In this document: positions 1 to 64,000 of the stretch, piece after piece | Layout: every line of letters starts with the position of its first letter | Position numbering within the stretch: position 1 is the stretch's first letter | Source: Chloroflexota bacterium | GTDB taxonomy: Bacteria > Chloroflexota > Dehalococcoidia > SHYD01 > JACQUQ01 | Reading direction: 5' to 3' | NCBI GenBank assembly: GCA_016210175.1 | Contig: JACQUQ010000025.1 | Span: forward strand, 142-64,141 | Length of the DNA stretch: 64,000 nucleotides | Program-made: the position numbers and the translations under genes | The notes under the pieces: model-generated | Told to the model about the DNA's origin: nothing | Databases searched by the model: none | The model's input: the letters and a program-made list of their open reading frames with translations, nothing else

Positions 1-2263
1 CCTGCACATGACCGGCATGCCTGCGGAGGTCTGTGGCCGTACTAAACCGCCCATGCCTCCACAGCACGTCCAACTCGTCCAGGCTGGTGATGCCCAGCAA
101 GCTGTCGCCGTACTGGATGGCATGGTCGAGGAACGTAAACGGCCGTTCCTTGGAGAGTGTGGTCAGCCAGAGACTCAGCTTCGCCATCTCCGCGGCCAGC
201 GGGTCGCGGTCCACGCCGTAGAGGCAGTGGTCGGCGATGGCGCGGCGCGCCAGCACCTCGTCGTCGTCCACGTGTGCGGTGTCCGCGGGCAGGCCGGAGC
301 GGGGCAGCGCCTGCGCCTCCTCGACCGCCCACGCCTCCATCAGCCGCTCGGCCAGATAGCGCCCCGCCGCCACCAGGATCGCCCCCGATCCAACGGCGGG
401 ATCGCACACCTTCAGCTTGAGGATGTCCGCAGCCGGGATGAGCCGCCATTCCTCCGGCGTTGCACCATCGGCGGGACCGGGCTTGTAGACCAGCGGTTCC
501 AGGGCGTACCTCACCACCTCGTCGGCAAGCTCCTTGGTGGTGTACTGCGCTCCGGCGTCGCGACGCGCCGACACCTGCGTCACGTACAGGGTGCCAGGCA
601 GGATGACGTACGGCTCGTGGCGCACGTCGTCGCGTAGGTACGGCAGAAACGGGCGCACCCGCTGGGCGAGGGCCACATCGCCACCGCAGGAGGCCAGGAG
701 CCGCTGCTCGCGGTGGGCGTCCACGGCGGCCTCGGCCCGGGAACGCGCAGCCGCCTTCATGCCGGTGGTAACTTCGATCCATTGCTCGAAGGCCGCCCGG
801 CCTTTGGCAAGCTGCGTCTCAGCCTCAGCCAGCAACACCTCTTCGTCGCTCTTGCCCGCAAACCCCAGCACCGTCTCCGATGCGCGCACGCAGCCGTGGT
901 CCAGCAGGCCCTCGTAGACGTGGCCGATCTGCTCCACATCGAGCGTCCGGTAGGAGAGCACGCGGGCCTCCGCGCCGATACGCAGCACCTTGAGTGCGTC
1001 GAGGATGCCCAGCACCGTGCGGTCATCCACCGGCAGCGGCGCGGCCTCAACAGCGCGCCAGTCGCTGCCCCACGGCCGGCCCTCCAGGAAGGGGAAGCGG
1101 TTGGGGTCGAAGAGGCTGCCGCCATAGGCGGGCAGGCGAAACTCGCTGTGGTTCACGCCGCTATGCACGGCACGGAAGAGAGCGAGCAGGCGGTGCCAGG
1201 CAGCGGTGCGCCGCTCCAGGGTCTCCTGGCCGCCGCGGGCCTGCTCGCGCAGCTGGTCGCGCAGGCTGGCGACGGCGTAGCTGCCGGCATACACTGGGTC
1301 GCCCAGGGGGAACAGGCCGCGCTCCTCCGCGCTCAAGAGGAACACCATGCGCATCAGCACCGTGACCGCCGCATTGTAGACTTCGGAAGGCGGCACGCTT
1401 GCCAGCAGACGGCCATCGGCGTCGCGGTCGGCCCTGCCGATGGCGTCCACCAGCAGTTCGAGGGCGCTGCGGACCTGGCGGCCGAGGGTGGTGGTGACTT
1501 CGGCCTGGGCGTCCGCGCTCTGCCGGAAGAGCGCCTCCAGAATGTCGTCCTTCCCAGCGGAGAAGAAACGGCGGGCTTCGAGCAGCGCCACGAAGCCGTC
1601 CAGCAGGACCGGCTCCTCAGCGAACAGGCTGGTCACGAAGGCGCCGGAACCGCTGGCGGCGTCCTTGGGCGCCCACAGCAGCGTCATGCGCTCACCGTCG
1701 CTGAGCAGCGCCAGCGGCACACCGGTGTCCCGGCACGCCCGCTCGGCCTGCTCCAGCGGTGAGGCCGCCCACGCAGCGCGTCCCTGCTGCTGGCGTGGCC
1801 GCCGATCGAAGGGCGTTCCCGCGGGGTACACGAACACGAGCAGGCGGGCAAGCTGCGGGTCATCCGGGCTGACCAGCACCGCGTTGGGGCGCAGGCGCAC
1901 GCCGTGCTCCGGGATGGCGACATCGTACTGCGCCGGGACGCGCTGGTCCTCCAGGAACTCCGCGCCCCATTCGAGGAGATGGCCGAGGAGGAAGCGCCGC
2001 CAAGCGGTCGTCCTGGCCGTCGCGTCGCCCTCGCCATCAAGGAAACTCGCCAACCGCTCCCGGACGAGCGCCCGCCGCTCGGTCTCCAGCCGCGGGATGC
2101 CGGAGGGGAACGCCCGCTTCAGCACCGGCGGGGTGAGGAAGGCGCCTTCGGGTTCCAGCAGGGCCAGCAGGTCGGACGTAGAGGACGTCCGGGCGCTGGG
2201 CGGCGCGGCGAACAACCGCCCCTGACCTGCGCTTGGACGGCGTCCCCGGCGGCCACTGGTCAT
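1..2263 (-). CDS. N6-adenine DNA methyltransferase, type IIG / PglX- or DrmMI-like (N-terminal ~754 aa only; C-terminus lies beyond the window start)
   Basis: Absent from the ORF track because there is no stop inside the window. Manual reverse translation from ATG 2263-2261 (MTSGRRGRRPSAGQGRLF...) stays open to position 1, in the one minus frame not occupied by the listed short minus-strand ORFs. Contains SAM motif I (KVCDPAVGSGAILV, approx 380-420) and QYTTKELADEVV. The start overlaps the helicase stop (ATGA). Confidence 0.75.
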   Translation of the reverse strand, partial: MTSGRRGRRPSAGQGRLFAAPPSARTSSTSDLLALLEPEGAFLTPPVLKRAFPSGIPRLETERRALVRERLASFLDGEGDATARTTAWRRFLLGHLLEWGAEFLEDQRVPAQYDVAIPEHGVRLRPNAVLVSPDDPQLARLLVFVYPAGTPFDRRPRQQQGRAAWAASPLEQAERACRDTGVPLALLSDGERMTLLWAPKDAASGSGAFVTSLFAEEPVLLDGFVALLEARRFFSAGKDDILEALFRQSADAQAEVTTTLGRQVRSALELLVDAIGRADRDADGRLLASVPPSEVYNAAVTVLMRMVFLLSAEERGLFPLGDPVYAGSYAVASLRDQLREQARGGQETLERRTAAWHRLLALFRAVHSGVNHSEFRLPAYGGSLFDPNRFPFLEGRPWGSDWRAVEAAPLPVDDRTVLGILDALKVLRIGAEARVLSYRTLDVEQIGHVYEGLLDHGCVRASETVLGFAGKSDEEVLLAEAETQLAKGRAAFEQWIEVTTGMKAAARSRAEAAVDAHREQRLLASCGGDVALAQRVRPFLPYLRDDVRHEPYVILPGTLYVTQVSARRDAGAQYTTKELADEVVRYALEPLVYKPGPADGATPEEWRLIPAADILKLKVCDPAVGSGAILVAAGRYLAERLMEAWAVEEAQALPRSGLPADTAHVDDDEVLARRAIADHCLYGVDRDPLAAEMAKLSLWLTTLSKERPFTFLDHAIQYGDSLLGITSLDELDVLWRHGRFSTATDLRRHAGHVQ

Positions 2264-5200
2264 CGCCAGCCTCCTTGCGGCACGAGCCAGGTCACCGCAG
2301 CTGGGAAGAGCGTCGTGCGGGTCACGGCGTACCTGCGCTCAATAGCGTCGCGCTCCCGTTCCAGTTCGCCGGGGAGTTCCTGGAGCCGGTTGCGGAGGTT
2401 CTCCCGGTCGCGCTGGGCCTGATCCGTCTCCAGTTCATCGAAGTGCATGATCAGCTGCATGTTTTCCTTGAGTTCCATGTCCTCAAGGCGGCGCTGAATA
2501 TCGCGCCGCAACTCGTCAATCACCGCCTCCAGAGCGGCGCGCTCCTCGTCACGGTGCTGTTGGAGCTGGCGCTCCAAGCCCCGCGCCACCTCTTCCTTGC
2601 GGGCCTCCAGCGCCTGCATGAGCCGCGCTTCGACGTTGGGCCAGAGGGCAGCCAGGCGCGCCCGATCCGCTGGGGCGGCCTCTCCCTCCACCGCCGATTG
2701 CAGCGCCGCATCCGCCTCGCCCACGTTCAGGCGGGCAAAGACGCCGCCGCGGATGCGTCCGCCTGCCTGGATCAGCGCCTCGTGAAGCCGCCGTCCGTCA
2801 GCCCCGGTGACGGCCACCCGCGCGTGCGCCACCACCGCCAGTTCCTCCCGGCGAGCGGGACGCGCCGTGATCCGGGTGACCGCCCGCATCGAAGCGGGCG
2901 CCCAAAGCTCCGAGCGCAGCAGCCGCATGGCGTGCGCGGCAAGGGGGTGTCCGAGATGGACGAGCACGACGTCGTCCCGGCGCTGCGCGGCGATGGCGTG
3001 ATCGAAGGTGATCGGACGGCGGTGACCCTTGAGAGGATGGTAGAGATCGAGCACCGTGCGCGCCCACGAGAGCGTGAGGTCGGGCACCGTAAAGAGCCCA
3101 GGTTCCCCTGCCACCGGCTGCAACGGCCGTTGCTTGGCCAGCGCCAAGCCGCAGGACACCATGCGCTCCACGGTTTGCGGGGAGAGATTCAGCTCCTCGC
3201 GCGAGGCGGTGAGCCTGTCCCGCAAGCGCTCCACTTCAGCCCGCAGGTTGCGCTCCAACGCCAGCGTCCTGCGGGCGCTCTGCCGACTGGCGAGGGCCGT
3301 GTCGTCCAAGGTCCGGCGGCGGCCCAGCATGGCCTCTTCGATTTGCTGCGCCAGCACCTCCCCGGCCGAGCCGAGGTCGTTGCGGATGGTCTCTACTTTC
3401 CGTGCCACCAGCGCCAGGATATCGAGGTCGAACTCCAGGCTGCCGGGTTCCGCGTGCTGGAATCCCGTTGGCACGAAGTGGTGGATCAGCACCTCGGGAG
3501 CGGTCTGGCCGTGGCGGTCCACGCGGCCATTGCGCTGTTCCAGCCGGACCGGCGACCAAGGGATCTCATAATGACAGAGCCGGTGACAGTAGTTCTGAAG
3601 GTCAATGCCTTCGCTGGCGGTGTCGGTGGCAACGAGGATGCGCAGCGGATACTCGGTGGGGTCGGCTTGAAATTGCGCCAGCAATTGCTCCCGCCGGGCC
3701 TCATCCATCGCGCCGTGGACGACGCCCAGGCGCTCCCCGCCCAGTCCCTCGGCGCTGAGCAGTTGCTCGATCCACGCCTGCGTATCGCGGTACTCCGTGA
3801 AGACAATGACCCGCTCGTTGTTCCACAGGCCATCCGGGCGGCAGACCTGCGCGATCCAGTCGATCAGTGCGGTGGCGCGAGCGTCCCGCCGGTATGCATG
3901 CCGCTCCGCCCACTCCCGAAGCTGCTTGAGCAGATCCCGCTCGTCAGCCGTAAGGGAACGCATGACGCGACCGGCAGCGGCCAGCCCGTCCTGGACAGCG
4001 GCGGGCTGCTCCATCCGAAGCTCACTATCAAGGGCCAGATCGTCCGGGGTGAGATCGTCCGCGCCCTGGAGCAAGGCCCGGAGTTCCCGCTCACTCGGTT
4101 CCGGCACGCCCTCATACCGCGCCAACGTCTTCAGATGCTCTTCCAGAGTGTTGCGGAAGGCAACGGTGGACGAGAACATCCGCTTCTTGAGGAGCTTTGA
4201 CACGAACTCCGCGGCGATACGCTGACGTTGGCCGGTGTTGCCATTTGCCCGCGACGCGGCATACTGGGTCAGGAGCCGGTGGGCCTGCCGTTCCTCATCG
4301 GTGTAAGTGACCTCAATGGGAACGATTTCGCGGCGAGCGAACCGGCGCGACCCGTCGGCGTTGGTGATTTCCTCCTTCAGGCGGCGCACCATCACCTGCG
4401 CCAGCGCCGTCTTCGAGGGTTCGACACCGCGGGCGAAACGCTGCGGGTCGAGTAATTCCAAGAGCGCCGTGAACGACTCGGTGTAGCCGTTGTGTGGTGT
4501 GGCCGACAGGAACAGGCGGTGCTCGAAGTGGGGCGCTAGTTCTCGAATGGTTCGCGTGCGCTGGGAGTCCACGGCATATCGCCCGCGGCCGCTGGGGGCA
4601 CAGTCGTGAATTTCGTCCACGATGAGGAGATCGAACGCGCGAGGATACCGGGTGGGATCGTGGCCTGCCAGCGACTGGCGGATCAGCCGCATCCCCCGCG
4701 TATCCTTCAGCCAGTCAATAGAGACAATATTACGGGGGAACGCGGTGAAGACGTTGGCGGCAACGCCTTCTTCGCGCCGGAGGTTCCGTACGGCATCTGC
4801 GTCGATAATGCGAAACTCCAAGCCGAACTTCTCGTGCATCTCCCGCTGCCATTTCAGTTTCAGGTTGGCGGGACAGACGACGAGTACAGTGCGGGCGCGA
4901 TACCGCAGCAGCAACTCTTGCACGACAAGGCCGGCTTCGATGGTCTTGCCCAAGCCGACGTCATCAGCGATGAGGAGATTAGCGCGCGGCATGGAGAGGG
5001 CGCGCACCGCCGGATCAAGTTGATAGTCGTCGAGGGTGATGCCTGAACGGAAAGGGGCCTGGAGAGAGCGGGTGTCCGCAGAAGCGATGGCCCCCCAGCG
5101 GACAGCATCCAGGAACGCTGCATGCATTTCCGCTGCGTCGAAGGCCCCATCGGCTGGCATCGCAGGAAGCGTGCTCGTTTCCAAAATCGCGGTATTCGGC

Positions 5201-5400
5201 TCACATTCCCATGCAACGGTGAGCGCCTCGCCCTGGGCTTCGTCTTCGACGGATGCCAGGGTGATGAGGGTGGCTGGAATGTCTCCGCCGGCGCGAATGA
5301 TGTCCGGGGGCAGCGACGATGGGGCGACATCGGAGACAGCCCAATGCCGCCCCCTCAGCCTCACGATCTGACCAACCTCTGGGGCTCTCGTGCTTGCCAT
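2260..5400 (-). CDS. SNF2-family helicase (DrmD-like / RM-associated)
   Basis: 1046-aa ORF with LIADDVGLGKTIEAG (motif I), LIVDEIHD (DExH), LFLSATPHNG (SNF2 motif III) and a helicase-C region (TDTASEGIDLQ, QRNGRVDRHGQ). Confidence 0.9.
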   Translation of the reverse strand: MASTRAPEVGQIVRLRGRHWAVSDVAPSSLPPDIIRAGGDIPATLITLASVEDEAQGEALTVAWECEPNTAILETSTLPAMPADGAFDAAEMHAAFLDAVRWGAIASADTRSLQAPFRSGITLDDYQLDPAVRALSMPRANLLIADDVGLGKTIEAGLVVQELLLRYRARTVLVVCPANLKLKWQREMHEKFGLEFRIIDADAVRNLRREEGVAANVFTAFPRNIVSIDWLKDTRGMRLIRQSLAGHDPTRYPRAFDLLIVDEIHDCAPSGRGRYAVDSQRTRTIRELAPHFEHRLFLSATPHNGYTESFTALLELLDPQRFARGVEPSKTALAQVMVRRLKEEITNADGSRRFARREIVPIEVTYTDEERQAHRLLTQYAASRANGNTGQRQRIAAEFVSKLLKKRMFSSTVAFRNTLEEHLKTLARYEGVPEPSERELRALLQGADDLTPDDLALDSELRMEQPAAVQDGLAAAGRVMRSLTADERDLLKQLREWAERHAYRRDARATALIDWIAQVCRPDGLWNNERVIVFTEYRDTQAWIEQLLSAEGLGGERLGVVHGAMDEARREQLLAQFQADPTEYPLRILVATDTASEGIDLQNYCHRLCHYEIPWSPVRLEQRNGRVDRHGQTAPEVLIHHFVPTGFQHAEPGSLEFDLDILALVARKVETIRNDLGSAGEVLAQQIEEAMLGRRRTLDDTALASRQSARRTLALERNLRAEVERLRDRLTASREELNLSPQTVERMVSCGLALAKQRPLQPVAGEPGLFTVPDLTLSWARTVLDLYHPLKGHRRPITFDHAIAAQRRDDVVLVHLGHPLAAHAMRLLRSELWAPASMRAVTRITARPARREELAVVAHARVAVTGADGRRLHEALIQAGGRIRGGVFARLNVGEADAALQSAVEGEAAPADRARLAALWPNVEARLMQALEARKEEVARGLERQLQQHRDEERAALEAVIDELRRDIQRRLEDMELKENMQLIMHFDELETDQAQRDRENLRNRLQELPGELERERDAIERRYAVTRTTLFPAAVTWLVPQGGWR

Positions 5401-5552
5401 CGGTGCAGCCTTTCCACCGTAGCCGTAGGTCCAGACGTCGGGGCAGTGCCGGGAACATGCACTATCGCAGTGCCCGCCTGCAGAGTCGCGATCCCGTCCA
5501 TGCCAATCCGACGATAGGTAGCTTCATGGTTCTGGCCTCTTGTCGAGGGCTC

Positions 5553-6221
5553 CTACGCGATACGTTCGACGCACGCCGGGATGTCCAACTTTGGCGAGTT
5601 GACGGCCGTTGAAACCTGATACGCGTCAATCTCCTCCGGGGGGTAGGGCGCCAGCAGTCCACGAAGCAGCGATGGATCGCTCACTGACGGGTCGAGCCAA
5701 AGGTCTTCGTCCTCTGGTCGCAGGATGACCGGCATCCGGTCGTGGATGGGTTCGAGGACCGAATTCGGCGTCGTGGTGATGATGGTGCAGGTGTGCAGCC
5801 ACTCGCCATCCGGCCGTTTCCAGGTCTCCCACAGTCCGGCGAAAGCGAACGGCTCCCCCGACTTTAGGACGAACCGCAGCGGGAGACGCTTGCTGCCCTC
5901 TTTCTGCCATTCGTAGAATCCATCCGCCGGAATGAGGCAGCGCCTCCTGACGAACGCTTGCCGGAAGGCTGGCTTCTCGCCGAGAGTCTCGGATCGGGCG
6001 TTGATCATCCGCTGACCAACGCTGGGGTCCTTTGCCCAGAAGGGCACGAGCCCCCACCGCATAGCCTCAGTGCGCCGCTCTCCATCCTTCTCAATCACGG
6101 TCAGGATGTTTTGGGTAGGGGCAATGTTATAGCGCTCAGTGTTCTCGGAGCTCTGCAAGAGAATGCGGAAACGCAATTGCAGCTTTCTCGCGTCCGTGGT
6201 GAGCGTAAAGCGTGCACACAT
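5553..6221 (-). CDS. SOS response-associated peptidase (SRAP / YedK-like abasic-site processing protein)
   Basis: 222 aa. Starts MCARF (catalytic Cys2). Has the NARSET and FYEW motifs typical of SRAP. Confidence 0.9.
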   Translation of the reverse strand: MCARFTLTTDARKLQLRFRILLQSSENTERYNIAPTQNILTVIEKDGERRTEAMRWGLVPFWAKDPSVGQRMINARSETLGEKPAFRQAFVRRRCLIPADGFYEWQKEGSKRLPLRFVLKSGEPFAFAGLWETWKRPDGEWLHTCTIITTTPNSVLEPIHDRMPVILRPEDEDLWLDPSVSDPSLLRGLLAPYPPEEIDAYQVSTAVNSPKLDIPACVERIA

Positions 6222-6328
6222 AGCATCAGACCTTCATGAAAAGACACACGGCCGGGCCCCAAGGTTCCGGCGTCTCAGCAGTCGCCAATAGCATATACAC
6301 GAACGAACAATGCTGCAACCAGCCGCGA

Positions 6329-9300
6329 TTACCGCCAGTCCTTTGACCTCGGCGGGCTGGCGCTCCCCCTCAAGGCCTCCACCCGCTCCACGACGAGATT
6401 GAACGTGCCGTCTCGCCGGGAAACTCGCCCGGTGACGAGCACGAACGGCTCACGCAACTGGGCCTTGAACTGCCGATACACGCTCAGCCAGAGGATGAGC
6501 GGGACATGCCCGAATTCGTCCTCCAAGGTGAGGAACACTGCGCTGGCGACAGGGTGTTGTCGGCGCACCACCAGCCCCGCCGTCTTGACCACCGCGCCCT
6601 CCGGGAACCGGTCCATCAGGTTGCTCGGCGCCACATCCTCGGCCAGCTGTTCTCTGAGGTGCTCCATGACGTGGCCGCCGGGGTACACGCCCATGGTGCG
6701 GTACTCGCCCTCCATGCGCTCCCACTCAGTCTGTTCAGGAGTGTCCAAGAAGTCCTGGGCGACCTCGAAACGGAGCGCCGCCTGGCCCTGTACCGGGCGG
6801 TAGCGCAGCGCGACCTCCTGCAGCAGGCTCCGGCGGTCGTGCCCGAATCCGTCAAACGCGCCGGCCTCCACCAGGTTCTCCGCGGCGCGCTGTGGCGCTC
6901 CGGTCCGATCCAGGAAATCGGCCACCGACGTGAACGGGACCCCGGCCCGGGCCTGGACGATCCGGTTAGCGAGGGTTTGGCCGACGCCGGAGACATATAA
7001 GAAGCCCAGCCGCAGCGACTCGTCTTCCGGCGTACAGTGCTGCATGCTGCGGTTGATGTCCGGGTTCAGGACGAGTATCCCATGTCGGCGGGCATCCTCC
7101 TTCAGTGTCTCGGGGGACCAGAACCCCATCGGCTGCTCATTGAACAGGCCGATATAGAATTCCAGGGGGTAGTAGTGTTTGAGCCAGGTAGCTTGATACG
7201 CCGTCACCCCAAAGGCGAGGGCATGCGCCTCAGGAAACATGTAGAAGCCGTTGAACTTCTTGAAGATCGTGCGCGCCGTCCGGTCAGGGACGCCTCTGGC
7301 TGCTGCCCCCGCGCGGAACTGCTGCCACCAAGTCACCAGCAGCTCCCGATTGTTCTTCCGGCCGAACGCCCGTCGGAACTGGTCGGCCTCACTCGGACTG
7401 AACCCCGCCACATCGATCGCCAGTTGGTTCACCTGGTCCTGGAAGAGAATAACCCCCAAGGTGCGCTCCAGCGCCCGTCGTTCCAGAGGATGGTCGAATA
7501 GCACCGGCGCCCTGCCCAACCTCCGGGCGATGTAGAGTGCGACGCCGTCGTTCACGCCGACGCCTGGCCGGACGGCTCCTACCTCGTGGGCCATGTCCAT
7601 GAGGTTGCGGGGTTTCAAACGCACCACTGTCTGCATCTGCGCCGCGCTCTCAATTTGGAACACCCCGATCGTGTCGGCGCGATGGATCATCCGGTAGACG
7701 GCCTGGTCCTCGAAGTCGATGCGGGATAGGTCAATGCCCTTCCCATGCCGCCGCTCGATGAGCGCGAGGGCTTCCTGCATCTGCGAGAGTGCGCCCAACG
7801 CTAAGAAATCGATCTTCACGAAGCCCGCGTCATCGATGGCGTCCTTGTCCCACTGGATGATGAAGCGGCCGTCCATGGCGGCGGGTTGCACCGGCACCAG
7901 GTCCATGAGGGGAGTCGAGGAGATCACCATGCCCCCGGGGTGTTGTGCCAGGTACTTCGGGAACCCGTCCAGCTCAACGGCGAGGGCTAGCAGGTCCTTC
8001 CAGCCCGGCGCCTCCACTTTGTCCCGGAAGTCTGGCAGGCTCTGCATCTCCCGCTTCAGGTCCTTGATAGCCGTGTGCTCGACCCGCTTCGCGAGCTTGT
8101 CCAGGTCATCGGGCGGCAGACCGAGCGCCTTCCCCAGATCGCGGATGGCGCCCTTCGTGTCGTAGGTCGCGATCATGCCGGTTAGCGCGGCATGCTCCCA
8201 CCCCCACTTCGCATGCACGCGCTTGATGAGTTCCTCGCGGATGTTTCTGGGGAAGTCGAGGTCGATGTCGGGCACGGTGGTCATGGCGTCTTCGGGCAGG
8301 AAGCGCTCCAAGGAGAGGTTGTACTGGAGGGGGTCGATGTGGGAGAGGCCAATGAGGTACCCGACCAGCATCGCCACCGACGACCCCCGGCCGCGGCCGG
8401 GCAGGCTGTGTTCCAGGGGCGTGCCGGGCTCGCACAGGCCGAGGTCCACCATCACCTGCTGGGCCATCAGGATGATCTCGTGGTAGATCAGGAGGAAGCC
8501 GGCCAGCCCATGCTTCCGGATAAGGCGTAGCTCGTGCTCTAGCCTGAGGCGCACCTTCTCCGGGAAGAGGGGATACCGTCGGCGGACCCTCTCATAGCAG
8601 AGCTTTTCCAGATAGGTGTCCGGGGTGAAACCGGGAGGGACCGGGTAGTCGGGAAAGCGGTAGTTGAGGTCGCGGGTCAGGTCGAAGGTGCAGCGCTCGG
8701 CGATGACCAGGGTGTTGCGCAGCGCAGGTGGGTGGGCCCGGAAGAGACGGGCCATCTGGCTGGGGGACTTGAGGAAGAACTCGGAGTTGGCACGCCGTTC
8801 CCGCTGGGACTCTTCCAAGGAGAGCCTGTTCTGGATGGCGACCAGGGCGTCCTGGACGCGGTAGCGCGAGCGGACGTGGTAGTGGACGTTGTTGGTGGCG
8901 ACGGCGCCGATGCCCAGCCGCTCACCCAACTGCACCAGACCGGCGATGCGCTGGTCGTCGCCAAACACCAGGTTCCGTTGGAGTTCGAGGTAGAAGTTGT
9001 TGGGACCGAACCACTCACGATACCGACGGGCGGCCCGCTCCGCGTCGGCGATGCGCCCCGCAGCGACAAGCTCCGAGACCTCACCCCGCCGGCAGCCGGA
9101 GAGCGCAATCAGACCCTCTGAGAATTCAGCCAGCAGGTCAGGGTTGGCCGCCGGACTCCGGCGCGGGCTCTGGATGTGGGCGTAGGAGAGCAGGCGGCAG
9201 AGGTTGTTGTAGCCCTGGACGTTCTCGGCGAGGAGCGTCAGATGATGGTCTCCCGCTAGGGTGAGCTCGGCGCCGATGATGCCCTTGAGGCCGAGCGCCT

Positions 9301-9472
9301 TTGCGGTCTTCGCAAACTCCATCGCCCCGCTGAGGTTGTCATGGTCGGTGATGGCCAGAGCAGCCAGGCCCAGCTTCCGTGCTTGTTGGACGAGCTCGAA
9401 GGTGAAAGAAGCCCCCTCCTGGAACGAGTAGTTCGAATGGCAATGCAGCTCCGCGTAAGCGTCCTCAGTCAT
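6329..9472 (-). CDS. dnaE2: Error-prone DNA polymerase III alpha paralogue DnaE2 (ImuC)
   Basis: 1047 aa. N-terminal PHP domain (ELHCHSNYSFQEGAS). Pol III alpha core and OB-fold region. Sits downstream of imuB. Confidence 0.92.
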   Translation of the reverse strand: MTEDAYAELHCHSNYSFQEGASFTFELVQQARKLGLAALAITDHDNLSGAMEFAKTAKALGLKGIIGAELTLAGDHHLTLLAENVQGYNNLCRLLSYAHIQSPRRSPAANPDLLAEFSEGLIALSGCRRGEVSELVAAGRIADAERAARRYREWFGPNNFYLELQRNLVFGDDQRIAGLVQLGERLGIGAVATNNVHYHVRSRYRVQDALVAIQNRLSLEESQRERRANSEFFLKSPSQMARLFRAHPPALRNTLVIAERCTFDLTRDLNYRFPDYPVPPGFTPDTYLEKLCYERVRRRYPLFPEKVRLRLEHELRLIRKHGLAGFLLIYHEIILMAQQVMVDLGLCEPGTPLEHSLPGRGRGSSVAMLVGYLIGLSHIDPLQYNLSLERFLPEDAMTTVPDIDLDFPRNIREELIKRVHAKWGWEHAALTGMIATYDTKGAIRDLGKALGLPPDDLDKLAKRVEHTAIKDLKREMQSLPDFRDKVEAPGWKDLLALAVELDGFPKYLAQHPGGMVISSTPLMDLVPVQPAAMDGRFIIQWDKDAIDDAGFVKIDFLALGALSQMQEALALIERRHGKGIDLSRIDFEDQAVYRMIHRADTIGVFQIESAAQMQTVVRLKPRNLMDMAHEVGAVRPGVGVNDGVALYIARRLGRAPVLFDHPLERRALERTLGVILFQDQVNQLAIDVAGFSPSEADQFRRAFGRKNNRELLVTWWQQFRAGAAARGVPDRTARTIFKKFNGFYMFPEAHALAFGVTAYQATWLKHYYPLEFYIGLFNEQPMGFWSPETLKEDARRHGILVLNPDINRSMQHCTPEDESLRLGFLYVSGVGQTLANRIVQARAGVPFTSVADFLDRTGAPQRAAENLVEAGAFDGFGHDRRSLLQEVALRYRPVQGQAALRFEVAQDFLDTPEQTEWERMEGEYRTMGVYPGGHVMEHLREQLAEDVAPSNLMDRFPEGAVVKTAGLVVRRQHPVASAVFLTLEDEFGHVPLILWLSVYRQFKAQLREPFVLVTGRVSRRDGTFNLVVERVEALRGSASPPRSKDWR

Positions 9473-9758
9473 AACTCTGCCGAAACCATTCGCCGGTCAA
9501 AAGGTCGATGAAGACGGTCAGGACCATGCCGTCCTCCAGCAACAGGGAGAGGTACAGACGGGACACACGCACCTCCCGCCACCAGCGGTCATCAACGCGC
9601 CACAGCGAGCGCACCGCTACGATTGGACGGCGGCGGCCTCGCAGCCACACACCGGTGGGCTTGCCGTCGGCGTCCCGGTCCACCTGAATGGGCTGAGGGA
9701 GATTTACGGGAAGGTAGGAGGCAGCAGAATCCTCCGTTCCTCCGGAATCCGCGACCAC
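9465..9758 (-). CDS. Small Trp/Arg-rich protein between imuB and dnaE2 (DUF6504-like, assigned from memory)
   Basis: 97 aa (RSLWRVDDRWWREVRVSRLYLSLLLEDG...TGEWF). Its 3' end overlaps the dnaE2 start by 8 nt and its 5' end overlaps the imuB end by 55 nt. Confidence 0.5.
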   Translation of the reverse strand: MVADSGGTEDSAASYLPVNLPQPIQVDRDADGKPTGVWLRGRRRPIVAVRSLWRVDDRWWREVRVSRLYLSLLLEDGMVLTVFIDLLTGEWFRQSYD

Positions 9759-10888
9759 GGCTGTACGTCCTTCAGTTGATAGATCGGGGGGCGCTTTCCC
9801 AAGATGACCTCAAGCTGCCGGAGCGCCTCTTTGAGCTGGTCCAGGCGGCGTACGTCCGGCAGCAGGCTGCCCTGCCGGGCGGCCTCGCCGGTCATGCCGG
9901 TAAGAGTGAGCGTCAGGTCTTCCACCGGGCCGGGCGGCGGACGGAGCGACAGGAGGTTCTTGAAGGCTGGCAAGGCGCGTCCGGGGTCGCCGACCGGTTC
10001 CTTGAAGGCCACCCGCCGCTCCCAGGCCGGGCGTCGGACAATGGTTCCGGATACCAGGGCGGAGCGAACGAAGCGACCCCGCAGGTCCGGGCGGGCGAAG
10101 AGTTGCGCCGCCAGCGCCTGGAGCGCCAGCAGCAGCGTATCGTGGGCCACGGTCGCGCTGGGGAAGGCCATGGTCGCCGAGCACTCCAGTTCCTGCCGGC
10201 GCGGCGTAAGCGGTCGGCGGTCGGCCCCGCGGGCAAGCTCCCAGATACGCCTGCCATCGGCGCCGAGGCTCGCTTGCATCGAACCCACGCGTTGGCGGGC
10301 GATGTCCTTGACGTGGGTGAGACCAAGCCGCCGCAGCGAGGTGCGCTGCTCCCAGGAAAGGGGCAGCACCTCCAACGGGAAGTCACCGAGGAAGCCTTGA
10401 AGGTCTGCCGGAGCAATGACGCAGTGTCCCGGCTTGGCGCTGAGCGCCGCAGCGTAGGCGGGAAACATGCCCGGCCCGACCCCGAAGCGGGGTCCGAGGT
10501 CTGGGGGGACGGCTCGTTCCAGCGCAGTGAGGAGTCCTGCCCTCCCGCCATACATGTCCTCCAGCCCATCAAGGCCCAGATAGGCGCACCCGCGGTGGGC
10601 CTCCTGCACGATGGGACTGACCTGCTCCAGTTGGGTCAGGACCTCGTCGAACTGCCGCCGGTACAAGGCAACATCCGCCTCGCGTTGCAGTGCAACAGGA
10701 TGGCGTGAGAGCGCCTGTTGGAGCGGTGTACCGGCTGGGATGTCCGTGATGGTGGGCGACGTGTCCAGAACGAGCCGCTTTCGTTGAACCTCCTGAATGA
10801 TGATGACGTCTTCATGGGCAAGGAAGGGGTCTCTGCGGGCTTCCATCCGGAAGGGAAAATGATCGATGAGGACGCACGCCACCAGCAT
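9704..10888 (-). CDS. imuB: Y-family polymerase-like protein ImuB
   Basis: 394 aa. N-terminus MLVACVLIDHFPF is typical of ImuB/DinB-like proteins. AGGAGG lies 6 nt upstream of ATG 10888. A LexA-type box sits upstream and dnaE2 downstream. Confidence 0.85.
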   Translation of the reverse strand: MLVACVLIDHFPFRMEARRDPFLAHEDVIIIQEVQRKRLVLDTSPTITDIPAGTPLQQALSRHPVALQREADVALYRRQFDEVLTQLEQVSPIVQEAHRGCAYLGLDGLEDMYGGRAGLLTALERAVPPDLGPRFGVGPGMFPAYAAALSAKPGHCVIAPADLQGFLGDFPLEVLPLSWEQRTSLRRLGLTHVKDIARQRVGSMQASLGADGRRIWELARGADRRPLTPRRQELECSATMAFPSATVAHDTLLLALQALAAQLFARPDLRGRFVRSALVSGTIVRRPAWERRVAFKEPVGDPGRALPAFKNLLSLRPPPGPVEDLTLTLTGMTGEAARQGSLLPDVRRLDQLKEALRQLEVILGKRPPIYQLKDVQPWSRIPEERRILLPPTFP

Positions 10889-10927
10889 TGGTCGCCTCCT
10901 GATGCCACTCCCACTGGTGTTTCAGCG

Positions 10928-10943
10928 TAGAACTGATGTTCTA
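10928..10943. promoter_or_regulatory. LexA-type SOS box (GAAC-N4-GTTC palindrome)
   Basis: TAGAACTGATGTTCTA is a perfect 16-bp palindrome about 40 nt upstream of the imuB start. It matches the Gram-positive/Chloroflexi-type Cheo-box core GAAC-N4-GTTC. Confidence 0.7.
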
Positions 10944-11238
10944 TAGTTGTCAACGGCTTGACGCCACAATCCCGCGACCGTGCAGGCGTCAGCTGGGGAT
11001 ACAGCCCTCGTCTGTGCCAAGCAGGCAGGTTGGATAAAACGGGTTGGTTGGAGGTTGCCGAACCTTTGGCCAGGATGTTGACAGGAGATTGCGCCCCAGG
11101 AAGATGCGGCATTGACCACGGTGTCCGGACGCACCGCGTTGAATGACCTGACCGACCTGGGGCGGAAAGGCCCCGTGGCGCCGACTGGCCGGAGTGGCTG
11201 GCAGACCGCGTATCGCCTGACGGTTGCTATGCAGTGAG

Positions 11239-11284
11239 GATCGGGCAACCATCGCGCATGCTATTGCGCGATGGTTGCCCGATC
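11239..11284. repeat. Perfect 20-bp inverted repeat with 6-nt spacer
   Basis: GATCGGGCAACCATCGCGCA tgctat TGCGCGATGGTTGCCCGATC. No T-tract on either side. Lies between the imuB promoter region and the helicase terminator. Confidence 0.85.
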
Positions 11285-11319
11285 CCGCGACAGCGATTCG
11301 GCGCAGTTTAGCTCAGTGC

Positions 11320-11376
11320 AAATAAAAAGAACCGGCTCATACAGGGTGGCTGGTATGCTCCCACCCTGTATGAGCC
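11320..11376 (-). terminator. Intrinsic terminator of the helicase gene
   Basis: 16-bp stem GGCTCATACAGGGTGG / CCACCCTGTATGAGCC with an 11-nt loop. On the minus strand it is followed by GGTTCTTTTTATTT. Begins 22 nt after the stop at 11398. Confidence 0.75.
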
Positions 11377-11397
11377 CATCTGTGGGCGGCTCGCCGA

Positions 11398-13680
11398 CTA
11401 CGTATTAAAGAGCGTAAGCTGCTCCGCCGCGACGGGTCTCCGCCGGGGTTTCCGGTGGCGAACCAGTTGGGCCAGTTGCTCTAACGTGACGACCTTCCCG
11501 GTCGCAGACCCATCTACGGGCTTGGACGGCGCTCCAAGGGCGGCAAACAGCGGCAATTCAGCCATTGCCCCGCGGTCAGGCATGGCCGGATGCGCTGTCC
11601 CATTGGAGAGGTCCGCCGCTCCTACCCCACCGTCCTCACACGCGCCAACCGCCAACAACTCCTCGGCCTCTTCCTCGCTGTGCCGAGCGTCGGCGAAGAG
11701 CGCTTCCAGCGATTGGGCGCCGTCATTCGGACCCCCACCAGGTTCCGCCATGCGGCGCGCTAGCGCGAGGTAGACATCCCCACCGTCCCCGTCAAGCGCG
11801 GCAAGCCCCTCTTCCGGCAACTCTCCCTCAATCATCAGCGAGGCCCGCGTCTTGGCCGCTACCAACGCCAGGGCTTCGGCTTGGAGCGTGCCGTCGTAGG
11901 TGAGGAAGGTGACTTCCACCGGCTGCCGCTGGCCGATGCGCCAGGACCGGCGGCTCGCCTGGCGCAGCACGTACACGGAATAATCGACCTCTGCCCACAC
12001 GATGCTGGGGAAGTCGACCAAGTCCAGGCCGGTCTGCACCAACCGCGGATTCGTGACCAGCACATCGATTCCATCCCGCACACGGGCGGTAACCCACTCC
12101 TCACGTCGTTCGGCAGCGACGGTGTCCGCCTTCAACACTGCGACCCGGAACCCTGCTTGCTCCAGCACGGTGCGAAGGCGGGGCGCAATGTCCCGCAGGT
12201 TTGTGTGCGTCACGTACACCAGCACGCGGCGGCCACGCTCCCGCTCCCGCTGAACCATTTCGACCAGGGTCTGCTCCTTGGGATACCGGCGGTTCTCCGG
12301 AAGCGCCGGGGCGTACCCCAGCACCTCACCCGTCTCTCCGTCCACGACCGTTTCCTCCCGCGTGCAGCCGTCCGGATAGGAGAGGAGCGCCTGGAGGTAT
12401 GTCCCCAGGAGGCGTTTGGACCCCGCCTGGAGCGCCTGCTGCACGGCCCGCCGCAGATCGGTCGCAAGTTGCGCGTAGCTCTCGGCCTGGGACAGTTCCC
12501 CTGGAACGTCTGCTTCAGCGAGCGGCACGAGGACGACGCGTTCCTGGTAGTCCGGCAGGTGCCCGGCCACGTCACGCAGCCGGAGAAAGACCGTGTTGCC
12601 AATGAGGTGGAACAGCACCGGCGGTGTGACGCCGGGCCGCTCGACCACCCGCGTCGGATAGGTGCGGCGTTTGGACTGGCGTCCATCGTCGAACCGGTCA
12701 TTCGGGTCCCGCTTGGTAATGCGGGCCAGGTAGCCGTATCGCGCCACCCACTTCGCCTCGTCGCCGTGGGCGAACTCGGTGCGGACGGCAGGGCTGAACC
12801 GGTACAGCAGGTGGAAGAGCGTCGAAGCATAGCCGCCCAGCAGCGTGCCGGTGAGGATGAGCGTCTTCGCGCAGGCTTCGGCCAGCGCCGCACCGGCCAG
12901 CCCCTGAGCAGTGCCCCTGCCTTTCAGCTCATGGACCTCATCGGCGATGAGCAGGTCGAAGTGCCCGCGCATCCGCCGTAGCAGGTAGTCGGCCAGCGGC
13001 GCCCGGCGCGGGCCGGTGTGGTCGGCCTCCCAGAGGGCGCCGCCGCAGGCGCTGCACCGCCGCTTCTTCTGCTCAAGCTCGACCAGGTTGAGGGGCACGC
13101 CCTCATCGTCAACAATCGCGGTGAAGCAGGACGGGCAGCAGAGGAGGCGCACGATGGCGCCGGCATCGTCCCGAGCCGCCATCCGGTCCGGGCCGCGTAC
13201 CATCCGGCTAATGGTCGCTGGCCGCCAGCGATAGCCAAGTTTGGCCTGCTCCCGGGAGCAGACCACGAACTGTGCAGGCCCATCCAGGTTGCGAACCCGT
13301 TCCAGGTCCCGGATCGTCCGAACGATGGCCACCTGGGCTGCCGGCACGGTGCGCTCGATCTCCCGGCGCCACTTTCGGACGAGGTGCGTCGGGCACAGGA
13401 CGAACACTCGGCGGCAGCCGGCCAGGTAGGCCGCAGCCGCGCCGATGTAGCTCTTGCCGGAGCCCATCTCGCCGACCAGGACGGTGCCCTGCTGGCGCTG
13501 GATGGAGAGGGCTGTGGCCCGTACCGCGTCCGCCTGGGCGCCCAGCGGCCGCCGCACCAGCCGCTGCAGGTCAAAGCCGGAGGTCCGGCGGGTCTCGGCG
13601 TCGTACAGCGGGGGATAGGTCCGCACGACGGCGTCGGTGATCTCGTCGCGACACTCATCCATTAGTTGGAATAGGTCCAT
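11398..13680 (-). CDS. SF2 (SNF2/DEAD-like) helicase with inserted zinc ribbon
   Basis: 760 aa with VGEMGSGKSY (Walker A), IADEVHELKG (DEVH), LTGTLLGG, and CCPSC...CSACGG between motifs I and II. The C-terminus ends EQLTLFNT. Confidence 0.8.
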   Translation of the reverse strand: MDLFQLMDECRDEITDAVVRTYPPLYDAETRRTSGFDLQRLVRRPLGAQADAVRATALSIQRQQGTVLVGEMGSGKSYIGAAAAYLAGCRRVFVLCPTHLVRKWRREIERTVPAAQVAIVRTIRDLERVRNLDGPAQFVVCSREQAKLGYRWRPATISRMVRGPDRMAARDDAGAIVRLLCCPSCFTAIVDDEGVPLNLVELEQKKRRCSACGGALWEADHTGPRRAPLADYLLRRMRGHFDLLIADEVHELKGRGTAQGLAGAALAEACAKTLILTGTLLGGYASTLFHLLYRFSPAVRTEFAHGDEAKWVARYGYLARITKRDPNDRFDDGRQSKRRTYPTRVVERPGVTPPVLFHLIGNTVFLRLRDVAGHLPDYQERVVLVPLAEADVPGELSQAESYAQLATDLRRAVQQALQAGSKRLLGTYLQALLSYPDGCTREETVVDGETGEVLGYAPALPENRRYPKEQTLVEMVQRERERGRRVLVYVTHTNLRDIAPRLRTVLEQAGFRVAVLKADTVAAERREEWVTARVRDGIDVLVTNPRLVQTGLDLVDFPSIVWAEVDYSVYVLRQASRRSWRIGQRQPVEVTFLTYDGTLQAEALALVAAKTRASLMIEGELPEEGLAALDGDGGDVYLALARRMAEPGGGPNDGAQSLEALFADARHSEEEAEELLAVGACEDGGVGAADLSNGTAHPAMPDRGAMAELPLFAALGAPSKPVDGSATGKVVTLEQLAQLVRHRKPRRRPVAAEQLTLFNT

Positions 13681-13806
13681 TGGTCAAGTCCCTCGGAGGA
13701 GATAGCACACGGAGGAGCGACGCATCGATCCGCAGGTCCCGGTCGGCCACCAGCACCTTCTGGTGCTGGCGAGGTGGAGCGCTATACAACACATGGTAGA
13801 CTCTCC

Positions 13807-16149
13807 TTACGTTTGGTCCGAGTCAGAGCGCAGAAGCTCGCTCGGCGGAAGCATGGGCAGGAGGCGCGGCCCCCGCTGGCGCGGCGCGGGGCCGCCGTCT
13901 GGCGTGGGGATGTCGGCGAGTCGCGCTAGGAGTTGCTCCAGGGCGGCGACCCCATCGTCGACCGCCGCGCGTTCGTCCTCCGTGAGGGGAATCTCCTGGC
14001 GGTAACGCAGCAGGTTGGCCTTACCTTCCAGGAGTTGAGCTTGGCTGGAGCCCTTGGGCCGGTAGAACGAGCACTTGGCGCAGGCCATCCGGTGCGGGCA
14101 CTGGTCAAAGAACTTGTAGGTGCAGTAGCCGTGGCCGAGGTCATAGAAACGCCACGGCTCTCCCTTTGCTGCCGCTCCGCTCTCCACGACCCCCTGGTCG
14201 ATAAGCACTTCAATAGCACGTAGGTTGCGGGCAAAGTAGCCAGCGTCAGCATACGCTTTCGCCAGCCGCGTCGGCGCCACCTTCACGTAATGCAGCGTCG
14301 CTTCGGGGTCCCGGTGGCCCAACCACTCCATGAGCTCCAGGAGCGACATCGGTTCTTTGGCATTGGCGAGCTGGGAGGCGATTGTCGACCGGGCACGATG
14401 GCTGGTGATATTGCCGCGGGCATCCCGCGTCGGCACTCCCGCCTTGCGGCACAGCAGCGGGATGAGCCGGGTGTTCAAGTACCCTTCCCCGAGTTGCCGC
14501 CCGCGGTAGGCGAAGAGGAACTGCACCGTCTCGTGCGTCTTCGGGTCGATGGCGGGAAGCTGAGTCGGGCGGGCACGCTCCCAGACCGCGATGGCTTCGC
14601 CGACGACCCGATCGACGGCCTTGGTGAACGAGGTAGAGGTCTTGTTCACCGGCACATCCAGCCAGCAGACGGCATCCTGGGGCAATATGTCGGTCGTCCC
14701 GGCGATGGTCACGTCCTCACGCTGCCAGCGTATGCAACCAACTCGAAGGCGACGTAATTCGTTCCAGCGCAGCCCGGTGAAGAGCCAGGCGATTACGAGC
14801 GCCCGAACCAGGGGCAGCGGATACGGAGCGCTCTTGCCGCGGTACAGTGCTGGCAGGTCATCGACGGTCAGGTTGAGTCCTGCCCAGAGGAGCTTTGCCC
14901 AGATGTCGTCAGCGATGACGCGAGGCTTGGGTCCGAGCAAGGACTTGATGCTCGGCGGCGTGGCGAAGGTGCGGCGAGGATCGAAACGGCGGGCGAACCA
15001 GTTCCACTCCTGTCCATCCCGGAAAAAGACCCGGAGCGCAGCGAGATGTCGGTCCTTCGTCGCCGCGCCGAGTGGTGCGCCCCGCTGTGTCGAAGAGGGG
15101 AGCGTCGGCGCCTGCGTGTCCTCACCCACGACCATGCGGTCGACCGCGGCCACATATGCCGCCGCCAGCTCTCGCGTCCACTGGTCGGGCGCCGTCACGT
15201 CAGGATGGTTCGTGGCCAGCCACCGACCGGCACGGAGGAGATAGTACCCGATGATGCGCCGCACTTTGGGCGTGAGGGTTGAGGTCGCATACCAGCGCTC
15301 ACACCACTGTCCCCAGGCGGTGGGGACGTTCCCCGGCGCCTTCAGGTCCAGCAGTCCTCTCCCATCGCTCCTCGCGGTGCTGACCGCCGACGGCGGCAAA
15401 GCGGACGCAGGGAAGACGCCGAGTTTGACCAGCGCCCGCGCCACCAGCCCGACGCCGAGCCCAAGATACCAGGGCAGGTCCTGCTCGCCCATCACGGCGG
15501 CGACCGTCGCGGGCGTGATGTCCTCGAAACGGGGGCTGCCACTGACCAGGAGCAGGGCCGCGACTACGTTCGGCAACTCCCGTTCGGTGAGCCAAGTGCC
15601 GTAGCCCCAGGAGCGGGCTTCGCTGCGGATCGCGTCAAGCGCTGCCGAAAATGGGCCAGCACCGAACACCTTCACGGCCAGCGCCCCGCGCTGGACTCCC
15701 CGAAAGCCAACGTGGAGGTCGTGATAACCGCACAAGAGGTAGCCTACCACCAGGGCGTACTGGAGGTACTGCCGGGGGTGCCCGGCGTAGCGCCGCAGCA
15801 CGTCTCGCCAATCCTCAGCGGTCCAGCTCCAGTAGGCGGTCTGGCGTTCCAGCATCGCTCGATTGAGGACGGAGTGTACCGCGACCCGCGTCGCCGGGCG
15901 CGTCTCGGCCCAGGTCAGCACCGTCTGCACGGGTTCCCTGAGCCGCCGCAGATCGCGAGAGATCGGCTTCGGCCACGCCGCACCACGGGACCTGGTCAGG
16001 CGCAGCCGTTCGATCTCCGCGAGCGCACGTCTTTCCGCCGAGGTGAGCTGCGGGCTGCGGTCGTACGACTCGAGGTCGAACGGCCATGACCAGGGTCGGC
16101 CCGACAGTTGCCCCACCGGGAAGGGATATCCCTCGTGTGCGCTGCTCAT
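13807..16149 (-). CDS. Large tyrosine recombinase (Tn554 TnpB-like)
   Basis: 780 aa. Catalytic region has SHRARSTIASQL and WLGHRDPEATLHYV. Cys-rich C-terminal extension (GYCTYKFFDQCPHRMACAKCSFY). The start overlaps the stop of the upstream recombinase (ATGA). Confidence 0.85.
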   Translation of the reverse strand: MSSAHEGYPFPVGQLSGRPWSWPFDLESYDRSPQLTSAERRALAEIERLRLTRSRGAAWPKPISRDLRRLREPVQTVLTWAETRPATRVAVHSVLNRAMLERQTAYWSWTAEDWRDVLRRYAGHPRQYLQYALVVGYLLCGYHDLHVGFRGVQRGALAVKVFGAGPFSAALDAIRSEARSWGYGTWLTERELPNVVAALLLVSGSPRFEDITPATVAAVMGEQDLPWYLGLGVGLVARALVKLGVFPASALPPSAVSTARSDGRGLLDLKAPGNVPTAWGQWCERWYATSTLTPKVRRIIGYYLLRAGRWLATNHPDVTAPDQWTRELAAAYVAAVDRMVVGEDTQAPTLPSSTQRGAPLGAATKDRHLAALRVFFRDGQEWNWFARRFDPRRTFATPPSIKSLLGPKPRVIADDIWAKLLWAGLNLTVDDLPALYRGKSAPYPLPLVRALVIAWLFTGLRWNELRRLRVGCIRWQREDVTIAGTTDILPQDAVCWLDVPVNKTSTSFTKAVDRVVGEAIAVWERARPTQLPAIDPKTHETVQFLFAYRGRQLGEGYLNTRLIPLLCRKAGVPTRDARGNITSHRARSTIASQLANAKEPMSLLELMEWLGHRDPEATLHYVKVAPTRLAKAYADAGYFARNLRAIEVLIDQGVVESGAAAKGEPWRFYDLGHGYCTYKFFDQCPHRMACAKCSFYRPKGSSQAQLLEGKANLLRYRQEIPLTEDERAAVDDGVAALEQLLARLADIPTPDGGPAPRQRGPRLLPMLPPSELLRSDSDQT

Positions 16150-17189
16150 CGGAGCACCTCCGCCGCCATCCTGGCCCTCCAGGCGTGGATGGTGGCCATG
16201 CCCCGCTCCAGCTTGGCCGCCAGGTCTCGTCCGCTCAGATGGATATACAGGAGCGTGGTCTGCGTCGTACGATGGCCGGCAAACTCGGCGATCTCATGGA
16301 GCGCCCAGCCCGCCCGGGCCAGGTCCGTCAGGCACAGATGGCGGAGGGTATGCGTTGTGAACTGGGGGACGCCGGCCCGCTCGGCGATGCGCTCCACCAC
16401 CTTGGTCCAGGTCCACAAGGAGATGGGCTGGCCACGGTTGCGCTGGGACTCGGACACGAAGAGCGGTCCCCTGGCCTGGGTACGGGCATGGCGCTGCTCC
16501 AGGTACGCCATGAACAAGGCCGCGGTGGCGGCCGAGTAGGGAATCACGCGCTCCCGCCGGCCTTTGGTTCGCTCCGCTCGGATAGAGAGCAGTCGAGCCG
16601 ATGGATCGATGTCTCCAGTCGTCAAGGTGCAGACCTCCTGACGGCGGAGCCCGGCGTCATACGCCATTGCCAGCATCAGCCGGTTCCGCAACGGCTCGGT
16701 CCGTGCCGCCTGCAGTATGGCGTGCCACTGCTCGTCAGTGGGAATCCAGGGAAGCTTACGAAAGCGCGCGAGGAGGCCTCGCTCCTGCCCGCCGAAGCTC
16801 TTGCCCGGGGTGTACCGCCCGCGTCCGACCGGGTTGTCGGGCCGCAGACCTTCTTCCATCAAGTAGTCGTGGTAGAGACGCACCGCCGTCAATCGCTGCT
16901 GCAGGGTGGCGTTCGCCAGCCCTCTGGTCGGTTGAGCAACACCACCGCTTCTCGCGCTTGGATGAGCGCGGGTCGCTAGGTCGTTCACGTAGGCAGCAAT
17001 GTGTGCCTTGCTCACCTCGGTAGCAGAAACCTCACAGCGGGCACTGAATGCGAGGAAATCCTCGAGTGCATGTCCATAGGCGGTCACCGTGGCTGGAGCG
17101 AGGCCCAAATTGGCCTGGATGGTCAGCCAGGAGCGGGCGTACTGCTGCCGAGTTACCAGGGGATAGCGGTCCCAGCGGGGTTCCGGCAT
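16146..17189 (-). CDS. Tyrosine recombinase (XerC/D-like, Tn554 TnpA-like)
   Basis: The real start is taken at Met244 of the 590-aa track ORF (MPEPRWDRY...), with AAAGGAG 7 nt upstream. The catalytic C-terminus has HTLRH and FAGHRTTQTTLLYIH. The upstream part of the track ORF is antisense to abiEi. Confidence 0.85.
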   Translation of the reverse strand: MPEPRWDRYPLVTRQQYARSWLTIQANLGLAPATVTAYGHALEDFLAFSARCEVSATEVSKAHIAAYVNDLATRAHPSARSGGVAQPTRGLANATLQQRLTAVRLYHDYLMEEGLRPDNPVGRGRYTPGKSFGGQERGLLARFRKLPWIPTDEQWHAILQAARTEPLRNRLMLAMAYDAGLRRQEVCTLTTGDIDPSARLLSIRAERTKGRRERVIPYSAATAALFMAYLEQRHARTQARGPLFVSESQRNRGQPISLWTWTKVVERIAERAGVPQFTTHTLRHLCLTDLARAGWALHEIAEFAGHRTTQTTLLYIHLSGRDLAAKLERGMATIHAWRARMAAEVLR

Positions 17190-17223
17190 GAACGGACTCC
17201 TTTCTGCTCTAGATTTCCTGTCC

Positions 17224-17265
17224 AACAGAACCTCGGGGCTTATGAATATCTCCCGAGGTTCTGTT
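17224..17265. promoter_or_regulatory. 14-bp inverted repeat in the divergent integrase/abiEi promoter region (candidate AbiEi operator)
   Basis: AACAGAACCTCGGG N14 CCCGAGGTTCTGTT. It ends 15 nt before the abiEi ATG and is followed by TTATACT. Confidence 0.6.
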
Positions 17266-17279
17266 ATACTGTACCCACT

Positions 17280-17888
17280 ATGCGACGCCTCCACGACTAC
17301 CGTGCTCTCCTCCAGCGGGCCATGCGTGGCCGGGTGTTCACGGTCCGCGAGGCAGTATCCGCGGGCATCCCGCGGCATGCCATCTACGCCCTCTGGCACC
17401 GCGACCAGCTCGTCCATGTCGGACACGGCCTCTTTGCCATGCCGCGTCTGGACCTGGGTCAGCACGAAACGCTGGCGGAGGCCGCTAAACGGGTCCCGAA
17501 CGGGGTCATCTGTCTGCTGTCGGCTCTCGCCTTCCACGGTCTGACCACCCAGAGCCCGCAAGACGTCTGGATGGCGATTCCGGAGAAAGCGTGGAAACCG
17601 CGCACCGATTCCCTGCCGCTGCACGTCGTTCGGTTTTCCGGCCCGGCGTACCGCGAGGGGGTCGAAGAGCATCGCGTCGGCCGCATGCCGATCCGGGTGT
17701 ATTCCCCGGCGAAGACGGTGGCCGACTGCTTCAAGTACCGCAACAAGTTCGGGCTGGAGGTAGCGCTGGAGGCGCTGCGCGACTACTGGCGCCAACGCCG
17801 TGGCTCGCTCGACGAGCTGGTCCGGTACGCGGAGGTCTGTCGGGTCGCCAACGTCATGCGGCCGTACCTGGAGGCTCTCGTTCAATGA
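17280..17888 (+). CDS. abiEi: AbiEi-family type IV antitoxin
   Basis: In-frame ATG 17280 of ORF 17001..17888. Sequence MRRLHDYRALLQRAMRGRVFTVREAVSAGIP...HVGHGLF is typical of the AbiEi N-terminal wHTH. The stop overlaps the abiEii start (ATGA). Confidence 0.85.
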   Translation: MRRLHDYRALLQRAMRGRVFTVREAVSAGIPRHAIYALWHRDQLVHVGHGLFAMPRLDLGQHETLAEAAKRVPNGVICLLSALAFHGLTTQSPQDVWMAIPEKAWKPRTDSLPLHVVRFSGPAYREGVEEHRVGRMPIRVYSPAKTVADCFKYRNKFGLEVALEALRDYWRQRRGSLDELVRYAEVCRVANVMRPYLEALVQ

Positions 17889-18802
17889 GCACGAACACGC
17901 CAAGGAACATCGTGGCATCGGTCCGCGAGCGACTGCGGACCCTCGCGCGGCAGCACCGCGAAGATTTCAACTTCACGCTGATGCGCTATGCCAATGAACG
18001 GTTCCTCTACAGGGTGAGCCAGTCCGCGTATCGACAGGACTTCGTCCTGAAAGGCGCAATGTTGCTTCCGCTCTGGGGAGCAGATATCGCTCGTCCCACC
18101 CGCGACATCGACCTCCTCGGATTCGGCAACCCCGCCGCCGAGCAGTTGGGCCGGGTGTTTAGCGACATCGCGGCGCTCCCCGTCGAACCAGATGGGATGG
18201 TGTACCATGCCGATCACCTCACGCTCGAACCGATCCAGGGCACCCAGGACTATGGCGGCGTCCGGGTGCGGATTCCTGCCAACCTGGGCAATATGCGGCT
18301 GCCGGTCCAGCTCGACATCGCTTTTGGTGACGCCATCACCCCGGCCCCGCAGGAAGCAGCGTACCCCACCTTGTTGAGTCTCCCTGCTCCCGTGCTGCGG
18401 ATGTACCCATTGGAGACGGTGGTAGCCGAGAAGTTCGAAGCGATGGTGCGCTTCGCCCTTGCCAACAGCCGGCTGAAGGACTACTACGACCTGTGGAGCC
18501 TGGCCCGGACGCAGGCGGTCGAGGGCGCATCACTGGTGGAGGCCATTGGGAACACCTTCGTCCGAAGGGGCACGCCCGTTCCGGTCACCGTGCCGACAGG
18601 TCTCAGCCCCGGCTTTTATGACGATGCTGCAAAGCAACGCCAGTGGAACGCCTTCCTGAAACGGGTCGCTCCGGTTGAGCCGCCGACGGAGCTTCGCCTG
18701 GCTGTGGAACTCCTCACTGCTTTCCTCATGCCTCCTGCTATCGCGGCGGTCACGCAAAACGAACCACCAGGGCGGTGGCGCCACCCGCAGGGTTGGCAGT
18801 AA
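17885..18802 (+). CDS. abiEii: AbiEii/AbiGii-family nucleotidyltransferase toxin
   Basis: Starts at Met99 of the track ORF. MSTNTPRNIVASVRERLRTLARQHREDFNFTLMRYANERFLYRVSQS...FVLKGAMLL...RPTRDIDLLG are signature motifs of the family. Confidence 0.85.
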   Translation: MSTNTPRNIVASVRERLRTLARQHREDFNFTLMRYANERFLYRVSQSAYRQDFVLKGAMLLPLWGADIARPTRDIDLLGFGNPAAEQLGRVFSDIAALPVEPDGMVYHADHLTLEPIQGTQDYGGVRVRIPANLGNMRLPVQLDIAFGDAITPAPQEAAYPTLLSLPAPVLRMYPLETVVAEKFEAMVRFALANSRLKDYYDLWSLARTQAVEGASLVEAIGNTFVRRGTPVPVTVPTGLSPGFYDDAAKQRQWNAFLKRVAPVEPPTELRLAVELLTAFLMPPAIAAVTQNEPPGRWRHPQGWQ

Positions 18803-18822
18803 ACGACGGACTGTGCGGTGCG

Positions 18823-18890
18823 CCCACCCGCAGACCAATGCTGCCAAGCCATGTGACTCCGCGGGTGGGTACCCTACGACACCCACCCGC
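18823..18890. terminator. Alternative hairpins between convergent abiEii and the methyltransferase
   Basis: CCCACCCGC (18823-18831), GCGGGTGGG (18861-18869) and CCCACCCGC (18882-18890). The middle copy can pair with either flanking copy. A fourth, related copy (GCCACCCGCAG) lies inside the abiEii 3' end. Confidence 0.45.
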
Positions 18891-18925
18891 CGTATTCCAA
18901 CTAACTTATAGAAACTCGGAGAGTT

Positions 18926-19993
18926 TCACGCCGCTGCGCCTCGCAGGGCGGCGTCCGGTCCGGCGGTATCGCCCTGCTCGACGACATCGAATGCGCCGGA
19001 GTCCAGGTCGAGGACCACTACGGACGTGCGCAGCACCTCACGCTGGATCTCGGTGTTCTCGTCATCGCTCTCGACGGGGACCAGCTCTTTGCGCGTGCGG
19101 CCTTTGACCAGCACCCGCCGCCCGCCTTGCTGCAGCACGACGTTGTTGAGGAGGCCGGCCGCGATAAGGAGGGCAAGATGGCCGCGTCGCAGCGGCATGA
19201 GGGGCCGGACCGGCCGTTCGGCGGGCGGCCATAGCTGTTCAGCAAACGCGGGCTGGACCCAGACCCCGCGCCGTCGGGCCTCCTGCGCTGCGAGCGCGGG
19301 GTCGAAGGCCAGCGGCGCAAAAAGGACATCGGTCCGCGGCAGCGCCGGCGCGACCAGCGGCGGCGTTGCCGGGCCATCGGGCAGCGGCGGCAACGCCCGG
19401 ATGCTCCACGACTCCAGTTGCGCCTGCGCCTCCCCGTCAGGTATGGCCTGAGCCTTCTTCACGGCCAGCAGCACCATTTGCTGAAAGGCGGCGAACTCCG
19501 GGTCCGGGAAGCGGTAGACCCGGAAACCGGTGTAATGCGCCGCCAGATAGCGTGCCGAGACGGCGAGCCGTGCCTGCGGGATGACGAACACCAGGACCCC
19601 GCCCGGACACAGCGCCCGTGACAGACTGGTGAGGAAGGCATGCTCGAGCCGGCGTTTTTCGTCGTCATAGTCGTAGGGCGGGTTCAAGTACAGGCACGAA
19701 AACGCGCCGTTGGCCAGCCGGACGGAGAACGCGCTGGTGGCGAGGAGGTGGTCAAGCCGGGCCCGGCACGCCTCCGCCCGCTCGTCGTTGATCTCGATGC
19801 CGTAGCTCTCGCCACCGAGGGCCTGCGCGAGGGCGGACACCGGCTCGCCGGTGCCCGCGCAAGGGTCAAGGAGGCGGACAACGCGCCTCCGGTCAGTTGG
19901 CGTGGCCGCATGCAACAGGTGACTGAGCGCGGTCACCACACGCGGCGGCGTGGGGAAGAACCCCGCTACGGCCTGACTTTCGAGGCGAGACAT
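18926..19993 (-). CDS. Orphan SAM-dependent DNA methyltransferase (N6-adenine type, NPPY)
   Basis: 355 aa with LLDPCAGTGEP (motif I) and YLNPPYDYD (motif IV). No adjacent endonuclease was recognised. Confidence 0.8.
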   Translation of the reverse strand: MSRLESQAVAGFFPTPPRVVTALSHLLHAATPTDRRRVVRLLDPCAGTGEPVSALAQALGGESYGIEINDERAEACRARLDHLLATSAFSVRLANGAFSCLYLNPPYDYDDEKRRLEHAFLTSLSRALCPGGVLVFVIPQARLAVSARYLAAHYTGFRVYRFPDPEFAAFQQMVLLAVKKAQAIPDGEAQAQLESWSIRALPPLPDGPATPPLVAPALPRTDVLFAPLAFDPALAAQEARRRGVWVQPAFAEQLWPPAERPVRPLMPLRRGHLALLIAAGLLNNVVLQQGGRRVLVKGRTRKELVPVESDDENTEIQREVLRTSVVVLDLDSGAFDVVEQGDTAGPDAALRGAAA

Positions 19994-20128
19994 ATCGTTC
20001 TACCCCCCAGTCTCAATTTGATCGTACATTGGGGCGGTTGGCGTTCGGCCATCCGCAGCGGTGCAGCGCTCCACTGAGAAATTCATGGCTCCCCTGTTGT
20101 CGGTTCAACCTCGGCTGCCAAACTTGTG

Positions 20129-20157
20129 TTGACAGAGAGCGCGCGGTCTGCTAAGAA
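20129..20157 (+). promoter_or_regulatory. Sigma70-like promoter candidate for the Xre/RES pair
   Basis: TTGACA, 17-nt spacer, TAAGAA. Lies about 60 nt upstream of GTG 20217. Confidence 0.4.
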
Positions 20158-20216
20158 GAAAGAGAGGCTCCCGTTTCCGAGTATTCCGGAGCCACCCTGT
20201 CCCAGGAGGACTGCTC

Positions 20217-20582
20217 GTGCATGCGACTTCTGCTTCGCTGCTCGACATGACGCCCCGCCAGGCGCTGGCCGCCTTGCAGGAGGGGATGGGCTTATCTGAA
20301 GAGGAGTTGGCGGAAGCCCTGGGGACCAGCCGCCGGACGCTGCAGCGCTGGCGGGCGGGGACTGCGTATCCGCAGCAGTTGGCGCGCCAGCGGCTTGCCG
20401 GACTGCTGCACCTGCAGCAGCGGGTCCGAGAGACCTTCGAAGGCCCGGATGCGGTGCGCCAATGGTTCCACGGTCAGAGCCGCTATCTCGGGGGCATTAC
20501 TCCTGCTGAGGCCGTGCGTGTCGGGCGGCTGGACCGAGCGGAAGCAGCCCTGGAAGCGCTCGACTCCGGCATCTTCCTGTAG
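20217..20582 (+). CDS. Xre-like antitoxin with DUF2384 toxin-binding domain (ParS/MbcA-like)
   Basis: 121 aa. GTG start with AGGAGG 7 nt upstream. HTH-like N-terminus. C-terminal WFHGQSRYLGGITPAEAVRVGRLDRAEAALEALDSG is typical of DUF2384. Confidence 0.8.
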   Translation: MHATSASLLDMTPRQALAALQEGMGLSEEELAEALGTSRRTLQRWRAGTAYPQQLARQRLAGLLHLQQRVRETFEGPDAVRQWFHGQSRYLGGITPAEAVRVGRLDRAEAALEALDSGIFL

Positions 20583-20594
20583 GGTTGCCGCCGC

Positions 20595-21152
20595 TTGCCT
20601 GCGCCCTCCGGCTGGAATGCGCGAACGGCCATTGCCAACGTCCATCCAGGACCGTGGAGCGGACCGGCCTGGCGGTTTCACCGTCGCACCTACGCCGCCA
20701 CCGACTCCGGCGGCTCACTGGTGGTGTCGGGCCGGTATCACCGTGCGGCGGACCAGTTCCCACGGTCCCAGGTGTGGGCGGCGCTCTACCTCGCGCTCGG
20801 TCCTGAAGTCTCCCTCGCCGAGGTCCTCCGGCACTTCACTCCTCCGCTCTTGCCCCAGCTCAATGAGTACCGACTGAGCGAACTGGCAGTCGAGCTGGGG
20901 GCCGTCCTGGACTGCCGCGACGCGGCTGCCCTCGGCCTGTCTCCAGGGGCCCTGGTCCGGGACTACGACTTCACGCTGACACAAGAGATCGCCGCGGCGG
21001 CGATTGCGCACGGGGCGGAGGGAATCCTGGTCCCATCAGCGACGGCGCTGGGCGATAATCTGGTGGTCTTCCCGGCACAACTTCGCAGCACCTCCAGGCT
21101 GACCGTGGTCGGTGGCCGGGACCCGCGCCTCTATGTTCCCCGCCCGGAGTGA
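20595..21152 (+). CDS. RES-domain toxin (ParT/MbcT-like NAD+-targeting enzyme)
   Basis: 185 aa with WRFHRR, SGRYHR, ALYLALGPEVSLAEVLRH and ILVPSA, which fit the R-E-S signature. The TTG start 13 nt after the antitoxin stop is uncertain. Confidence 0.8.
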   Translation: MPAPSGWNARTAIANVHPGPWSGPAWRFHRRTYAATDSGGSLVVSGRYHRAADQFPRSQVWAALYLALGPEVSLAEVLRHFTPPLLPQLNEYRLSELAVELGAVLDCRDAAALGLSPGALVRDYDFTLTQEIAAAAIAHGAEGILVPSATALGDNLVVFPAQLRSTSRLTVVGGRDPRLYVPRPE

Positions 21153-21399
21153 AACCCGATGGCATTCAACCAAGGGCTGACTGGAGGAGTGGCTGGTAGG
21201 AGCAGGGATGCCATGGCATGAGGTGGGAAGCGCCGCGCGATTGCTTCCCCGACGGCGGGGGTCCGCGGCCAGCCATTTGCGAGGACGATCCAGAGACTGA
21301 GTACAGGACCTGCAGCCGGGCAAAGCCGCTCGCCGGCGCTACTGGGACACCGGCGCCGCGGCGTTCCCAGCAGCAGGAGACCTGTTCGACGTCGTGCAG

Positions 21400-22059
21400 C
21401 TACCGGGGAAGGCCGGCCCCCGGTCCCGGATCCTTGGAGTCCCCCTCGGGAATATCGATAACTCGCCGCTGGATGGCCTCCGAGATGTCCCTCCGCAAGG
21501 CGTCAGGATCTGGTTGACAGCGATACGCGCTGATCCCCTCAGCCTCCAGTGCGACGGCTTCGCCGGCCTGGAGCGCCCGCTCCCAGAGCCACTGGCGCCA
21601 GCTCACGTGCAGCGGCAGGTCCACCCGCCGGTCCAGGAAACGGAAGTACAGCAGCGACGTCTCCTCCTCCGTGCGCGGCAGGAGCAGGAACGTGTCGAGC
21701 GCCGCCGCATGGCGGGCGGCTTCGGGCAGCAGGACCCATTGATGACCTGCTGCCGCTGGCAGGCTGGCCGCATAGCTGCGCCAGGCCCGCGGCCCCTCCG
21801 GGGCCAGGGCGCAGAACTGGACCTGTCCGGTGGCCTCACGGCTGAGGGTCGCGAGTTCGCCCTTCAGGAGCCGCGCCCACACGGCCTTGAGCGCCTGCTG
21901 CGATCCAAGCAGCGAGACGAACCACAGACGCATGCGGCGAGCCGCCGGATCAGGGTCGGGTTCCCAGGCGAAGGCATCGACACTCGCACTGAAGCCTCCG
22001 GCCTGGAGGAGCGGCAGTGCGCTGGCGTCAGGAACGGAGACCATCAGCGTTCGCCCCAT
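21400..22059 (-). CDS. Hypothetical protein downstream of the E1-like gene
   Basis: The frame is open from 22266 but overlaps the E1 gene above 22136. First ATG below that is 22059 (no clear SD), so the start is uncertain (22059-22131). No recognisable domain. Confidence 0.5.
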   Translation of the reverse strand: MGRTLMVSVPDASALPLLQAGGFSASVDAFAWEPDPDPAARRMRLWFVSLLGSQQALKAVWARLLKGELATLSREATGQVQFCALAPEGPRAWRSYAASLPAAAGHQWVLLPEAARHAAALDTFLLLPRTEEETSLLYFRFLDRRVDLPLHVSWRQWLWERALQAGEAVALEAEGISAYRCQPDPDALRRDISEAIQRRVIDIPEGDSKDPGPGAGLPR

Positions 22060-22135
22060 AGCCACCAGAGCAGGATGCGTCGGTTCGGCATCGGCTTCCT
22101 CCAGGTGAAGGAAAAGATATTGTGTGGCGCCGCCA

Positions 22136-23008
22136 TCATGCCCGCCGCGCCGGGGACACGACGGCGTTGATATGCAGCCCCGCAATTCCGGCCACCGTCT
22201 TCGGGTCAGCCGGGACACAGCGCAGCGTGCCGTCGTCGAGGTCAAAGTAGCTGGCCATCCAGCCACAGTTCCCGGCGAGGAGCTTTTCGACGTAGCTCGC
22301 CATGACCGCCGCCACGACCTGGTTGATCGTCGGCCCCTGGGCGCCCTCGGCTACCGCCTCGGCACAGTCCGGTTCCGGGTGAGGCTCCGGCGGCGTGTCC
22401 AACAGGTCGGGACGTTGCAGGCTCGGCGCCGGGAGCGCACGACAGATGGTCAGGTCCGGCAGGAACGCGCCCCGAAGTCCGTCCGGCTGCGTGACGTTCC
22501 CAAGGAGCACCTGACCGGCGTTGCTCCCGTTGCCCCCGTCCAGCCACCACACGGACTGTGGGGGCGGACGGTAGGCGCCGCTCCAGGACCGGTCCTCCAG
22601 CGTCGCCGCGATGGCCCGGCGGGCGGCGGCGTTATCCACGCAGCCCACCAGCAGCCGGAGCCGGCTGCTGGCATTGCCAAACACCTGGGCGTGCAACTCC
22701 CGGTTGTAGGGCGTGACCGCATAGCCGACCTCCCGGCCGAAGCGGCGCGCCAGGCGCTCCGCCAGCACCTCCGCCTTGAAGCGGCCCTCATCGGCCCGGT
22801 CGAATGCCTGTCGTGCGACGTTGTGCGGCTCGACTCGGTCCATGTCCACGAGGCAGAGCTGCGCCGGCCTTCCGATGAGGAGGCGGCAGACGGCCTCGGC
22901 GAGGAAGCCACCGGTTCCGCCGCAGCCGACCAGCACAATCGTCGCGTCGCGCTCATAGCGGACCGGTGCGAACCCGGCTATGGGAACTGGGTCGATCACA
23001 TACCTCAT
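22136..23008 (-). CDS. ThiF/E1-like adenylating enzyme (PRTRC ThiF-family component)
   Basis: 290 aa. Rossmann motif IVLVGCGGTGGFLAEAV. Directly follows the JAB gene. Confidence 0.85.
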   Translation of the reverse strand: MRYVIDPVPIAGFAPVRYERDATIVLVGCGGTGGFLAEAVCRLLIGRPAQLCLVDMDRVEPHNVARQAFDRADEGRFKAEVLAERLARRFGREVGYAVTPYNRELHAQVFGNASSRLRLLVGCVDNAAARRAIAATLEDRSWSGAYRPPPQSVWWLDGGNGSNAGQVLLGNVTQPDGLRGAFLPDLTICRALPAPSLQRPDLLDTPPEPHPEPDCAEAVAEGAQGPTINQVVAAVMASYVEKLLAGNCGWMASYFDLDDGTLRCVPADPKTVAGIAGLHINAVVSPARRA

Positions 23009-23029
23009 CGTGGTCTCCCTCTCCCTTCC

Positions 23030-23623
23030 TCACCGTTCCAGGTTGGCGTCACGGAATGCGCCGCGCCTCCCGTCGAAGACGGCGCCCCACGGCAGGGGAA
23101 AGAAGTAGCCGTAGACGCCGACCCGCAGTGAGACTTCGGGCCGGTCCTCATCGAGCCGGCCGAGCACGCCGTACAGACCAAATCCCTGCTCATCGGCGTC
23201 ATCGGTTGGACTGAACACGGCAGGGTACCGGTGGTGGGAGTGGACCGCCAGCACGACGTCCGGGAACCGCTCGTACAGCACGTTCATGGACCCGGCGATC
23301 TGCCGAGGCGCCACGAGCCGGTAGCCGGAGCCTTCATGGTGCGTGACCGCGAGGAGCAGTTCCTGCCCGCGTGCACTGAACAGCCGGGCAGCGGCGGTGA
23401 TGTCCTCCCAGACCGCCTGCGGGATCCTCCCACCGCGGAGGAAGAACCGCGGCCCAAGGGGCGGCAGCCCGCGGACCTGCGCCAGCGCGACGGGCATGCG
23501 TACCTCCAACGCGTCATTTTCGGTGACGAGATACAGTCCGTCGCCGGCCAAGACATAGTCGTAGGCGTCGCCGCTCCGCGGCGGGAGCCCGTCACGGGCG
23601 ATGAGATAATCGACCAGGGGCAC
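23030..23623 (-). CDS. JAB/MPN+ (JAMM) metallopeptidase (PRTRC protein A-like)
   Basis: 197 aa. HSHHRYPAVFSPTD matches HxHx7Sx2D exactly. Upstream Glu in THHEGSG. GTG start 2 nt after the E2-like stop. Confidence 0.85.
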   Translation of the reverse strand: MPLVDYLIARDGLPPRSGDAYDYVLAGDGLYLVTENDALEVRMPVALAQVRGLPPLGPRFFLRGGRIPQAVWEDITAAARLFSARGQELLLAVTHHEGSGYRLVAPRQIAGSMNVLYERFPDVVLAVHSHHRYPAVFSPTDDADEQGFGLYGVLGRLDEDRPEVSLRVGVYGYFFPLPWGAVFDGRRGAFRDANLER

Positions 23624-23625
23624 GG

Positions 23626-24363
23626 TCAGCTTCCCAGGCGCAGGGCGTCGGCAACGCGCAGCTGCGGCACCAGGTCATCCAGCGGGTACGCCGGCGCCCC
23701 GCGCAGCTCGGCCCAGAGCTGCCCGATGTCATCGGGGCGCCGCTGGGATTTGCCTCTGGCGGTGTCGCCGGTGGCGGAGAAGTGGGAGCGGAAGAAGTCC
23801 TCCGGGATCTGTGCGGGGTCGGCAGGGAAGAGGTGCGACCCCGGGCAGACCCGGCCGGTCGGGAAAACATTGTACGCCGGGCAATGGTACAGCTGGTCTT
23901 CGACGCTGCGGGGCCGCGCCCTGGCCGCGAAGACGTAGGGCGCCTGCCGGCCCGGCGAGGAGATGAACACCAGCCCGGGCATCGGCAGGCGAAGGCGGCG
24001 GGGCTGGGCGTCGTAACGTTCCCGCAGGCGGACTGTCCACACCCGCGGTTCCCGCCAGAGGGCGATGCGGACACCGCTTGCCGTCTTCGCCCACCAGAGG
24101 GCATCCGGCGGCAGCAGGCCAGACGCGAGGTCCAATTCCCCGGCCAGCGCGTGGGCCACGTCCAGCGCGGATACGAGCTTCGTCCGTACCACGCCGCCCC
24201 CATAGTCGTGGACGACGACGCTCTCCTCGTGAAAGTCAAGGCGCAGGCGGAGCGGGTCCTCCGCGATGCCAGCTTCAGCGGGCAGGACCCACCGGTAGGG
24301 CGACTGGCCCGGACTCGTCGTGGGCGATGGGGACGACGCCGTCCTCGGTGATTTCGCAGGCAT
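23626..24363 (-). CDS. E2/UBC-like protein (PRTRC protein B-like)
   Basis: 245 aa. YHCPAYNVFPTGRVCPG resembles the HPN...C active-site loop of E2 enzymes. ATG 24363 has AAGGAGG 4 nt upstream. It overlaps the upstream gene by 89 nt. Confidence 0.65.
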   Translation of the reverse strand: MPAKSPRTASSPSPTTSPGQSPYRWVLPAEAGIAEDPLRLRLDFHEESVVVHDYGGGVVRTKLVSALDVAHALAGELDLASGLLPPDALWWAKTASGVRIALWREPRVWTVRLRERYDAQPRRLRLPMPGLVFISSPGRQAPYVFAARARPRSVEDQLYHCPAYNVFPTGRVCPGSHLFPADPAQIPEDFFRSHFSATGDTARGKSQRRPDDIGQLWAELRGAPAYPLDDLVPQLRVADALRLGS

Positions 24364-25144
24364 ACAGCCTCCTTGTGCGTTCGTAGGTCAGGTGAGCATC
24401 GCGGCCCAGCGCCGCATCCAGCAGCGCGCGGAAGCGGCCCGGCAGGTCCTCCTCCAGCCACGCGGCGAGCTCCGCAATGCGGTCCAGGATCCCCTTCGCC
24501 CGCTGCCACTGTTCGGCGAGTTCGTGGAGATTGGCGAGCGTCCACTCCGCATCCACGACTTCCATCTCGTCGTCAAGGTCGAGGAAGACGGAGTTGGTGT
24601 CGCCCCAGAGCCAGTCGGCGAACGCCGCAGCAGGCGCGAAGGGGGTAGCATCCAGCCGCTGATGGAGTTCGGCTGGCGCGAGTCCGCCGTCTGGAATCTC
24701 CAAGAGCAGGGAACGTGGAACGTGGGCTTCGCAGGCGTCGAGGATTGGGATGCGGGTGTCGCCGCCGGCGAACGGCTGCTCACAGAGCGCCAGCAGGAGG
24801 AGTTCGCCGGGCCGCAGGCTGGTGTCGTGGAAGCGGTCGTACGACCAGCCGTCGCGGGCGAAGGGGATCCCATAGCTCACCACCGCGTCGTAGTCCTCCA
24901 ACTGGCAGCACGGGAAGTAGTCCCGCTCCACCCGCTCCAGGAAGGCCATGACGCGGGCAATCTCACGGCCGGCTCCGGTCTCCTGGACAGCCAAGATTTC
25001 GGCTGCTGCGTCAGGGAAGACCTCCTCCACGATGCGGCGGAACGCCAGGTACGCCTCATGACGCTCCAGGAGGGCTGCGACGGACACCGGCTGGACCGGC
25101 GTCCGCCGCAGCGCCTGACCCAGAGCGCGCAGGCTGACGGTCAC
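24275..25144 (-). CDS. Hypothetical protein (position of PRTRC protein F)
   Basis: 289 aa. GTG start overlaps the Ubl stop (GTGA). Acidic, with no motif I can name. Confidence 0.6.
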   Translation of the reverse strand: MTVSLRALGQALRRTPVQPVSVAALLERHEAYLAFRRIVEEVFPDAAAEILAVQETGAGREIARVMAFLERVERDYFPCCQLEDYDAVVSYGIPFARDGWSYDRFHDTSLRPGELLLLALCEQPFAGGDTRIPILDACEAHVPRSLLLEIPDGGLAPAELHQRLDATPFAPAAAFADWLWGDTNSVFLDLDDEMEVVDAEWTLANLHELAEQWQRAKGILDRIAELAAWLEEDLPGRFRALLDAALGRDAHLTYERTRRLYACEITEDGVVPIAHDESGPVALPVGPAR

Positions 25145-25548
25145 CGCACCGGCAAGCGGCGCACGGCCTCCACCGCCTGTTTGGTGGCCCGTGCGTAGCC
25201 CTGCGCTTCCGCAACCGCCAGGTTCAGTTCGGGCTGCCGGGCTGCCGCGGCGTCGGGGTCCAGGTCGCCATGCTCGTCCAGGAGTTCGGCCGCCAGTTCC
25301 AGGATGCGAAGCCGTTTCTCCGGGACCCGGCGGATGATGCTCACCACGTCAGGCCGGCCGCGCCTGCCCTTGGTGCCGATGCGCCGCCTGAAGATGTGGA
25401 GGGTGTCGTCGCCCCGCTGCTCCTCGCGGGTCTCGGCGTTGGCCAGCTCCGGGAAGAACTCGGTCAATTGCTTGCGGATCTCTTCGGTGGAGAGCTTGGC
25501 GTCAGGGTCGGGAAACTCCCGCCCGTCATAGACAAAGATGCGCACCAT
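25141..25548 (-). CDS. Ubiquitin-like protein (PRTRC protein C-like) with a 74-aa C-terminal extension
   Basis: 135 aa. GGAGG lies 7 nt upstream of the start. Residues 1-61 (MVRIFVYDGREFPDPDA...HIFRRRIGTKG) have the length and pattern of small beta-grasp Ubls ending in Gly. Residues 62-135 are extra. Confidence 0.65.
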   Translation of the reverse strand: MVRIFVYDGREFPDPDAKLSTEEIRKQLTEFFPELANAETREEQRGDDTLHIFRRRIGTKGRRGRPDVVSIIRRVPEKRLRILELAAELLDEHGDLDPDAAAARQPELNLAVAEAQGYARATKQAVEAVRRLPVR

Positions 25549-25574
25549 CGCAGGACCTCCTCTGGCCGAGGTTT

Positions 25575-26150
25575 CTATCCAAAAAGGGAAAGCTGGTCGG
25601 ACGACGCTGCCCGCCCGCCCGGCTTGGGAGCAGGCGGAGTGGTGGGCGTGTCGGGCGTCGGGTTCGGGTCCGGCACGGGAACGGGGCTAGCGGACTTGCC
25701 CTTACCCCGACGCTGCTCCGGTGAGGCGGTGGCGGGCAGCGTGGAGGGATAGCGCGGCTGCACCTGCCAGCGCGCTGCAGCGTCAGCGAACAGACCGGGC
25801 ACTTGGTCGAGAGCAGCCGACAGGTCAGTGACCTCGACGGACCGCAGCAGCGGATCGCATCCCTCCATACCCACCGCCAGCACTGCCCGGTAGCCTATCC
25901 CAGCCTCCGGCTGGAGGGTGATAACGAGCTTGATCCCGCGCCGGGATTCGGTCGTTGTCGGGACGGCCGGAGTCGCCGTCGGCGCCTCGGCCATGGGCGG
26001 AACCCCCTGCTCCTCCGCGGGAATCCCTTCGTTACGGGTCACGCCGCGGTGCACGGAAATGGGCGACTGCGCGCAGCCGCAGCCGTCAACCGGCTGCGGC
26101 GCCTCGTCACTCGTCAGCAGGCGCTTGCCCTGCTCCTCGGGTGTGTCCAC
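25575..26150 (-). CDS. Pro/Ala-rich protein ending in a beta-clamp-binding-like peptide (PRTRC protein E-like)
   Basis: GTG 26150 has AAGGAG 7 nt upstream (alternative ATG at 25994). The C-terminus is ...GGRAASSDQLSLFG. Confidence 0.6.
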   Translation of the reverse strand: MDTPEEQGKRLLTSDEAPQPVDGCGCAQSPISVHRGVTRNEGIPAEEQGVPPMAEAPTATPAVPTTTESRRGIKLVITLQPEAGIGYRAVLAVGMEGCDPLLRSVEVTDLSAALDQVPGLFADAAARWQVQPRYPSTLPATASPEQRRGKGKSASPVPVPDPNPTPDTPTTPPAPKPGGRAASSDQLSLFG

Positions 26151-26257
26151 GAATGGTCTCCTTCTCGAGTGCGGGGCGGACGTTACCCCATCTGCTGGAT
26201 AATCGCCGCCCCGCACGTCGTGCTTTAGGCTGCGGCCGCCTCAGCTGTGACTTAACC

Positions 26258-26401
26258 CATAATGTGGCCGTGCTGGAAGCATAACTTGGCCGCACTGGGT
26301 CTTTGGGCAGGCTCCGTTCCCCGGGGCCTGGACGAACTCACGCGGTCTCGCTGGAACCATAACCTGGCCGCGAGTCGCGATGGGCATCATAAGCTGGCCA
26401 C
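26258..26401 (+). repeat. Four direct copies of the end-binding motif CATAAnnTGGCC(G/A)C at the tnsAB-proximal end
   Basis: Copies at 26258, 26280, 26358 and 26388. Two are embedded in a 22-mer GCTGGAA(G/C)CATAAC(T/C)TGGCCGC (26272-26293, 26350-26371). Confidence 0.8.
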
Positions 26402-26473
26402 AAATTACCCTCCTCTACCTACCTGTGTTAGCATCAGAGCATTCGGCTACTCGCCTTACTGGAGGAGACCGCG

Positions 26474-29164
26474 ATGCTCAGCAACGACGAACTGGCCGCG
26501 CTCTGCCTGCGCCTCGGTCTCTCGGAGCAGGCCAAGGCGGTCGTCGCGTCGGTCCGCTCGGCGCCTCCGTCCCGCAGGGTACGCGGCGCCGCGGGCAATG
26601 TTACCGTTCGCTATCCCAGCCGGAAGATGGGCGTCACCATTCAGGCGGAGAGCCACCGCAACGAACTGGCCGGCATCTACGAGAAGGAACACGACCCTGG
26701 GACGCTGGAGTTCTACGACCAGCCACCCCCGATCAAGCTCCGCTACCAGGCCAGCAATGGTCGGGCCGTGGGTGTCCTCCACACCCCCGACTACTTCGTG
26801 ATCCACACCGACGCGGTCGGGTGGGAAGAATGGAAGACCGAGGCCGAACTGCTCAAGCTGTCCGAGAAGATGCCGAACCGCTACCGGCGCGACGAGGAAG
26901 GCCGCTGGCGGTGCCCGCCGGGCGAGCGGTACGCCGAGCAGTTCGCCTTTGTTTACCGCGTGCGCTCTTCGGCCGAGATCGATTGGGTCTTCCAGCGCAA
27001 CCTCCTGTTCCTTGAGGATTTCCTCCGCGGCGATTGCCCGCCTGTGGGCGAGCACGCTGCCGTAGCGCTCATCGCGCTCGTGACGAAACGGCCCGGAATA
27101 CGGCTTGACGAGCTCCTCGGGCAGGTGGAGGGGGCCAGCAGCGACGATATCTACACGCTGATCGCCACGGATCGGCTCCACGTTGACCTGCGGGCCGCGG
27201 CACTCGCCGAGCCGGAGCGCGTGCTGGTGTTCCGCGATGCGGAGACGGCCCGCTCCCATGCAGTGATCGCCCCGGCAGCTTCCCTACCGCCGGGTGGCAG
27301 CGGTGGGAGCCTGACCCTCGCCCCCGGCGCACCCGTCCTCTGGGATGGCCAACGCTGGACGGTCATTAACCTCGGGCGGAATCTGACCGCGCTCCTTGCC
27401 GAAGACGCGACCCTGGTCGAGTTGCCCAACGCCACGCTCGCAACTCTGGTCGGCCAGGGCAAGCTGGTCGGAGTGGCCGGCCCAACGCCGGCAAGCATCA
27501 GCGCCGCGGCGCGGGAGCGGCTTGCCCAGGCTGGCCCCGACGACCTCCGTGAGGCCAACCGTCGCCACGCGCTCATTGCCTCCATGCTGAGCGGGGACGC
27601 CGCGGCCGCGGCGGCGACGCCGGCGCGCACCCTCCGGCGCTGGCTCGGGCGGTGGCGCCAGGCCGAGCGCACCCATAACTGCGGCTATGTCGGGCTCCTG
27701 CCGCAGCAGCGCCGGCGCGGCAACCGCACGCGCAAGCTCCCGGAGGCAACCCTGCGACTGCTCGACGAGTTCATCGCCAAGGACTACGAGACGCTCAAGC
27801 AGAAAGGCAAGTTCGCGGTGTACGCGGCCTTGATGCGCACGTGTGAGGAGCAGGGGAGCACCGTCCCGAGCTACAAGACGTTTATCCGCGCCGTGAACCG
27901 GCGCCCGCGCCAGGAGCAGATGGAGCAACGCCAGGGAAAGCGGGCTGCCTACCAGGCAGCTGCCTTCTTCTGGGAACTGGCGCTCACGACGCCGCGCCAT
28001 GGTGACCGGCCCTTCGAGATCGGTCACATCGACCACACCCAGCTTGACATCGAGCTGGTCTGCTCGCGCACCGGACGCCCTCTCGGCCGGCCCTGGGCGA
28101 CGTTTCTGACCGACGCCTCTTCCCGGCGGCTGCTGGCCGTCTCCCTCACTTTCGACCCGCCCAGCTACCGGAGTTGCATGATGATCCTACGGGAGTGCGT
28201 ACGCCGGCATCAGCGGCTGCCACAGACCGCGGTGGTGGATGGTGGCGCCGAGTTCGAGAGCGTCTACTTCGAGACCTTGCTGGCCCGGTACGAGTGCACC
28301 AAGAAGACCCGACCCAGCGCCCAGCCCCGCTTCGGCTCGGTCTGCGAACGGCTGTTTGGCACGACCAATACCCGCTTCATCCACAACCTCGTCGGCAACA
28401 CCCAGATCCGCCAGAAGGCCCGCCAGGTGACCAAGAGCGTCGACCCCAAGCAGCACGCTTGCTGGACGCTCGGTCGGCTCTCCACGCGGCTCTGCGAATG
28501 GGCCTACGAGGTCTACGACACCATCGAACACCCGGCCCTGGGGACCACGCCCCGCGAGGCCTGCGCGGCCGGGCTCGCCCAGAGTGGCTGGCGACCCCAG
28601 CGACGCATCCCCTACGACGAGGATTTCCGTATGCTCACTCTCCCAACCACCCAGAGGGGCACCGCCCGCCTGCACCCCCGTCTCGGGGTGAAGGTCAACT
28701 ATCTCTACTACTGGTCGGAGGCATTCCTCGACCCGGAAGTGCACGGCGCCCGCGTGCCGGTGCGCTTCGATCCCCTCGATGCGGGGCAGGCCTACATCTT
28801 CGTGAAAGGCCGCTGGGTCCGCGGCATCTCGGAGCACCGCGCCTGCTTCGCCGGGCGATCGGAGCGGGAGATCCAGTTGGCGACCGCGGAGTTGCGCCGC
28901 CGCCACCAGCGGCACGGCCAACAGTTCACGGTCACCGCGCGCAAGCTGGCCGACTTTCTGGCCTCGCTGGAGGCCGAGGAGGCCCTGCTGGAGCAGCGTC
29001 TGCGTGATGCCGAGGCCAAGGAGGTCATCCGCAACGTTGCGGATGACCAGCCATCCCCACCCACGGCGCCCGAGCGTGCAAGCGCAGCAGGGGCAGCAGC
29101 GCGGCAACCCGCCGAAACGTCCGGGCGGAACGGCGTCGCGCTGGTCATCTACGAGGACTATTGA
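26474..29164 (+). CDS. Fused TnsA-like endonuclease / TnsB-like DDE transposase
   Basis: 896 aa. GGAGGAG upstream of the start. The N-terminal ~190 aa (IQAESHRNELAGIYEKEHDPGTLEFYDQPPPIKL...HTPDYFV...WEEWK) look like the TnsA restriction-endonuclease fold. An rve/Mu-type core follows (FEIGHIDHTQLDIELV...). Confidence 0.8.
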   Translation: MLSNDELAALCLRLGLSEQAKAVVASVRSAPPSRRVRGAAGNVTVRYPSRKMGVTIQAESHRNELAGIYEKEHDPGTLEFYDQPPPIKLRYQASNGRAVGVLHTPDYFVIHTDAVGWEEWKTEAELLKLSEKMPNRYRRDEEGRWRCPPGERYAEQFAFVYRVRSSAEIDWVFQRNLLFLEDFLRGDCPPVGEHAAVALIALVTKRPGIRLDELLGQVEGASSDDIYTLIATDRLHVDLRAAALAEPERVLVFRDAETARSHAVIAPAASLPPGGSGGSLTLAPGAPVLWDGQRWTVINLGRNLTALLAEDATLVELPNATLATLVGQGKLVGVAGPTPASISAAARERLAQAGPDDLREANRRHALIASMLSGDAAAAAATPARTLRRWLGRWRQAERTHNCGYVGLLPQQRRRGNRTRKLPEATLRLLDEFIAKDYETLKQKGKFAVYAALMRTCEEQGSTVPSYKTFIRAVNRRPRQEQMEQRQGKRAAYQAAAFFWELALTTPRHGDRPFEIGHIDHTQLDIELVCSRTGRPLGRPWATFLTDASSRRLLAVSLTFDPPSYRSCMMILRECVRRHQRLPQTAVVDGGAEFESVYFETLLARYECTKKTRPSAQPRFGSVCERLFGTTNTRFIHNLVGNTQIRQKARQVTKSVDPKQHACWTLGRLSTRLCEWAYEVYDTIEHPALGTTPREACAAGLAQSGWRPQRRIPYDEDFRMLTLPTTQRGTARLHPRLGVKVNYLYYWSEAFLDPEVHGARVPVRFDPLDAGQAYIFVKGRWVRGISEHRACFAGRSEREIQLATAELRRRHQRHGQQFTVTARKLADFLASLEAEEALLEQRLRDAEAKEVIRNVADDQPSPPTAPERASAAGAAARQPAETSGRNGVALVIYEDY

Positions 29165-29165
29165 G

Positions 29166-30359
29166 ATGCCGACCGTACCAGGCTTCCCGCGTGAGCTTCT
29201 CGCCCAGCCCAGCGCAGCGCGCTTGGCCCACTTCGTGGGCAAGGTGGTCGCCCATCCGCGGCTGAAAGCGGTACACCACGCCCTGCTGAACGCCATCCGC
29301 CAGCCCATGGGCGCGCCCCTGGTGCTCGTCGTCGGTCCGACCGGGGTCGGCAAGACCACGCTCCGCCTCCGCATCGAGCAGCAGTTGATGGAGGAGGCGC
29401 TGCCCGATCTGGCCCAGGACCCCAGCCGTATCCCGGTGGTGGCGGTAGAGGCAGCGGCCCCCGAGTCGGGCCAGTTCAACTGGAAGGATTACTACACGCG
29501 CGCCCTGATGGCGCTGGACGAGCCGCTCGTCGCGCACAAGGTCGACTACGCGACCTGGGGCCTCCGCCGCGATGGCCGCGGGCGCATCGCGATTAAGCGC
29601 GGCGCCGCCACGCCGGAACTGCGCCTGGCGCTGGAACAGTGCCTGCGCTACCGGCGGCCGGCGGCCTTCATTGTGGATGAGGCCCAGCACCTCAAGAAGA
29701 TGGCGAGCGGACGGCGCCTGCTCGATCAGATGGATACGCTCAAGTCCTTGGCGGCCATGACGGGCACGGTGCACGTGCTGGTGGGCACCTACGAGTTACT
29801 CGGCTTGGCCAACCTCAGCGCGCAACTGAGCCGGCGCAGCATCGAGATCCACTTCGGGCGCTATCAGGCCGAGTCTGCCGACGATCTCCTGGCCTTCCAG
29901 AGCGTCGTGCTCACCTTCCAACGCCACCTGCCCCTGGCCGGCGAGCCCGACCTCATTGGACAGTGGCAATACCTCTACGAGGGTTCCGCCGGCTGTATTG
30001 GGGTGCTCAAAAGCTGGCTAAACCGTGCGCTGGCGGCGGCCCTGGACCTGGGCGAACCCACGCTCACGCGGCGGCGCCTGGAGCGACAGGCCGCACCCGC
30101 GCGCAAGCTGATCAGCCTGGTCCGCGAGATCAAGGAGGGCGAGGAAGCGCTGCGGGACGACGCTCGGGAGCGCGACCACCTGCGTACCCTCCTGGGGCTG
30201 GAGGACGGACCGGCCCCGTTTGGCGCGGCGAAGGCGAACGCGGCGGCCAGCATGGAGCCGGCCGCGCGGCGTCCCCGACGTCCCGGTGGTCGTGCTGCAC
30301 AGCGGCGGCCGACGCGCGACCCGGTGGGTCAGGGGAGGCCTGAGCATGGACCTGCGTGA
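29166..30359 (+). CDS. TnsC/TniB-like AAA+ transposition ATPase
   Basis: In-frame ATG 29166, 2 nt after the tnsAB stop. Has LVLVVGPTGVGKTT (Walker A) and FIVDEAQHL (Walker B). Confidence 0.85.
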   Translation: MPTVPGFPRELLAQPSAARLAHFVGKVVAHPRLKAVHHALLNAIRQPMGAPLVLVVGPTGVGKTTLRLRIEQQLMEEALPDLAQDPSRIPVVAVEAAAPESGQFNWKDYYTRALMALDEPLVAHKVDYATWGLRRDGRGRIAIKRGAATPELRLALEQCLRYRRPAAFIVDEAQHLKKMASGRRLLDQMDTLKSLAAMTGTVHVLVGTYELLGLANLSAQLSRRSIEIHFGRYQAESADDLLAFQSVVLTFQRHLPLAGEPDLIGQWQYLYEGSAGCIGVLKSWLNRALAAALDLGEPTLTRRRLERQAAPARKLISLVREIKEGEEALRDDARERDHLRTLLGLEDGPAPFGAAKANAAASMEPAARRPRRPGGRAAQRRPTRDPVGQGRPEHGPA

Positions 30360-31740
30360 CCTCGTGGTCTACGAGGAATGGGACGTGGCGCCGCCGGCGG
30401 TCCCGCCGCGCGGCCGCCTGTTCCCGTTGGCGCCGGTCGGGATCGGGACTCCGGAAACGGAGTGCTTGACGAGCTATATCACCAGACTTGCCGAGGCCCA
30501 TGGCGTCCTCACCCGAGACCTGGTCGTTCACGAGCTTGCCGGCTTTCTGGGGCGCGCCCACCTGGCGCAGAGCCGCAATCTGGGCCTGCTGTCGGCCTTC
30601 TGGCGCAACGAGACCCGCGCGCTTAACGGTACCCGGACGCTCGCGCACAACATGGTGCAAGGGCTCGAAGCTTTGACGGGGCGGCAGGGGCTGCGCTTTC
30701 TGACGCTCCTGACCTGGACCGAGGTTTTGCCAGTCCAGCAGCTGCAGCGGCGCAGTCGCGCCTGGTGTCCCCATTGCTACGAAGAGTGGCGGCAGGCCAA
30801 GCAAACGGTCTACGAGCCGCTGCTCTGGTCCTTGGCGCCCGTGACTATCTGCCCGCGCCATCGCCGGCTCCTGCAAGGGATCTGTCCCTACCCGGACTGC
30901 CGGCAGCGTTCACACTGGCTCTCCGCCCGGTCACGCTGTGGCTACTGTGCCCGCTGTGGCCGCTTTCTTGGCAGCTCAGTGGCGCCCGCGGCCGACGAGG
31001 GTGATAGCCTGACGGAACAGGAGGCAATGGCGCGGATCTGGGTGGCGCACGCCGTGGGAGAGCTCATTGCAGCCGCACCCGGCTTGGGCTTTGTGCCACG
31101 ACGAGAACAGATCGTGGACGCCATTACGGCCTCGGCGGAGCGGTTGACCGGCGGGAATATCAGCGCCTGGGCCCGCAAGCTGGGCATGGCGGTGCTGACG
31201 GTGTCGAACTGGAGGTGGAAAGAGGCGCGACCATCCCTCTGGCTCCTACTGCAGGTCTGCGCTCGTCTGGGGACGACACCGCTTGGCTTTCTGACGGGTG
31301 AGGCCAGCCAAGTGAGCGGGCAAGCGGTACTGCGGCACGAGTTGGCCCATCGCCCGCCGCGGGTCCACACGGTGGTCGACCCCAAAGTGGCCCGCCGCGC
31401 CCTGGAGCAGATCCTCGCCGGCGACGAGATGCCGCCGCCATCGCTCCGCGAGGTCGGTCAGCGGCTGGGGCTGACCTACGCTACCTTGCGTCACCATCTG
31501 CCCGAACTGTGCCGCGCCATCTCCGAGCGGTATCGCAACTATCAACTGGCCCAGGCCGCCGAGACCAGGCGACGGCTCTGCCAGGAGGTGCGCGAGGCAA
31601 CGCTGCGGGTTCACGAGCAGGGGGTGTTTCCCAGTTCCTACCGCATTGAAGCGCTCATCGGCCGACCCCATGCGCTCCGACATCGGCCAGCCAGAGAGGC
31701 GTGGCGCAAGGCGTTGCGTGAGTTGGGCTGGCAGACGTGA
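30346..31740 (+). CDS. TniQ/TnsD-family target-selection protein
   Basis: In-frame ATG 30346 (MDLRDLVVYEE...). TniQ N-domain (ETECLTSYITRLAEAHGV). Cys clusters WCPHCYEEW, CPRHRR, CPYPDC, CGYCARCG. Confidence 0.8.
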   Translation: MDLRDLVVYEEWDVAPPAVPPRGRLFPLAPVGIGTPETECLTSYITRLAEAHGVLTRDLVVHELAGFLGRAHLAQSRNLGLLSAFWRNETRALNGTRTLAHNMVQGLEALTGRQGLRFLTLLTWTEVLPVQQLQRRSRAWCPHCYEEWRQAKQTVYEPLLWSLAPVTICPRHRRLLQGICPYPDCRQRSHWLSARSRCGYCARCGRFLGSSVAPAADEGDSLTEQEAMARIWVAHAVGELIAAAPGLGFVPRREQIVDAITASAERLTGGNISAWARKLGMAVLTVSNWRWKEARPSLWLLLQVCARLGTTPLGFLTGEASQVSGQAVLRHELAHRPPRVHTVVDPKVARRALEQILAGDEMPPPSLREVGQRLGLTYATLRHHLPELCRAISERYRNYQLAQAAETRRRLCQEVREATLRVHEQGVFPSSYRIEALIGRPHALRHRPAREAWRKALRELGWQT

Positions 31741-31767
31741 CGCAGGACCATCGCCAGCCAATCGTCT

Positions 31768-31804
31768 GCTGGAAGCATAACGTGGCCGCTGCGGCCACAT
31801 TATG
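31768..31804. repeat. Two head-to-head end-binding motifs at the tniQ-proximal end
   Basis: GCTGGAAGCATAACGTGGCCGC, then t, then GCGGCCACATTATG. This forms a near-perfect 14+1+14 palindrome. Confidence 0.75.
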
Positions 31805-31811
31805 GGTTAAG

Positions 31812-32948
31812 CTACACCTGAGTCTGGCGCTGCATGAGCGCAGCGTCATAGAGGGGCATGATGACCCACAGGTCGCCAGCCTCCGGCTGCCCGGTCTGCC
31901 GAACGACCACCGGCGCCTGGGGACTGGTCCAGGCCATATCCAGGTGCGGGCCGCTGGCTGCGTCGAGGAGGTCGGCGAGCAGCCTGGTGTTCAGGACGAC
32001 TGCCCCCGGTTCCCCCTCGACCCGAACAGCGATCTCAGAGTGGGCATCGCCGACGTCATCGCCGCGGGCGTGAAGATGCAGCCGGCCAGCCTCGGCATCA
32101 AGCCGCACGGGCCGCGCTTCGCCCGCACCGAAGAGACTGGCGACCCGTACCGCCTGGCGAAACGCGGTGGTCTCAATGGTGACGCGGGTTGTCCACTCCT
32201 GCGGGATCACGCGTTCGATGTCGGGAAAGCGACCGTCCATCAGCTGGGTGAAGAGCGTTGTCTCTTTCACCCTGAGGTAAAGGCCCCGCCCATCCGGGGT
32301 CGGAACCAGCCGGGCGGCCTCGCCGCCATCCAGCAGCCGGCCAAACTCGACCGCGGCACGAGCGGGGACAAGAAGCTGCCGGGTGGCGCCGACCGCTTCC
32401 GGCACCCGCGAGCGGGCCAGGCGGAAGCTATCTGCGGCGGCAAGGCTGAGCCCCTCGGGTCCGAGGTCGAACAGCACGCAGGAAAGCACAGGACGGCTCT
32501 GATCGCGGGAGGCCGCGAAGGCGACGCGGGTGATCGCATCCTGGAGCCGCTGCCCGTCAAGCTCAAGGGCCTGCGCATCATCGGCCGCGGGAAAGACCGG
32601 AAAGTCCTCCGGGTCCGCGGTGGCCAACGCCGCCTGGAATCGGTCACACACAGCGCGTACACGCTGCGTGCCGGAATCAAGCGTGAGGCGCAACGGCTCT
32701 GCGGGGAGCTGGCTCACGTATTCGCTGAGCAGGCGCGCCGGAATAGCGGCTCGACCGGCGGCCGCCACGTCCGCGGCCAGGGTGATCGTGACTCCGAGTT
32801 CGCCGTCCGCAGCCGTGAGACGCAGACGGCTGGGCTCCGCCTCGAGCAGCACCATCTGGAGAATTGGCAGGGCTGCCTTGGCCGGTGTTATCCGGGCGAC
32901 CAGGCGCAGTGCCCGGCCCAGGGTCGATTGGTCAATGGTCAGGTCCAT
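31812..32948 (-). CDS. dnaN: DNA polymerase III beta sliding clamp paralogue
   Basis: Start at Met14 of the track ORF (MDLTIDQSTLGRALRLVARI...) with AAGGAGG 6 nt upstream. 378 aa with typical three-domain length and pattern. The last codon and the TAG stop lie inside the transposon end. Confidence 0.85.
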   Translation of the reverse strand: MDLTIDQSTLGRALRLVARITPAKAALPILQMVLLEAEPSRLRLTAADGELGVTITLAADVAAAGRAAIPARLLSEYVSQLPAEPLRLTLDSGTQRVRAVCDRFQAALATADPEDFPVFPAADDAQALELDGQRLQDAITRVAFAASRDQSRPVLSCVLFDLGPEGLSLAAADSFRLARSRVPEAVGATRQLLVPARAAVEFGRLLDGGEAARLVPTPDGRGLYLRVKETTLFTQLMDGRFPDIERVIPQEWTTRVTIETTAFRQAVRVASLFGAGEARPVRLDAEAGRLHLHARGDDVGDAHSEIAVRVEGEPGAVVLNTRLLADLLDAASGPHLDMAWTSPQAPVVVRQTGQPEAGDLWVIMPLYDAALMQRQTQV

Positions 32949-33063
32949 CGAGAACCTCCTTGTGGTTGCACGGGAGCATGGGGGCATCCCGGAGGGCGCG
33001 ACAGAAGAGCGTCAGCAGTGGGGATTCCCCGGCTGTCTTGCGGCCAATACGATCTCCGTCTGG

Positions 33064-33585
33064 CTACGCCGTCGCCTTTTCGCCGGGAGAGAAGATCATC
33101 GCTCGGCGTCCGAGCGCTGCCGCGACGTGGTTCTGATAGGCGCGCCGTGCCCGGATGGCGCCGCGGGCAGCAGGGTGGATCATCTGCAGGTGGCCGATGC
33201 CCTCCCGGACCAGGGTCCTGTGCACCGCCTGTCCGAGGCCTACGATGATCTCCCCCGCAGCCACGAGGGCTCGAATCCGCTCCAGCGCAACCTCGTCCAC
33301 GGTGAGCGGCTCTCCGTCGCGGTGGACATTGAGGTAAATCTGTTGCATGGGGTCGAGCCCCAGGACACGGAGGGCGTCGTACAGGGTTCGGGCAGCCAGC
33401 CGGCCGTCCTCCCACTGTACGCCGAGAGCGATGGCCCGGCGTGAGCGGCGGTCGCCAACAAAGACATACCGCCGTCTACCCGAGTCCATGCTGGTGCTGC
33501 CGCGGCCGCGGGTGGCCTGAGAGGGTGCTGGCGGCACCTCAGTCCTCTCCCGCCGCCGGCGACGAGGCATCGTAGATTCCGGCAT
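33064..33585 (-). CDS. Hypothetical protein
   Basis: 173 aa. GGGAGA lies 5 nt upstream of ATG 33585. Basic N-terminus. No confident family. Confidence 0.5.
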   Translation of the reverse strand: MPESTMPRRRRRERTEVPPAPSQATRGRGSTSMDSGRRRYVFVGDRRSRRAIALGVQWEDGRLAARTLYDALRVLGLDPMQQIYLNVHRDGEPLTVDEVALERIRALVAAGEIIVGLGQAVHRTLVREGIGHLQMIHPAARGAIRARRAYQNHVAAALGRRAMIFSPGEKATA

Positions 33586-33600
33586 ACTGATCTCCCTGGG

Positions 33601-34482
33601 TTACGCGACAAGCTCGTCCAGGCGGTTGACCCGCTTCGGGTACGGCAGGCTTGGAAGTCCCACGCGGACCGCCCTCTTCGCCGACCGTCGGCCGAGCTTG
33701 AAGAGGTAACGATGGTTCCCGGGATGGCGCAGACGCCGAACCCCGGCGGCAATGAGGGCACGCGGAAGCCACTCCGAGGGGTCCGCACCACGCCGGGGCG
33801 GTGCGCCGAACTCGCGCAGGAGCTGCTCCACGTAGGCGTGTCCCGAGTCGAGGGCACGGAGCTTTGCAAGCGCCCGCTCATTGAGCACCCGCCCGTCGGG
33901 GAGGACGAGCACGGTGCGGGGCGTCCCGCGCCCGGCGTAGACCGCGTTGGTCGCCTGATAGATCACCCCGATGTGGCCGGGGAAGACTAGCCGGCCGGTC
34001 GCGTCATGGCGGGCGACTGGATCGGAGAAGCTTACCACCCCTCGGATACCTTCGCCGGCGGCCAGACGGAACACCTGACCGAGGAACCAGCTCTCGGCAT
34101 TGGCAGGCGCACGGTCCGCCAGCACGAACCGCCCCAGTTCAAGTGACTCGGAGAAAGGCTCCAGGTCAGGGAAGGGACCGGTCAGCACCGCCCGCTGGAC
34201 GGGGACGCTCAGGACGGCGACCCCGAGCAGCGCGCCCCACCGGTCCCAGAGGCCGTACCGCAGGCGGCTGGCGACATAGCTGCCAGCATAGTGGTGGCGT
34301 TCCACGTACGCTTTGGCGGTCCGGTCGTCGACCGGAGCCACCTCGTACTGGCTCGCATCGAACCCGCCTTCCGAGCGGTGCCTCCACCGTGGCTGGCCGT
34401 CCTGCCAGCGCTGGCACCAGTCGCTCGACGGGGACACCTCCGGAGGGGTGAGGTCAAGGGGAAGCTGTCGAGGCAGGGACAC
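33601..34482 (-). CDS. GNAT-fold, Mom-like DNA-modification protein (tentative)
   Basis: 293 aa. AKAYVERHHYAGS...YGLW..GALLGVAV, LELGRFVL..APANAESWFLG, VSFSDP and GHIGVIYQATN match my memory of the phage Mom / acyltransferase-like family. GTG start. The N-terminus carries RQLPLDL. Confidence 0.4.
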   Translation of the reverse strand: MSLPRQLPLDLTPPEVSPSSDWCQRWQDGQPRWRHRSEGGFDASQYEVAPVDDRTAKAYVERHHYAGSYVASRLRYGLWDRWGALLGVAVLSVPVQRAVLTGPFPDLEPFSESLELGRFVLADRAPANAESWFLGQVFRLAAGEGIRGVVSFSDPVARHDATGRLVFPGHIGVIYQATNAVYAGRGTPRTVLVLPDGRVLNERALAKLRALDSGHAYVEQLLREFGAPPRRGADPSEWLPRALIAAGVRRLRHPGNHRYLFKLGRRSAKRAVRVGLPSLPYPKRVNRLDELVA

Positions 34483-34651
34483 TATCTCGGGACGCGCGGA
34501 CGCCTCGCTTCAGTAGCCACCCTTTCTGTACTCAGAGAGCGAGCGCCGCACATCGGCGAAGCGGGTTCGCACCCGGTCCCGGCGTGCAGATCCGGCAGGT
34601 CGGCCGGAACCAATACCGAGCCCCAGGTGCGTGCGACGAGGGCGTGCGGGG

Positions 34652-35053
34652 CTACGGCTCCCTGCATGTGGGACATGGGTGGGCCATCGCGATGGCCTGG
34701 GCCCGAGCGATCGCTTTCCGGCTGCCCACCGGATACCGGTACATCGCCACGAGAGCGCCGTGGCCGCAATCCGGGCGCTGCACTTCCTGCATTCCCGTGA
34801 AGCGCCCGCGCCGCTGCCGACGGGTCGCACGGACGCGCGTTGGCGCTTCCTCACGAAAGCCGTCGATCAGGGAGCCGGGTGGAATGCGCTCCACCGTGAG
34901 CGCCTCCAGACCGTACCGCTCAAGGGTGCTCGCGATCAGCTCCCCCAGGTGGGTGCGGCATGTCTCCGGGTGCAGCAGCGCCGGATCCGATGGCACCAGG
35001 CGGAAGTCAGGCGGGTCAGCACAGGGAGGGAACCAGCAGCGGGCCGCGATCAC
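34652..35053 (-). CDS. Cys-rich hypothetical protein
   Basis: 133 aa. The start overlaps the radical-SAM stop (ATGA). Has CWFPPC near the N-terminus and HPCPTC at the C-terminus. Confidence 0.5.
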   Translation of the reverse strand: MIAARCWFPPCADPPDFRLVPSDPALLHPETCRTHLGELIASTLERYGLEALTVERIPPGSLIDGFREEAPTRVRATRRQRRGRFTGMQEVQRPDCGHGALVAMYRYPVGSRKAIARAQAIAMAHPCPTCREP

Positions 35054-35736
35054 GGCTGCCCGCTCCGGGCGTATCCTTCGTCAGCGGCGAGCGCCATCGC
35101 CGGGTTTGGGATGAGCCGCTGGTTGCGCGACCCACGCCACTCGCCCGCGCCTGTTGCCCGTGACCGAACGAATGGCCCATCGACAAGCAGGTCGGTGAGG
35201 CGAAGGACCTCATGCACCTCCGGTTCGCGCCGGCGGGCGAGGGCCTCAAGGGTGTAGCCGCTGTAGACGACGGTGTGGATGCCCGCCGCCTTGAGCTCGC
35301 GGAGGAGCGCCGCCAAGCCCTGCGGCTGGAACAGCGGCTCGCCCCCAAGCACCGTCACCCCATCCCTTGGGGTGCCCGACGGGTGCAGGAGGGCGGTCAC
35401 GACGTCGTCTACACTGAGCGCCACACCCCCGTCCGGGTCGTGCGTCTCCGGCACGTAGCAGCCAGGGCAGCGGATCGGGCAACCCTGGAGTTGCAGCACG
35501 CTCCGGCACCCCGGCCCGTCGACGACCGAGGCGTGGTAGATGCGGGCCACACGCAGCGTCGGTCCGGGCGTGTCCGTCGCTGCTGGTAGGGGCGTCGCGA
35601 CCAGCGGCCGCCCGCAATTGATCTCCCGCCCAGCCGGGAGGAGGTCGCCAGCGAGCGCCAACGCCTCCTCTACCGTGAGCCCTTCAAGGACTACCTTGCC
35701 GCTGGTGGGATCAAGGACCCAGGTGAACTCCGTCAC
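35050..35736 (-). CDS. NrdG/PflA-type radical SAM activating enzyme with N-terminal extension
   Basis: 228 aa with VVDGPGCRSVLQLQGCPIRCPGCYVPETH (CX3CX2C), LGGEPLFQ, YSGYTLEAL and LLVDGPFV...RGSRNQRLI. About 70 extra N-terminal residues. Confidence 0.8.
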   Translation of the reverse strand: MTEFTWVLDPTSGKVVLEGLTVEEALALAGDLLPAGREINCGRPLVATPLPAATDTPGPTLRVARIYHASVVDGPGCRSVLQLQGCPIRCPGCYVPETHDPDGGVALSVDDVVTALLHPSGTPRDGVTVLGGEPLFQPQGLAALLRELKAAGIHTVVYSGYTLEALARRREPEVHEVLRLTDLLVDGPFVRSRATGAGEWRGSRNQRLIPNPAMALAADEGYARSGQP

Positions 35737-35933
35737 TAGCCGCCCCTGGGCCGGGTCTGCGTCCGGACCTGCGGCCGCACGTAATACTCCGAGGTGTTCT
35801 GCTCCTGCCCGGGGTCGCCGAGCAGTTCCCTGGCGATCTTCGTGATATCATCGCAGGCCGGGCCGATGATGCCCTTCACTTGCAGTTCCAGCTTGCCCGT
35901 CGCAGGGTCGATCCTGAACTCGATTTCCGGCAT
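35736..35933 (-). CDS. DUF2997-like small protein
   Basis: 65 aa (MPEIEFRIDPATGKLELQVKGIIGPACDDITK...). AGGAGG lies 5 nt upstream of the start. Confidence 0.65.
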   Translation of the reverse strand: MPEIEFRIDPATGKLELQVKGIIGPACDDITKIARELLGDPGQEQNTSEYYVRPQVRTQTRPRGG

Positions 35934-35942
35934 AGCGCCCTC

Positions 35943-36338
35943 CTAGAAGCGGACCTGAATCTTGATTACGCTGCCCTCAACCGTCCGTCGAGCGGTGCCG
36001 CGCACCCGCCGCGCCACTTCCTGGACCACCTGCTCGCTGTAGGCGGTCCTGAGCTTCACCAGCAGCTGCCCGCTGTGCAGTGCCCGCTGGTCATACTCTG
36101 AGATGACCGGCACATACCCTTCTGGCGTCCGGCTGAATCCGATATCGTTGGAGGCGGCGCCCAGGAAGCGGCGGCGCACCACGATCTCCGCGGTTTCGGG
36201 CCGACGGTCACCCTGGTAGCCGAAGAGCGGGAGCGCTTCTCCTTCCTCGACCTCGGTATAACCGAGGGCAGCCAGCGCGGCCAGGAGCAGCCGCCTGTCT
36301 TTCAGCACGTAGTCCTGGAACATGAGGTATTTGCTCAT
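35943..36338 (-). CDS. DUF1257 (Ycf35-like) protein
   Basis: 131 aa (MSKYLMFQDYVLKDRRLLLAALAALGY...). GAGGAG upstream of the start. Sits between the AAA+ and DUF2997 genes, as in the conserved trio I recall. Confidence 0.65.
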   Translation of the reverse strand: MSKYLMFQDYVLKDRRLLLAALAALGYTEVEEGEALPLFGYQGDRRPETAEIVVRRRFLGAASNDIGFSRTPEGYVPVISEYDQRALHSGQLLVKLRTAYSEQVVQEVARRVRGTARRTVEGSVIKIQVRF

Positions 36339-36349
36339 GGCTCTCCTCG

Positions 36350-37957
36350 CTAGAATTCCATCAGCCGCTCACCGTCGGCGGCCGGCTTGCCCCGCACGGC
36401 GTCAATGGCCAGGTGCTCCTCCGCCCACCGGCGCAGCTCGTCGATCTCTTCGCGTTTCACCTCGCTCGTCGGCCGAATCGAACGGACCCGCCGCAAGATA
36501 TCCGCAGTCGTCAGGTCTCGTGCCCCGTCCATGAAGCTGTCCAGGAGCCCCGCTTTGACCGCTGCCTCGATCTCCGCGCCGGAGAAGCCATTGGCCGCCT
36601 CGGCCAGCTGCTCCAGCTCGAACGCCAGCGGGTCGCGGCCGCGCTTGGCAATGTGGACCCGGAAGATGTCGGCCCGATCCTCCGGGGTGGGCAGGTCCAC
36701 AAAGACAATCTGGCCGAAGCGTCCCTGCCGGGTTTGCTCGGGTGCCAGCTGCCGCACATCATTGGCCGTCGCGAAGACGAAGACCTCCTGTTGCTCGGCC
36801 ATCCAGTTCAGCAGGGCGCCGATGGTCCGCGCGGTCTCCCCTGCATCGGACTGAGCAGAAGACCGCAGGCCGCCGACGCCCTTCTCGAATTCGGACAGCC
36901 CGAGCACCGCTTTGAGCGTGGTGGCAATGGCGAGCGCCCGCCGGATGGACATGGCCGCCGAGCCGATGATGCCGCCTCCTTCGCCCATGACGGCGCCCAT
37001 GTCGAGATCCAGGAGCGGGCGGCCGAAAATCCCGGCGGCGATCTTCTTGCAGAGGTCCTTGCCACAGCCGGGCAGACCGACCAGGAGCACCCCCTTGGAG
37101 GGCTCGACGCCATAGGCGCGGGCAGCCGGGCTGAACGTGGCCGCTGCCTGCTGGAGCAGCGTCCGCAGGCTCCCGTAGCCGCCCAGATGGTCCACCGGCT
37201 CCGGATGGCTGTAGGAAAGGCTGCCGCTGCGACGGATCACCGCACGCTTCTCGTCAAGGATGAGCGGTACTGCCTCCGGAACGATACCGCGGTGGGTGAT
37301 CGCCGCTTTGGCGAGCGCATTCTCGATTTCCGTCTCCGTCAGGCCAAGGAGCGCCTGCGCGAGCTGCTCGCGGGTGCGTTCATCGACCTGAAGCGTCACG
37401 TCCGGGTTCTCGGCCAGGCGATCCAACTGAACATCGAGCAGCTTCGTCACCTCGCGCTCGTCCGGCAGCGGCAGGTCGATGCTCTTGATCTCTTTTTCCA
37501 GCGCGGGAATCTCCGGGAAGCTCGGTCCGACGAGCAGGACCGTGACCGCGCGCGTCTTGATCTGCCAGGCCAGCTCTCGCAGCCGCCGGACGAGTTGCGG
37601 CTCCTCCTGGCCGAAGGGGGCCAGGTACGGCGCGTAGTCACAGAGGATGTACAGGCCACGGTCGGCCTCGGCGATACGGTCGAGCACCGATAGAGGGTCC
37701 TCGGTATCCGGGACGAGCCGTTCTCCTTCGTGCGGTCCCAGGCCGGGACCGGCGACCTGACGGAGACCCTGCGTCCTGCTCCACAGGTAGAGCCCCTTCG
37801 GCTTATGCCGTTCGAGCTGGGCCACCGCGGTCATCAGGCGGCGGAACCGTACTTCCTCGAAGGTGGCGACGCTGATGAGGGGGTAGCGTGCGCGGATCAG
37901 GATGTCCAGCTCACGCACCAGCGCGTCCAGTCCGAAGGTGTCGCGTGATTGTGTCAT
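36350..37957 (-). CDS. Ycf46-like AAA+ ATPase with atypical Walker motifs
   Basis: 535 aa. AAGGAG upstream of the start. Has GVLLVGLPGCGKD (Walker A with Asp in place of Ser/Thr), VLGLSEFEKG (Walker B with Ser-Glu in place of Asp-Glu), FATAND (sensor 1) and GRFGQIVFVDLP. Confidence 0.8.
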   Translation of the reverse strand: MTQSRDTFGLDALVRELDILIRARYPLISVATFEEVRFRRLMTAVAQLERHKPKGLYLWSRTQGLRQVAGPGLGPHEGERLVPDTEDPLSVLDRIAEADRGLYILCDYAPYLAPFGQEEPQLVRRLRELAWQIKTRAVTVLLVGPSFPEIPALEKEIKSIDLPLPDEREVTKLLDVQLDRLAENPDVTLQVDERTREQLAQALLGLTETEIENALAKAAITHRGIVPEAVPLILDEKRAVIRRSGSLSYSHPEPVDHLGGYGSLRTLLQQAAATFSPAARAYGVEPSKGVLLVGLPGCGKDLCKKIAAGIFGRPLLDLDMGAVMGEGGGIIGSAAMSIRRALAIATTLKAVLGLSEFEKGVGGLRSSAQSDAGETARTIGALLNWMAEQQEVFVFATANDVRQLAPEQTRQGRFGQIVFVDLPTPEDRADIFRVHIAKRGRDPLAFELEQLAEAANGFSGAEIEAAVKAGLLDSFMDGARDLTTADILRRVRSIRPTSEVKREEIDELRRWAEEHLAIDAVRGKPAADGERLMEF

Positions 37958-38031
37958 GGAAAATCTCCTTTGGTGCGAGAAGGCCCGCCGCCCGAACGGG
38001 GTCGGGGGCGGGCCACACGCCCGCTCGGGCG

Positions 38032-39300
38032 CTAGATCTCAAGCGCACCCATGCGGTGCGGCTCGGTCAGGTCCCGCGCGTCGGCGTAGCAGAGCTCGAT
38101 GATGTCGCCGAGCACCTGGTCGATGGGACCAGGATTCCGCTGCTTCCTGCCCGCAGGCCGGGTGGCGAGGCTCTGCAGCTCAGCGATGAGCGTCTCCAAC
38201 TGCTGGTCGGACTGCCAGTTCATCAAACGGAACCAGCGCGCCAGCTCCCGCGCCCGCTTTGCTGACGTACCGTGTAGGTATCCATGCTTCTGCAGCGACG
38301 TGCGCATGGCGGTAGCCGCCTCGAAGATGGCAGCGTGGAGCTGCTTGGCCCCTTCCTCCAGCGGGCTCATCGCCTCCTGGAGACGTTCCTTCGCGGCCTC
38401 GACCTTGAGCCTGCGTAACCGCTCTTTGACCTCCGCTTCCCGCTGCCGCTCCTGCTCTTCCGCCTGAAGCCGCCGGCGAATGCGCTCCTCCTCGGCCCAG
38501 AACTCCTCCTGGACCAGGTGCTCGCGGGCTTCCTGACGCCGCCGTTCCAGGCGGAGCTGCGCCTCAGCCTCGTCCAGTTTGCGGCGCTCCTCGCGGGCCC
38601 GGCGCTGCTCCTCCAGCATCTCGCTGCCGAGCAGGATGACCCCGACGCGATAGCCCAGGGTCAGCTTCCGCTGCAGATCCTCCGGACCCGGCAGGGCAGC
38701 GAGGACGCCCCGCAGCACCGCGTCCTGAAAGCCCTCGGGAATGACGTGGCCTGTCGCCTCCAGCCGCCGGGCAGAGTCAGCAGCGAGCTGGAGGATTGTC
38801 GCGATGACCTCTTCCCGCACGGCATCGTACTGTTCGAGCACGCTCTCCTTGGCGCTCTCCAGCGCTGCCCGTGCGGCGTCGAACTCGCTCTCAAAGGCGT
38901 CAAAGGCGCGCCAGGGGATCCAGCGATAGGCCGGTGTTTCGAACAGCGTTTCTGTCAGGCGGAACCGATAGGAATAGCGGTGCAGGGCGGCGTGGGCGCG
39001 GGCAGCGGGCCGAAGCAGCGGAAGCCGGTAGCGGTCCGGCAGCAGGCCGCACCGCGGCGGCCGGAAGGCCAGGTCGGACCCGCGAGGCAGGCTGATGCCC
39101 AGCGCCTGCCAGTCGAGGCGCCGGTCCAGGAGACCGAAGCCGCTGGCATCGACGTTGACGAACACGCCGTCATCTTCCAGCACGGACAGGTCGAACGGGA
39201 GACGCTCGACCTGCTGCGGTTCCGCGCCGACGCGCTCGGCAGCGCGCTCGGCACGGGCTGTTGCGGTATGGTTCATGGGAAGGAGGGACGTATCAAGCAT
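38032..39300 (-). CDS. Hypothetical protein with central Arg/Glu coiled coil (possibly DUF3150-like)
   Basis: Start at Met57 of the track ORF (MLDTSLLPMNH...), overlapping the radC stop by 8 nt. 422 aa. Confidence 0.6.
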   Translation of the reverse strand: MLDTSLLPMNHTATARAERAAERVGAEPQQVERLPFDLSVLEDDGVFVNVDASGFGLLDRRLDWQALGISLPRGSDLAFRPPRCGLLPDRYRLPLLRPAARAHAALHRYSYRFRLTETLFETPAYRWIPWRAFDAFESEFDAARAALESAKESVLEQYDAVREEVIATILQLAADSARRLEATGHVIPEGFQDAVLRGVLAALPGPEDLQRKLTLGYRVGVILLGSEMLEEQRRAREERRKLDEAEAQLRLERRRQEAREHLVQEEFWAEEERIRRRLQAEEQERQREAEVKERLRRLKVEAAKERLQEAMSPLEEGAKQLHAAIFEAATAMRTSLQKHGYLHGTSAKRARELARWFRLMNWQSDQQLETLIAELQSLATRPAGRKQRNPGPIDQVLGDIIELCYADARDLTEPHRMGALEI

Positions 39301-39928
39301 GGGTAAGACCTCCCTTATGCTCCTGCTGGCTCCCCCGGGGCAGGGTCGGACCGGGCGCGGATTGCTTGTCACCTGCTGGCGCAGGGTCAGCGCCGGGCGG
39401 GGTATAGAGGCCGCGCTCGCGGAGACTGACGTAGCCGTCACCACCGATGACCACGTGGTCGAGCACATCGATACCCAGCAGATCGCCTGCGCGGGCGGCC
39501 TCTGCGGTCATTCTGATGTCGTCGGGCGAGGGAGTCGGGTCATTCGAAGGATGGTTATGTACCAGCACGACCGCCGCAGCGCCGGTGCGAACGGCCTCCC
39601 GGAAGCAGTCCGCCAGTCGGACCACGGCAGCATTGAGGCCGCCCTGGTAGACCAGGCTGGTACCCATGACCTGGTTTCGGGCATCCAGCAAGACCACGCG
39701 CAGCTGCTCCTGAGCGAGATCGGTCAGTTCCGGCCCGAGATAGGCGGCGATGTCAGCGGGGTTCCGTACCTGCTGGCGTTCGGCATGGACTGTCAGTCGG
39801 GCGATCTCATAGCGTCCGGAAAGCTCACCGAGGAGCCGCAGGTTTTCCCGCACGAGATGGAGCAGCGTTGCCGCATCGGGCGGGAGCAGGCTGACCTGAC
39901 GATCGTCCGGGTCGGTCGTGCGTCTCAC
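39293..39928 (-). CDS. radC: RadC-like JAB-domain protein
   Basis: 211 aa. VLVHNHPSNDPTPSPDDIRMT is the RadC JAMM-like signature. GTG start overlaps the upstream stop. Confidence 0.85.
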   Translation of the reverse strand: MRRTTDPDDRQVSLLPPDAATLLHLVRENLRLLGELSGRYEIARLTVHAERQQVRNPADIAAYLGPELTDLAQEQLRVVLLDARNQVMGTSLVYQGGLNAAVVRLADCFREAVRTGAAAVVLVHNHPSNDPTPSPDDIRMTAEAARAGDLLGIDVLDHVVIGGDGYVSLRERGLYTPPGADPAPAGDKQSAPGPTLPRGSQQEHKGGLTHA

Positions 39929-40209
39929 GCGGCCCGATTCCGGCGGGCAGGGGCAATGTCCCAGGCCACCGGAGCGTGATAGCGGTCGGAGAGGCGGCGG
40001 TCAAGGGCAGAGCGAAACCGCGACGCCTGTTCATTACTGTCCGCTGCGTACAGGTCACTCACCTGCCGGGCCAGGACATCGAAGTCCGTGCGGTCGTAAA
40101 ACTGGCCGACATAGGCCACGAAGGTCTGTGCGAGCCGGGCCGGGCTCTTCGTCCGGACGGCAAGATCCAGTTGCTGTGACGGCGACAGCGTTTCATAGAG
40201 CCTGGACAT
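39925..40209 (-). CDS. Hypothetical small protein
   Basis: Start at Met33 of the track ORF (MSRLYETLSPSQQLDLAV...). GGAGG lies 6 nt upstream. Confidence 0.55.
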   Translation of the reverse strand: MSRLYETLSPSQQLDLAVRTKSPARLAQTFVAYVGQFYDRTDFDVLARQVSDLYAADSNEQASRFRSALDRRLSDRYHAPVAWDIAPARRNRAA

Positions 40210-40228
40210 ATCACACCTCCAGAAAGCG

Positions 40229-40258
40229 AGAGCGGAGCCTCGTTTGAGGCTCCGCTCT
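40229..40258. other. Perfect 13-bp stem / 4-nt loop hairpin
   Basis: AGAGCGGAGCCTC gttt GAGGCTCCGCTCT. Lies 230 nt after the ssb stop and immediately upstream of the SD of the next minus-strand gene. Confidence 0.6.
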
Positions 40259-40490
40259 CTATGGGCTGGGTATCCGCGCCACTCAGGCAGCGCGCGGCGG
40301 GCCATCGGGCTCTGCTGCCCGGTTGTCGAGGCTGCGGTACACCATCAGCAGCCTGAGGTGCGGCAGCGTGGGGCTTGCCACCAGGACCATCTCCCTGGCG
40401 CGGGACTCCGAGGCTCGCCAGAAGCGGGGCACTGGTATATGGCACAGAAGCCGTGCCCCTACCTTCGAGAGGCGCAGCGGAAACGCCAGG

Positions 40491-40880
40491 CTAGAACGGC
40501 GTATCATCGTCCCTGGCTTCTGTATCGGTGTCCTGCACACGGGCGTCGGCCTCCGGCCGCCGGTCGAGCAACAGGATTTCCGTGGCGACGATCTCGGCGA
40601 TTCGCCGCTTCTGGCCGTCCCGCTCCTCGCGGGTGCGATAGGTCAGGCGGCCGGCGACATACACCAGGCGGCCCTTCGCCAGGTACTGACCGGCGAACTC
40701 CGCCAGCTTCCGCCAGCAGATGATGTGGTGCCAGTCCGTCTCGGCTTGCGCGCCAGGAGCGGCGGGGCGGTCGGTCGCCAGGCTGAACCGGGTCATGGGC
40801 TGACCATCGGCGGTGAAGCGCATCTCGGCGTCATGACCGAGACGGCCGATAAGATCGACTCTGTTCAGGCTATAGGGCAT
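40491..40880 (-). CDS. ssb: Single-stranded DNA-binding protein
   Basis: 129 aa. OB fold (NRVDLIGRLGHDAEMRFT...WHHIICWRKLAE). Acidic tail ends DDDTPF. GGAGG upstream of the start. Confidence 0.9.
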   Translation of the reverse strand: MPYSLNRVDLIGRLGHDAEMRFTADGQPMTRFSLATDRPAAPGAQAETDWHHIICWRKLAEFAGQYLAKGRLVYVAGRLTYRTREERDGQKRRIAEIVATEILLLDRRPEADARVQDTDTEARDDDTPF

Positions 40881-40937
40881 CGGACACCTCCAGTTCGAGC
40901 AAGGAAAGAACAGGCTCGCGCCTGGCGCCCCGGGGCG

Positions 40938-41144
40938 CTAGCGCGGGGGAAGGCCCGCGACGAAGAGGCGGTCGGCCAGATCGTCGAGCACCTCGACGTC
41001 CATCTGGTCATCCGCGGCGAGCACGGCGAGGTCCGGATCGCCGAGCAAGAGGGCTCGGCCGGCCTCGAGCGCCCAGATTAGCATCGAGCGCTCGTCGTTG
41101 GTCAGCGTGACCAGGTAGGTATCTGCGCGGAGAGCGATCTGCAT
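40938..41144 (-). CDS. Hypothetical small acidic protein
   Basis: Start at Met33 of the track ORF (MQIALRADTYLVTL...). 68 aa. Confidence 0.45.
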   Translation of the reverse strand: MQIALRADTYLVTLTNDERSMLIWALEAGRALLLGDPDLAVLAADDQMDVEVLDDLADRLFVAGLPPR

Positions 41145-41184
41145 CGGGGTATCCTTTCTGCTGGAGGACGACGATCTGAAGAAT

Positions 41185-42243
41185 TCAGGCCGCCGCGAGT
41201 TGGGCCCGACCGACGGCATGGAGCAGGGTAGCGTCGCCATTGGGAAGCGTGGCCAGGTCAGCCACGTCCTTCACGCCGGGGAGCTGTACCACCATCGCCC
41301 GCGGGCCAAGGGCGCTTACGAGGTCCGCCGCCGCGGCTTGCCCAGCGGCGTCGCTATCCAGGGCGAGGTAGATGCGCGGGAATCGGGACAGCGCGCGGAC
41401 GGCGGCTGCGCCAGCGTGGGTACCTACCAGCGCCACAGCCGGCAGTCCCCAGCGCCGCAGCGTCAGCCAGTCGAAGACGCCCTCCGTCAGCCATACACTC
41501 TCAGCCGACGTGGTGGACTCCCAGCCAAGGAGCGGCTTGCGACCAGGCAGGCCCAGGTACTTCGGCACATCGGGGTAGGGCGTGCTGTCGAGGCTGCGAC
41601 CGATAAGCCAGACGGGCTGGCCCGCCCGGATTTCGGGCACCACGACCCGCCCTGCCAGGAACTCCCGGCCATCCCGCCGGACCAGCCCGACGCGTGCGGC
41701 CGCCTGGAGGGGCAACCCGCGCCACCGTAGGTAGCCCGCCAGTTCGTCTCCACTGGCGTAGCCCACGCGATGCCGCTCCAGCGTCGGGAGGTCCAGGCCG
41801 CGTGCCTCCACGTAGGCGAGGGCCCGGTCATCGCTCAGCAGCCGGTTGTGGTAAATCTCGACGGCGGCAGCCAGGCAGGCGCGCTCGTCCGGACCCCATG
41901 CCGGGCTATGGCGCCCGGTCATCCAGCGACGCGGGGCCGGTCGTACACGCGGCACTTCCGGCCGCTCCACCGTGCCCTGGATGCGCGCCACAGCATCCCG
42001 AAAGCCAAGGCCCTCCATCCGCTGGACGAAGCTGATGGCGTCGCCGCCACACCCGCAGCGGAAGCAATACCAGGTGCGGCTGGCAGGGTAGACGGCAAGG
42101 TTCGGCCTGCCGCGGTCCACGTGGAACGGGCAGCGCCCGATGAGACTGCGCCCGCTGGGGCGCAGTTCGATCCCGTAGCGGCCCACAATGTCCTCAATGG
42201 GGTACGCCTCTTTCAGAGACCTGGTGTCGATGCGTGTTGTCAT
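41185..42243 (-). CDS. DNA primase (CHC2 zinc finger + Toprim), no DnaB-interaction domain
   Basis: 352 aa with CPFHVDRGRPNLAVY...WYCFRCGCGGD (CHC2) and a Toprim region (WLTEGVFDW, YLALDSDAAG). AAGGAGG upstream of the start. Confidence 0.85.
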   Translation of the reverse strand: MTTRIDTRSLKEAYPIEDIVGRYGIELRPSGRSLIGRCPFHVDRGRPNLAVYPASRTWYCFRCGCGGDAISFVQRMEGLGFRDAVARIQGTVERPEVPRVRPAPRRWMTGRHSPAWGPDERACLAAAVEIYHNRLLSDDRALAYVEARGLDLPTLERHRVGYASGDELAGYLRWRGLPLQAAARVGLVRRDGREFLAGRVVVPEIRAGQPVWLIGRSLDSTPYPDVPKYLGLPGRKPLLGWESTTSAESVWLTEGVFDWLTLRRWGLPAVALVGTHAGAAAVRALSRFPRIYLALDSDAAGQAAAADLVSALGPRAMVVQLPGVKDVADLATLPNGDATLLHAVGRAQLAAA

Positions 42244-42269
42244 GATGTGCCTCCTTTGAACCGATAGGT

Positions 42270-44138
42270 TCAGGCCGCCCGTTCGGCTCCGCCGACGGGA
42301 AGACTCCGGAGAAAGCGCGACGGATGGCGCGGCACCGTGCGCTCACCACGCCGCCGGCTGCGGCACAGCGTCAGGTATAGACGCTCCCGCGGCCTGGTCA
42401 CCGCCACGTAGGCGACCCGGAGCTCGTCCTCAAGACCGGTGGCCTCCGAGGTCTGGACCAGGAGCGGGCGGTAATGCGGGAGCAGTCCTTCTTCCACACC
42501 GACGACGAACACGGCGCGCCACTCCCCGCCCTTGGCGCCATGGATCGTGGAAAGGACCACGCTTTCGTGATCCTCAGCGGGAGACCCGGCATCCTCACCG
42601 ACCTGGAGGTCGGCAAGCCAGTCACCGAGGTTTGTGGCGGCGTCTGCCGCCAGGGCGCGCAGCACGCCCAGGTGTGCCAGGCGAGCCGCGCCGTCAGGCT
42701 GACCCGCCAGCCAGGAACGGTAGCCCGTCTGGTCAAGCACCAGGTCCAGCGCCTGCGCGGGCCGGAGGTCTGCCGTCGCACGGTGCAGGTCCTCGATCAG
42801 CGACCTGAGGGTGACGGCGCCCGCAACGGCTGAGGCTCCGTATCGCTCCGCTCGGGCGGGCAGTTCCCCGATAGGAGCCGGACGCTTGCGGAGGTCATCG
42901 GCCAGCCGGGCCAGCCGGCGCGGCGGCACGTTGACGATGCGGGCCAGCGCCGCGGCATCCGCCGGCTGGTAGGCCAGGCGCAGGTAGGCGAGGGTGTCGC
43001 GCACTTCCCGCCGAGTGAAGAGGTCGCCGCTGCCGCGCACCCGGTACGGTACACGGCGCTCTCGGAGTGTGGCGGTGAGCGGATACGCCTGCTGGTTGGT
43101 CCGGTACAGGATGGCGACCTCGCCCGGGTGCTGGACGAGGCGCTCGGTGCACAGGCGCTCGATCTCCGCCGCCACAAAACTGGCCTCTGCTCGCTCGTCC
43201 TGGGCCATGTACAGGACCGTGAGATCGCCCGGCGGATTATCCGTCCACAGCGGCAGGCCGTACGGCAAAGCCGCACCGAGGGCGTTGGCAACCTCAACGA
43301 TATGCCCGGTGGAGCGGAAATTCCGGTCAAGGGAGACCACGCTGGCCTCCGGGAAGTCACGCTGGAAGTCGACGAGGAAGCGGACGTCGGCGCCCCGCCA
43401 GCCGTAGAGGGTCTGCCGGGGATCGCCGACGACGGCCAGATTGCGGTGCCGCTCGGTCAGCTGCCGCAGCAGGGTGTACTGGACGGCGCAGACATCCTGG
43501 AATTCATCGGACAGGACGTGACGGTAGGCGTCCTGGTAGAGCCGGAGAACCTCGGGCCGCGCGTTGAAGAGGCGCAGCGGCAGCGCCAGCATGGCAGCGT
43601 AGTCGACGACGCCGCGGCGATGCAGCAGCGACTCGTAGGCTTCGGCCAGAGCGCGCAGTCGCTCAGCAAGCTCTGGCGGCGCGTCGCCGGTGAGCCGGAA
43701 GCGCTCCAGGCCCCTGGCCAGGTCAACGAGCGACTCCTCTTCCAGGTCAATCCCCGCCTCGTCTGCGGCGTGGCGTAGCGCCTCCATCGCTTCGGCATCG
43801 CCGTACACTGCGACCGGGCCGGGACCCAGGCCAAGCTCCTCGCTCCAGTGCCGCACGATGCGCAGCCCGAAGGCGTGGAAGGTCGTCACATCAACATCCC
43901 GGCCTGATGCTCCCAGCATGGCGCCGAGGCGCGTGCGCAGCTCGCGTGCAGCCCTGGTCGTGAAGGTAATCGCCAGGATACTCGCCGGGCTTACCTGACG
44001 TCCGGTTACCAGGTAGGCGATGCGGGCCGCCAGAACCAGAGTCTTGCCGGACCCCGGTCCTGCGACAATGAGGAGCGGCCCATCGCCGGTCAGCACGGCC
44101 TGGCGCTGCTCCGGCGTCAGTCGCGAAAGGTCGAGCAT
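42270..44138 (-). CDS. UvrD/Rep/PcrA-family SF1 helicase
   Basis: 622 aa with LLIVAGPGSGKT (Walker A), VLSDEFQD, FRS and TIHGAKGGEW. Confidence 0.9.
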   Translation of the reverse strand: MLDLSRLTPEQRQAVLTGDGPLLIVAGPGSGKTLVLAARIAYLVTGRQVSPASILAITFTTRAARELRTRLGAMLGASGRDVDVTTFHAFGLRIVRHWSEELGLGPGPVAVYGDAEAMEALRHAADEAGIDLEEESLVDLARGLERFRLTGDAPPELAERLRALAEAYESLLHRRGVVDYAAMLALPLRLFNARPEVLRLYQDAYRHVLSDEFQDVCAVQYTLLRQLTERHRNLAVVGDPRQTLYGWRGADVRFLVDFQRDFPEASVVSLDRNFRSTGHIVEVANALGAALPYGLPLWTDNPPGDLTVLYMAQDERAEASFVAAEIERLCTERLVQHPGEVAILYRTNQQAYPLTATLRERRVPYRVRGSGDLFTRREVRDTLAYLRLAYQPADAAALARIVNVPPRRLARLADDLRKRPAPIGELPARAERYGASAVAGAVTLRSLIEDLHRATADLRPAQALDLVLDQTGYRSWLAGQPDGAARLAHLGVLRALAADAATNLGDWLADLQVGEDAGSPAEDHESVVLSTIHGAKGGEWRAVFVVGVEEGLLPHYRPLLVQTSEATGLEDELRVAYVAVTRPRERLYLTLCRSRRRGERTVPRHPSRFLRSLPVGGAERAA

Positions 44139-44141
44139 GCG

Positions 44142-44474
44142 TTATCCGGCATCGCCCAGCAGTTCCAACCAGCGGAGGTAGAACGCTGCATCGCGCACCC
44201 GCCACAGGCGGTCCTGGTTGAGCCGTCCGGCCAGCAGGCTGCTGATGAGGACGAAATCTGCGTTGGTATCGGTCTCATACCGGGCGAACAGCGCGCCGGC
44301 ATCTGCACAACGCCGCAGACCGGTGAGCAGCGCGTGCACGGCTGCCTCGGCCAGGTGCCTGCTCGGCTCCCGCTGGGGAAGCTCCGCGTGGCCCCGTCGC
44401 CAGAGCGCCACGGTGGCTCGGTCGTACCGGTTCAGGTCTTTCAGTGCTAGCGCCCTCCCATGCGCGCCTACCAT
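44142..44474 (-). CDS. Hypothetical protein
   Basis: Start at Met21 of the track ORF (MVGAHGRALALKDLNRY...). GAGGAG lies 5 nt upstream. Confidence 0.5.
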   Translation of the reverse strand: MVGAHGRALALKDLNRYDRATVALWRRGHAELPQREPSRHLAEAAVHALLTGLRRCADAGALFARYETDTNADFVLISSLLAGRLNQDRLWRVRDAAFYLRWLELLGDAG

Positions 44475-44548
44475 TGATTCTCCTCGCACGCGGCATCGGC
44501 CCCCGGAGCGAACCCCGGGGGCCGATAACCACACAACGCGACCAACGG

Positions 44549-45595
44549 TTAGCGGAGGGGACGCGCCCGCCGGACCTGCCGCTCACTCACCGGAGTGCCG
44601 GCCCGCCAGCCAGGCCCCATCCCGAGCGCGCTGACCACGACGTACGCGCCGTCAGACTGCTCGCGGCCGATAACCGCGCCACAGCCCGGGTCCGGCGCGT
44701 AGCGCAGCGGCTCGCTGATCCCGCGCTCCCGGCAGAGCCGGGCGCAGGCGCGGGCCCACTCCCCGAACACCTGGCGCGCCAGCGGCTCAGGGAGACTGCG
44801 GACCTCAACGGCCTCAAGGCAGGCTATGGCAGCAGTCGGCTCACGCCGGTACTCCCTCCGTGCTGCCCAGAGCGCCTCCTCGGCGACATTGACTTTGACA
44901 GTCAGCTCGCGCTGCGCGATGATGTTCCTCAGGGAAGCGACCTCAGGATCGTCGGGATACTCGCTGGCTACGGGTCCCAACAGTCCCTGCGCTTCCGCCA
45001 ATCGCCCCGCTTCAAGTGCTTCTTTCACCTGGGCGAGGGCTCCGAAGAGTCGCCGGGCCTTTTCTGCTTCGGCGGCTTTTGCTTTCTCCTCCGCTTCCTG
45101 CCGCTGGCGCTCCTCCAGGATCTGCTCCAGATCGAGCTGAGACGCAAGCCGTTCCACTTCCTGACGGCGCTCCTGGGCCAGCCGGGTTGCCGCCGCTTCG
45201 GCCTGCGCCGCCAGCGCCGCAACCCGACGCGCGCTGGCGCGGGCGTCCTCGGCAAACGCGCGCTCCATCAGCCCCTCGGCCTCGCATCGAACCTGCTGCG
45301 CTCGCTCCCGGGCCTGCTCCGCCTCCTGTTGCTGCGCCACCGCTCGGTCGTACCGTTCCAGGTCACGGAGGGCGAGCATCCGCGCCTCCTGGTCCCGGCG
45401 AGCGACGGCGGATAGCGTAGCGCTCGCAGCCTCAAGCTCTGCCAGCAGCTCCGCGAGCGAGCTGGTGGTCTCTTCCATAGGAACTGCATCATCGGGACTG
45501 CCCATCGGTTCGGGGTCCAGCCCGGCCGGAAGGTCATCCAGATTGAGCGCTTCCGCCAGTTCAGCGAAGCTCTTGAGTACCGTAGTCTGCGACAT
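44549..45595 (-). CDS. Coiled-coil hypothetical protein
   Basis: Start at Met18 of the track ORF (MSQTTVLKSFAEL...). Long Ala/Glu/Arg heptad-like region followed by a globular C-terminal ~120 aa. Confidence 0.6.
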   Translation of the reverse strand: MSQTTVLKSFAELAEALNLDDLPAGLDPEPMGSPDDAVPMEETTSSLAELLAELEAASATLSAVARRDQEARMLALRDLERYDRAVAQQQEAEQARERAQQVRCEAEGLMERAFAEDARASARRVAALAAQAEAAATRLAQERRQEVERLASQLDLEQILEERQRQEAEEKAKAAEAEKARRLFGALAQVKEALEAGRLAEAQGLLGPVASEYPDDPEVASLRNIIAQRELTVKVNVAEEALWAARREYRREPTAAIACLEAVEVRSLPEPLARQVFGEWARACARLCRERGISEPLRYAPDPGCGAVIGREQSDGAYVVVSALGMGPGWRAGTPVSERQVRRARPLR

Positions 45596-45642
45596 GACAA
45601 GCCTCCTTCGTGTGCATTGGTCATGATTCGGGATGTGGATCC

Positions 45643-46209
45643 TCATATGATGCTCTGGGCGGCACCTGCACCGTTCGCGTGTGGTGCCAGCGGGTCCGGT
45701 TTGAACGTCGTGAGCCGCGTGCGCTGGACGTCATCCGGCGGCGAGACTCCGAGTTCCACAGGAACCAGTACACTGCCGCCACCCTGCTGGGTAGCGAGAC
45801 CGATGCACTGATCAGCGAGGACCGCCAGCAGTTCGTTGACGTCGAGCCGGCGATCATTCACTTGCAGCGCCAGCCGGACTAGGGCGAAGCGGCTGCCGTC
45901 CGGCCGCTTCCCGACCTGGTAACACCCAGCCAATTGGTGGTCGGTCTGGATCACCTGCTGCACAACCACTGCGAGTTCGGCTGGCAGCGGCGCACCCAGC
46001 ACCCGCTGCATCTGGCGGAGGCCGGTGCGGAGCTCCCACTCCAGGCTCCGTCGCCTGGTCTTGTCAGCCACCAGCACCTCGATCTGGACCTGGCGGCACC
46101 GGCGGCAGAACCCTTGCCAGCGCCGGCAAAGGGCCTGCCAGAGGAGAGACAGCGCGGCACAGAGTCTGCCGTCCCGCCGTCGCCATTGGCTTCGTTTTGG
46201 TCTGGACAT
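45643..46209 (-). CDS. Hypothetical protein
   Basis: Start at Met18 of the track ORF (MSRPKRSQWRRRDG...). Basic N-terminus. Confidence 0.45.
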   Translation of the reverse strand: MSRPKRSQWRRRDGRLCAALSLLWQALCRRWQGFCRRCRQVQIEVLVADKTRRRSLEWELRTGLRQMQRVLGAPLPAELAVVVQQVIQTDHQLAGCYQVGKRPDGSRFALVRLALQVNDRRLDVNELLAVLADQCIGLATQQGGGSVLVPVELGVSPPDDVQRTRLTTFKPDPLAPHANGAGAAQSII

Positions 46210-46232
46210 GGTTCGTCTCCATTCTGAGAAAT

Positions 46233-46265
46233 GAGAAATGCCGAGCACTAAGCTCGGCATTTCTC
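46233..46265 (-). terminator. Hairpin terminator after the recombinase fragment
   Basis: GAGAAATGCCGAGC actaa GCTCGGCATTTCTC. On the minus strand it is followed by ATTTCTCAG. Confidence 0.55.
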
Positions 46266-46408
46266 ATTGCATGGGGTTTGGGAGTGTGTGGATGTTACGG
46301 GCGGTCAAGGGGCATGGTGTTCCCTCCTTTCACTGCTATCAGCGGATGGGCGAGCCGGCGAGGCGGCCGCAACGGGTACACTGGCTGTCACATGCGCGGC
46401 CGGCAGGT

Positions 46409-46783
46409 TTACAGGTGGAGCATGCGCATCCAGTTATCCCTCTGGTGGTCAGGGAAGTCGACAAAGATCACCTGGCAGCCGGCGTGTTCCCACTCCCTGA
46501 GCAGTCTCTCGACCTCGGCGATCTGCCGGGCTACCCGGTCCGGGCTGCTGACGAGCAGGATGTCGATTTCGCCCTGTGCGATGGTAGCCCGGAGCCGGTC
46601 CAGCGCGGGGCGCGCCAGTTGATTGCCGCTGCACCCGTTATCCTGATAGACCTGCTCAGGGGCTACCGACCAGCCCTGCTCGCGGGCGTAAGCATGGAGG
46701 CAACCTATCTGGTCGACCATTGCCTGAGCAGCCGGTTGATCCTCAGACGCAACGCGGGCATAGACCGCGACTCGCTTCGTCAT
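46409..46783 (-). CDS. Serine recombinase catalytic domain only (truncated, possibly inactive)
   Basis: Start at Met56 of the track ORF with AAGGAG upstream. VAVYARVASEDQ (Ala where the catalytic Ser is expected), DNGCSG, RPALDRL, SPDRVAR. Stops after ~124 aa with no DNA-binding domain. Confidence 0.65.
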   Translation of the reverse strand: MTKRVAVYARVASEDQPAAQAMVDQIGCLHAYAREQGWSVAPEQVYQDNGCSGNQLARPALDRLRATIAQGEIDILLVSSPDRVARQIAEVERLLREWEHAGCQVIFVDFPDHQRDNWMRMLHL

Positions 46784-46947
46784 TGGTATAGTCTCCTTTT
46801 CATTCCACCACCCGCCAGCCAATCCACAGATGTCCGTGAGGGGACACCAGGAGTGCGGAGATTGTCCACAGGATTCCGTACGATGGGGGCCCGCAGCCAC
46901 TCTCTGCCAGGTCGTGCTTGAATTAGCGGCGCCGGGCCAGGGGAACA

Positions 46948-47421
46948 TCAGGCGTCTCCGCTATCACGTGAGGGTCTGTCGGTCACCACCGACGCGTCGG
47001 CTGGCAACTCAGCCGCGTTCTGCAGCACCCGAGCCACCGCATCCGGCAGCGAGCGCACGCGATTCGGCCCAAAGCCGGACGAGCGTTCACCGCCAATTCC
47101 GCTGAGTTGGTCCACAATCGCCGCGACCCGATTGCGGGCCGGCGTCGGACCCGGAAGGCGCAGGCAGAGCGAACACAGCCGACCGATGGCTTCAGCCAGG
47201 GCGGCGATATCTGACCCTGCCTTGCCGATATTCAGGAAGACCTCGAACGGCTCACACCCGGCGGCCGCCTCACGGTAGTTCACCGTGACGAAAGCGGTTC
47301 CCAGCGGCGTTTCCGTCCGGTAGGTCGATCCGCTCAGCACTCGGGGCCGCACCAGGAGACCCTCAGCGGTCACCTCAGACTGAGATTCAGTCGGGACGCT
47401 GGGTAGTACGGTGTCCGGCAT
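46948..47421 (-). CDS. TSCPD-domain protein (stand-alone homologue of the class II RNR C-terminal region)
   Basis: 157 aa with [41 protein letters not shown] and VRSLPDAVA. Confidence 0.7.
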
Positions 47422-47653
47422 ACTCCCTCCTCTCGGCGCGGACCGTCAGAACGGGAAGGTCTCCGTCGAAATAACCGTGCTCGACAAGCCAGCGGAGAAA
47501 GAGCAACCGAGCGTGGGGGGTGATCTCTCGGAACTCACCACGCTCATGGCGCACCTTCAGTGCGACCAGCCGCTGGGCCTCCCGCAGCGAGAATCCGCGG
47601 GCGCGCAGGGCCAGGGCTGCTGCCGTTGGCCCCATGCTCCAGAAATCCATCAT
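47387..47653 (-). CDS. Hypothetical small protein
   Basis: Start at Met106 of the track ORF ([14 protein letters not shown]...). GGAGG lies 5 nt upstream. Overlaps the TSCPD gene start by 35 nt. Confidence 0.5.
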
Positions 47654-48066
47654 CCTGCCTCCTTCCGAACCTGCCCGGGTCTCACTGGAAACCGGGCAGC
47701 GGGTAACGACCCCTGGCTCACCGCCAGCAGATGGTGCCAGCATGCCGGGCCAGGCGAAGTGGTCGAGAGCGTGCGGCGAGTCTTCTCCCTCGCTGCCGTC
47801 GTTCTCACTTCGCCGTGATCGGCCTGCTGCCGGATGGCTCTGATCGACAGTACGGGAGAGCACGCTCGTTTCCGATCCAGTACCGCCGCGGCCGAACCTC
47901 GCCGTTGGCCTATTAGGACGCTTGCCGGGAGAGCACGCTCGCGGGCCGCTTCTGAAAGCTGACGCCACATCCCGTCTGGTCCGGGGCAGGACGCAATCCC
48001 CATCGGCTTTATAGGGTAAGCCGACTGCACCACATCAACACTCTCAGCGTAGACCGGCTCGCTTTC

Positions 48067-48103
48067 CGGCCACTTACCGGCCGCTTACCCGCCACTTACC
48101 AGA
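48067..48103 (-). repeat. Three 11-bp-phased GGTAAG(T/C) heptamers (inverted relative to the 53.6-kb array)
   Basis: The reverse complement reads GGTAAGTGGCG GGTAAGCGGCC GGTAAGTGGCC. Related single copies (GGGTAAG / GGGTAAT) lie near 48013 and 48361. Confidence 0.8.
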
Positions 48104-48486
48104 GCAAATTTTTCGGAAATGTCTGGGGAGTGCATCGGGTCGGGGAACAGCCAGGCCCCGCCCTTCGGCACTCCGGCGTGCGGTCGGTGGGACGGCGAAG
48201 AATCGGGGAATTTCCGGAGGCCAGGGGCGGTGGACGACGGAGCCGCATGACCAGGATGCGCGGCCCATCCATGTCCCAAATCAAATCGAGCGTCGGGGAC
48301 GATCTGCCGGGAGGCTAGGCACGATTCCAGACCCAAACGGCGGGGGTTCGGCTGGCTATATAGGGTAATAGGACGTTTGACGCCGTAGCACCGCGGCGCT
48401 AGACTCCGCTGCTAGAGCGAGCGAATACGTGACCCAGGCGTCCCCTCTTACCTTCCCGCCTGGTGTCCATCAGGAAAGGCGTCCAG

Positions 48487-48690
48487 TGGCTGGCTCATAT
48501 GTAGGCTACTTCGATGAGTCTGGTACCAACCCCGAATCAACGGTTCTTGGTATCGCCGAACTAGGAGAAGTTTTCGGTTGAGTGGGAAGATGCCCTGATT
48601 GAATTTGGCCTGAAGGACGACCCTGGCTACTTCCATATGACTGACTTCGAGAATGCGCTATGTGCACCAGATAGCACATGAGACAAATAG
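48487..48690 (+). pseudogene. Decayed DUF3800-like gene fragment
   Basis: GTG 48487 gives VAGSYVGYFDESGTNPESTVLGIAELGEVFG then a stop. A shifted frame continues FSVEWEDALIEFGLKDDPGYFHMTDFENAL then a stop. YxDESG and FHM.DF are DUF3800 hallmarks, from memory. Confidence 0.35.
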
Positions 48691-49534
48691 GATGAATAGT
48701 TATCTTCTCTCTCTCGAGCAGCTATCCAATAGGTTCCTTGAGGCGGCAGCACGGCATTTTGCCTACCCATACTGGTTCATTCTCTCCGTCGGCCACCAGC
48801 ACCTGTATTACCTGGGAGCCGATCATGTTTTCATCCCGGAGCACATGCAGTTCCGCGGCACCGATTTCCTATGGCGGCAGTTCCTGGATCGCACTGAGGG
48901 ACACACCCGCCTGGCACTGATCGAAGGCCGGCTACACCTGGTTGAGGAGGATCGGCGCGCTGCTGTAGCGGACGCCGAGGCCGCCATTCGGAACTTCGGC
49001 GAGTCAGGGTACGTTGCGCATCTGGCCCATCGCGCTGGTGTGTCATGGCATTGCCCGGAACCTTCGGAGGAACGGGAACTCGGGCACCTGAGCCAGCGAT
49101 TTGGTCGGGATGCGACGGCATACCATTACTTCGCTCGCCAGGTCCGCCAGTGGCAGCGGGTGACCAGCGGCGAGACGTTTGACGCCTATCTCTCCCGGTA
49201 CCTCGCGCGCTTCGCGGGCGCCGCAGGGTGGTCCGGCTACGACTTCTCTCTCGATCACATGCGGGCGCTGCACGACGCAGCACACGATCACCCGTTTGAC
49301 CCGGAAGCCTGTCAGTGCTTCGATCTCGACCTCGATCCCGGCAGCAGCCCAGTGAGCTTGGCATCGCTCGACTTTCGGGACACACAGGTAGTTCAGGAGA
49401 TCATCCGCCTCTGGCAGTCAGGCGCCAGCCTCTTCGTCATGTATGGTGCTGCCCATGCCTTTCGCCAGGAGGCGGCGCTTCGCCGATTGCTGCCACATGA
49501 CGAGTTTGAGACGGCGTGGAACGGAACAAACTGA
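48653..49534 (+). CDS. Hypothetical protein (weak resemblance to the TraB/PrgY/ChaN Tiki-like superfamily)
   Basis: 293 aa. The region is visibly lower in GC. Start uncertain (48653 or 48692). LFVMYGAAHA near the C-terminus recalls the GxxH motif of that superfamily. Confidence 0.45.
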   Translation: MRYVHQIAHETNRMNSYLLSLEQLSNRFLEAAARHFAYPYWFILSVGHQHLYYLGADHVFIPEHMQFRGTDFLWRQFLDRTEGHTRLALIEGRLHLVEEDRRAAVADAEAAIRNFGESGYVAHLAHRAGVSWHCPEPSEERELGHLSQRFGRDATAYHYFARQVRQWQRVTSGETFDAYLSRYLARFAGAAGWSGYDFSLDHMRALHDAAHDHPFDPEACQCFDLDLDPGSSPVSLASLDFRDTQVVQEIIRLWQSGASLFVMYGAAHAFRQEAALRRLLPHDEFETAWNGTN

Positions 49535-50144
49535 TTATCTAATAGTCGCTCCCTGTCCTTCGAGACCTCGTGCCTCCGAACTGGTGTATGGAGGTCTCTG
49601 GCTGCCCTCATCCGCCCACCGAGACAAGCTGCCAGTCTGGTCCAACGCACCAGGAATGGTCTGGATTTTGTCGCGATTTTGATACGAATGACCACCGATT
49701 CCCGGCTAACAAAAGCGACCCCGCGGCGTTAATTATGTTCAGGAGTGCGTAGCTACCTCACCGCGGGCAAACAGGTACGACTGCTGGATACCGCTTGCAT
49801 CCGTGGCGCTGGTGGCTCAGACACCTGCCTACGGACCCTCGGCAGAGGCAGTCGATGGAATCGGATTCAGCGGCTGAGGCTGCTCACTCTATACCCACCT
49901 CGGAAGCCCGTGGTGTTCCGCTTCGGTTACCTCACGCGGTCCTCCTGTGTACTCGCGTCCTTCGGCTGGCGGCGCTCATGCTGACTGACCCGGCTGAGCC
50001 GAGGGCGTCTCTCACCCCTTCGCCAACGACCAATCCCAAGCGACCGCGATCCATATGCAGACGGCAGGCGCGCCTGCTTCACGGGCGCGCGCCGTGCTGC
50101 GCCCTGGCGACGGTCCACCACTCGAACATGGCAAGGAGGTAACC

Positions 50145-50831
50145 GTGGCTGCCACGACGCTCTCGCCGGCCCGTGCGCTGCGCCAGCCGCGACACCTGGA
50201 CTGGCGATCTATCTTCGGGGTCTTCCTTCTTCTGGTCGCCACCGGAGGGTCGCTCGCCTTCTGGACGGTCTCTTCCGATACCCGTGCTGTTGTGGTAGCC
50301 ACACGCGACCTCCCCGCCGGAGCGACGCTCTCGGCGACGGACCTTGCTGTGGCGAGAGTTCGGGTAGACGACACGATCTACCACGCATCACTTCCGGCGG
50401 ATGAGCTGACCACAATCGTCGGGAAGCAGCTCGCCGAACCGGTGCATGCACATCAACTGCTGGTCCGGCCGCAGCTCTCCAATCGACCTGTCCTCGCGCC
50501 AAACCAGTTGGCGCTCACGATCGCCATAAGCCCGGAGACGGCGGTTGGGGGACGGCTGCGGCCGGGCGACGCAGTCCAGGTCCTCGTGACCACGAACAAG
50601 GGCAAGCCCGAAGCGCGGTCGTCCGTCGTGCTGCCGCGAGTAACGGTCTATGACGTCGGGTACGACCAGCGCGTGACTGTGGTCAATACGGACGTCGCGG
50701 ATCGTCCTGCGACCCAGGGGCCGGCGAAGTGGTTGACACTGATCGTCACGTCGGAACAGGCGCTGCAGCTGGCGCAGGCCCGTCATTCCGGCGAACTCGA
50801 TGTGGCGCTGCTGCCGCCGGAGCAACCGTAG
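50145..50831 (+). CDS. cpaB: Flp pilus assembly protein CpaB/RcpC-like (SAF domain)
   Basis: In-frame GTG 50145 with AAGGAGG 5 nt upstream. TM segment followed by VVVATRDLPAGATLSATDL (SAF). Confidence 0.8.
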   Translation: MAATTLSPARALRQPRHLDWRSIFGVFLLLVATGGSLAFWTVSSDTRAVVVATRDLPAGATLSATDLAVARVRVDDTIYHASLPADELTTIVGKQLAEPVHAHQLLVRPQLSNRPVLAPNQLALTIAISPETAVGGRLRPGDAVQVLVTTNKGKPEARSSVVLPRVTVYDVGYDQRVTVVNTDVADRPATQGPAKWLTLIVTSEQALQLAQARHSGELDVALLPPEQP

Positions 50832-50837
50832 CGGTAG

Positions 50838-52259
50838 GTGAACAGCATGATGCACACGGACAACGGAACCGGTAACCAGGGAGATCAGCAGGCCACTCGG
50901 CCGATCGGCGACACCCGGCGGCCTGCTCTTCGACTGGCGGTCGGTCTTGGCGACCCCGGGAGGGAGAGCGAGTTCCTGCCGGCGCTCGGTGAGTCCGGAG
51001 ACTTTACTATCATTGAGCGCTGTCTTGCCGCGGAACCACTCCTTGCCTGCCTCCGCCGGGGACAGGTTGACGCTGCACTGGTCGCGGCCGATCTGCACCG
51101 CCTGAGTGGCACAGTCCTTGAGGAATTGGCCCGGACTCGCATCCCACTGGTGCTTCTGACGCCGGCAGCCGAAACGCAGCGGTGGCGCGATTTCCCCGGC
51201 GTCGTGGTGCCGCTCGATGCCGACCCCGCGGCCGTACGCGACGCGCTGCTCGCCGCCGTCCGCGGGGAGCGACCGACGCTTTCAGCTGCCGCGCCGCAAG
51301 TGGAAGTCCCTCAACCCGAGTTGACTCCGGGGATCGACCTCGCAGCGGACACCCTTTCGCTCATTTCCGTAGCAAGCGGACACGGGAGTCCGGGCCGGAC
51401 AACCCTTGCCCTGAGCCTCGCGGCAGCCCTTGGCGCAGTCGCTCCGACGGTACTCGTGGATGCAGATCTCGCCGGACCCAGCGTCGCCGCATACCTGGAC
51501 GCGGACCCGACGCGCAATCTTTACATGCTGGCGCACGCCGAACCCGAGTCTCCGGGAGAATGGGAACGGGCCATTCTGCAGGAAACGCAGCCTCTTGGCG
51601 CCCGCAGTCCCCACGGTGTGGTGCTCTGCGGCGTGCCCAAACCCGACATGCGGGGCGGCATCTCAGCGCGCTTCATGGAGCGGCTTCTTGGCGAACTTCG
51701 ACGACGCTACCGCTATGTCATCGTTGACTGTGGAGCCGACCTCGTCGTCGGTTCGGACGCTGGCGTGCACCGTACCGTGATCGGACTGACGCAGCAGGTG
51801 CTCCTCGTGGCGTCTGCTGATCTAGTGGGGCTGTGGCATGCACGTACAGCCCTGGACACCCTGAAAACGCACCTGCAGATCGACCCTGACCGGGTCGCCC
51901 TGGTGGTTAACCGCCACGACCGCCGCTACCATCACGGACGTATGGAGATTGAATGGACGCTCGGCATCTCCAGCGCGGCCCTCATCCCCTACGACCATTC
52001 GGCGATCCAGCGGGCGGTTGCCAGGCAGCGACCGTTGGTGTGGGACGACCGCAGTCGAGCCGCCCGCGCGGTCCTGGACCTGGCAGAGCGGGTGCATGCC
52101 GGCACCATTGTGCTGCCGCCCGAACCGACAACTGGTGGACAGCCGCGCTGGCGGCAATGGGTATCGGCGCTGCACCTGCCGTGGCCGGGGCGGAACGGGG
52201 CAAGTCCGAAGACAGCGAAGGGAGTTCCGGATGGCGACTACGTCACCCCCGTCGGTTAA
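50838..52259 (+). CDS. tadZ: TadZ/CpaE-like ParA/MinD-family ATPase with receiver-like N-domain
   Basis: 473 aa. Deviant Walker A context ISVASGHGSPGRTTLALSLA. VIVDCGAD. Confidence 0.8.
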   Translation: MNSMMHTDNGTGNQGDQQATRPIGDTRRPALRLAVGLGDPGRESEFLPALGESGDFTIIERCLAAEPLLACLRRGQVDAALVAADLHRLSGTVLEELARTRIPLVLLTPAAETQRWRDFPGVVVPLDADPAAVRDALLAAVRGERPTLSAAAPQVEVPQPELTPGIDLAADTLSLISVASGHGSPGRTTLALSLAAALGAVAPTVLVDADLAGPSVAAYLDADPTRNLYMLAHAEPESPGEWERAILQETQPLGARSPHGVVLCGVPKPDMRGGISARFMERLLGELRRRYRYVIVDCGADLVVGSDAGVHRTVIGLTQQVLLVASADLVGLWHARTALDTLKTHLQIDPDRVALVVNRHDRRYHHGRMEIEWTLGISSAALIPYDHSAIQRAVARQRPLVWDDRSRAARAVLDLAERVHAGTIVLPPEPTTGGQPRWRQWVSALHLPWPGRNGASPKTAKGVPDGDYVTPVG

Positions 52260-53559
52260 CGGACGGCTGGCGGCCCCCGTGGACCGGGCCGCCGAACGGA
52301 CGCTGCGGGAAGAAATCCGAGTGGCAGTCAGCCGCCTCCTGGGCGAGCGGCAGCTCCTCACGCCTGGACGCGAGGACGAGGAACGCATCCGCGCGCTCAT
52401 CCGGGAGCAGGTGGCGGCGTATCAGCGCCGGGCCGCGACGATCAACGCCCCCCTGCTCGTCGAACCTGAGGCCGTCGAACAGCGGCTCTTTAATGGTCTG
52501 CTGCGGCTGGGCATTCTCCAACCGTTTATGGAGGCGCCGGCAGTCGAAGAGATTATCTGCAATGGGCCGAACAGAATCTTCGTCATTGAGAACGGGGAAA
52601 AGCGGCTGGTCCACGACCTCTACTTCGACGACGATGAAGAACTGCGCCAGCTCATCAAGCGCCTGATTGGTCCCCTCGGACGCCGCCTCGACGAGTCCTC
52701 ACCCATGGTTGACGCCCGGCTCCCCGATGGCTCGCGCCTCAACGCCGCCATCCCGCCGGCAACGACCCGCTGGTGCTGCGTCACCATCCGGAAATTCACC
52801 CTGCGCGCGTTCGCGCTCGAGCAGCTCGTCGAGCTTGGCACCCTGACCGACGCGGCCGCGCAGTTCCTTGACGCGGCGGTCCAGGCCGGGGTGAACATCC
52901 TGGTCAGCGGGAGCACCGGCGCGGGCAAGACCACCATGCTCAACTGTCTGGGCGCCTCCATTGCCTCGCTTGATGAGCGGGTCGTGACCGTGGAGGAGGT
53001 GGCGGAGCTCCAGCTTGACCGGCAACTTCCGGACTGCGTCGCACTCCAGGCCCGCGCCGGCAACATGGAGGGCGTCGGCGAGATCCGGATCCGGGACCTG
53101 GTCAGGAATGCCCTGCGGATGCGCCCGACGCGCATCGTCGTCGGTGAGGTCCGCGGGGCCGAGGCTCTGGACATGCTCCTAGCGATGAACACGGGCCATG
53201 AAGGATCGCTGACCACCATCCACGGCAACTCCCCCCGCGACGCGCTGGATCGGCTGGCCACGCTGGCGATGATGGCCGAGGAGCGCTTGTCGGGTGAAGC
53301 GCTGGCAAAGATGGTCGCACGCACCATCGAGCTGGTGCTGCAACTGCAATTTGACCCCCGCACCGGTCGCCGGCGTCTGGTCAGCATTTTCGAGGTGGCC
53401 GGGCTCGAAGGCAACGTGATCACAGGACAGGAACTCTGGCAGCTCGACCCGACCCGTGACCGGCTGGTCTGGACGGGCATCCAGCCGCGATGCCTCCAGA
53501 AAATGGCAGCCCGGGGCGTCGTCTATGCCCCCCCGGCCGCGTTGGAAGATGCCCGTTAG
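52231..53559 (+). CDS. tadA: TadA/CpaF secretion ATPase
   Basis: Start at Met95 of the track ORF with AAGGGAG upstream. ILVSGSTGAGKTT (Walker A), VGEVRGAEA, TGHEGSLTTIHGNS. Confidence 0.9.
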   Translation: MATTSPPSVNGRLAAPVDRAAERTLREEIRVAVSRLLGERQLLTPGREDEERIRALIREQVAAYQRRAATINAPLLVEPEAVEQRLFNGLLRLGILQPFMEAPAVEEIICNGPNRIFVIENGEKRLVHDLYFDDDEELRQLIKRLIGPLGRRLDESSPMVDARLPDGSRLNAAIPPATTRWCCVTIRKFTLRAFALEQLVELGTLTDAAAQFLDAAVQAGVNILVSGSTGAGKTTMLNCLGASIASLDERVVTVEEVAELQLDRQLPDCVALQARAGNMEGVGEIRIRDLVRNALRMRPTRIVVGEVRGAEALDMLLAMNTGHEGSLTTIHGNSPRDALDRLATLAMMAEERLSGEALAKMVARTIELVLQLQFDPRTGRRRLVSIFEVAGLEGNVITGQELWQLDPTRDRLVWTGIQPRCLQKMAARGVVYAPPAALEDAR

Positions 53560-53599
53560 GCGAAGAAATCTGGCAGGAAAATTTTCTTGGGTTGTTCCT

Positions 53600-53675
53600 G
53601 GTAAGTGGCCGGTAAGCGGCCGGTAAGTGACGGGTAAGTGGCCGGTAAGTGAGGGAAGGTAGGGTAAGTAGGGAA
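53600..53675 (+). repeat. Tandem array of 11-bp units (heptamer GGTAAG(T/C) + 4-bp spacer) in the tadA-tadB intergenic region
   Basis: Five in-phase units start at 53600, 53611, 53622, 53633 and 53644. Degenerate copies follow (GGTAGGG at 53658, GGTAAGT at 53663). TAGGGT (53660-53665) is a possible -10 element. Confidence 0.85.
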
Positions 53676-53691
53676 GAAACCTGGTGAGGAG

Positions 53692-54561
53692 GTGCCGACG
53701 GTGATCCCGCTGCTGTTGTCCCTTGCGTTCGGCGCGGGAATCTATCTCATCTATGAGGGCCTCACCGACCCGCGCCTTCCGGCCACACAACCGCGACGGC
53801 TGCGCGGGGTGGAAGAGTTCCTCATCCGCGCCGGGCTGTACGACGTGACGCCGCGGGACTTCCTGATCTTCTCGATCGCCACAAGTCTGGTGGTCGGCCT
53901 CTTTGTGCAGCTGTTCCTCGGATGGGGTATCGTCAGCCTGCTCGCCGCGGGACTGGGGCTGGTGGCGCCCTTTACCTACTATATGCGGCGGCACGACCGC
54001 CGGCGGGCCGCGGTCCAGCTCGCGCTGGTCGAGGCCATTGGCCAGCTCCGTGACGCGATTCGTACCGGACTCTCGGTCCAGGAGGCGCTCGTGGGCCTCG
54101 CCCGCAGCGGCCCGGACACCCTCCGTCCAGAGTTCACCCAGCTGGTCCGCGAAATCCGCCTGCTCGGCTTTGAACGTGCGGTTGCCGCGATGCGTTCACG
54201 CCTGGCCGACCCGGTCTTCGACGTCGTGGCCGCGACGCTGCTGCTAAATGACCGGCTCGGAGGACGCAACGTCAGCCAGGTCCTTGACCGCCTGGCCCAG
54301 GCGACACGCGCCGAGCTGCGCGTGCAGCAAGAGCTCCGTGCCTACCAGGCGCGGAACGTGCTCTCGGCCAGGATCGTGGCCGCGGTGCCGCTGGTGGTTC
54401 TGGTGGCGGTGCGCCAGGTCAACCCTGGCTATCTTACCTTGTTCAATGACTGGTCAGGACAGGTTATGCTGGCCGGCTGCCTGATCAGCGTCGCGGTCGG
54501 CTATGCCGGCATGTTGTGGATGACACGCCTTCCTGGCGAACGGCGGGTGCTTCAGCAATGA
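53692..54561 (+). CDS. tadB: TadB (type II secretion F-family membrane protein)
   Basis: 289 aa. GTG start with GAGGAGG upstream. Multi-TM with the characteristic cytoplasmic domain. Confidence 0.8.
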   Translation: MPTVIPLLLSLAFGAGIYLIYEGLTDPRLPATQPRRLRGVEEFLIRAGLYDVTPRDFLIFSIATSLVVGLFVQLFLGWGIVSLLAAGLGLVAPFTYYMRRHDRRRAAVQLALVEAIGQLRDAIRTGLSVQEALVGLARSGPDTLRPEFTQLVREIRLLGFERAVAAMRSRLADPVFDVVAATLLLNDRLGGRNVSQVLDRLAQATRAELRVQQELRAYQARNVLSARIVAAVPLVVLVAVRQVNPGYLTLFNDWSGQVMLAGCLISVAVGYAGMLWMTRLPGERRVLQQ

Positions 54562-55547
54562 ATCCGATCGGGACGGGCATCGATTTCAGCGCCTTCGATC
54601 CGCGCCTGCTGCTGTGGCCGGTGCTGTTCAGTCTGGGCGCCTACCTGCTGGTGACGGCCCCCTGGCAGCCCATCGGCCGGCCCAAGCCGGATCTGGCCGA
54701 GCGCCTTCGACGGCTTGATGTCGACGAACGCATCCGTGCGGAGGTCGGGCGGCAGGACGTGCGGCCGATCTTCGCCTCTCGCCTGCTGGAAGGGATGCTG
54801 CGTCCGGTGCTGGATGATCTCGGCCGGCTGCTGCGTTCGCTGCTGGGACGGTTCGGCCTCGGGGGCGGCGAGGAGCTTGAACGGAAGCTGCGGATCGTCC
54901 GCCCCGGCGTTGAGCCCTCGCAGTTCTTCGGCGAGAAGGTCGCTTCAGGGCTGGTGGGCTTCGGCGTCTTCCCCCTGATGGACGGTCTGGGGATTCACCC
55001 GTTCGGACCCTGGCCGTTCTGGCTGTGGGTTGCCGGGTTCGGGGCGGGGTTTCTGGCGCCGGACTGGGACCTGGACCGGCGCCTCGCGACCCGGCGCATC
55101 ATGGCGGTCATGGAATTGCCCATCATCCTCGACATGCTGACCATCGCCACCTCGGCCGGGCTTGCGCTTGAGCAGGCACTCGGGCTGGTCGCACGGCAAA
55201 GCCAGGGGGCGGTTGCCCAGGAACTCCGACATGCGGTGCGCGAGATGGCGCTTGGGCAGCGCTCCGTGGTCGAGGCGCTGGAAGCGGTGGCGGAGCGGAA
55301 CGAGGTGCCGGAACTCACGAGCTTCGTTGGGCAGCTACGGGCGGCCTATGACCAGGGCATTCCCCTGGTGCAGACGCTCTCCACGCAGGCCGAATCGCTG
55401 CGCGAACAGAAGCGCCTGCGCATCCTGGAAGAGGGCGGAAAGGCATCGGTCCGCATGATTCTGCCGGTGGCGCTGTTCATCTTGCCGGTACTCTTCGTGG
55501 TGCTGCTCGTCCCGGCGGCGGTCGAGTTAATGCACCTTGGCGGCTAA
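54558..55547 (+). CDS. tadC: TadC (type II secretion F-family membrane protein)
   Basis: Start at Met15 of the track ORF, overlapping the tadB stop (ATGA). 329 aa. Confidence 0.8.
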   Translation: MNPIGTGIDFSAFDPRLLLWPVLFSLGAYLLVTAPWQPIGRPKPDLAERLRRLDVDERIRAEVGRQDVRPIFASRLLEGMLRPVLDDLGRLLRSLLGRFGLGGGEELERKLRIVRPGVEPSQFFGEKVASGLVGFGVFPLMDGLGIHPFGPWPFWLWVAGFGAGFLAPDWDLDRRLATRRIMAVMELPIILDMLTIATSAGLALEQALGLVARQSQGAVAQELRHAVREMALGQRSVVEALEAVAERNEVPELTSFVGQLRAAYDQGIPLVQTLSTQAESLREQKRLRILEEGGKASVRMILPVALFILPVLFVVLLVPAAVELMHLGG

Positions 55548-55618
55548 GGGTCTGTATCGGGTGGTGTCCGGCGCTGCGATGCAGTGCCACACCATCCAGG
55601 AAAAGGGAGGTTAGTGGT

Positions 55619-55846
55619 ATGTGGCTACAACTCATGGTGCGCTATCTCAGGCTCCTGTTCTCCCGAGTCGCGCCGACGGCGGTCCGCCGGATCGGCGGCG
55701 CCCAGGAAGGACAGTCCATGGTCGAATATAGCATTGTTGCGGCCCTGATCGCCGTCGTCGCCATGGCCGCCGTCCAGGCGCTCGGCGGTGGTGTCGCGCA
55801 GGTGTTTACGAACATCCTTGCGCGAATCTCAGGCATAGGGGCATGA
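55619..55846 (+). CDS. flp: Flp-family type IVb pilin
   Basis: 75 aa. GGGAGG upstream of the start. Processing-site motif EG/QSMVEYSIVAALIAVV (G/xxxxEY), preceded by an unusually long ~32-aa leader. Confidence 0.8.
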   Translation: MWLQLMVRYLRLLFSRVAPTAVRRIGGAQEGQSMVEYSIVAALIAVVAMAAVQALGGGVAQVFTNILARISGIGA

Positions 55847-56271
55847 CGACACCAGGCCGCGGGCGACGGGCCGCCGTGCTGTCCGGCAGCGAGCGCGGAC
55901 AGGCGATGGTCGAGGCGGCTCTCGCATTCCCGCTCTTGCTGCTCGTCGCCATCGGACTGGTACAGTTCGCGCTGTTTTACCACGCCCAGAATGTCGTCAC
56001 CGGTGCAGTGCAGGACGGGGCACGGGTCGCTGCCGCCGAGGACCGAACTCTCGAGGAGGGCATCGCTCATGCGAACGCCCTACTCCGCGCCGGTCTCGGT
56101 CGTAGCGCGGGTGAGGTCACCGTCGGCGGCATCGACGGCGGCGATGCTATAGCGGTCGAGGCCCGGGGGCGTCTGCGCACGATCATCCCCTGGGTCGCGG
56201 ACGCTACGCTTCCCCTGTGGGCGAGGTCGGTTGCTAGCAAGGAGCGTTTCCGTGCCGGTCCAGGCGGCTAA
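55843..56271 (+). CDS. tadE: TadE-like pseudopilin
   Basis: 142 aa. RGQAMVEAALAFPLLLLVAIGLVQF is the TadE N-terminal signature. ATGA overlap with flp. Confidence 0.75.
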   Translation: MTTPGRGRRAAVLSGSERGQAMVEAALAFPLLLLVAIGLVQFALFYHAQNVVTGAVQDGARVAAAEDRTLEEGIAHANALLRAGLGRSAGEVTVGGIDGGDAIAVEARGRLRTIIPWVADATLPLWARSVASKERFRAGPGG

Positions 56272-56722
56272 CCGCTGGAGTCAGGAGCATCGAGGGCGAA
56301 CAGGGGGACAACGCGGCCAGGCGCTGGTGGAAGTAGCGCTGGTGGTGCCGGTTCTTCTCCTGCTGGCGTTCGGCGTCATCGGCGTCGGGCGCATTGTGCA
56401 GGCACAAATGGGTGTCAGCGCCGTGGCCCGCGAGGCCGCCCGGGCCGCAGCCCTGGCCAACGATCCTGAGGAAGCATCGGTCCGTGGCATCGGACGGGGA
56501 GACGAGGTCGCCTCCGGGTACCGGCTGACGAATGGTTCGCTCCAGCTGAACGTCGATCCTGGTTCCTTCGCACGGGGAACGGCAGTGCGGGCGATGGCGC
56601 GGTATGAGGTGAGGCTGGAGGACCTACCGCTGCTTGGCTGGGTGCGCTTTCCGGTCGCCAGCGACCATGTTGAGCGGACCGACCTCTATCGCAGTCGCTG
56701 GACCGCTGGAGGCAATCCTTGA
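56252..56722 (+). CDS. Second TadE/TadF-like pseudopilin
   Basis: In-frame GTG 56252 with AAGGAG upstream (track ATG at 56231 is the alternative). RGQALVEVALVVPVLLLLAFGVIGV. Confidence 0.7.
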   Translation: MPVQAANRWSQEHRGRTGGQRGQALVEVALVVPVLLLLAFGVIGVGRIVQAQMGVSAVAREAARAAALANDPEEASVRGIGRGDEVASGYRLTNGSLQLNVDPGSFARGTAVRAMARYEVRLEDLPLLGWVRFPVASDHVERTDLYRSRWTAGGNP

Positions 56723-57186
56723 AGCGACCGGGCCGGTTGTTCTCGCTCGGTGCTAGCTCAGCGCGTGGCGCCCAATCGGGGCAGGTCATCGTCTGGGCGG
56801 CGGTCATGTTGCCTCTGTTTCTCTCCGTCATCGGTCTGACCATCGACGGCGGTATCGCATTCAGCGTGCGACGAGAACTCCAGAATGTGGCCGACGCCGC
56901 AGCACGGGCCGGAGCCATGCAGATTGATGAGCGGATCTACCGCGAAAGTGCAGGAGCGACGCTGGTCCTGGACACCGCGGCGGCCCAGCAGGTTGCTGCC
57001 GAATATGTGGCAAGTCAGGGATCGGGGCTCTCGGCCGTTATCGCGGCGGAACCCCAGCGTGTCATCGTACGGGTAAGCCGCGACATGCAAACGAGCTTCC
57101 TCCGACTAGCAGGCGTTACCACGGTGCGTCTGGATGCGACGGCTCCGGCCAATATTCGCTATGGCATTGAGCGGGCCAACCCCTAG
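56719..57186 (+). CDS. TadG-like (Tad_N) pilus-assembly protein
   Basis: 155 aa. TTG start with GGAGG upstream. GQVIVWAAVMLPLFLSVIGLTIDGG...LQNVADAAARAGA. Confidence 0.7.
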   Translation: MKRPGRLFSLGASSARGAQSGQVIVWAAVMLPLFLSVIGLTIDGGIAFSVRRELQNVADAAARAGAMQIDERIYRESAGATLVLDTAAAQQVAAEYVASQGSGLSAVIAAEPQRVIVRVSRDMQTSFLRLAGVTTVRLDATAPANIRYGIERANP

Positions 57187-57199
57187 CGCGAGGAGTGTA

Positions 57200-57862
57200 A
57201 TGAAGGTAAACGACAGAGCCGATGACACGACTTCCGAAGCGGAGACTCAATCGGAGCCTCGCACGCCGTTCTGGGCTGTTGGCCTCGGTTTACTTGCCTT
57301 CGTTGTAATTGCGCTAGTCCTTGCTTTCATATTCGATAGCGAACTACGGCCGAGTGTTGGTATCGAAACCGTTGCGCCGAACGCAGCCTCACAGAACAAT
57401 GTGCAAGCGCCGGGTAGTGGGACGCCGCCCACGTCTCTGCCGAGCGGTGGGTCATCAACCCCTTCTCCTACGGCCGCGCAAGACGAGAGGCAGGTCATTG
57501 AGCATGCCTATCTCGAGTACTGGAATGTCTACAGTGAGGCTCTGTTCACTTTGGAAGCCAGTCGACTTGAACAAGTTATGGCGGGTCAGGAACTTCAGAA
57601 CGCGATGAAGGAAATTGACGAATTACGGTCCCAGAACCGTGCCGCCAAAATCGACGTGCAGCATGACTATACGATTGTGAACATTGGTCCGAATAAGGCT
57701 GGAGTTCAGGACCGATATTTGAACAAGAGCTATCTCGTGGATGCGACAACCAAGCAGCCGCTACAGTCACCCGGCGAGGGCGAGACTGAAGACATAGTTG
57801 GTCAGCTAGAGAAGCTCGACGGCAAGTGGAAGGTCACGAGTATATCTCAGCGGAGACCGTAG
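57200..57862 (+). CDS. Single-pass membrane protein, unknown function
   Basis: Start at Met23 of the track ORF with GAGGAG upstream. TM segment FWAVGLGLLAFVVIALVLAFIF. The stretch is visibly AT-richer. Confidence 0.55.
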   Translation: MKVNDRADDTTSEAETQSEPRTPFWAVGLGLLAFVVIALVLAFIFDSELRPSVGIETVAPNAASQNNVQAPGSGTPPTSLPSGGSSTPSPTAAQDERQVIEHAYLEYWNVYSEALFTLEASRLEQVMAGQELQNAMKEIDELRSQNRAAKIDVQHDYTIVNIGPNKAGVQDRYLNKSYLVDATTKQPLQSPGEGETEDIVGQLEKLDGKWKVTSISQRRP

Positions 57863-57872
57863 GCAACCTATC

Positions 57873-58976
57873 ATGAGAGCAATTTCTCTGGTCGTCCTAA
57901 CGATCACAATTATCCTGGCTGCCATGTTGCCGTCGTCAGCTTTCGCAGACGACCCGCCGAATGGAGTCTATAAGCCGCACAGAAATAGGCCGGTTGTTGA
58001 AACTCATGTCGAAAGTCGGCCGGATGGCGTCTATGTGCAGATTTCCGTCCGACAGTCAGTGCCAGGTAATACGTCCTCTCAGGACCCGGCTCCCAAGGTG
58101 AGGCAGGCAGCCGCCAGCCACGATGAGGCTCCCAGACCTGCAAGTTCGGCTAGTTCTGCACCCCCGGAACAGGGGAGATATTGGACCGATGCCAGTGGTA
58201 TCCATCACGAGACGGCCCAGGGCCAACGAATCAGCCTGAGACCACCACTGATCAGTTCATCTACCCGCGAGGGGTGGGTCAATGAGCTACAGCGGCACCC
58301 CGACGAGGATCCGTACTTGGTGCAGGTGGACGGGCAGTTCAATGGCGTTGTCTGGATCCCGCGCTCACCCAGCGGCAACAATATACGGTTCGGGCCGGCA
58401 CCGCCTGGGTTGGCGCCGGAGACCATACCCACAGGCGATGGTGAAAGTACGGACCCGCGCGAGGTGGCCCTCAATGCGCTTGGTCACCTGCCGCTACCCG
58501 AGATTGAAATTCGAATGAACCCGCAACTGGGGTTGGTGGCGATGGCCGGATGGTTCTGGGTTGAGGGCTATGATGGTGCCCCTCTTCGCATCTCACGGAC
58601 AGTAGATATTGATGCCGAAGTAGGTGCAGATGTACCGGTAGACGCCGTTCCTGCCGACGATCCCCGCCGTGAAGGCACGTCATTCACTGTCGAGGTCCGC
58701 GTCTGGCCCACCAAATATGAGTGGAATTTTGGGGACGGCAAGAGCCTGGTCAGCCAGTCACTCGGCAAGCGCTACCCGGCCGAATCAGATATTCAGCATA
58801 CGTATGAATACTCTTCCCTGGGACACGCTGACGGCTTCCCGGTACGCCTGACCATCGAGTTCGCGGCCGAATTCCGGGTGGACGGCGGTCCTGCCGAAGG
58901 TTTACCGCCCATTCGCCGCACCTACGAAGCTGGCTACCGTGTGCAGGAGATGCAGGCGGTACTCGCAAGCCGGTGA
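57873..58976 (+). CDS. Secreted protein with PKD-like motif
   Basis: 367 aa. Signal peptide MRAISLVVLTITIILAAMLPSSAFA. WNFGDG motif. Confidence 0.6.
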   Translation: MRAISLVVLTITIILAAMLPSSAFADDPPNGVYKPHRNRPVVETHVESRPDGVYVQISVRQSVPGNTSSQDPAPKVRQAAASHDEAPRPASSASSAPPEQGRYWTDASGIHHETAQGQRISLRPPLISSSTREGWVNELQRHPDEDPYLVQVDGQFNGVVWIPRSPSGNNIRFGPAPPGLAPETIPTGDGESTDPREVALNALGHLPLPEIEIRMNPQLGLVAMAGWFWVEGYDGAPLRISRTVDIDAEVGADVPVDAVPADDPRREGTSFTVEVRVWPTKYEWNFGDGKSLVSQSLGKRYPAESDIQHTYEYSSLGHADGFPVRLTIEFAAEFRVDGGPAEGLPPIRRTYEAGYRVQEMQAVLASR

Positions 58977-58998
58977 CGAGAGCCGGAGGAGTAATGGT

Positions 58999-61900
58999 AT
59001 GGATATGACGAGCCGCTATGACGAAGGGCAGCACCAGCACAGCGTTACTGGACTGGTGGCGCTGGTGGCTGGACTGGCCGTCGGCGCCGTGGTCCTCCAT
59101 GCGCTTGCCGGGCCACCGCATCTACCGTCGGAACTCCCCAGCTGGGATCTGGTCGTAATAACGCTGCGCGGATCGTCCGTACCCTACGAGGCGCTTGCCT
59201 ATGTCTTCACCACCGCGGCCTGGGCTGTCTGGCTCTGGATCGTGGTGTCGATGGCGCTACGCGTGGTGGTTGCTAGCGCGGATGCTCTGACGCACGGTGC
59301 AGCGTGGATGGCACCGCTACGAGCGGTCTCTGACCACATTACGCTGCCGGTCATTCGGAAACTGGTCGACGGTGCGCTTGTTGCACTGTTCATGGTACAG
59401 CTGGTGGGGCGGCCTGCTCCGACTGCGGCAGCGGCCCCGCTCATGCCTGCGGTCGCCGTCGCGGCAGCGGCCACTCCCCGGGACAGCATAATCGTGCAGG
59501 AGGAGCCGCCTGCCAGCGAGCAGGATCAGGCACAGCGAGCGGCAGAGTACACCGTCCAGCCGGGTGATACGCTCTGGTCAATCGCTGAACGCTTCTATGG
59601 CACAGGCTACGAGTATCCGCGTGTCGTCGAGGCGAATACCGGCCAGCTGATGCCCGATGGCCGTCGCTTTACTCAGGCGGGAGTCATCTATCCCGGTTGG
59701 GTCCTGGTCATTCCGCTGCCGAGTGATGCGGTTGAGGAAATCGATGGACAGCTAGTCTACGTCGTGGAAGGCGGCGACACTCTCCGCGGCATCGCCGCCC
59801 GTCTGCTCGGTGCGGAGTCCCGCTGGGAGGAGATCTTTGACCTGAATAAGGGGATGGCCAGGCTCAAGGACGGCCGGGTTCTCACTGAACCGGATCTTAT
59901 CTGGCCAGGTCTCCGGCTGACGTTGCCGCTTCCCAACACCAACATCACCCAAGAGCACGTTCCGGAAGCGGGAGACGGCGGTATGACAGCCGTCGAGACA
60001 GGAGACGGGATAGCACCCGAGGGTCTTCCCTCCCCGGCGACACCGCCCATCGCCGTCGCTACACCGCAAGTGATGGGAGATCCAGAGCCGACAATGGCCG
60101 ACGGGACAGACTCGACGCTCCCCTACGGAGCGGCTGGCCTAGCTGCGGCGGCCGCGGTAGGTGGTGCAGTGCTGCTGGCACGCCGCCGCGCACGTCGGAG
60201 TCTCACTGAACCCCCGGTTCCCAGGGAGCCGGCCCGACAGCCGAGCGAGGATTTTGCCGAGGCAGAATTCGCTCGGACATTTACTCACCATCTCCACGGG
60301 GGTGAGATTGAACCGGCTACTCTGCTCGCTGAACACGCCGTGCGCTTCCTCGCCGAACAAGGCGTACCTGACGTATCCGTCCTGACCGCGCGCCACGGAC
60401 GCAACGCAGCAACGCTCACCCTATCCGTGGGACTGTTCGGGCAGCCGCAGGTGCTCAGTGTTGCACCGGACTTCGGAGCTCGTGTTGGAGGGACAGGTTC
60501 GGCCTCACTGACATCGGACCGGGATATTGCGCTGCACGTGTCAGGTCCGAAGCTTGCTGGACTCCTTACAAGGTCCGGCGACCGTGGCACAGATTCCCTC
60601 TGTCTATTGCCGCTCGGCGTCCTGCCCAACCGTGAAACCTTCTATGCCAACTGGCATGCGATTGGCCATGTCCTCATCGCTGGTCTACCTGGTGGCGGCA
60701 CTGACGTCATCTTGACCAGTGTCATCAGCGCTCTCGCCGCTCGGCGTCAACCCGAGGACCTCGCCCTCTGGACGATCGCGAGTCGGCGAACGCTGCCGTC
60801 CGCCCTTGCGAAGTTCCCCCACCAGTGCGGCAGCTTTGTGGATCCTGATGACGAAGCTCAGGTGGAGCTTGTGCTTCAGGAGCTCCGTGCCGAACTCATG
60901 GAGCGGATGCGACGGGCGGAGCAGGCTGAGTCCTGGAAGCCGGGCTCAAGAGAAGCGCCCGAGATTCTGTTGGTCCTTGGAGAATTGAGTACGCTGCCCG
61001 GTGACAGCGCAATCCTGGATCTTATCGGGGAGCATGGACCGGCCCATGGCATCCGTCTGGTTGCGGCGACAACGGAACCGGCGACCCTTGGCGAGGAGGT
61101 GTTGTCTCACTTCTCCAGCCGACTGGTGCTGCAAACCTGCGATGCCGAAGAGAGCATTCATCTGATCGGGCGTCCCGACGCGGCCGACCTCGGGAGCGGT
61201 GAACTCCTGCTGCGCATCGAAGGCCGCGTGGCAGTGCGGGCGCAAGGGTTCCGGGTGGCACCCGACCACCTTGAAGAGCTCGCAGCGCTAATGTGCGAGG
61301 CTTACGGTATTGCGTCGCTGACCGGAACCTCGCCGCAAGCCGGGAGCGATGCCGCGGCATCGGAACCACCGGCTGAGGCCCAAGCCACGGAGGCCCAAGA
61401 TTGGGGTTTCGATGCCTCTCTCTTCACCCTGAATGAAACGGGGCGCGACTCGCCGCAGCCAGAATTTTCCGGGGACGCTCCATCAGACGAAGCCTCAGGA
61501 ACGGTTGTAGCCGTCGAGGACCGCCCAATCGAGGTGCCGGCAACTTCGTCCCCAGAGCCGTCAGCCGGGCCCCAGCAGCTCAACGGACATCAGGCCCGGA
61601 TGACCATCGAGCCCATCGATTCCGAAGGCTCGGACCGTCCCACGGGGTCTGCTGCAACCGTGGTTGCCGGAGCGGCCAATGGACACCGCGCGAAGATAGA
61701 CGTCCCTCAGGACGGCCACACCGCGGTCGAACTCCCTGCTGGCGAGCAGTCTAGTCCAGCCGCAGACTCACTGTTCCAGGTCTACTGTTTTGGCGACTTC
61801 GAGGTACGGCGCGGGGATGTTGTTATCAAACCGTACCTGGCAGGCCGCTCGGTGCACCGGTCGTTTGAGTTGCTCGCATTTCTTGCCATTCAGCCGGAAG

Positions 61901-62625
61901 GAAGTGTCGACCGGGAACGGGTTTTCGCCGCACTTTGGCCAGAGGGTGGTGAGGAGGGGGGCGCCAACAGGCTATCAGTGACGATGTCTCGGTTGCGTGA
62001 GGTGTTCAAGCTCCACGTCCCGGATCTGCCGGAGCGCGCCATTCGCCTCGACCGAAATGGCATGTGTCACATCGACACCAGCCTGATCTGGTCGGACGTG
62101 CATGCCTTCGTCGCGCTGTGCCGGGCAGCGCCAAAGCTCCCGCCTGATCAAGCGCAAAGTGCGCTGCGCCAGGCGTTAGCCCTGTATCGCGGGGACCTGC
62201 TTACCGGACGAGCAACCCGGCTTTATCAATGGGCTGACGAACGTGGCGAAGCCGGGCTGTCACTCCGCGATGCCTATCGAGAGGAGTACAAGCGCGCCAC
62301 ACTGCGCCTGGCGAAAATCTTGTCCTCCGAGGGTCAGGCACTGGAGGCAGTACCACTCCTGAAGGGCCTGCTCAAAGCTGAACCGACCCTGGAAGACGTA
62401 GTACGCGATCTCTTCTGCTGCTATCAACAGCTCGGGGATCTCAGTTCACTCATCCGAGAGGAGCGGCATCTCCGTGAGGCATTGCAGGAAATGTTCTATG
62501 ATCCCAGGGATCCCAAAGCCGACCCCAGCCATTATCCGCCGGAACCCGAAACGGTGGCGTTGTTCGAGGAAATCCGGAGGGATCTAGAAGCCAGAGTTGC
62601 AACAGTTGCTCGGGATGGTGGTTAG
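58999..62625 (+). CDS. Membrane-anchored LysM x2 / degenerate FtsK-SpoIIIE-like / SARP (wHTH + BTAD) protein
   Basis: Start at Met21 of the track ORF with GGAGGA upstream. TM segments. LysM repeats (YTVQPGDTLWSIAERFYG, YVVEGGDTLRGIAARLLG). FtsK-like block with GLPGGGTD in place of GxxGSGKS, plus GIRLVAATTEP. C-terminal FQVYCFGDFEVRRGD...LSVTMSRLR...ALALYRGDLL matches OmpR-type wHTH plus BTAD. Confidence 0.75.
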   Translation: MDMTSRYDEGQHQHSVTGLVALVAGLAVGAVVLHALAGPPHLPSELPSWDLVVITLRGSSVPYEALAYVFTTAAWAVWLWIVVSMALRVVVASADALTHGAAWMAPLRAVSDHITLPVIRKLVDGALVALFMVQLVGRPAPTAAAAPLMPAVAVAAAATPRDSIIVQEEPPASEQDQAQRAAEYTVQPGDTLWSIAERFYGTGYEYPRVVEANTGQLMPDGRRFTQAGVIYPGWVLVIPLPSDAVEEIDGQLVYVVEGGDTLRGIAARLLGAESRWEEIFDLNKGMARLKDGRVLTEPDLIWPGLRLTLPLPNTNITQEHVPEAGDGGMTAVETGDGIAPEGLPSPATPPIAVATPQVMGDPEPTMADGTDSTLPYGAAGLAAAAAVGGAVLLARRRARRSLTEPPVPREPARQPSEDFAEAEFARTFTHHLHGGEIEPATLLAEHAVRFLAEQGVPDVSVLTARHGRNAATLTLSVGLFGQPQVLSVAPDFGARVGGTGSASLTSDRDIALHVSGPKLAGLLTRSGDRGTDSLCLLPLGVLPNRETFYANWHAIGHVLIAGLPGGGTDVILTSVISALAARRQPEDLALWTIASRRTLPSALAKFPHQCGSFVDPDDEAQVELVLQELRAELMERMRRAEQAESWKPGSREAPEILLVLGELSTLPGDSAILDLIGEHGPAHGIRLVAATTEPATLGEEVLSHFSSRLVLQTCDAEESIHLIGRPDAADLGSGELLLRIEGRVAVRAQGFRVAPDHLEELAALMCEAYGIASLTGTSPQAGSDAAASEPPAEAQATEAQDWGFDASLFTLNETGRDSPQPEFSGDAPSDEASGTVVAVEDRPIEVPATSSPEPSAGPQQLNGHQARMTIEPIDSEGSDRPTGSAATVVAGAANGHRAKIDVPQDGHTAVELPAGEQSSPAADSLFQVYCFGDFEVRRGDVVIKPYLAGRSVHRSFELLAFLAIQPEGSVDRERVFAALWPEGGEEGGANRLSVTMSRLREVFKLHVPDLPERAIRLDRNGMCHIDTSLIWSDVHAFVALCRAAPKLPPDQAQSALRQALALYRGDLLTGRATRLYQWADERGEAGLSLRDAYREEYKRATLRLAKILSSEGQALEAVPLLKGLLKAEPTLEDVVRDLFCCYQQLGDLSSLIREERHLREALQEMFYDPRDPKADPSHYPPEPETVALFEEIRRDLEARVATVARDGG

Positions 62626-62805
62626 AAGGGCTCTGGCAAACAGGTCACCTGCCCATTTCGTTCCCCAGGATGTCTGTAGCCCCCTACGTGTCGGAAGGGA
62701 GATCAAGACTGGCCTGGCGGCGTAGTCGATGACGCTGCTCCTTTTCGCCCGATTCAATGCGAGGGACGGCACGGGCGGGAATTGCGCGCAAGCATCTTAT
62801 CCTTA

Positions 62806-63657
62806 GAGCGTCTAACAAAACCTTGGGGAGTGGTAAGCTTGAAGGATGAGCAAGCCACTCCTGCCCGATGAACTGTGGAGCGTCATTGAACCGCTCTTGC
62901 CGGCGGAGCCGCCCAAGCCCAAAGGGGGACGGCCCCGGCTCTCTGACCGGAAGGTGCTGACCGGTATCCTGTTCGTGCTCAGAAGCGGCATCCCCTGGGA
63001 GCTGCTGCCCCCCGAAATGGGCTGCGGCAGCGGGATGACCTGCTGGCGTCGCCTGCGCGACTGGCAAGAAGCCGGCGTGTGGCAGCGCTTGCACCAGGTG
63101 CTGCTGGACCGCTTGGGTGCTGCCGAGCAGATTGACTGGTCCCGTGCCAGCCTGGACAGCGCCACCGTCCCCGCAAAAAGGGGGGCGAAAAGACCGGTCC
63201 GAATCCAACGGACCGCGGCAAACCGGGCACGAAGCGCCATCTTGTGGTCGACGGCCACGGCATCCCGCTCGCCATAACGCTGTCGGCGGCCAACGTTAAC
63301 GACGGCCCGATGCTGGAAACCACGGTCGATGCCATTGCGCCGATTCGCCAGTGGCGGGGTGGGCGTCGTCGCCGACCGGACCAACTGCATGCGGATAAGG
63401 CGTATGATTCCCGCCGCTGCCGTCGTGCCTTGCGTGCTCGGCGCATCCGGCCGCGGATCGCTCGCAAGGGAGTCGAAAGCAGCGAGCGGTTAGGCCGGCA
63501 TCGTTGGGTGGTCGAGCGCACGCTCGCTTGGTTGAACCGCTTTCGGCGGTTGACGATCCGCTATGAACGGCGAGCCGACCTACACCAAGCCTTTCTTGAC
63601 CTGGGCTGTGCCCTGCTCTGCTGGAACTTCCTCCAGCGCCTGTTTTGTTAGATGCTC
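62806..63657 (+). mobile_element. IS5-family (IS427-group-like) insertion sequence, 852 bp
   Basis: 16-bp terminal inverted repeats GAGCGTCTAACAAAAC (62806-62821) and GTTTTGTTAGATGCTC (63642-63657), with 1 mismatch. Flanked by direct TTA (62803-62805 and 63658-63660). Confidence 0.85.
62846..63651 (+). CDS. IS5-family transposase, two frames joined by a predicted -1 frameshift
   Basis: ORF A is 62846..63277 and ORF B is open to 63651. The slippery run CAAAAAGGGGGG lies at about 63174-63185. After a -1 slip the frame reads [25 protein letters not shown], the usual continuous sequence of this family. DDE region includes HADKAYD. Confidence 0.85.
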
Positions 63658-64000
63658 TTAGAAGGCATGCTCCTGCTCTGGAACTAGGCCATTCGCTGGT
63701 ATCGGCGCCTCACGTGAGCGCATAGCATGGGGCGCCGATACCCTGGAGGCCTTGCTCCGGCACTAATTGGACGACGAAAAGCGGATGGCGCGGTAGATCT
63801 CGGTGTTTTCCTCGGCAGAGCGGGTCCAGCCGCAGTAGGGGCAGGTGGCGGGAGGGGTGTCGTATAGTCCCGGAAGTTCACGATTGGGGCTGGTATATCG
63901 TTATGTGGTCCAAGGCTTGTGCACGATCCTCGAATTCTGCAGAAGTGCGCCAATCGCCTCGGCGGAGTTCATTGGGCAGATCGAGAAACTAGCTCGCGCA

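Follow-up and report, generated by a model that had tools for sequence, protein, structure and literature searches.

Organization of the element

The window, as the whole stretch of DNA analyzed here is called, comprises 64,000 nucleotides from a Chloroflexota bacterium (GCA_016210175.1 JACQUQ010000025.1:142-64141). It carries a colinear, ICE-like gene array that was found only in Chloroflexota. The array begins with UvrD, a primase, SSB, an unannotated ORF, an AAA ATPase, DUF1257, DUF2997 and a radical SAM protein, continues with a variable stretch (X, Mom-like, small ORF), and is completed by DnaN, an E-like protein, a ubiquitin-like protein (Ub), F, E2, JAB, E1, a methyltransferase and a helicase. 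The coordinates are presented in Table 1. FtsK-like or Tad genes are also located within the window.

Table 1. Features of the element, listed in array order, with the inserted genes at their positions in the window.
Feature	Coordinates	Strand	Remarks
UvrD	42270-44138	-	upstream conserved part of the array (35050-44138)
Primase	41185-42243	-	upstream conserved part
SSB	40491-40880	-	upstream conserved part
Unannotated protein	38032-39468	-	upstream conserved part
AAA ATPase, Cdc48/PAN-like	36350-37957	-	upstream conserved part
DUF1257	35943-36338	-	upstream conserved part
DUF2997	35736-35933	-	upstream conserved part
NrdG-like radical SAM	35050-35736	-	upstream conserved part
Mom-like DNA-modification enzyme	33601-34482	-	N-terminal VSLPRQLPLDL; QLPLDL at 34450-34467
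DnaN paralogue, beta sliding clamp	31812-32948	-	PF00712, PF02767, PF02768; three domains
tniA-tniB-tniQ transposon	26474-31740	+	Pfam; between the E-like gene and dnaN, interrupts the operon
E-position adaptor-like protein	25575-26150 (ORF 25575-26216)	-	ends ...SSDQLSLFG*; DQLSLFG at 25578-25598
Ub-like conjugation cassette	22136-25548	-	PRTRC order; Pfam and NCBIfam matches
Ub-like C	25141-25548	-	cassette
F-position protein	24275-25144	-	cassette
E2 / PRTRC-B	23626-24363	-	cassette
JAB / PRTRC-A	23030-23623	-	cassette
ThiF E1	22136-23008	-	cassette
DUF6094 methyltransferase	18926-19993	-	conserved partner gene of the helicase
Two overlapping tyrosine-recombinase genes	13807-17918	-	Pfam Phage_integrase; between methyltransferase and helicase
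SF2/SNF2-like helicase, zinc-ribbon insert	11398-13680	-	ends ...AAEQLTLFNT*; EQLTLFNT at 11401-11424; last gene of the array

An earlier note on this DNA had described the region as an island and had missed that the array is contiguous except where the tniABQ transposon and the two recombinase genes have been inserted into it. The tni insertion is also present, in the same orientation, in the closest relative (locus L006, 55–69% amino-acid identity) and is absent from the other loci. Judged from the sequences, the ancestral order is DnaN directly upstream of the E-like gene. The recombinase pair is likewise an insertion and lies outside the motif system described below, because the methyltransferase and helicase genes are adjacent in all other loci. 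The helicase directly follows the DUF6094 methyltransferase in L001, L005–L007, L010, L100, L102 and L103.

For the profile search of genome contigs, an alignment of four E sequences worked, and an alignment of 90 E sequences was too diverse for a pattern search. The same search with DnaN alone returned no matches. The E alignment had no matches among the viral contigs searched, and this collection therefore does not contain the element.

Terminal peptides resembling clamp-binding motifs

The published beta-clamp-binding consensus is Q-L-S-L-F/L, of which Q1 and L4 are the most conserved positions, and it is typically located at flexible termini, often the carboxy terminus (PMC3971601). The earlier note had proposed that the helicase, the E-position protein and the Mom-like ORF each carry such a peptide at a terminus and that a DnaN gene is encoded nearby. 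All four features are present where that note had placed them. The peptides EQLTLFNT, DQLSLFG and RQLPLDL agree with the consensus, with Q1 and L4 conserved, and their terminal placement was borne out, the E tail being positioned behind a disordered linker.

Among the 29 window proteins scanned, QLxL[F/L] or QLxLxL occurs three times and each occurrence is one of the terminal peptides. Relaxing the pattern did not reveal a clamp motif in the ImuB-like, DnaE2 and Tni proteins of the window. The window and 11 related loci together provided 230 coding-like ORFs (70 kaa); in these, composition predicts 0.9 occurrences of QLxLF and 12 were observed, and 11 of the 12 were within nine residues of the carboxy terminus (0.03 expected). 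For the window alone, two terminal QLxLF matches were observed where 0.006 were expected. Across 3232 stop-to-stop ORFs, QLxLF-type ends were restricted to the E-like, helicase and X families and one membrane protein, a single gene counted in two overlapping loci. No internal QLxLF was found in 126,000 residues of the E-like and helicase families. From these comparisons of sequence, it is clear that the terminal peptides of the three proteins are real and non-random. Two of the checks put forward with the earlier claim, conservation in orthologues and frequency at termini, came out in its favor: terminal hits are far above chance, and the motif is conserved in E-like proteins (133/153), helicases (111/120) and close Mom-like orthologues (5/5).

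The helicase, the Mom-like enzyme and family X

The helicase has SF2/SNF2-like lobes and a CPSC...CSAC zinc-ribbon insert at residues 182–212. Its assignment as a chromosomal core gene was considered, as some homologues are found on Mb-size contigs, and was rejected; synteny places it at the end of the element array.

The helicase has about 2,700 homologues. The conserved helicase tail is a C-terminal Q[L/M]xL[F/L] that is retained down to 57% identity, and the linkers are unalignable. Two sub-types may be distinguished, one with QLxLF followed by two residues and one with a terminal QLRL[L/F]. An Arg-rich stretch lies ahead of the motif, and distant helicases without this stretch still have QLRLL. 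A terminal Q[L/M]RL[L/F] is also retained by helicases of this family from related elements with neither DnaN nor a Ub cassette in the 10 kb on each side of the helicase gene; therefore, the host clamp must suffice for the helicase. The helicase motif appears to be older than the acquisition of DnaN.

The Mom-like ORF matched the Pfam Mom family PF25680 with 85.3 bits (cut-off 27.1) and phrog_1384 at 1.8e-31. Its amino terminus was given earlier as MSLPRQLPLDL; in the window, however, the ORF starts with GTG (GTG-VSLPRQLPLDL), and this start is confirmed by orthologues with ATG at the corresponding position. In all five close orthologues the start codon is followed by four to five codons and then RQL[S/A][L/F][D/E][L/V]; at 77–85% identity, the form is ATG, four to five codons, and RQLS[L/F]DL, RQLALDV or RQLSLEV. 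A clamp-like amino terminus is absent from most distant Mom homologues, a point against the interpretation favored below, and where it occurs in distant homologues it reads QLTLF, QLELF, QMTLF or QLPLAL immediately ahead of a conserved WCQRW.

Sister elements contribute a further motif-bearing family, X, an unannotated protein with a carboxy terminal QLDLF located 5–22 residues from the end. Searches of Pfam, PHROG and NCBIfam with family X returned no matches, and it is the second new protein family defined here. A guess from sequence and the radical-SAM neighbor that X might be DpdA/TGT-like was unsupported, the radical-SAM protein being NrdG-like and not QueE-like. The motif carriers are at least three unrelated proteins, plus a fourth family in sister elements, of one ICE-like Chloroflexota element.

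The E-position protein and the ubiquitin-like cassette

The E-like protein, in its 139-aa form, may be considered in terms of a small beta-beta-beta-alpha-alpha domain (residues ~20–80), a Pro/Ala/Thr-rich disordered linker, and the C-terminal DQLSLFG. In the AlphaFold2 model, pLDDT was above 90 for residues ~20–80 and ~60 for residues 84–139. The family is new, is defined here by 324 representative clusters, and ends in Q[L/M/I/F]x[L/F][F/L/I] in 133 of the 153 members examined, typically as [G/D]QL[S/T/P/A]LFG*. Exactly one residue follows the motif in 119 of the 133 motif-bearing tails, and the last residue is Gly in 93. Leu occupies position 2 in 119 tails and position 4 in 128, and Phe occupies position 5 in 131 (n = 133), while the invariance of Gln was built into the search pattern. 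Of 111 tails that match QLxLF strictly, 54 read QLSLF, the most frequent variant. The linkers of the family are unalignable while the tail stays conserved.

The cassette that follows has the gene order of PRTRC systems (TIGR03735–03742), which are encoded on plasmids and ICEs; X-E-C(Ub)-F-B(E2)-A(JAB)-ThiF is common to the island and the canonical systems. The PRTRC models TIGR03735–03738 were the best matches, yet all scored below the trusted cut-offs (ThiF 106.5 vs 144.75; A 49.9 vs 101.8; B 53.6 vs 131.45; C 35.9 vs 45.95). In both, the E-position protein consists of a small domain, from which a low-complexity linker leads to a short hydrophobic tail. The earlier label of PRTRC E-like holds for position and architecture. 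It does not hold for homology: Pfam, NCBIfam and hhalign revealed no relationship of the E-like protein to TIGR03741-type E proteins, with an hhalign probability of 1.8% against five canonical PRTRC-E proteins. Neither the island E nor F has detectable homology to its canonical counterpart, and neither had an NCBIfam match even at E = 10. A Foldseek search with the E-like protein against the PDB identified nothing significant (best E-value 0.1).

Two further differences concern the head of the cassette and the E tail. The island has DnaN where canonical plasmids have ParB. Canonical E tails are hydrophobic or aromatic, without QLxLF and unlike clamp-binding motifs. The canonical QLxLF form of the E tail is restricted to the clade in which DnaN has taken over from ParB. 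A point of similarity is the neighborhood, as genes for an antirestriction protein, a methylase and a UvrD-type helicase also lie nearby on one canonical plasmid (L094).

The element-encoded clamp

The DnaN paralogue scored 206 bits against TIGR00663 (cut-off 137.65) and E = 3e-36 against PDB clamps, and it belongs to a distinct paralogous clade. The E-like gene lies directly downstream of DnaN in 12 loci, across 56–67% divergence, with 18–290 bp between them in L003, L004, L007–L011, L013 and L102–L104. An adjacent DnaN was not found in L005 and L012, where the E-like motif is still kept.

In E. coli numbering, the cleft residues R152, L155, D173, G174, R176, L177, P242, V247, N320, M362 and P363 are kept in 91–106 of 106 island-clade clamps. 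Compared to chromosomal-type Chloroflexota clamps, the sub-sites have changed at Y323 (to L in 106/106) and at positions 246, 344 and 364–366, and a 12-residue C-terminal helical extension, whose helix follows the pattern D[P/A]AL..R[R/Q]...AA, is located beside the cleft. As read from sequence and model, these sub-site changes and the extension would count against the interpretation favored below. The clamps of these mobile elements are a distinct clade with altered cleft residues. For an in-cis fusion of DnaN and the natural E tail, AlphaFold2 predicted the clamp with confidence and the motif with a pLDDT below 50, although as a test of docking this is weak (monomer, three recycles, tail alignment without depth).

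These data support only in part the proposal, made in the earlier note, that the island clamp is a hub. In its favor are the distinct DnaN clade, the retention of most of the cleft residues checked and the adjacency to the E-like gene. Against it are the helicase motif in DnaN-less elements, the E motif in L005 and L012, and the lack of a confident AlphaFold2 docking.

Interpretation of the motifs

The peptides are probably beta-clamp-binding short linear motifs that tether proteins of the element to a DNA-loaded sliding clamp. With this function in mind, the helicase, the Mom-like enzyme and the small adaptor heading the Ub-like/E2/JAB/E1 cassette would be brought to the clamp and would act on newly made element DNA alongside the element primase, SSB and UvrD. 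One likely occasion would be complementary-strand synthesis after transfer, or replication of the element. The likeliest partner of the adaptor would be the DnaN paralogue of the element, and the helicase motif would also have to work with the host clamp. The post-transfer timing is a suggestion taken only from the gene content, which is of a kind common in the leading regions of plasmids.

It is possible, although we doubt it, that the motifs hijack only the host chromosomal clamp, in which case the element DnaN would have a separate job, for example in replicating the element together with the element primase and SSB, or as a decoy, and its position next to the E-like gene would reflect operon history. 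Such a reading accommodates the motif in helicases of DnaN-less elements, the E tails of L005 and L012, and the fusion model in which the tail did not dock on the island clamp. It also agrees with the known mobile-element clients, IS transposases, TrfA and MuC, which use the host clamp (PMC3971601, PMC8034659, PMC12867686). It does not readily account for an adjacency of DnaN and the E-like gene that has persisted in 12 loci over such divergence, nor for the confinement of canonical QLxLF E tails to the clade with DnaN in place of ParB. The helicase sub-types are also divided, QLxLF plus two residues in DnaN-bearing elements versus terminal QLRL[L/F] in DnaN-less ones, a division that is confounded with phylogeny.

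An improbable alternative is that some other common partner reads the peptides, as a translocation signal for the transfer machinery, a degron for the AAA ATPase, or, in the case of the Gly-terminal E tail, the substrate end for E1. In favor of this reading, genes for an AAA ATPase, an E1 and an FtsK-like protein are part of the element, the peptides lack structure and lie at termini, Arg-rich stretches precede the helicase tails, and 93/133 E tails end in Gly; the hydrophobic or aromatic tails of canonical PRTRC-E, which are not clamp-motif-like, would also fit. An exact clamp consensus in four unrelated families is hard to explain in this way. Moreover, the motif is N-terminal in the Mom-like enzyme and 5–22 residues from the end in X, which misfits both a C-terminal secretion signal and E1 adenylation, and QLRLL is retained in distant helicases that have no Arg-rich stretch. 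Finally, that the peptides are functionless chance matches is hardly credible: the motif is short, both it and the proteome are rich in Leu, and the Mom-like hexapeptide form is looser, but the terminal excess in the window and in the 230 ORFs and the conservation over hundreds of homologues have effectively refuted it already for the E-like protein and the helicase.

Tethering of the peptides to a sliding clamp may be extended to the cassette as a whole. The E-position protein could be an adaptor that couples the Ub-like machine to the sliding clamp, with the clamp or clamp-bound proteins as targets. More generally, PRTRC-type cassettes could be clamp-coupled, the first gene supplying the clamp (a beta clamp here, ParB in canonical systems) and the E tail having co-evolved with it. 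Some ParB proteins are CTP-dependent sliding clamps. We regard this extension as unlikely and offer it tentatively. PRTRC-type cassettes occur widely on plasmids and ICEs, and no function has been assigned to them; a conserved clamp-binding tail on the protein at the head of the cassette, next to a dedicated clamp paralogue, would provide the first concrete hypothesis.

Comparison with known clamp clients

The island motifs share their consensus (QL[S/D]LF, QLxLxL) and their flexible terminal location with those of Pol II, Pol IV, Hda, MutS and others, the E tail being most often QLSLF. The N-terminal RQLSLDL of Mom-like enzymes resembles the N-terminal QLSLPL of Hda. What differs is the set of carriers, here the SNF2-like helicase, the Mom-like enzyme and the small protein that heads the Ub-like cassette; in the literature searched, none of them was described as a clamp client. 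A prior report linking PRTRC, Prok-E2 or leading-region genes to clamp motifs was also not found.

Host-clamp binding by mobile-element proteins has been described for IS transposases of nine families and Tn7 (PMC3971601), for TrfA of RK2, whose motif is QLSLF (PMC8034659), and for MuC of phage Mu, which uses a clamp motif (PMC12867686). Common to these and the island is a short clamp motif that couples DNA transactions of the element to replication. The island differs in having several motif-bearing proteins in one element together with its own clamp paralogue.

In eukaryotes, PCNA serves as a hub for PIP-box clients such as DNMT1 and is itself ubiquitylated by Rad6-Rad18. The resemblance is one of analogy only, the adaptors being without homology: in both, a clamp would recruit DNA-modifying enzymes behind the fork and be linked to ubiquitin-type conjugation. 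Modification of the clamp, or of proteins bound to it, by the bacterial cassette is purely conjectural. If the adaptor reading is true, it would represent a prokaryotic counterpart of PCNA ubiquitylation. The motifs suggest that a mobile element can tether DNA-modifying enzymes, both Mom-like and methyltransferase-helicase, to the clamp. This would be a bacterial analogue of DNMT1-PCNA, and such clamp-tethered modification bears on how incoming DNA escapes restriction.

Terminal peptides and their chance expectation

The earlier note had claimed that three proteins of the window carry clamp-binding-like peptides at a terminus. All three were found where it had placed them, on a helicase, on the small E-like protein that heads the ubiquitin-like cassette and on a Mom-like enzyme (Table). 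From a scan of 29 window proteins, QLxL[F/L] or QLxLxL occurs at these three termini only. The name zinc-ribbon helicase is also apt, since the protein combines SF2/SNF2-like lobes with a CPSC...CSAC insert.

A composition-based expectation was calculated from 230 coding-like ORFs (70 kaa) of the window and 11 related loci. QLxLF was observed 12 times against 0.9 expected, and 11 of these matches lie at most nine residues from the C-terminus, where 0.03 were expected. For the window alone, two terminal matches compare with an expectation of 0.006. The motifs are thus far commoner at termini than chance predicts. When the scan covered every stop-to-stop ORF of 50 aa or longer (n = 3232), C-terminal QLxLF was carried only by the E-like protein, the helicase, an unannotated protein termed family X and one membrane protein; the last, seen in two overlapping loci, is probably a chance match. 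No internal QLxLF was present in 126 kaa of the E-like and helicase families. As judged from sequence, the three peptides are well-supported candidate clamp-binding peptides, and the original observation is confirmed in a stronger form than a reading of the window could provide.

Features of the window and coordinates of family X in related loci
Feature	Position	Strand	Remarks
DnaE2-type Pol III alpha and ImuB/Pol IV-like Y-family genes	6329-10888	-	mutasome-like pair directly downstream of the zinc-ribbon helicase
SNF2 helicase, 1046 aa	2260-5400	-	follows the mutasome-like pair
Zinc-ribbon helicase, 760 aa	11398-13680	-	C-terminus ...AAEQLTLFNT
Two tyrosine-recombinase genes, 780 and 590 aa	13807-17918	-	4-bp overlap; inserted between DUF6094 methyltransferase and helicase
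RES-domain (toxin-type) gene	20595-21152	+	variable stretch between ThiF and methyltransferase
E-like ORF	25575-26216	-	C-terminus ...SSDQLSLFG
tniA-tniB-tniQ (Tn5053/Tn7-like) transposon	26474-31740	+	inserted exactly between dnaN and E-like gene
DnaN	31812-32948	-	three-domain beta clamp
Mom-like ORF	33601-34482	-	N-terminus GTG-VSLPRQLPLDL
SSB	40491-40880	-	ends ...DDDTPF, canonical acidic SSB tip
Tad/Flp pilus set (CpaB, TadZ-like, CpaF, TadB/C)	50055-55547	+	
LysM-FtsK-BTAD protein, 1228 aa	58939-62625	+	
Family X, L003	6394-7728		
Family X, L006	5-1048		
Family X, L010	6443-7675		
Family X, L007	5667-5798		remnant

Conservation in the carrier families

While a word-indexed database held three E-like relatives only, an exhaustive HMMER search identified 324 representative clusters; no IMG/VR viral contig carries the family. 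The tail proved to be conserved, with Q[L/M/I/F]x[L/F][F/L/I] within the last 14 residues of 133 of the 153 sequences examined. Leu occupies position 2 in 119 of these 133 tails and position 4 in 128, and Phe occupies position 5 in 131; the form seen most often is QLSLF. A single residue follows the motif in 119 tails, and the first residue after it is Gly in 93. AlphaFold2, run with a 90-sequence alignment, predicts a compact beta-beta-beta-alpha-alpha domain (residues about 20–80, pLDDT >90) followed by a disordered tail (pLDDT about 60), and the 40–60 residues preceding the tail form an unalignable linker rich in Pro, Ala and Thr. The core of the N-terminal domain (profile positions about 26–85) is also repeated 9–23 times in giant proteins (P0125, 5786 aa; P0144, 5008 aa; P0238, 2344 aa) that end in a hydrophobic anchor-like segment. 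Either a small fold common to both or a compositional artefact may account for these repeats.

For the helicase, 2,744 homologues were identified and 111 of the best 120 end in Q[L/M]xL[F/L]. The clade with at least 57% identity to the window protein ends in PEGQL[A/T/S]LF plus two residues, and a more distant clade has G[E/Q]Q[L/M]RL[L/F] at the extreme end. The gene is interrupted by about 2.4 kb in two loci (L008 and L011), and two homologues (P0016 and P0068) contain LAGLIDADG or intein domains.

The Mom-like motif is retained in all five close orthologues (77–85% identity), which begin with ATG and 4–5 codons followed by RQLSFDL, RQLSLDL (twice), RQLALDV or RQLSLEV. This agreement confirms the start codon and motif of the window protein. 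The majority of about 70 homologues from other contexts (40–57% identity) have no such extension; others among them present QLTLF, QLELF, QMTLF, QLPLAL, QLGLL or Q[P/Q]xLFD directly before a conserved WCQRW.

Family X is a fourth carrier of the motif, absent from the window and found in L003, L006, L010, L013 and L014 with a remnant in L007. Its proteins are about 350–440 aa in length, have no matches in Pfam, PHROG or NCBIfam, and end in [A/L/T]QLDLF followed by 5–22 residues. The gene lies directly upstream of the Mom-like gene or of a small ORF that precedes dnaN. Another ORF of L003 (5391–6647) has GQLTLPL about 20 residues before its end.

Organization of the element

Related loci were obtained from a scan of genome contigs and look-up of the encoding contigs, with the array order established by tblastn using the window proteins. 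All are from Chloroflexota MAGs. The array begins with UvrD, primase, SSB, a protein of unknown function (o38032), an AAA ATPase, DUF1257, DUF2997 and an NrdG-like radical SAM protein. A variable stretch (family X, Mom-like, small ORF) leads to DnaN, E-like, Ub-like, F-position protein, E2, JAB and ThiF, and a second variable stretch to the DUF6094 methyltransferase and the helicase. As the last gene of a single colinear array, the helicase belongs to the element. Since the SSB has an acidic tip, the element carries a second hub-type terminal peptide. No recognizable clamp motif was found in the ImuB-like protein.

In 12 loci without the insertions of the window copy (Table), three of which were reached from the DnaN side, DnaN lies 18–290 bp upstream of the E-like gene. 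In the window, the tniQ end of the transposon adjoins the 3′ end of dnaN. A related tniABQ copy (4407–9508, 55–69% amino-acid identity) occupies the same site in the same orientation in L006, the element closest to that of the window; the shared site could reflect one old insertion or TniQ-directed homing. The methyltransferase and helicase genes are adjacent in every other locus. In one MAG (L002/L003), a gene for a group II intron reverse transcriptase interrupts the methyltransferase gene, and in L102 a RES gene is located upstream of dnaN, unlike in the window. In the Anaerolineae MAG STL-CHL22 (JAXLWL01), three contigs (L008, L011 and L104) each contain a copy or variant of the element with a DnaN and an E-like gene of its own; two of the E tails read GQLTLFG and the third SQMTLFDPGG.

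The Tad/Flp pilus genes and the LysM-FtsK-BTAD protein possibly serve as transfer functions. These genes, and RadC, DUF932 and ArdC of sister elements, suggest that the element is ICE-like and that its array is similar to the leading or establishment region of a plasmid.

The island clamp and its candidate clients

The island does encode a sliding clamp, as had been proposed. DnaN scores 206 bits against TIGR00663 (cut-off 137.65) and matches mycobacterial clamps in the PDB at E = 3e-36. Island-type clamps form a separate clade (about 110 clusters, identity at least 47%). Chromosomal-type clamps come next at 33–35% identity, and one of them lies amid housekeeping genes on a 1.57-Mb contig. When the clade was aligned to E. 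coli beta (sequence identical to 1mmi_A), cleft residues R152, L155, D173, G174, R176, L177, P242, V247, N320, M362 and P363 were kept in 91–106 of 106 clamps. Unlike the chromosomal type, Y323 is replaced by L in all 106; other changes are Q246 to R, S344 to Q, M364 to L, F365 to H/Y/S and V366 to D. At the C-terminus the clade has a conserved extension of 12 residues, D[P/A]AL..R[R/Q]...AA, that is predicted to be helical and lies beside the peptide cleft; MPMFVQW is the terminal sequence of chromosomal-type Chloroflexota clamps. An AlphaFold2 calculation of window DnaN fused as a single chain to the natural 56-residue E tail (57-sequence clamp alignment), a weak test in cis, gave no confident docking (clamp pLDDT >90, motif pLDDT <50).

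The clamp had further been proposed as a hub that recruits its motif-bearing neighbors. In sister elements of the distant clade, where the helicase ends in QLRL[L/F] or QMRLL, the 10 kb flanking the helicase gene on each side contain neither DnaN nor a Ub cassette. One such element has UvrD, primase, Rad52, RadC, ..., methyltransferase, helicase and ArdC, and others have parts of this set. Since the helicase motif is kept in elements with no nearby DnaN, it is apparently older than the acquisition of DnaN and would have to use the host clamp. The E-like genes of L005 and L012 also retain the motif, with no adjacent DnaN found. Because motifs persist where a nearby DnaN is absent, the hub is not required for the helicase; for the E-like adaptor it is plausible but unproven.

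Comparison with known systems

The canonical plasmid PRTRC cassette has the order ParB, E, C, F, B, A and ThiF. This order recurs in the Chloroflexota array, with DnaN where the plasmids have ParB. PRTRC models are the best matches of the array's ThiF, A, B and C proteins, with scores below the trusted cut-offs; for the E and F proteins of the array, no homology to canonical E and F could be detected. The label "PRTRC E-like" therefore holds for position and build, but not for homology. The build of canonical E is similar: a low-complexity linker connects a small domain to a short hydrophobic end, and the tails read SEPSLFGPGV, EEPASLW, EMENLFS and DIDLED instead of QLxLF. The clade with the canonical clamp motif is thus the one whose cassette has a beta clamp at its head.

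The published clamp-binding consensus, often located on flexible C-termini, is Q-L-S-L-F/L, in which Q1 and L4 vary least; beta is bound by transposase peptides from nine IS families and from Tn7 (PMC3971601). RK2 TrfA needs QLSLF for clamp binding (PMC8034659), and MuC of phage Mu also recruits the clamp (PMC12867686). For the present families, no account of clamp motifs was found in the literature on PRTRC, Prok-E2/ubiquitin-like systems, leading-region anti-defence genes or mobile-element dnaN. While mobile-element proteins with clamp-binding motifs are of a kind already known, what is new here are the candidate client families and the architecture in which a predicted clamp heads a ubiquitin-like cassette.

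Follow-up and report, generated by a model that had tools for sequence, protein, structure and literature searches.

In the window, the stretch of 64,000 nucleotides of Chloroflexota DNA analysed here, a tightly packed operon for a ubiquitin-like protein (Ubl) has been identified on the minus strand at positions 21400-26216, in agreement with a preliminary description which had claimed a Ubl-E2-JAB-E1 cassette of the PRTRC type. PRTRC stands for ParB-Related, ThiF-Related Cassette. The cassette is a divergent member of the class of mobile-element Ubl operons catalogued in 2006 (row 6d of Iyer, Burroughs and Aravind; PRTRC in TIGRFAM). New in this analysis are the tail of protein E with its clamp motif, the recognition of the Ubl as a precursor, and the insertions which interrupt the operon. 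It is proposed, with somewhat better than even probability, that the Ubl is matured by the JAB peptidase and, by way of E1 and E2, becomes conjugated where the sliding clamp sits on the DNA of the integrative element. The clamp-docking peptide would give the first concrete idea where a tagging system of the PRTRC type acts.

Operon Organization and Family Assignment

All seven co-directional genes of the preliminary description were found as open reading frames, with an operon-like spacing ranging from gaps of a few bases to short overlaps. The cassette contains the following features:

25575-26216, minus strand, protein E
25581-25595, minus strand, QLSLF clamp-binding-type pentapeptide (consensus match), preceding the last residue of E, a Gly
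25141-25548, minus strand, Ubl (135 amino acids)
25366-25548, minus strand, beta-grasp domain of the Ubl, residues 1-61, ending with the invariant RIGTKG61 (PF14454, TIGR03738)
25144-25365, minus strand, basic linker and helical "X" domain of about 68 amino acids, fused to the Ubl (AF2 helices, comparative loci)
24275-25144, minus strand, protein F
23626-24363, minus strand, E2-like protein
23845-23847, minus strand, codon of its candidate catalytic Cys173
23030-23623, minus strand, JAB/JAMM peptidase
23201-23242, minus strand, its catalytic motif H128-D141
22136-23008, minus strand, ThiF-type E1
21400 to about 22044, minus strand, seventh protein ("unk", about 214 amino acids, no family match)

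In HMM searches, three of the proteins passed the GA thresholds of Pfam models: the Ubl for Prok_Ub (PF14454; 43 bits, GA 25), the E2-like protein for Prok-E2_D (PF14460; 57.9 bits, GA 25, E 1.4e-15) and the E1 for ThiF (PF00899; 66.6 bits, GA 28.1), while the peptidase stayed just below that for Prok-JAB (24.3 bits, GA 25). The PRTRC models TIGR03738, TIGR03737, TIGR03735 and TIGR03736 matched the Ubl (C), the E2-like protein (B), the peptidase (A) and ThiF, respectively, with E-values from 6e-9 to 1e-30 (35.9 bits for the Ubl, 53.6 bits for the E2-like protein, E 2.6e-13 for the peptidase and 106.5 bits for ThiF against a cut-off of 144.75), but all four matches fall short of the curated cut-offs. 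For E, F and the seventh protein, no model was matched even at E<=10; E did not match TIGR03741, no sequence tie of E and F to TIGR03741/03742 was identified, and their homology to the canonical PRTRC_E and PRTRC_F could not be shown. The family comprises 904 E2 homologues and 253 loci in species-representative genomes; in this survey it is confined to Chloroflexota, often with two to three copies per genome.

The Ubl Precursor

The candidate Ubl of the preliminary description was found to contain a beta-grasp domain, but the protein of 135 residues is a fusion of this domain with a helical one. In the AF2 model, the Ubl domain shows a beta-beta-alpha-beta-beta topology, helices are located at residues 68-130, and a disordered hinge at residues 58-64 lies between the two domains. 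With the two-domain model, Foldseek gave no significant beta-grasp match (best E 0.13), and no protein related to the Ubl by sequence is present in the PDB.

Canonical PRTRC_C proteins stop exactly at the invariant glycine (GTKG, GAKG, GDRG or GSKG). In Planktothrix and in the majority of the Dehalococcoidia loci, the X domain forms an open reading frame of its own behind a stop codon; it is fused to the Ubl in type-1 loci, in Nostoc and in some Dehalococcoidia. Tails or fusions after the glycine were seen only in lineages having a JAB gene, and in four loci lacking JAB the Ubl ends at the glycine. The Ubl thus has the architecture of a precursor, from which the X domain is presumably removed to expose G61.

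The E1, E2-Like and JAMM Proteins and Protein F

The conservation of catalytic residues (at least 95%) was scored across 73-79 homologues per protein. In the peptidase, which carries an N-terminal alpha+beta domain, the motif HSHHRYPAVFSPTD is an exact HxHx7Sx2D as previously noted, and E88, H128, S129, H130, S138 and D141 are conserved in 74 homologues. In ThiF, the VLVGCGGTGG segment already recognized in the preliminary description is the conserved nucleotide loop; conserved are GCGGTGG, D55, R66, Q67, K78, D125, N126 and the cysteines 189, 215 and 248. Weak sequence matches in the PDB were obtained to TcdA, MccB, UBA3, UBA5, ThiF and MoeB.

In the E2-like protein, a conserved cysteine was found at the position proposed earlier: in the motif YHCPAYNVFPTGRVCPG, the "CPG" cysteine C173 is kept in 99% of 79 homologues with identities down to 44%, and N165, V166 and G170 are conserved at the level of at least 95%. 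The "YHC" cysteine of the same motif is kept in only 11% and is not conserved. By hhalign, N165, G170 and C173 align with N77, G82 and C85 of UbcH5B, but with E=0.22, and no sequence relative of the E2-like protein is present in the PDB.

Protein F is a novel all-alpha protein (AF2 model with helices throughout, pLDDT 78.8, pTM 0.70), for which the best Foldseek match in the PDB reached only E=1.4. No Pfam domain was identified in any of its 146 homologues. F is the counterpart of the "novel alpha-helical protein" in row 6d; as candidate roles, those of an E3, an adaptor or a substrate are considered.

Protein E and Its Clamp-Binding-Type Tail

E precedes the Ubl, as in canonical PRTRC cassettes. 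Its N-terminus is variable and contains a CGC motif. Next comes a conserved domain of about 65 residues, in which K96, D121, P122 and W150 are conserved to at least 95% in the alignment of the loci, then a disordered linker rich in Pro and Ala and, at the C-terminus, a motif of the clamp-binding type. The DQLSLFG noted in the preliminary description is the C-terminus of this protein. The consensus for beta-clamp binding has been given as QL[S/D]LF or QxxLF (PMC12309361), and by sequence the QLSLF of E equals both this consensus and the clamp-binding motif of PolC.

By phmmer, 199 cluster representatives of E were retrieved. QxxLF or xLxLF is present within the last 10 residues in 122 of 150 representatives of the E family, the tail having the form QL[S/T/P/A]LF(G), and E homologues on Nostoc and Planktothrix plasmids end with NQLSLF-COOH. 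Among the 439 open reading frames of the window with at least 80 amino acids, only two have such an ending, namely E and the helicase of the module, and with these two proteins removed the background amounted to 3 in about 2700 open reading frames. In the Dehalococcoidia arrangement, the tail of E is TLRLF, lacking the Gln, and no dnaN is found within 10 kb. The tails of Proteobacterial and Deinococcus PRTRC_E are degenerate (LDLASLL, NLDLAASF, VNLFADE, MENLFS). The predicted binding of E to the clamp is derived from a motif of five residues.

The Surrounding Module and Its Insertions

Around the cassette, the following features were identified:

11398-13680, minus strand, SNF2/DEAD-type helicase of the module (ResIII and Helicase_C)
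11407-11421, minus strand, QLTLF of the helicase, which ends with EQLTLFNT
18926-19993, minus strand, DUF6094 methyltransferase, co-conserved with the cassette (PF19587, E 4e-25)
26229-31833, plus strand, TniA(Mu-like)/TniB/TniQ transposon (Pfam Mu-transpos_C/rve, TniB/AAA_22, TniQ)
31812-32987, minus strand, element-encoded beta sliding clamp dnaN (N-terminal, central and C-terminal domains of Pfam DNA_pol3_beta, E 1e-18 to 4e-23)
40491-40880, minus strand, ssb with a DDDTPF tail

In related loci, the order of the backbone is AAA-DUF1257-DUF2997-rSAM-(cargo)-dnaN-E-Ubl-F-E2-JAB-ThiF-unk-MTase-helicase, with the variable cargo slot between rSAM and dnaN. By this synteny, the cassette belongs to a conserved replication/DNA-processing backbone of a Chloroflexota mobile element rather than to a variable defence slot. 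The earlier claim that dnaN adjoins the cassette holds for the state before transposon insertion: in uninterrupted relatives E has dnaN directly upstream, an adjacency present in 18 type-1 loci. It applies, however, to only one of the two arrangements. As had been claimed, ssb, primase, UvrD and RadC are located on the strand of the cassette. An ImuB/DnaE2 translesion polymerase cassette is also present on the element.

The seventh gene had been counted as part of the cassette; its open reading frame is present, but it is the first gene of a separate co-conserved block with the DUF6094 methyltransferase and the helicase. Homologues of its product (199-207 amino acids, with C152 and C250 conserved to at least 95%) follow ThiF in type-1 loci and RadC in type-2 loci, and in Dehalococcoidia the position of the block with respect to the Ubl core is permuted. 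The methyltransferase adjoins "unk" and the helicase in more than 60 loci. The type-1 helicase homologues listed have a C-terminal EGQL[A/S]LF, and comparable QLxLF tails are present at the C-termini of the corresponding open reading frames.

The transposon interrupts the module and is no part of it. It is bounded by inverted repeats of 42 nt at its termini (26229-26270 and 31792-31833, 83% complementary), with repeated CATAACNTGGCCGC sites, and is positioned exactly between dnaN and E; the stop codon of dnaN falls inside the transposon end. In a second locus (L010), the same transposon family occupies the same junction. Two further insertions split the module; between the methyltransferase and the cassette, a toxin-antitoxin pair has been inserted. 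With the transposon standing between the operon and dnaN and with the module split by the two further insertions, this copy may be decaying.

Proposed Mechanism and Alternative Explanations

The domain identities, the catalytic residues kept among homologues, the architecture of the Ubl precursor, the conservation of the clamp-motif tails and the synteny are shown by the data above. From these features we infer the following pathway, in all its biochemical steps, in the attachment to the clamp and in the kind of target. The Ubl would be made as a precursor in which the beta-grasp domain is followed by GTKG61, the basic linker and the helical X domain. The JAMM peptidase would cut after G61 and probably also undo conjugation. 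The ThiF-type E1 would adenylate G61 and the Ubl would be handed over, in thioester linkage, to Cys173 of the E2, possibly via a conserved E1 cysteine, and then be transferred onto a target lysine, with F as the likeliest specificity factor. E, with its QLSLF on a long flexible linker, would anchor the system to the beta sliding clamp. This would be either the DnaN of the element itself, whose gene lay immediately upstream until the transposon inserted, or the clamp of the host. Conjugation would thus be expected on clamp-loaded, replicating or newly primed DNA of the element, beside the putatively clamp-binding helicase of the module. The earlier proposal of a target linked to DNA replication is strengthened, because E and a helicase of the same module both carry the predicted clamp-binding motif.

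An alternative considered unlikely is that the cassette belongs to an early module of a transferred element, which tags or de-tags host proteins in the recipient to protect or establish the incoming DNA, so that the clamp motif would merely localize the cassette to entering DNA. The ssb, primase, RadC, UvrD, orphan DUF6094 methyltransferase and helicase genes are typical of establishment regions of plasmids and ICEs, and the last two show co-conservation with the cassette in either arrangement and are found again in its vicinity on plasmids of Nostoc, Chlorohelix and Aromatoleum. However, none of the known anti-defence families was matched, and since neither an origin of transfer nor a relaxase was identified, a "leading region" is not definable. 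This explanation overlaps with conjugation at the sliding clamp and is not exclusive of it. More doubtful is a role as cargo in anti-phage defence, with the Ubl put on phage proteins as in Bil (BilABCD) or CBASS Cap2/Cap3. The experimentally studied bacterial E1/E2/Ubl/JAB operons act against phage, ThiF weakly matches the PADLOC models for Cap2-type E1-E2 proteins and BilD (20.9 bits), and toxin-antitoxin and AbiEii genes are close by; both of these, however, are insertions missing from relatives, and the Ubl, E2, JAB, E and F proteins match no PADLOC model. The cassette is part of the conserved backbone, where its neighbours are fixed, and lies apart from the variable cargo slot, and the Bil mechanism has no place for clamp-motif tails.

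Iyer et al. originally, and speculatively, proposed for these mobile operons an addiction or stability module, in which the opposing activities of conjugation (E1 and E2) and deconjugation (JAB) make loss of the element costly. It would fit that the family is strictly associated with mobile elements and that a genome often has several copies, but a pair of differential stability is not evident, several canonical loci are devoid of any JAB gene, and the clamp motifs and the linkage to dnaN and the helicase are left unexplained, which makes this proposal very improbable for the window. There is little to recommend a sulfur carrier, in which ThiF would thiocarboxylate the Ubl like ThiS or MoaD and provide sulfur for DNA or cofactor modification. 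The E1 is of the ThiF family, genes of the PAPS-reductase family adjoin canonical PRTRC cassettes, and the window includes genes for DNA modification (Mom, radical SAM, methyltransferase). Nevertheless, the core includes a JAMM peptidase and an E2-like protein with an invariant Cys, the Ubl ends with K-G and not with G-G, and the Chloroflexota module contains no rhodanese, cysteine desulfurase or PAPS reductase.

Comparison with Known Systems

In eukaryotic ubiquitin-ribosomal protein fusions, the modifier is likewise fused to an unrelated domain which has to be cleaved at the C-terminal Gly. The ubiquitylation and SUMOylation of PCNA resemble the coupling of a modifier system to a sliding clamp, here predicted from a motif, and a translesion polymerase cassette is also found on the element of the window. 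Both are analogies, with no homology of targets or E3s and with no implication that the clamp itself is modified. With Bil and type II CBASS Cap2/Cap3, the cassette is expected to share adenylation by the E1, the E2 cysteine and a JAB protein maturing and/or removing the modifier. In contrast to these systems, the Ubl of the window is a single minimal beta-grasp, neither ISG15-like nor a CD-NTase, the E1 and E2 are separate small proteins, and the context is a replication module instead of a defence island; the matches in PADLOC are generic E1 matches, with no membership by sequence.

The relation to PRTRC (TIGR03734-03742) is closer. The order E-C-F-B-A-ThiF, given in the preliminary description, is identical to the one annotated on plasmid 1 of Aromatoleum aromaticum EbN1, the proteins C, B, A and ThiF have PRTRC models as best matches, albeit below the cut-offs and with E and F unrecognized, and JGI and NCBI already list some homologues under the name of PRTRC protein B or C. 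Differences are the absence of a ParB-family gene and of the actin-like (ParM-like) protein D, neither of which was found among the open reading frames scanned in the window, as had been claimed, and the presence of dnaN instead of ParB in the slot upstream of E. In addition, canonical C lacks the C-terminal extension, and no clear clamp motif is formed by the tails of canonical E.

[quoted passage not shown] Further likenesses are an E2 without the classical HPN histidine context, a JAB with an extra N-terminal alpha+beta domain, a fast-diverging helical protein and the location on a mobile element. In contrast, the His after the catalytic Cys, described as "absolutely conserved", is not invariant in the clade of the window, being Glu in some members. 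Three features are absent from the published description, namely the clamp motif in the tail of E, the synthesis of the Ubl as a putative precursor, and the linkage to dnaN, helicase and methyltransferase. Cyanobacterial members of row 6d (Nostoc PCC 7120 pCC7120beta) share with the window an E-like gene with a QLSLF end, the fusion of Ubl and X domain, and a nearby dnaN.

Components of the cassette and family assignment

The cassette consists of seven co-directional open reading frames with operon-like spacing on the minus strand, running from position 26216 down to 21400 of the window, which has a GC content of ~0.68 and contains no tRNA genes.

Genes of the cassette and their model matches
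25575-26216, minus strand: E, no Pfam, NCBIfam or PADLOC model match
25141-25548, minus strand: Ubl, 135 aa, Prok_Ub (PF14454) on residues 1-59, 43 bits against a GA of 25
24275-25144, minus strand: F, no Pfam, NCBIfam or PADLOC model match
23626-24363, minus strand: E2-like protein, Prok-E2_D (PF14460), 57.9 bits against a GA of 25
23030-23623, minus strand: JAB, Prok-JAB with 24.3 bits, slightly below the GA of 25; TIGR03735 with E 2.6e-13
22136-23008, minus strand: ThiF, PF00899, 66.6 bits against a GA of 28.1
21400 to ~22044, minus strand: seventh protein, no Pfam, NCBIfam or PADLOC model match

The number, orientation and spacing of these genes are as given in the preliminary description, and all sequence motifs quoted there were found in the window proteins. 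The gene order given there for the ParB-related, ThiF-related cassette (PRTRC), E-C-F-B-A-ThiF, is the one present in the NCBI annotation of Aromatoleum EbN1, where plasmid 1 carries ParB-E-C-F-B-A-ThiF. The best NCBIfam matches of Ubl, E2, JAB and ThiF are TIGR03738, TIGR03737, TIGR03735 and TIGR03736, respectively (E 6e-9 to 1e-30). All of them score below the curated cut-offs, with 106.5 bits against 144.75 for ThiF, 49.9 against 101.8 for protein A, 53.6 against 131.45 for protein B and 35.9 against 45.95 for protein C. For E, F and the seventh protein, a comparison with NCBIfam at E<=10 gave no match to PRTRC_E (TIGR03741), PRTRC_F (TIGR03742) or PRTRC_D. As had been stated before, neither the ParB-family protein (TIGR03734) nor the ParM-like protein D (TIGR03739) was present among the window ORFs scanned; in relatives, the flanking slots of the cassette are filled by dnaN or a helicase. 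The assignment as PRTRC-type thus holds for the gene order and the best NCBIfam matches, but the scores are below threshold, ParB and D are absent, and E and F are not recognised by the models. By its sequences, the cassette belongs, as a divergent member, to an operon class that is known but functionally uncharacterised.

One part of the original delineation had to be revised. The seventh gene, counted there as a part of the cassette, belongs instead to a second, permuted block together with a methyltransferase and a helicase gene.

Active sites of the E2, JAB and ThiF proteins

For the E2 protein, 904 homologues were identified at E<1e-5, essentially all in Chloroflexota metagenome-assembled genomes. 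A scan of species-representative genomes gave 253 loci, 80 of which were fetched. All of the fetched loci are from Chloroflexota (Anaerolineae, Dehalococcoidia and SAR202), and many of the genomes carry two or three of them. The conservation figures refer to alignments built from these loci, and residues present in at least 95% of the sequences are called conserved.

In the E2 protein, 99% of 79 homologues share Cys173 (GRVC-x-G), and N165, V166 and G170 are conserved as well. The spacing N165-x4-G170-x2-C173 is the same as that of N77, G82 and C85 in UbcH5B. An hhalign comparison of the E2 profile with UbcH5B gave the same register at the active sites; with an E of 0.22, this alignment is not significant and is not independent evidence. 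Of the loop that had been likened to the HPN...C loop of UBC enzymes, the cysteine of the CPG motif (C173) is the conserved one, and the cysteine of 'YHC' is not conserved (11%). Profile searches with E2 and searches with Ubl revealed no sequence relatives in the PDB.

For JAB, E88, H128, S129, H130, S138 and D141 are conserved at >=95% in 74 sequences, and together they make up a complete JAMM site (H128xH130, S138xxD141). In ThiF, the GCGGTGG loop, D55, R66/Q67, K78 and D125/N126 are conserved, as are the three cysteines Cys189, Cys215 and Cys248 (>=95% in each case). Since models for E1, E2 and JAB all match and the proposed E2 cysteine is conserved, the findings named in the preliminary description as refuting it did not occur; its observation is confirmed, and its interpretation is supported.

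The proposed Ubl precursor and the X domain

An AF2 model of the Ubl protein, calculated from a 28-sequence alignment (pLDDT 74.9), contains a strand at residues 3-7, a strand at 10-13, a helix at 21-29, and strands at 38-45 and 48-55. The modelled beta-beta-alpha-beta-beta topology corresponds to the minimal beta-grasp order. Residues 58-64 form a disordered hinge with a pLDDT below 50, followed by a helical domain at residues 68-130, designated X. Foldseek returned only non-significant matches, PB1, GB1 and UBL beta-grasp domains among them, so that the model is compatible with a beta-grasp fold and nothing stronger is drawn from the search.

The RIGTKG61 sequence of Ubl is invariant. For PRTRC_C of Aromatoleum, Pseudomonas, Flagellatimonas and Deinococcus and for the Planktothrix homologue, the chain ends at the corresponding glycine, with the variants GTKG, GAKG, GDRG, KTKG and GSKG directly before the stop codon. 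In the window and in all close relatives, G61 is followed by a basic linker and the ~68-aa helical X domain. At most Dehalococcoidia loci, the Ubl reading frame stops 4-11 codons past GTKG, and X is encoded by its own reading frame a few codons further on. X is a separate gene of 84 aa in Planktothrix and is fused to Ubl in Nostoc. In this small sample, tails or fusions after the glycine are confined to lineages with a JAB gene, and at the four loci in which JAB was not detected Ubl ends at the glycine. The simplest reading of these sequences is that activation would take place at G61 as the C-terminus, which would first have to be exposed by the JAMM peptidase. Such a precursor would parallel the eukaryotic ubiquitin fusion precursors, in which the fused domain is removed at the glycine.

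A programmed read-through between Ubl and X was considered for the arrangement present in Dehalococcoidia (type 2). The in-frame stop occurs at ~22 of 58 type-2 loci, which is near the chance expectation of one-third, and read-through is therefore not proposed. X was also compared with the N-terminus of the longer canonical F protein; the alignment is suggestive (P..L, P..NLA.A) with an E of 0.12, and a relationship is not claimed.

Protein E and the clamp motif

Protein E consists of a variable N-terminus, a conserved domain of ~65 aa, a Pro/Ala-rich linker of variable length and the terminal sequence DQLSLFG (alignment A4). QL[S/D]LF, or more broadly QxxLF, is the published consensus for beta-clamp binding, and QLSLF is the motif of PolC (PMC12309361). 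The QLSLF end of E matches this consensus and is placed after the variable Pro/Ala-rich linker.

Scanning 1.84 billion representatives with phmmer gave 199 E-family clusters, and the tails were scored in the best 150. Among these, QxxLF or xLxLF was found within the last ten residues of 122 representatives, the tails including QLSLF-G (35), QLTLF-G (14), QLPLF-G (14) and others; most of the remaining ones are near variants, for example QLSFF, or truncated fragments. The E-like proteins of Nostoc PCC 7120 pCC7120beta and Planktothrix p1 end in NQLSLF-COOH and the Dehalococcoidia E proteins in Q(Q/E)TLRLF-COOH, while the tails of PRTRC_E from proteobacteria and Deinococcus are degenerate. As a background, ~2700 ORFs of >=100 aa in the fetched loci were used, with the E homologues left out. 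Nearly all C-terminal motifs among them belong to the SNF2/DEAD-type helicase of the module itself (EGQL[A/S]LF), with three unrelated cases besides. Of the 439 six-frame ORFs of >=80 aa in the window, two have a clamp-type ending, E and the following helicase:

11398-13680, minus strand: SNF2/DEAD-type helicase, 760 aa, ending in EQLTLFNT, with the motif at 11407-11421

At 18 loci of the arrangement to which the window belongs (type 1), a dnaN encoded by the element is located directly upstream of E, and in Nostoc a dnaN lies ~7 kb away. A dnaN HMM detected no dnaN within 10 kb at the type-2 loci of Dehalococcoidia, which shows that dnaN adjacency is not universal. We infer from the tail sequence that E may bind the beta sliding clamp via its candidate C-terminal QLSLF motif.

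With respect to known PRTRC_E proteins, hhalign of the E family against the E-like protein of Flagellatimonas (L085), which itself is below the threshold of TIGR03741, aligned the last four residues only (E 0.35), and the E-like protein of Nostoc gave a weakly plausible profile match (E 0.003). E would thus be equivalent to PRTRC_E by position only. Cys120 of E looks invariant, yet it is present in just 37% of the homologues across both arrangements, so that a catalytic role is not proposed. The N-terminal extension of E carries a (D/E)xCGCxP motif at residues 44-48 (26070-26090, minus strand), which is also present in a subset of the family representatives, for example P0264, P0269, P0305, P0312 and P0360.

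Protein F

For F, 146 homologues were identified, none of them with a Pfam domain. The AF2 model (pLDDT 78.8, pTM 0.70) is all helical except for a C-terminal hairpin, and Foldseek against the PDB revealed no structural relative (best E 1.4). The polar residues R64, H106, R131, T183, D189 and E231 are conserved at >=95%. An hhalign comparison with PRTRC_F of Aromatoleum was not significant (E 0.21), and F would be equivalent to PRTRC_F by position only. For the operon listed in row 6d of their Table 1, Iyer et al. (2006) described a 'novel alpha-helical protein ... may function as an enzyme'. F, encoded between Ubl and E2, modelled as all-helical and without Pfam, PDB or Foldseek relatives, corresponds to this protein, which was listed as rapidly diverging, and is a candidate E3, adaptor or substrate.

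Genomic setting of the cassette

The type-1 backbone has the order AAA ATPase, DUF1257, DUF2997, radical SAM, variable cargo, dnaN and E, followed by Ubl, F, E2, JAB, ThiF, the seventh gene, a DUF6094 methyltransferase and the helicase. In Dehalococcoidia, the order is primase ... RadC, seventh gene, methyltransferase, helicase, Ubl, X, F, E2, JAB, ThiF and E. The comparison of both arrangements identifies Ubl(-X)-F-E2-JAB-ThiF as the invariant core, with E at either end; the block of seventh gene, methyltransferase and helicase always adjoins the core but is permuted relative to it. The helicase tail is EGQL[A/S]LF in type-1 loci, and in Dehalococcoidia SLSLFEWAL is found ~17 residues before the end. 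In the window every gene of the module is intact, yet the module is split by three insertions missing from relatives:

26229-31833, plus strand: TniA/TniB/TniQ transposon with 42-nt terminal inverted repeats, between dnaN and E
20217-21152, plus strand: ParS/Xre antitoxin and RES toxin pair, between the seventh gene and the methyltransferase
13807-18802, recombinases on the minus and AbiEii on the plus strand: AbiEii and two large overlapping tyrosine recombinases, between methyltransferase and helicase

The stop codon of dnaN (31812-32987) falls inside the transposon end. The transposon, with a Mu-like TniA, contains repeated CATAACNTGGCCGC sites and is inserted exactly at the junction of dnaN stop and E start. 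A copy of 55-69% identity is present at the same junction and in the same orientation in another Chloroflexota metagenome-assembled genome (L010, 2776-7953), which could reflect either an old inherited insertion or a TniQ-directed targeting of the dnaN 3' end. The seventh gene and the DUF6094 methyltransferase gene are merely ~20 bp apart in relatives, and the methyltransferase and helicase genes overlap there by 4 bp. The recombinases of the third insertion comprise 780 and 590 aa, and AbiEii is a nucleotidyltransferase toxin.

The rest of the window encodes ssb, primase, UvrD, RadC, Mom, ImuB/DnaE2, SRAP, a SNF2 helicase and a resolvase, in addition to Tad-like secretion genes and a LysM-FtsK protein, a gene content which identifies a large integrative mobile element. 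At 2260-10888 (minus strand), an ImuB-like protein (IMS family) and a DnaE2-like Pol III alpha form a mutagenesis cassette, followed by the SOS-response-associated peptidase (SRAP) and the SNF2 helicase of 1046 aa; the set ImuB/DnaE2/SRAP is also found near the Ubl cassette at two other loci (L071, L021). The conserved block of AAA+ ATPase (535 aa), DUF1257, DUF2997 and radical-SAM protein (Fer4_12) at 35050-37957 (minus strand) is located upstream of the cargo slot, and it is also present at L001 and L004. The slot itself is occupied by a Mom-family gene in the window (33601-34482) and by metabolic genes or a guanylate-cyclase/NB-ARC protein in relatives. The region 50055-62625 (plus strand) encodes CpaB, a TadZ-like ParA ATPase, CpaF, TadB and TadC (Tad/Flp-pilus-like), followed by a LysM-FtsK/SpoIIIE-BTAD protein of 1228 aa; together these may represent the DNA-transfer apparatus of the element.

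Proposed role at the sliding clamp

The conserved clamp-type tails on E and on the neighbouring helicase, beside an accessory dnaN, suggest that the cassette acts where the sliding clamp sits on the DNA of the element; the biochemical steps and the binding to the clamp are both predicted from sequence. A further reading, which we regard as rather unlikely, sees in the cassette a bacterial equivalent of PCNA ubiquitylation, in which E would dock the Ubl machinery on the beta clamp and Ubl would be joined to the clamp or to a clamp-bound factor; more broadly, E would then be an adaptor to the clamp encoded upstream, DnaN here and ParB in the canonical PRTRC. Such a PCNA-like role, if true, would imply control of polymerase choice, of clamp retention or of the start of element replication, and for polymerase choice ImuB/DnaE2 are carried by the same element.

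The new elements of this analysis are the proposed Ubl maturation site and the strongly conserved clamp-type tail shared by a dedicated subunit and the helicase, beside an accessory dnaN. Listed since 2006, the 6d/PRTRC operon is widespread across many phyla on plasmids and integrative elements, and among the major bacterial E1/E2/Ubl/JAB families it is the one without an experimental study in the searches of the literature and the PDB. Two handles are now available. In the branch that comprises Chloroflexota and cyanobacteria, the maturation site can be defined, where a cut after GTKG would free the fused domain, and a dedicated subunit carries a textbook candidate clamp-binding peptide near an accessory dnaN and a helicase with a clamp motif. 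Together they lead to the testable hypothesis that a ubiquitin-like modification acts at a mobile element's bacterial replisome. Its confirmation would extend the link between sliding clamp and ubiquitin-like modification from eukaryotes to bacteria.

Comparison with known systems

The bacterial ubiquitination-like families studied by experiment are CBASS Cap2/3, Bil and Bub. PADLOC showed no membership in Bil or another defence system. For Bil (BilABCD), only ThiF matches BilD (20.9 bits), and Ubl, E2 and JAB give no match. In type II CBASS, Cap2 is an E2-E1 fusion, whereas E1 and E2 are encoded by separate genes in the window; matches of ThiF to the E1-E2 model of PADLOC cover the adenylation domain only, and no CD-NTase is present in the window module.

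The operon class was already catalogued by Iyer, Burroughs and Aravind (2006, Table 1, row 6d), and Pfam families were derived from it. All five defining components of row 6d are present in the window cassette. With PRTRC (TIGR03734-03742), the cassette shares the gene order and not strict membership; some homologues are already named PRTRC protein B or C by JGI and NCBI. The published mentions of PRTRC are limited to its cataloguing as a mobile-element system. In the literature searched on PRTRC, Prok-E2 and ubiquitin-like proteins with DnaN, there was no functional study, no earlier clamp link and no paper joining these operons to DnaN.

In Deinococcus proteolyticus pDEIPR02 (L095, 5728-10973), F-B-ThiF forms a tandem duplication in a cassette without a detected JAB gene, and topA and a UvrD-like helicase precede the cassette. 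On two proteobacterial PRTRC plasmids (L088, L091), a gene of the PAPS-reductase family is located right after ThiF, and ParB right before E. ParB itself is a CTP-dependent DNA-sliding clamp. With DnaN in this position in the arrangement of the window, the slot upstream of E thus holds one type of clamp or the other.

Follow-up and report, generated by a model that had tools for sequence, protein, structure and literature searches.

A cargo-less Tn7-like transposon whose relatives recur at the 3' end of dnaN, apparently a previously undescribed landing site

In the window, by which we mean the whole 64,000-nt stretch of Chloroflexota contig JACQUQ010000025.1 (assembly GCA_016210175.1) analysed here, a 5,571-bp element with TGT/ACA tips occupies positions 26246-31816 and carries a fused tnsAB, tnsC and a TnsD-type tniQ without any cargo (Table 1). 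Its coding span runs from 26474 to 31740, and the non-coding remainder amounts to just 228 nt and 76 nt. A preliminary description of this DNA had recognized the tips, the 25-bp imperfect terminal repeats and the cargo-free gene content, all of which stand, since the two repeat arms (26246-26270 and 31792-31816) match at 23/25 positions and gene annotation returned only the three genes; the limits it gave, 26240-31822, are corrected to those above, and the CTCAG/CTGAG words that it thought might belong to the terminal repeats are instead dnaN coding sequence flanking the insertion, that is, target sequence. Extended repeat arms of 42 nt (83%) were also considered and rejected, because their outer 17 nt, dnaN coding sequence on both sides, are homologous to paralogue tails and thus not part of the element. 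The ends are asymmetric, with binding-site-like 17-mers in both orientations at the tniQ side only (31773-31789 on the plus strand opposed to 31791-31807 on the minus strand), and the 17-mer core, CATAA-NN-TGGCC, is found again at the ends of relatives; the same asymmetry, with the left end facing the target, has been described for the TnsAB-fusion clade (PMC9881144). The ATG given for tnsC, immediately 3' of the tnsAB stop, is the probable start.

Table 1. Features of the element and of the interrupted dnaN locus (window positions).
Feature	Position	Strand	Remarks
First gene of PRTRC-type (ubiquitin-like) cassette	25575..26150	-	GTG 26150, AAGGAG ahead
Stable stem-loop between native dnaN stop and first cassette gene	26169..26216	-	-50.9 kcal/mol, z -4.8
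Displaced native dnaN 3' end: last Ala codons and TAA (26225-26227)	26225..26245	-	Tails of paralogue and homologues
Terminal inverted repeat, tnsAB-proximal end ("right end" in TnsAB-fusion clade naming)	26246..26270	+	Starts TGT; 23/25 versus other arm
Four transposase-binding-site-like 17-mers, single orientation	26255-26271, 26277-26293, 26355-26371, 26385-26401	+	Shared core
tnsAB: TnsA endonuclease fused to TnsB DDE transposase, 896 aa	26474..29164	+	Pfam rve and Mu-transpos_C; PmcCAST TnsAB match
tnsC, AAA+ regulator	29166..30359	+	AAA_22, TniB; PmcCAST TnsC match
tniQ, TnsD type, target selector, 464 aa	30346..31740	+	PF06527; PmcCAST TnsD match; gene-caller form 464 aa
tniQ-proximal end, the target-facing "left end"	31773..31816		Two binding-site-like 17-mers and terminal repeat 31792-31816
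Accessory dnaN, three beta-clamp domains	31812..32987	-	TIGR00663, 206 bits; last codon and stop from transposon end
Putative TnsD recognition motif over Ile-Met-Pro-Leu-Tyr-Asp codons of dnaN	31845..31861	-	Motif logo; ends 28 nt before insertion point

The machinery is readily placed by homology. The transposase aligns to PmcCAST TnsAB (PDB 9bw1 chain M; 1057 bits, residues 11-857 to 9-856), an alignment in which the TnsA-homologous N-terminus is present, TnsC matches PmcCAST TnsC (8fcu_Q; 401 bits, query residues 59-443), and TniQ matches PmcCAST TnsD (8v32_J, also in 9bw1; E 9e-96, residues 6-461 to 6-461). The element contains no resolvase gene and so is not a member of the Tn5053/Tn402 family (TniA, TniB and TniQ plus TniR, without TnsA); it likewise holds no cas genes, CRISPR array or second small TniQ, and so is not a CRISPR-associated transposon of type I-B2 or I-D. 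Judged by its gene content and alignments, it is a cargo-less Tn7-like transposon of the TnsAB-fusion clade, to which Tn5469 and the CRISPR-associated transposons of types I-B2 and I-D also belong. Several homologues of its TniQ are labelled XRE-type HTH proteins by their sources.

The gene that the element interrupts is an accessory dnaN in a genome that also possesses a housekeeping dnaN (37% identical) and a second accessory copy (61% identical). As the preliminary description stated, the final Val codon (31815-31817) and TAG (31812-31814) of the minus-strand dnaN reading frame are supplied by the tniQ-proximal end; however, the insertion does not lie exactly on the dnaN stop as it also proposed. 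The left flank encodes Glu-Ala-Ala-Ala-Ala followed by TAA on the minus strand, in agreement with the paralogue on contig C210 and with the Ala-Ala-stop ending of about 85/97 homologues, and since the native tail and TAA survive there, the element has entered the coding sequence itself, 4-6 codons short of the native stop. The suggested comparison with an uninterrupted homologue, made here with the C210 paralogue, defined the native tail and the ends of the element, and places the insertion point shortly ahead of the native stop and not on it. One dnaN homologue (P0057) likewise ends in Val. The C210 paralogue preserves the uninterrupted order of dnaN, stem-loop, first cassette gene and PRTRC_C, and a stem-loop stands at the corresponding place in paralogous and related loci. 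The distance from dnaN to the first cassette gene, otherwise about 70 nt, is now 5.7 kb, in keeping with the earlier claim that the clamp gene was parted from the ubiquitin-like cassette, and the gap of 95 nt between the element and GTG 26150 was correctly given. The insertion may also, as was suggested, have rewired expression of the cassette; a scan of 26050-26500 found no promoter- or terminator-like sites.

Was this dnaN struck by chance, or is it one instance of a preference? The suggestion that the dnaN 3' end is a possible new attachment site is borne out in that related elements recur at two other dnaN genes. The first, at L030/L121 in a different Chloroflexota family (TniQ 55% and TnsAB 69% identical), has inserted at the same codon of another accessory dnaN and is flanked by a perfect 5-bp duplication, CCTGG, and the empty site rebuilt from it ends in the consensus tail, Gln-Ala-Gln-Ala-Ala-stop; the second, at L132/L134, adjoins a canonical three-domain dnaN, 17 nt beyond its stop. 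Measured from the ATG of the Met-Pro codons, the junction is 43 nt away in the window, 43 nt at L030/L121 and 41 nt at L132/L134, the tniQ-side end adjoins dnaN in 3/3 cases, and the TniQs of the three elements fall in one clade of the tree, a subclade at about 55% identity in which dnaN accounts for three out of five distinct sites that could be resolved. Only three dnaN events are known; a junction-pattern search across species genomes returned only one dnaN case beyond that of the window, and a single-protein scan of the species genomes gave only four distant loci, so that alignment-based scans were needed. Among 401 Chloroflexota genomes, seven accessory dnaN copies were found, two occupied and five empty, with Met-Pro-Leu-Tyr-Asp in both occupied copies and His or Val replacing Tyr in 4/5 of the empty ones. 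The paralogous dnaN on C210, with one mismatch to the motif, is empty, and genome G231 harbors a close element, but its accessory dnaN is empty and the element is located elsewhere. In the literature searched, no paper was found to list dnaN among the attachment sites of Tn7-like elements.

The preliminary description had also failed to find a 5-bp target duplication, and none is present at the window tips, where TCAGC on one flank and CCTGA on the other agree at 2/5 positions. Perfect 5-bp duplications were found in 11 relatives, and the missing one is a peculiarity of the window copy or its assembly and not of the family; it may be due to mixed strains, recombination or a chimeric assembly. 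In the source metagenome, contig ends coincide exactly with 26246 and 31816, the depth of the element is 2-3x that of its flanks, which points to several copies, and one contig leads out of the element into sequence other than these flanks; both occupied accessory-dnaN sites retain intact displaced tails and stops. From these we infer that the element is active and has moved recently. The contigs of four runs contain no empty-site joint across 26245/31817, no further copies were found in the same genome, and a search of 60 relatives from the same order and class turned up no TniQ. These observations also bear on the idea that a single ancient insertion into an ancestral PRTRC island was inherited by both accessory-dnaN loci, whose shared position would then reflect descent. 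The similar divergence of all parts between the window and L030 (dnaN 64%, PRTRC_C 68%, TnsAB 69%, TnsC 65% and TniQ 55% identity) is what such a history would leave behind, but the perfect duplication at L030 and the intact tails and stops, untranslated in both loci, are unlikely to have outlasted that much divergence. Furthermore, accessory dnaN copies are mostly empty, the third case is an unrelated dnaN with different neighbours, identical copies of the element occur in other contexts in the source sample, and the window and L030 elements are not exclusive sisters in the TniQ tree, all of which makes inheritance from one event very unlikely.

What the three sites share is best appreciated from the wider clade. 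In the unique flanks of elements with a TniQ at least 40% identical (n=20), 14/20 possess a roughly 17-bp motif, consensus TCAWNCCNCYCTAYGAC, 27-30 nt from the tniQ-side end; TAY at -36 to -32 is present in 14/20 flanks, against an average of 2.1 flanks and never more than 9 across 5000 shuffles, and this is the sole peak in its positional profile. In every resolved case the tniQ-side end faces the target, with the motif ending 27-30 nt from the junction. Both in the window and across the 3.47-Mb genome, an exact match to the derived motif, the derivation of which partly used the window's own site, occurs at the occupied site only. Target type follows the clades of the TniQ tree, namely tRNA genes (confirmed by Rfam search), a conserved hairpin (without a match in the Rfam search), methyltransferase genes and dnaN, and recognition is probably of a short DNA motif that spans the conserved Met-Pro codons. 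An insertion mode without sequence targeting, as proposed for Tn5469, with the element persisting here since it does little harm, would suit a gene content identical to that of Tn5469 (TnsAB, TnsC, one TniQ and no cargo; PMC9881144) and a window copy lacking a target duplication; it is most improbable given that independent loci were hit at nucleotide-identical positions in identical orientation, that the flank motif is enriched far above shuffles and that target type tracks the TniQ tree.

A more serious contender comes from the sister elements (TniQ 40-48% identical), whose insertions interrupt DUF6094 methyltransferase genes at four independent sites, where the motif is the NPPY region of these DNA methyltransferase genes; others lie in the same register at Asp-Pro-Pro-Tyr motifs and within a gene of HsdM type. 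The clade could home to the (Asn/Asp)-Pro-Pro-Tyr coding motif of mobile-element methyltransferase genes, with dnaN and IS630 as look-alike sites: the dnaN motif departs from the methyltransferase version at few positions only, and two close relatives, within the dnaN-targeting clade, have inserted into a transposase gene of IS630 type in which the motif is also present. We hold this to be unlikely, since dnaN predominates among the resolved sites of the ~55% subclade, the motif in canonical dnaN, Met-Pro-Met-His-Val, is no longer NPPY-like, and the window's own NPPY methylase, with a one-mismatch motif at 19670-19686, is unoccupied. Because IS630-type transposase and sister-clade methyltransferase genes share the motif, dnaN stands as a recurrent but not necessarily an exclusive target.

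The reading that we favor, and consider likely, is that of an autonomous cargo-less Tn7-like element whose TnsD-type TniQ homes to a motif at the dnaN 3' end; we infer that TnsD itself reads this motif. TniQ would bind the ~17-bp motif, which in dnaN covers the (Ile/Val)-Met-Pro-(Leu/Met) codons near the beta-clamp C-terminus, TnsC would pass this recognition on to TnsAB, and TnsAB would cut and paste the element 27-30 nt beyond the motif, always with the tniQ-side end toward it. In canonical dnaN this spacing would carry the insertion shortly beyond the stop, a safe position like that of attTn7 at glmS, and in the accessory dnaN of PRTRC-type mobile islands, with its longer tail, 4-6 codons before the stop, exchanging the last residues for one Val. 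It is also conceivable, though we offer it tentatively, that this selector clade was retuned stepwise along one DNA motif to conserved coding motifs in genes that mobile elements carry, from the catalytic NPPY of DNA methyltransferases (the gene being destroyed) to the Met-Pro-Leu-Tyr-Asp of accessory clamps and then to the universal Met-Pro-Met of canonical dnaN, the safe site. If true, these Tn7-like elements would hunt other mobile elements by sequence, and dnaN would offer them a new chromosomal harbour.

Among the known attachment sites of protein-guided Tn7-like elements are glmS, tRNA genes, comM, parE, ffs and CRISPR repeats. To these the dnaN 3' end, read via a short DNA motif, looks like a previously undescribed addition, and since essentially all bacteria conserve this end of the gene, a dnaN-reading TnsD would bring a landing site that is nearly universal, together with a compact machinery of three proteins for whose close homologue a cryo-EM structure is available. 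The sites of the relatives suggest that target specificity drifts between unrelated genes sharing a short DNA word and that some relatives knock out methyltransferase genes; in the source genome the insertion severs a spare clamp gene from the ubiquitin-like cassette normally found 3' of dnaN.

Among the closest known systems is PmcCAST (type I-B2, from a Peltigera membranacea cyanobiont; PDB 9BW1, 8V32 and 8FCU), to which TnsAB, TnsC and the ~462-aa TnsD align end to end and which shares the TGT/ACA tips and TnsD-directed homing with one fixed end toward the target; however, the window element lacks the second small TniQ, cas genes, CRISPR array and cargo, resides in Chloroflexota and not cyanobacteria, and targets a coding motif at the dnaN end in place of a tRNA gene. 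The cyanobacterial CRISPR-repeat-targeting elements (Mob DNA 2025, PMC11837452) are likewise three-gene, cargo-less TnsAB-TnsC-TnsD elements of the same clade, retargeted from tRNA genes to a new, short and conserved motif at a set distance of 40-50 bp from the left end and without the C-terminal HTH of tRNA-targeting TnsD; the window motif lies about 29-45 bp from the left end, in a different target sequence and biological context. Tn5469 of Fremyella diplosiphon has the same TnsAB fusion, TnsC, single TniQ and absence of cargo (PMC9881144), but it is a spontaneous mutagen thought to be untargeted, whereas the clade of the window element inserts position- and orientation-specifically. Tn6022-type elements at comM are also Tn7-like with an attachment site within a gene, relevant to the methyltransferase-splitting sister clades, although their selector is TnsF, which is tyrosine-recombinase-like (PMC10293859), and their transposase clade is different. 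Finally, in Tn7 at glmS (attTn7), TnsD reads conserved 3' coding sequence in an essential gene and directs insertion to a set distance downstream, a logic that the L132 insertion fits, lying as it does past the dnaN stop; in Tn7, however, TnsA and TnsB are separate proteins and it is the tnsA-proximal end that lies toward glmS, whereas in the window element the two are fused, the tniQ-proximal end faces dnaN, and insertion into an accessory dnaN changes the last residues of the protein.

The transposon has TGT...ACA tips and terminal inverted repeats of 25 bp that agree at 23 of 25 positions, as the preliminary description had them, and its account of a core of tnsAB, tnsC and tniQ alone likewise holds, the interior being taken up by three plus-strand genes with cargo, CRISPR genes and a second TniQ all absent. 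For the 896-aa protein the counterpart is chain M of PDB 9BW1 (end-to-end alignment, residues 11-857 to 9-856, 1057 bits), an entry that a preprint assigns to the PmcCAST (type I-B2) TnsABC structure; the AAA+ protein matches PmcCAST TnsC (401 bits), and the TniQ protein matches PmcCAST TnsD from end to end (8V32/9BW1, E 9e-96). Because these matches to PmcCAST TnsAB, TnsC and TnsD are full-length, the element is, by protein homology, the TnsAB-TnsC-TnsD core of what Hsieh and Peters (PMC9881144) describe as the "TnsAB-fusion clade" of Tn7-like transposons. Its ends fit this clade: of binding-site-like 17-mers there are four in a single orientation on the tnsAB side and two in opposite orientations on the tniQ side, and sites in both orientations are a reported peculiarity of the clade's left end, which in McCAST faces the target in >99% of insertions (PMC9881144).

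Coordinates and annotation of the features discussed (window positions unless a locus is named)
Feature	Location	Strand	Remarks
Element	26246-31816		5,571 bp
Gene 1 (tnsAB)		+	896 aa; rve and Mu-transposase-C domains
Gene 2 (tnsC)		+	AAA+ protein
Gene 3 (tniQ)		+	464 aa; TniQ-domain protein
Accessory dnaN	31812-32987	-	three beta-clamp domains; TIGR00663, 206 bits
Native dnaN stop (TAA)	26225-26227	-	left flank
Stem-loop	26169-26216		no U-tract; z -4.8
Orphan NPPY methylase, motif	19670-19686	-	one mismatch; unoccupied
Second accessory dnaN and PRTRC-type cassette	C210 (L016) 3182-5547		unoccupied, one-mismatch target motif; serves as paralogous empty site
Sister-element targets			DUF6094 family at four independent sites
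Sister-element target			HsdM-type gene
Sister-element targets			several Asp-Pro-Pro-Tyr sites, no Pfam match
Miniature derivatives	L037 1043-1780; L104 653-987; L112 1687-2266; L147 2290-2598; L093 122-488		family's ends
Adjacent element ends	L136 ~3310-3345		

The minus-strand open reading frame of the accessory dnaN terminates with a Val codon and a TAG located in the last five bases of the element, which thus supplies both, as first proposed. The same genome encodes a second accessory dnaN (contig C210, 61% identical to that of the window), in which consecutive Ala codons precede the TAA and which is followed directly by a stem-loop, a homologue of the gene that opens the PRTRC cassette, and PRTRC_C, and this uninterrupted paralogue, a comparison that had been suggested from the outset, places the native stop on the far side of the element. 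Since the window's left flank (minus strand) keeps the same Ala codons and a TAA, and since an Ala-Ala C-terminus follows a variable tail in about 85 of 97 accessory clamp homologues while the window protein ends Gln-Val, the native stop lies, on these sequence comparisons, across the element from the gene, with the insertion 4-6 codons upstream of it. The transposon therefore does not sit exactly on the stop codon, and the inverted CTCAG/CTGAG, first considered a possible part of the terminal repeats, are dnaN codons flanking the break. The conserved Ala-Ala dipeptide of the homologues (P0002-P0097) resembles a degradation tag and is removed by the transposon in the window and at a related locus, L030. 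Between dnaN and the first cassette gene lies a strong stem-loop, found in the equivalent position at C210, L030 and L216, which may be a processing or attenuation signal.

Related elements do recur at dnaN 3' ends: a search prompted by the preliminary description found two further cases, which brings the dnaN events to only three. In the first (L030/L121), a MAG from another Chloroflexota family, the element (TnsAB 69%, TnsC 65% and TniQ 55% identical) lies between the same two genes with its junction at the same codon (43 nt downstream of the Met-Pro ATG) and is flanked by a perfect CCTGG duplication; its empty site, once reconstructed, has the consensus tail and stop. In the other (L132/L134), an element of the same TniQ clade (55% identical) with a Clp_N-domain cargo gene ends 17 nt past the stop of a canonical-length three-domain dnaN, which is 36% identical to that of the window and has different neighbours; here the junction falls 41 nt downstream of the Met-Pro ATG, and in all three cases the tniQ-side end points towards dnaN. 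Among 401 sampled Chloroflexota genomes, five contain a total of seven accessory dnaN copies: both occupied copies encode Met-Pro-Leu-Tyr-Asp, the Tyr is replaced by His or Val in four of the five empty ones, and the fifth, C210, keeps the Tyr and has its one motif mismatch elsewhere.

The wider family was assembled from an end-motif search of species genomes (95 stretches) and TniQ-profile scans (80 loci from metagenomes, 80 from genomes), and its tniQ-side flanks divide into classes in step with the TniQ tree, namely tRNA gene 3' ends (Rfam-confirmed), a conserved GC hairpin, and, for TniQ proteins 40-56% identical to that of the window, protein-coding sequence with a common word. In this last class TAY occurs at -36 to -32 in 14 of 20 unique flanks, against 2.1 on average for shuffled flanks, which never exceed 9 in 5000 shuffles, and the motif, TCAWNCCNCYCTAYGAC, ends 27-30 nt from the junction. 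Its sole exact match in the 3.47-Mb window genome is the occupied dnaN site, a partly circular result because that site helped to define the motif; the island's own orphan NPPY methylase carries an unoccupied near match. In another TniQ clade (L042, L061/L204, L062, L076, L110, L125, L194, L200) the insertion sites are 25-35 nt past a conserved hairpin (GGGTGCCCCCCTCACCC, with a run of T behind it), for which there was no Rfam match. A clade subgroup (L146, L149, L152, L153, L155, L157, L161, L162) has in common ~70 nt of conserved AT-rich sequence past the first end-like site, which represents either a longer end or a target common to these elements.

In the sister elements the motif corresponds to the (Asn/Asp)-Pro-Pro-Tyr region of methyltransferase genes, and a serine recombinase gene contains the word as well, as does an IS630-type transposase gene. 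Such elements lie within DNA methyltransferase genes, DUF6094 and others (L166, L184, L092/L235, L154; also L160, L169, L172, L094, L231), 27-30 nt past these codons (33 nt at L231). At L092 a methyltransferase frame of at least 294 aa is regained once the element and four bases are taken out, so such insertions split the gene. At L166/L167 and L235 a dnaN-like gene (27-29% identity to that of the window) immediately precedes the split DUF6094 gene, and the transposon family therefore recurs in clamp-bearing mobile modules.

In four groundwater runs from a single study, probably the source of the window, contigs end precisely at 26246 and 31816, depth over the element is 2-3 times that of its flanks, one contig runs from the tniQ end into unrelated sequence, and in one run the left flank has about twice the depth of the right, all of which indicates that identical copies occupy other contexts and that there is more than one strain; the contigs of these runs yielded no empty-site read. 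The window copy does lack a 5-bp target duplication, its flanks (TCAGC and CCTGA) forming no direct repeat, and perfect 5-bp duplications flank 11 relatives, five of them miniature derivatives (309-580 bp). The dnaN frame is recovered only by removing 1, 4 or 7 junction bases, none of which gives a clean repeat, and these flanks would fit a pair of insertions into the same native sequence, spaced by four bases, that either recombination or the assembler joined through the element. The miniature derivatives, most with perfect duplications and two side by side at L037, are presumably mobilised in trans. At L136 a gap of 8 bp separates two element ends, one element having inserted beside another, which is unexpected if target immunity operates.

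We infer a mechanism in which TnsD would bind the motif across the conserved C-terminal codons of the clamp, TnsC would link this recognition to TnsAB, and TnsAB would cut and paste the element ~28 nt beyond the motif with its left end towards it; insertion at a canonical dnaN would then be intergenic because the gene stops soon after the motif, and an accessory clamp would be clipped because its tail is longer. The near-invariant CC step of the motif offers a possible parallel to the CC/GG intercalation that has been reported for TnsD of PmcCAST. In a full-text search, literature pairing dnaN with TniQ, TnsD or Tn7-like attachment sites yielded only DnaN as a TnsE host factor, and papers on Tn7 target selectors and cargo leave dnaN unmentioned. 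What is new is dnaN as a target, the Chloroflexota host range and, apparently, the link to methyltransferase motifs. The kind of element is already known, and TnsD retargeting in this clade has a close precedent in the CRISPR-repeat-targeting elements, which are cargo-less like that of the window, with 40-50 bp between motif and left end (PMC11837452).
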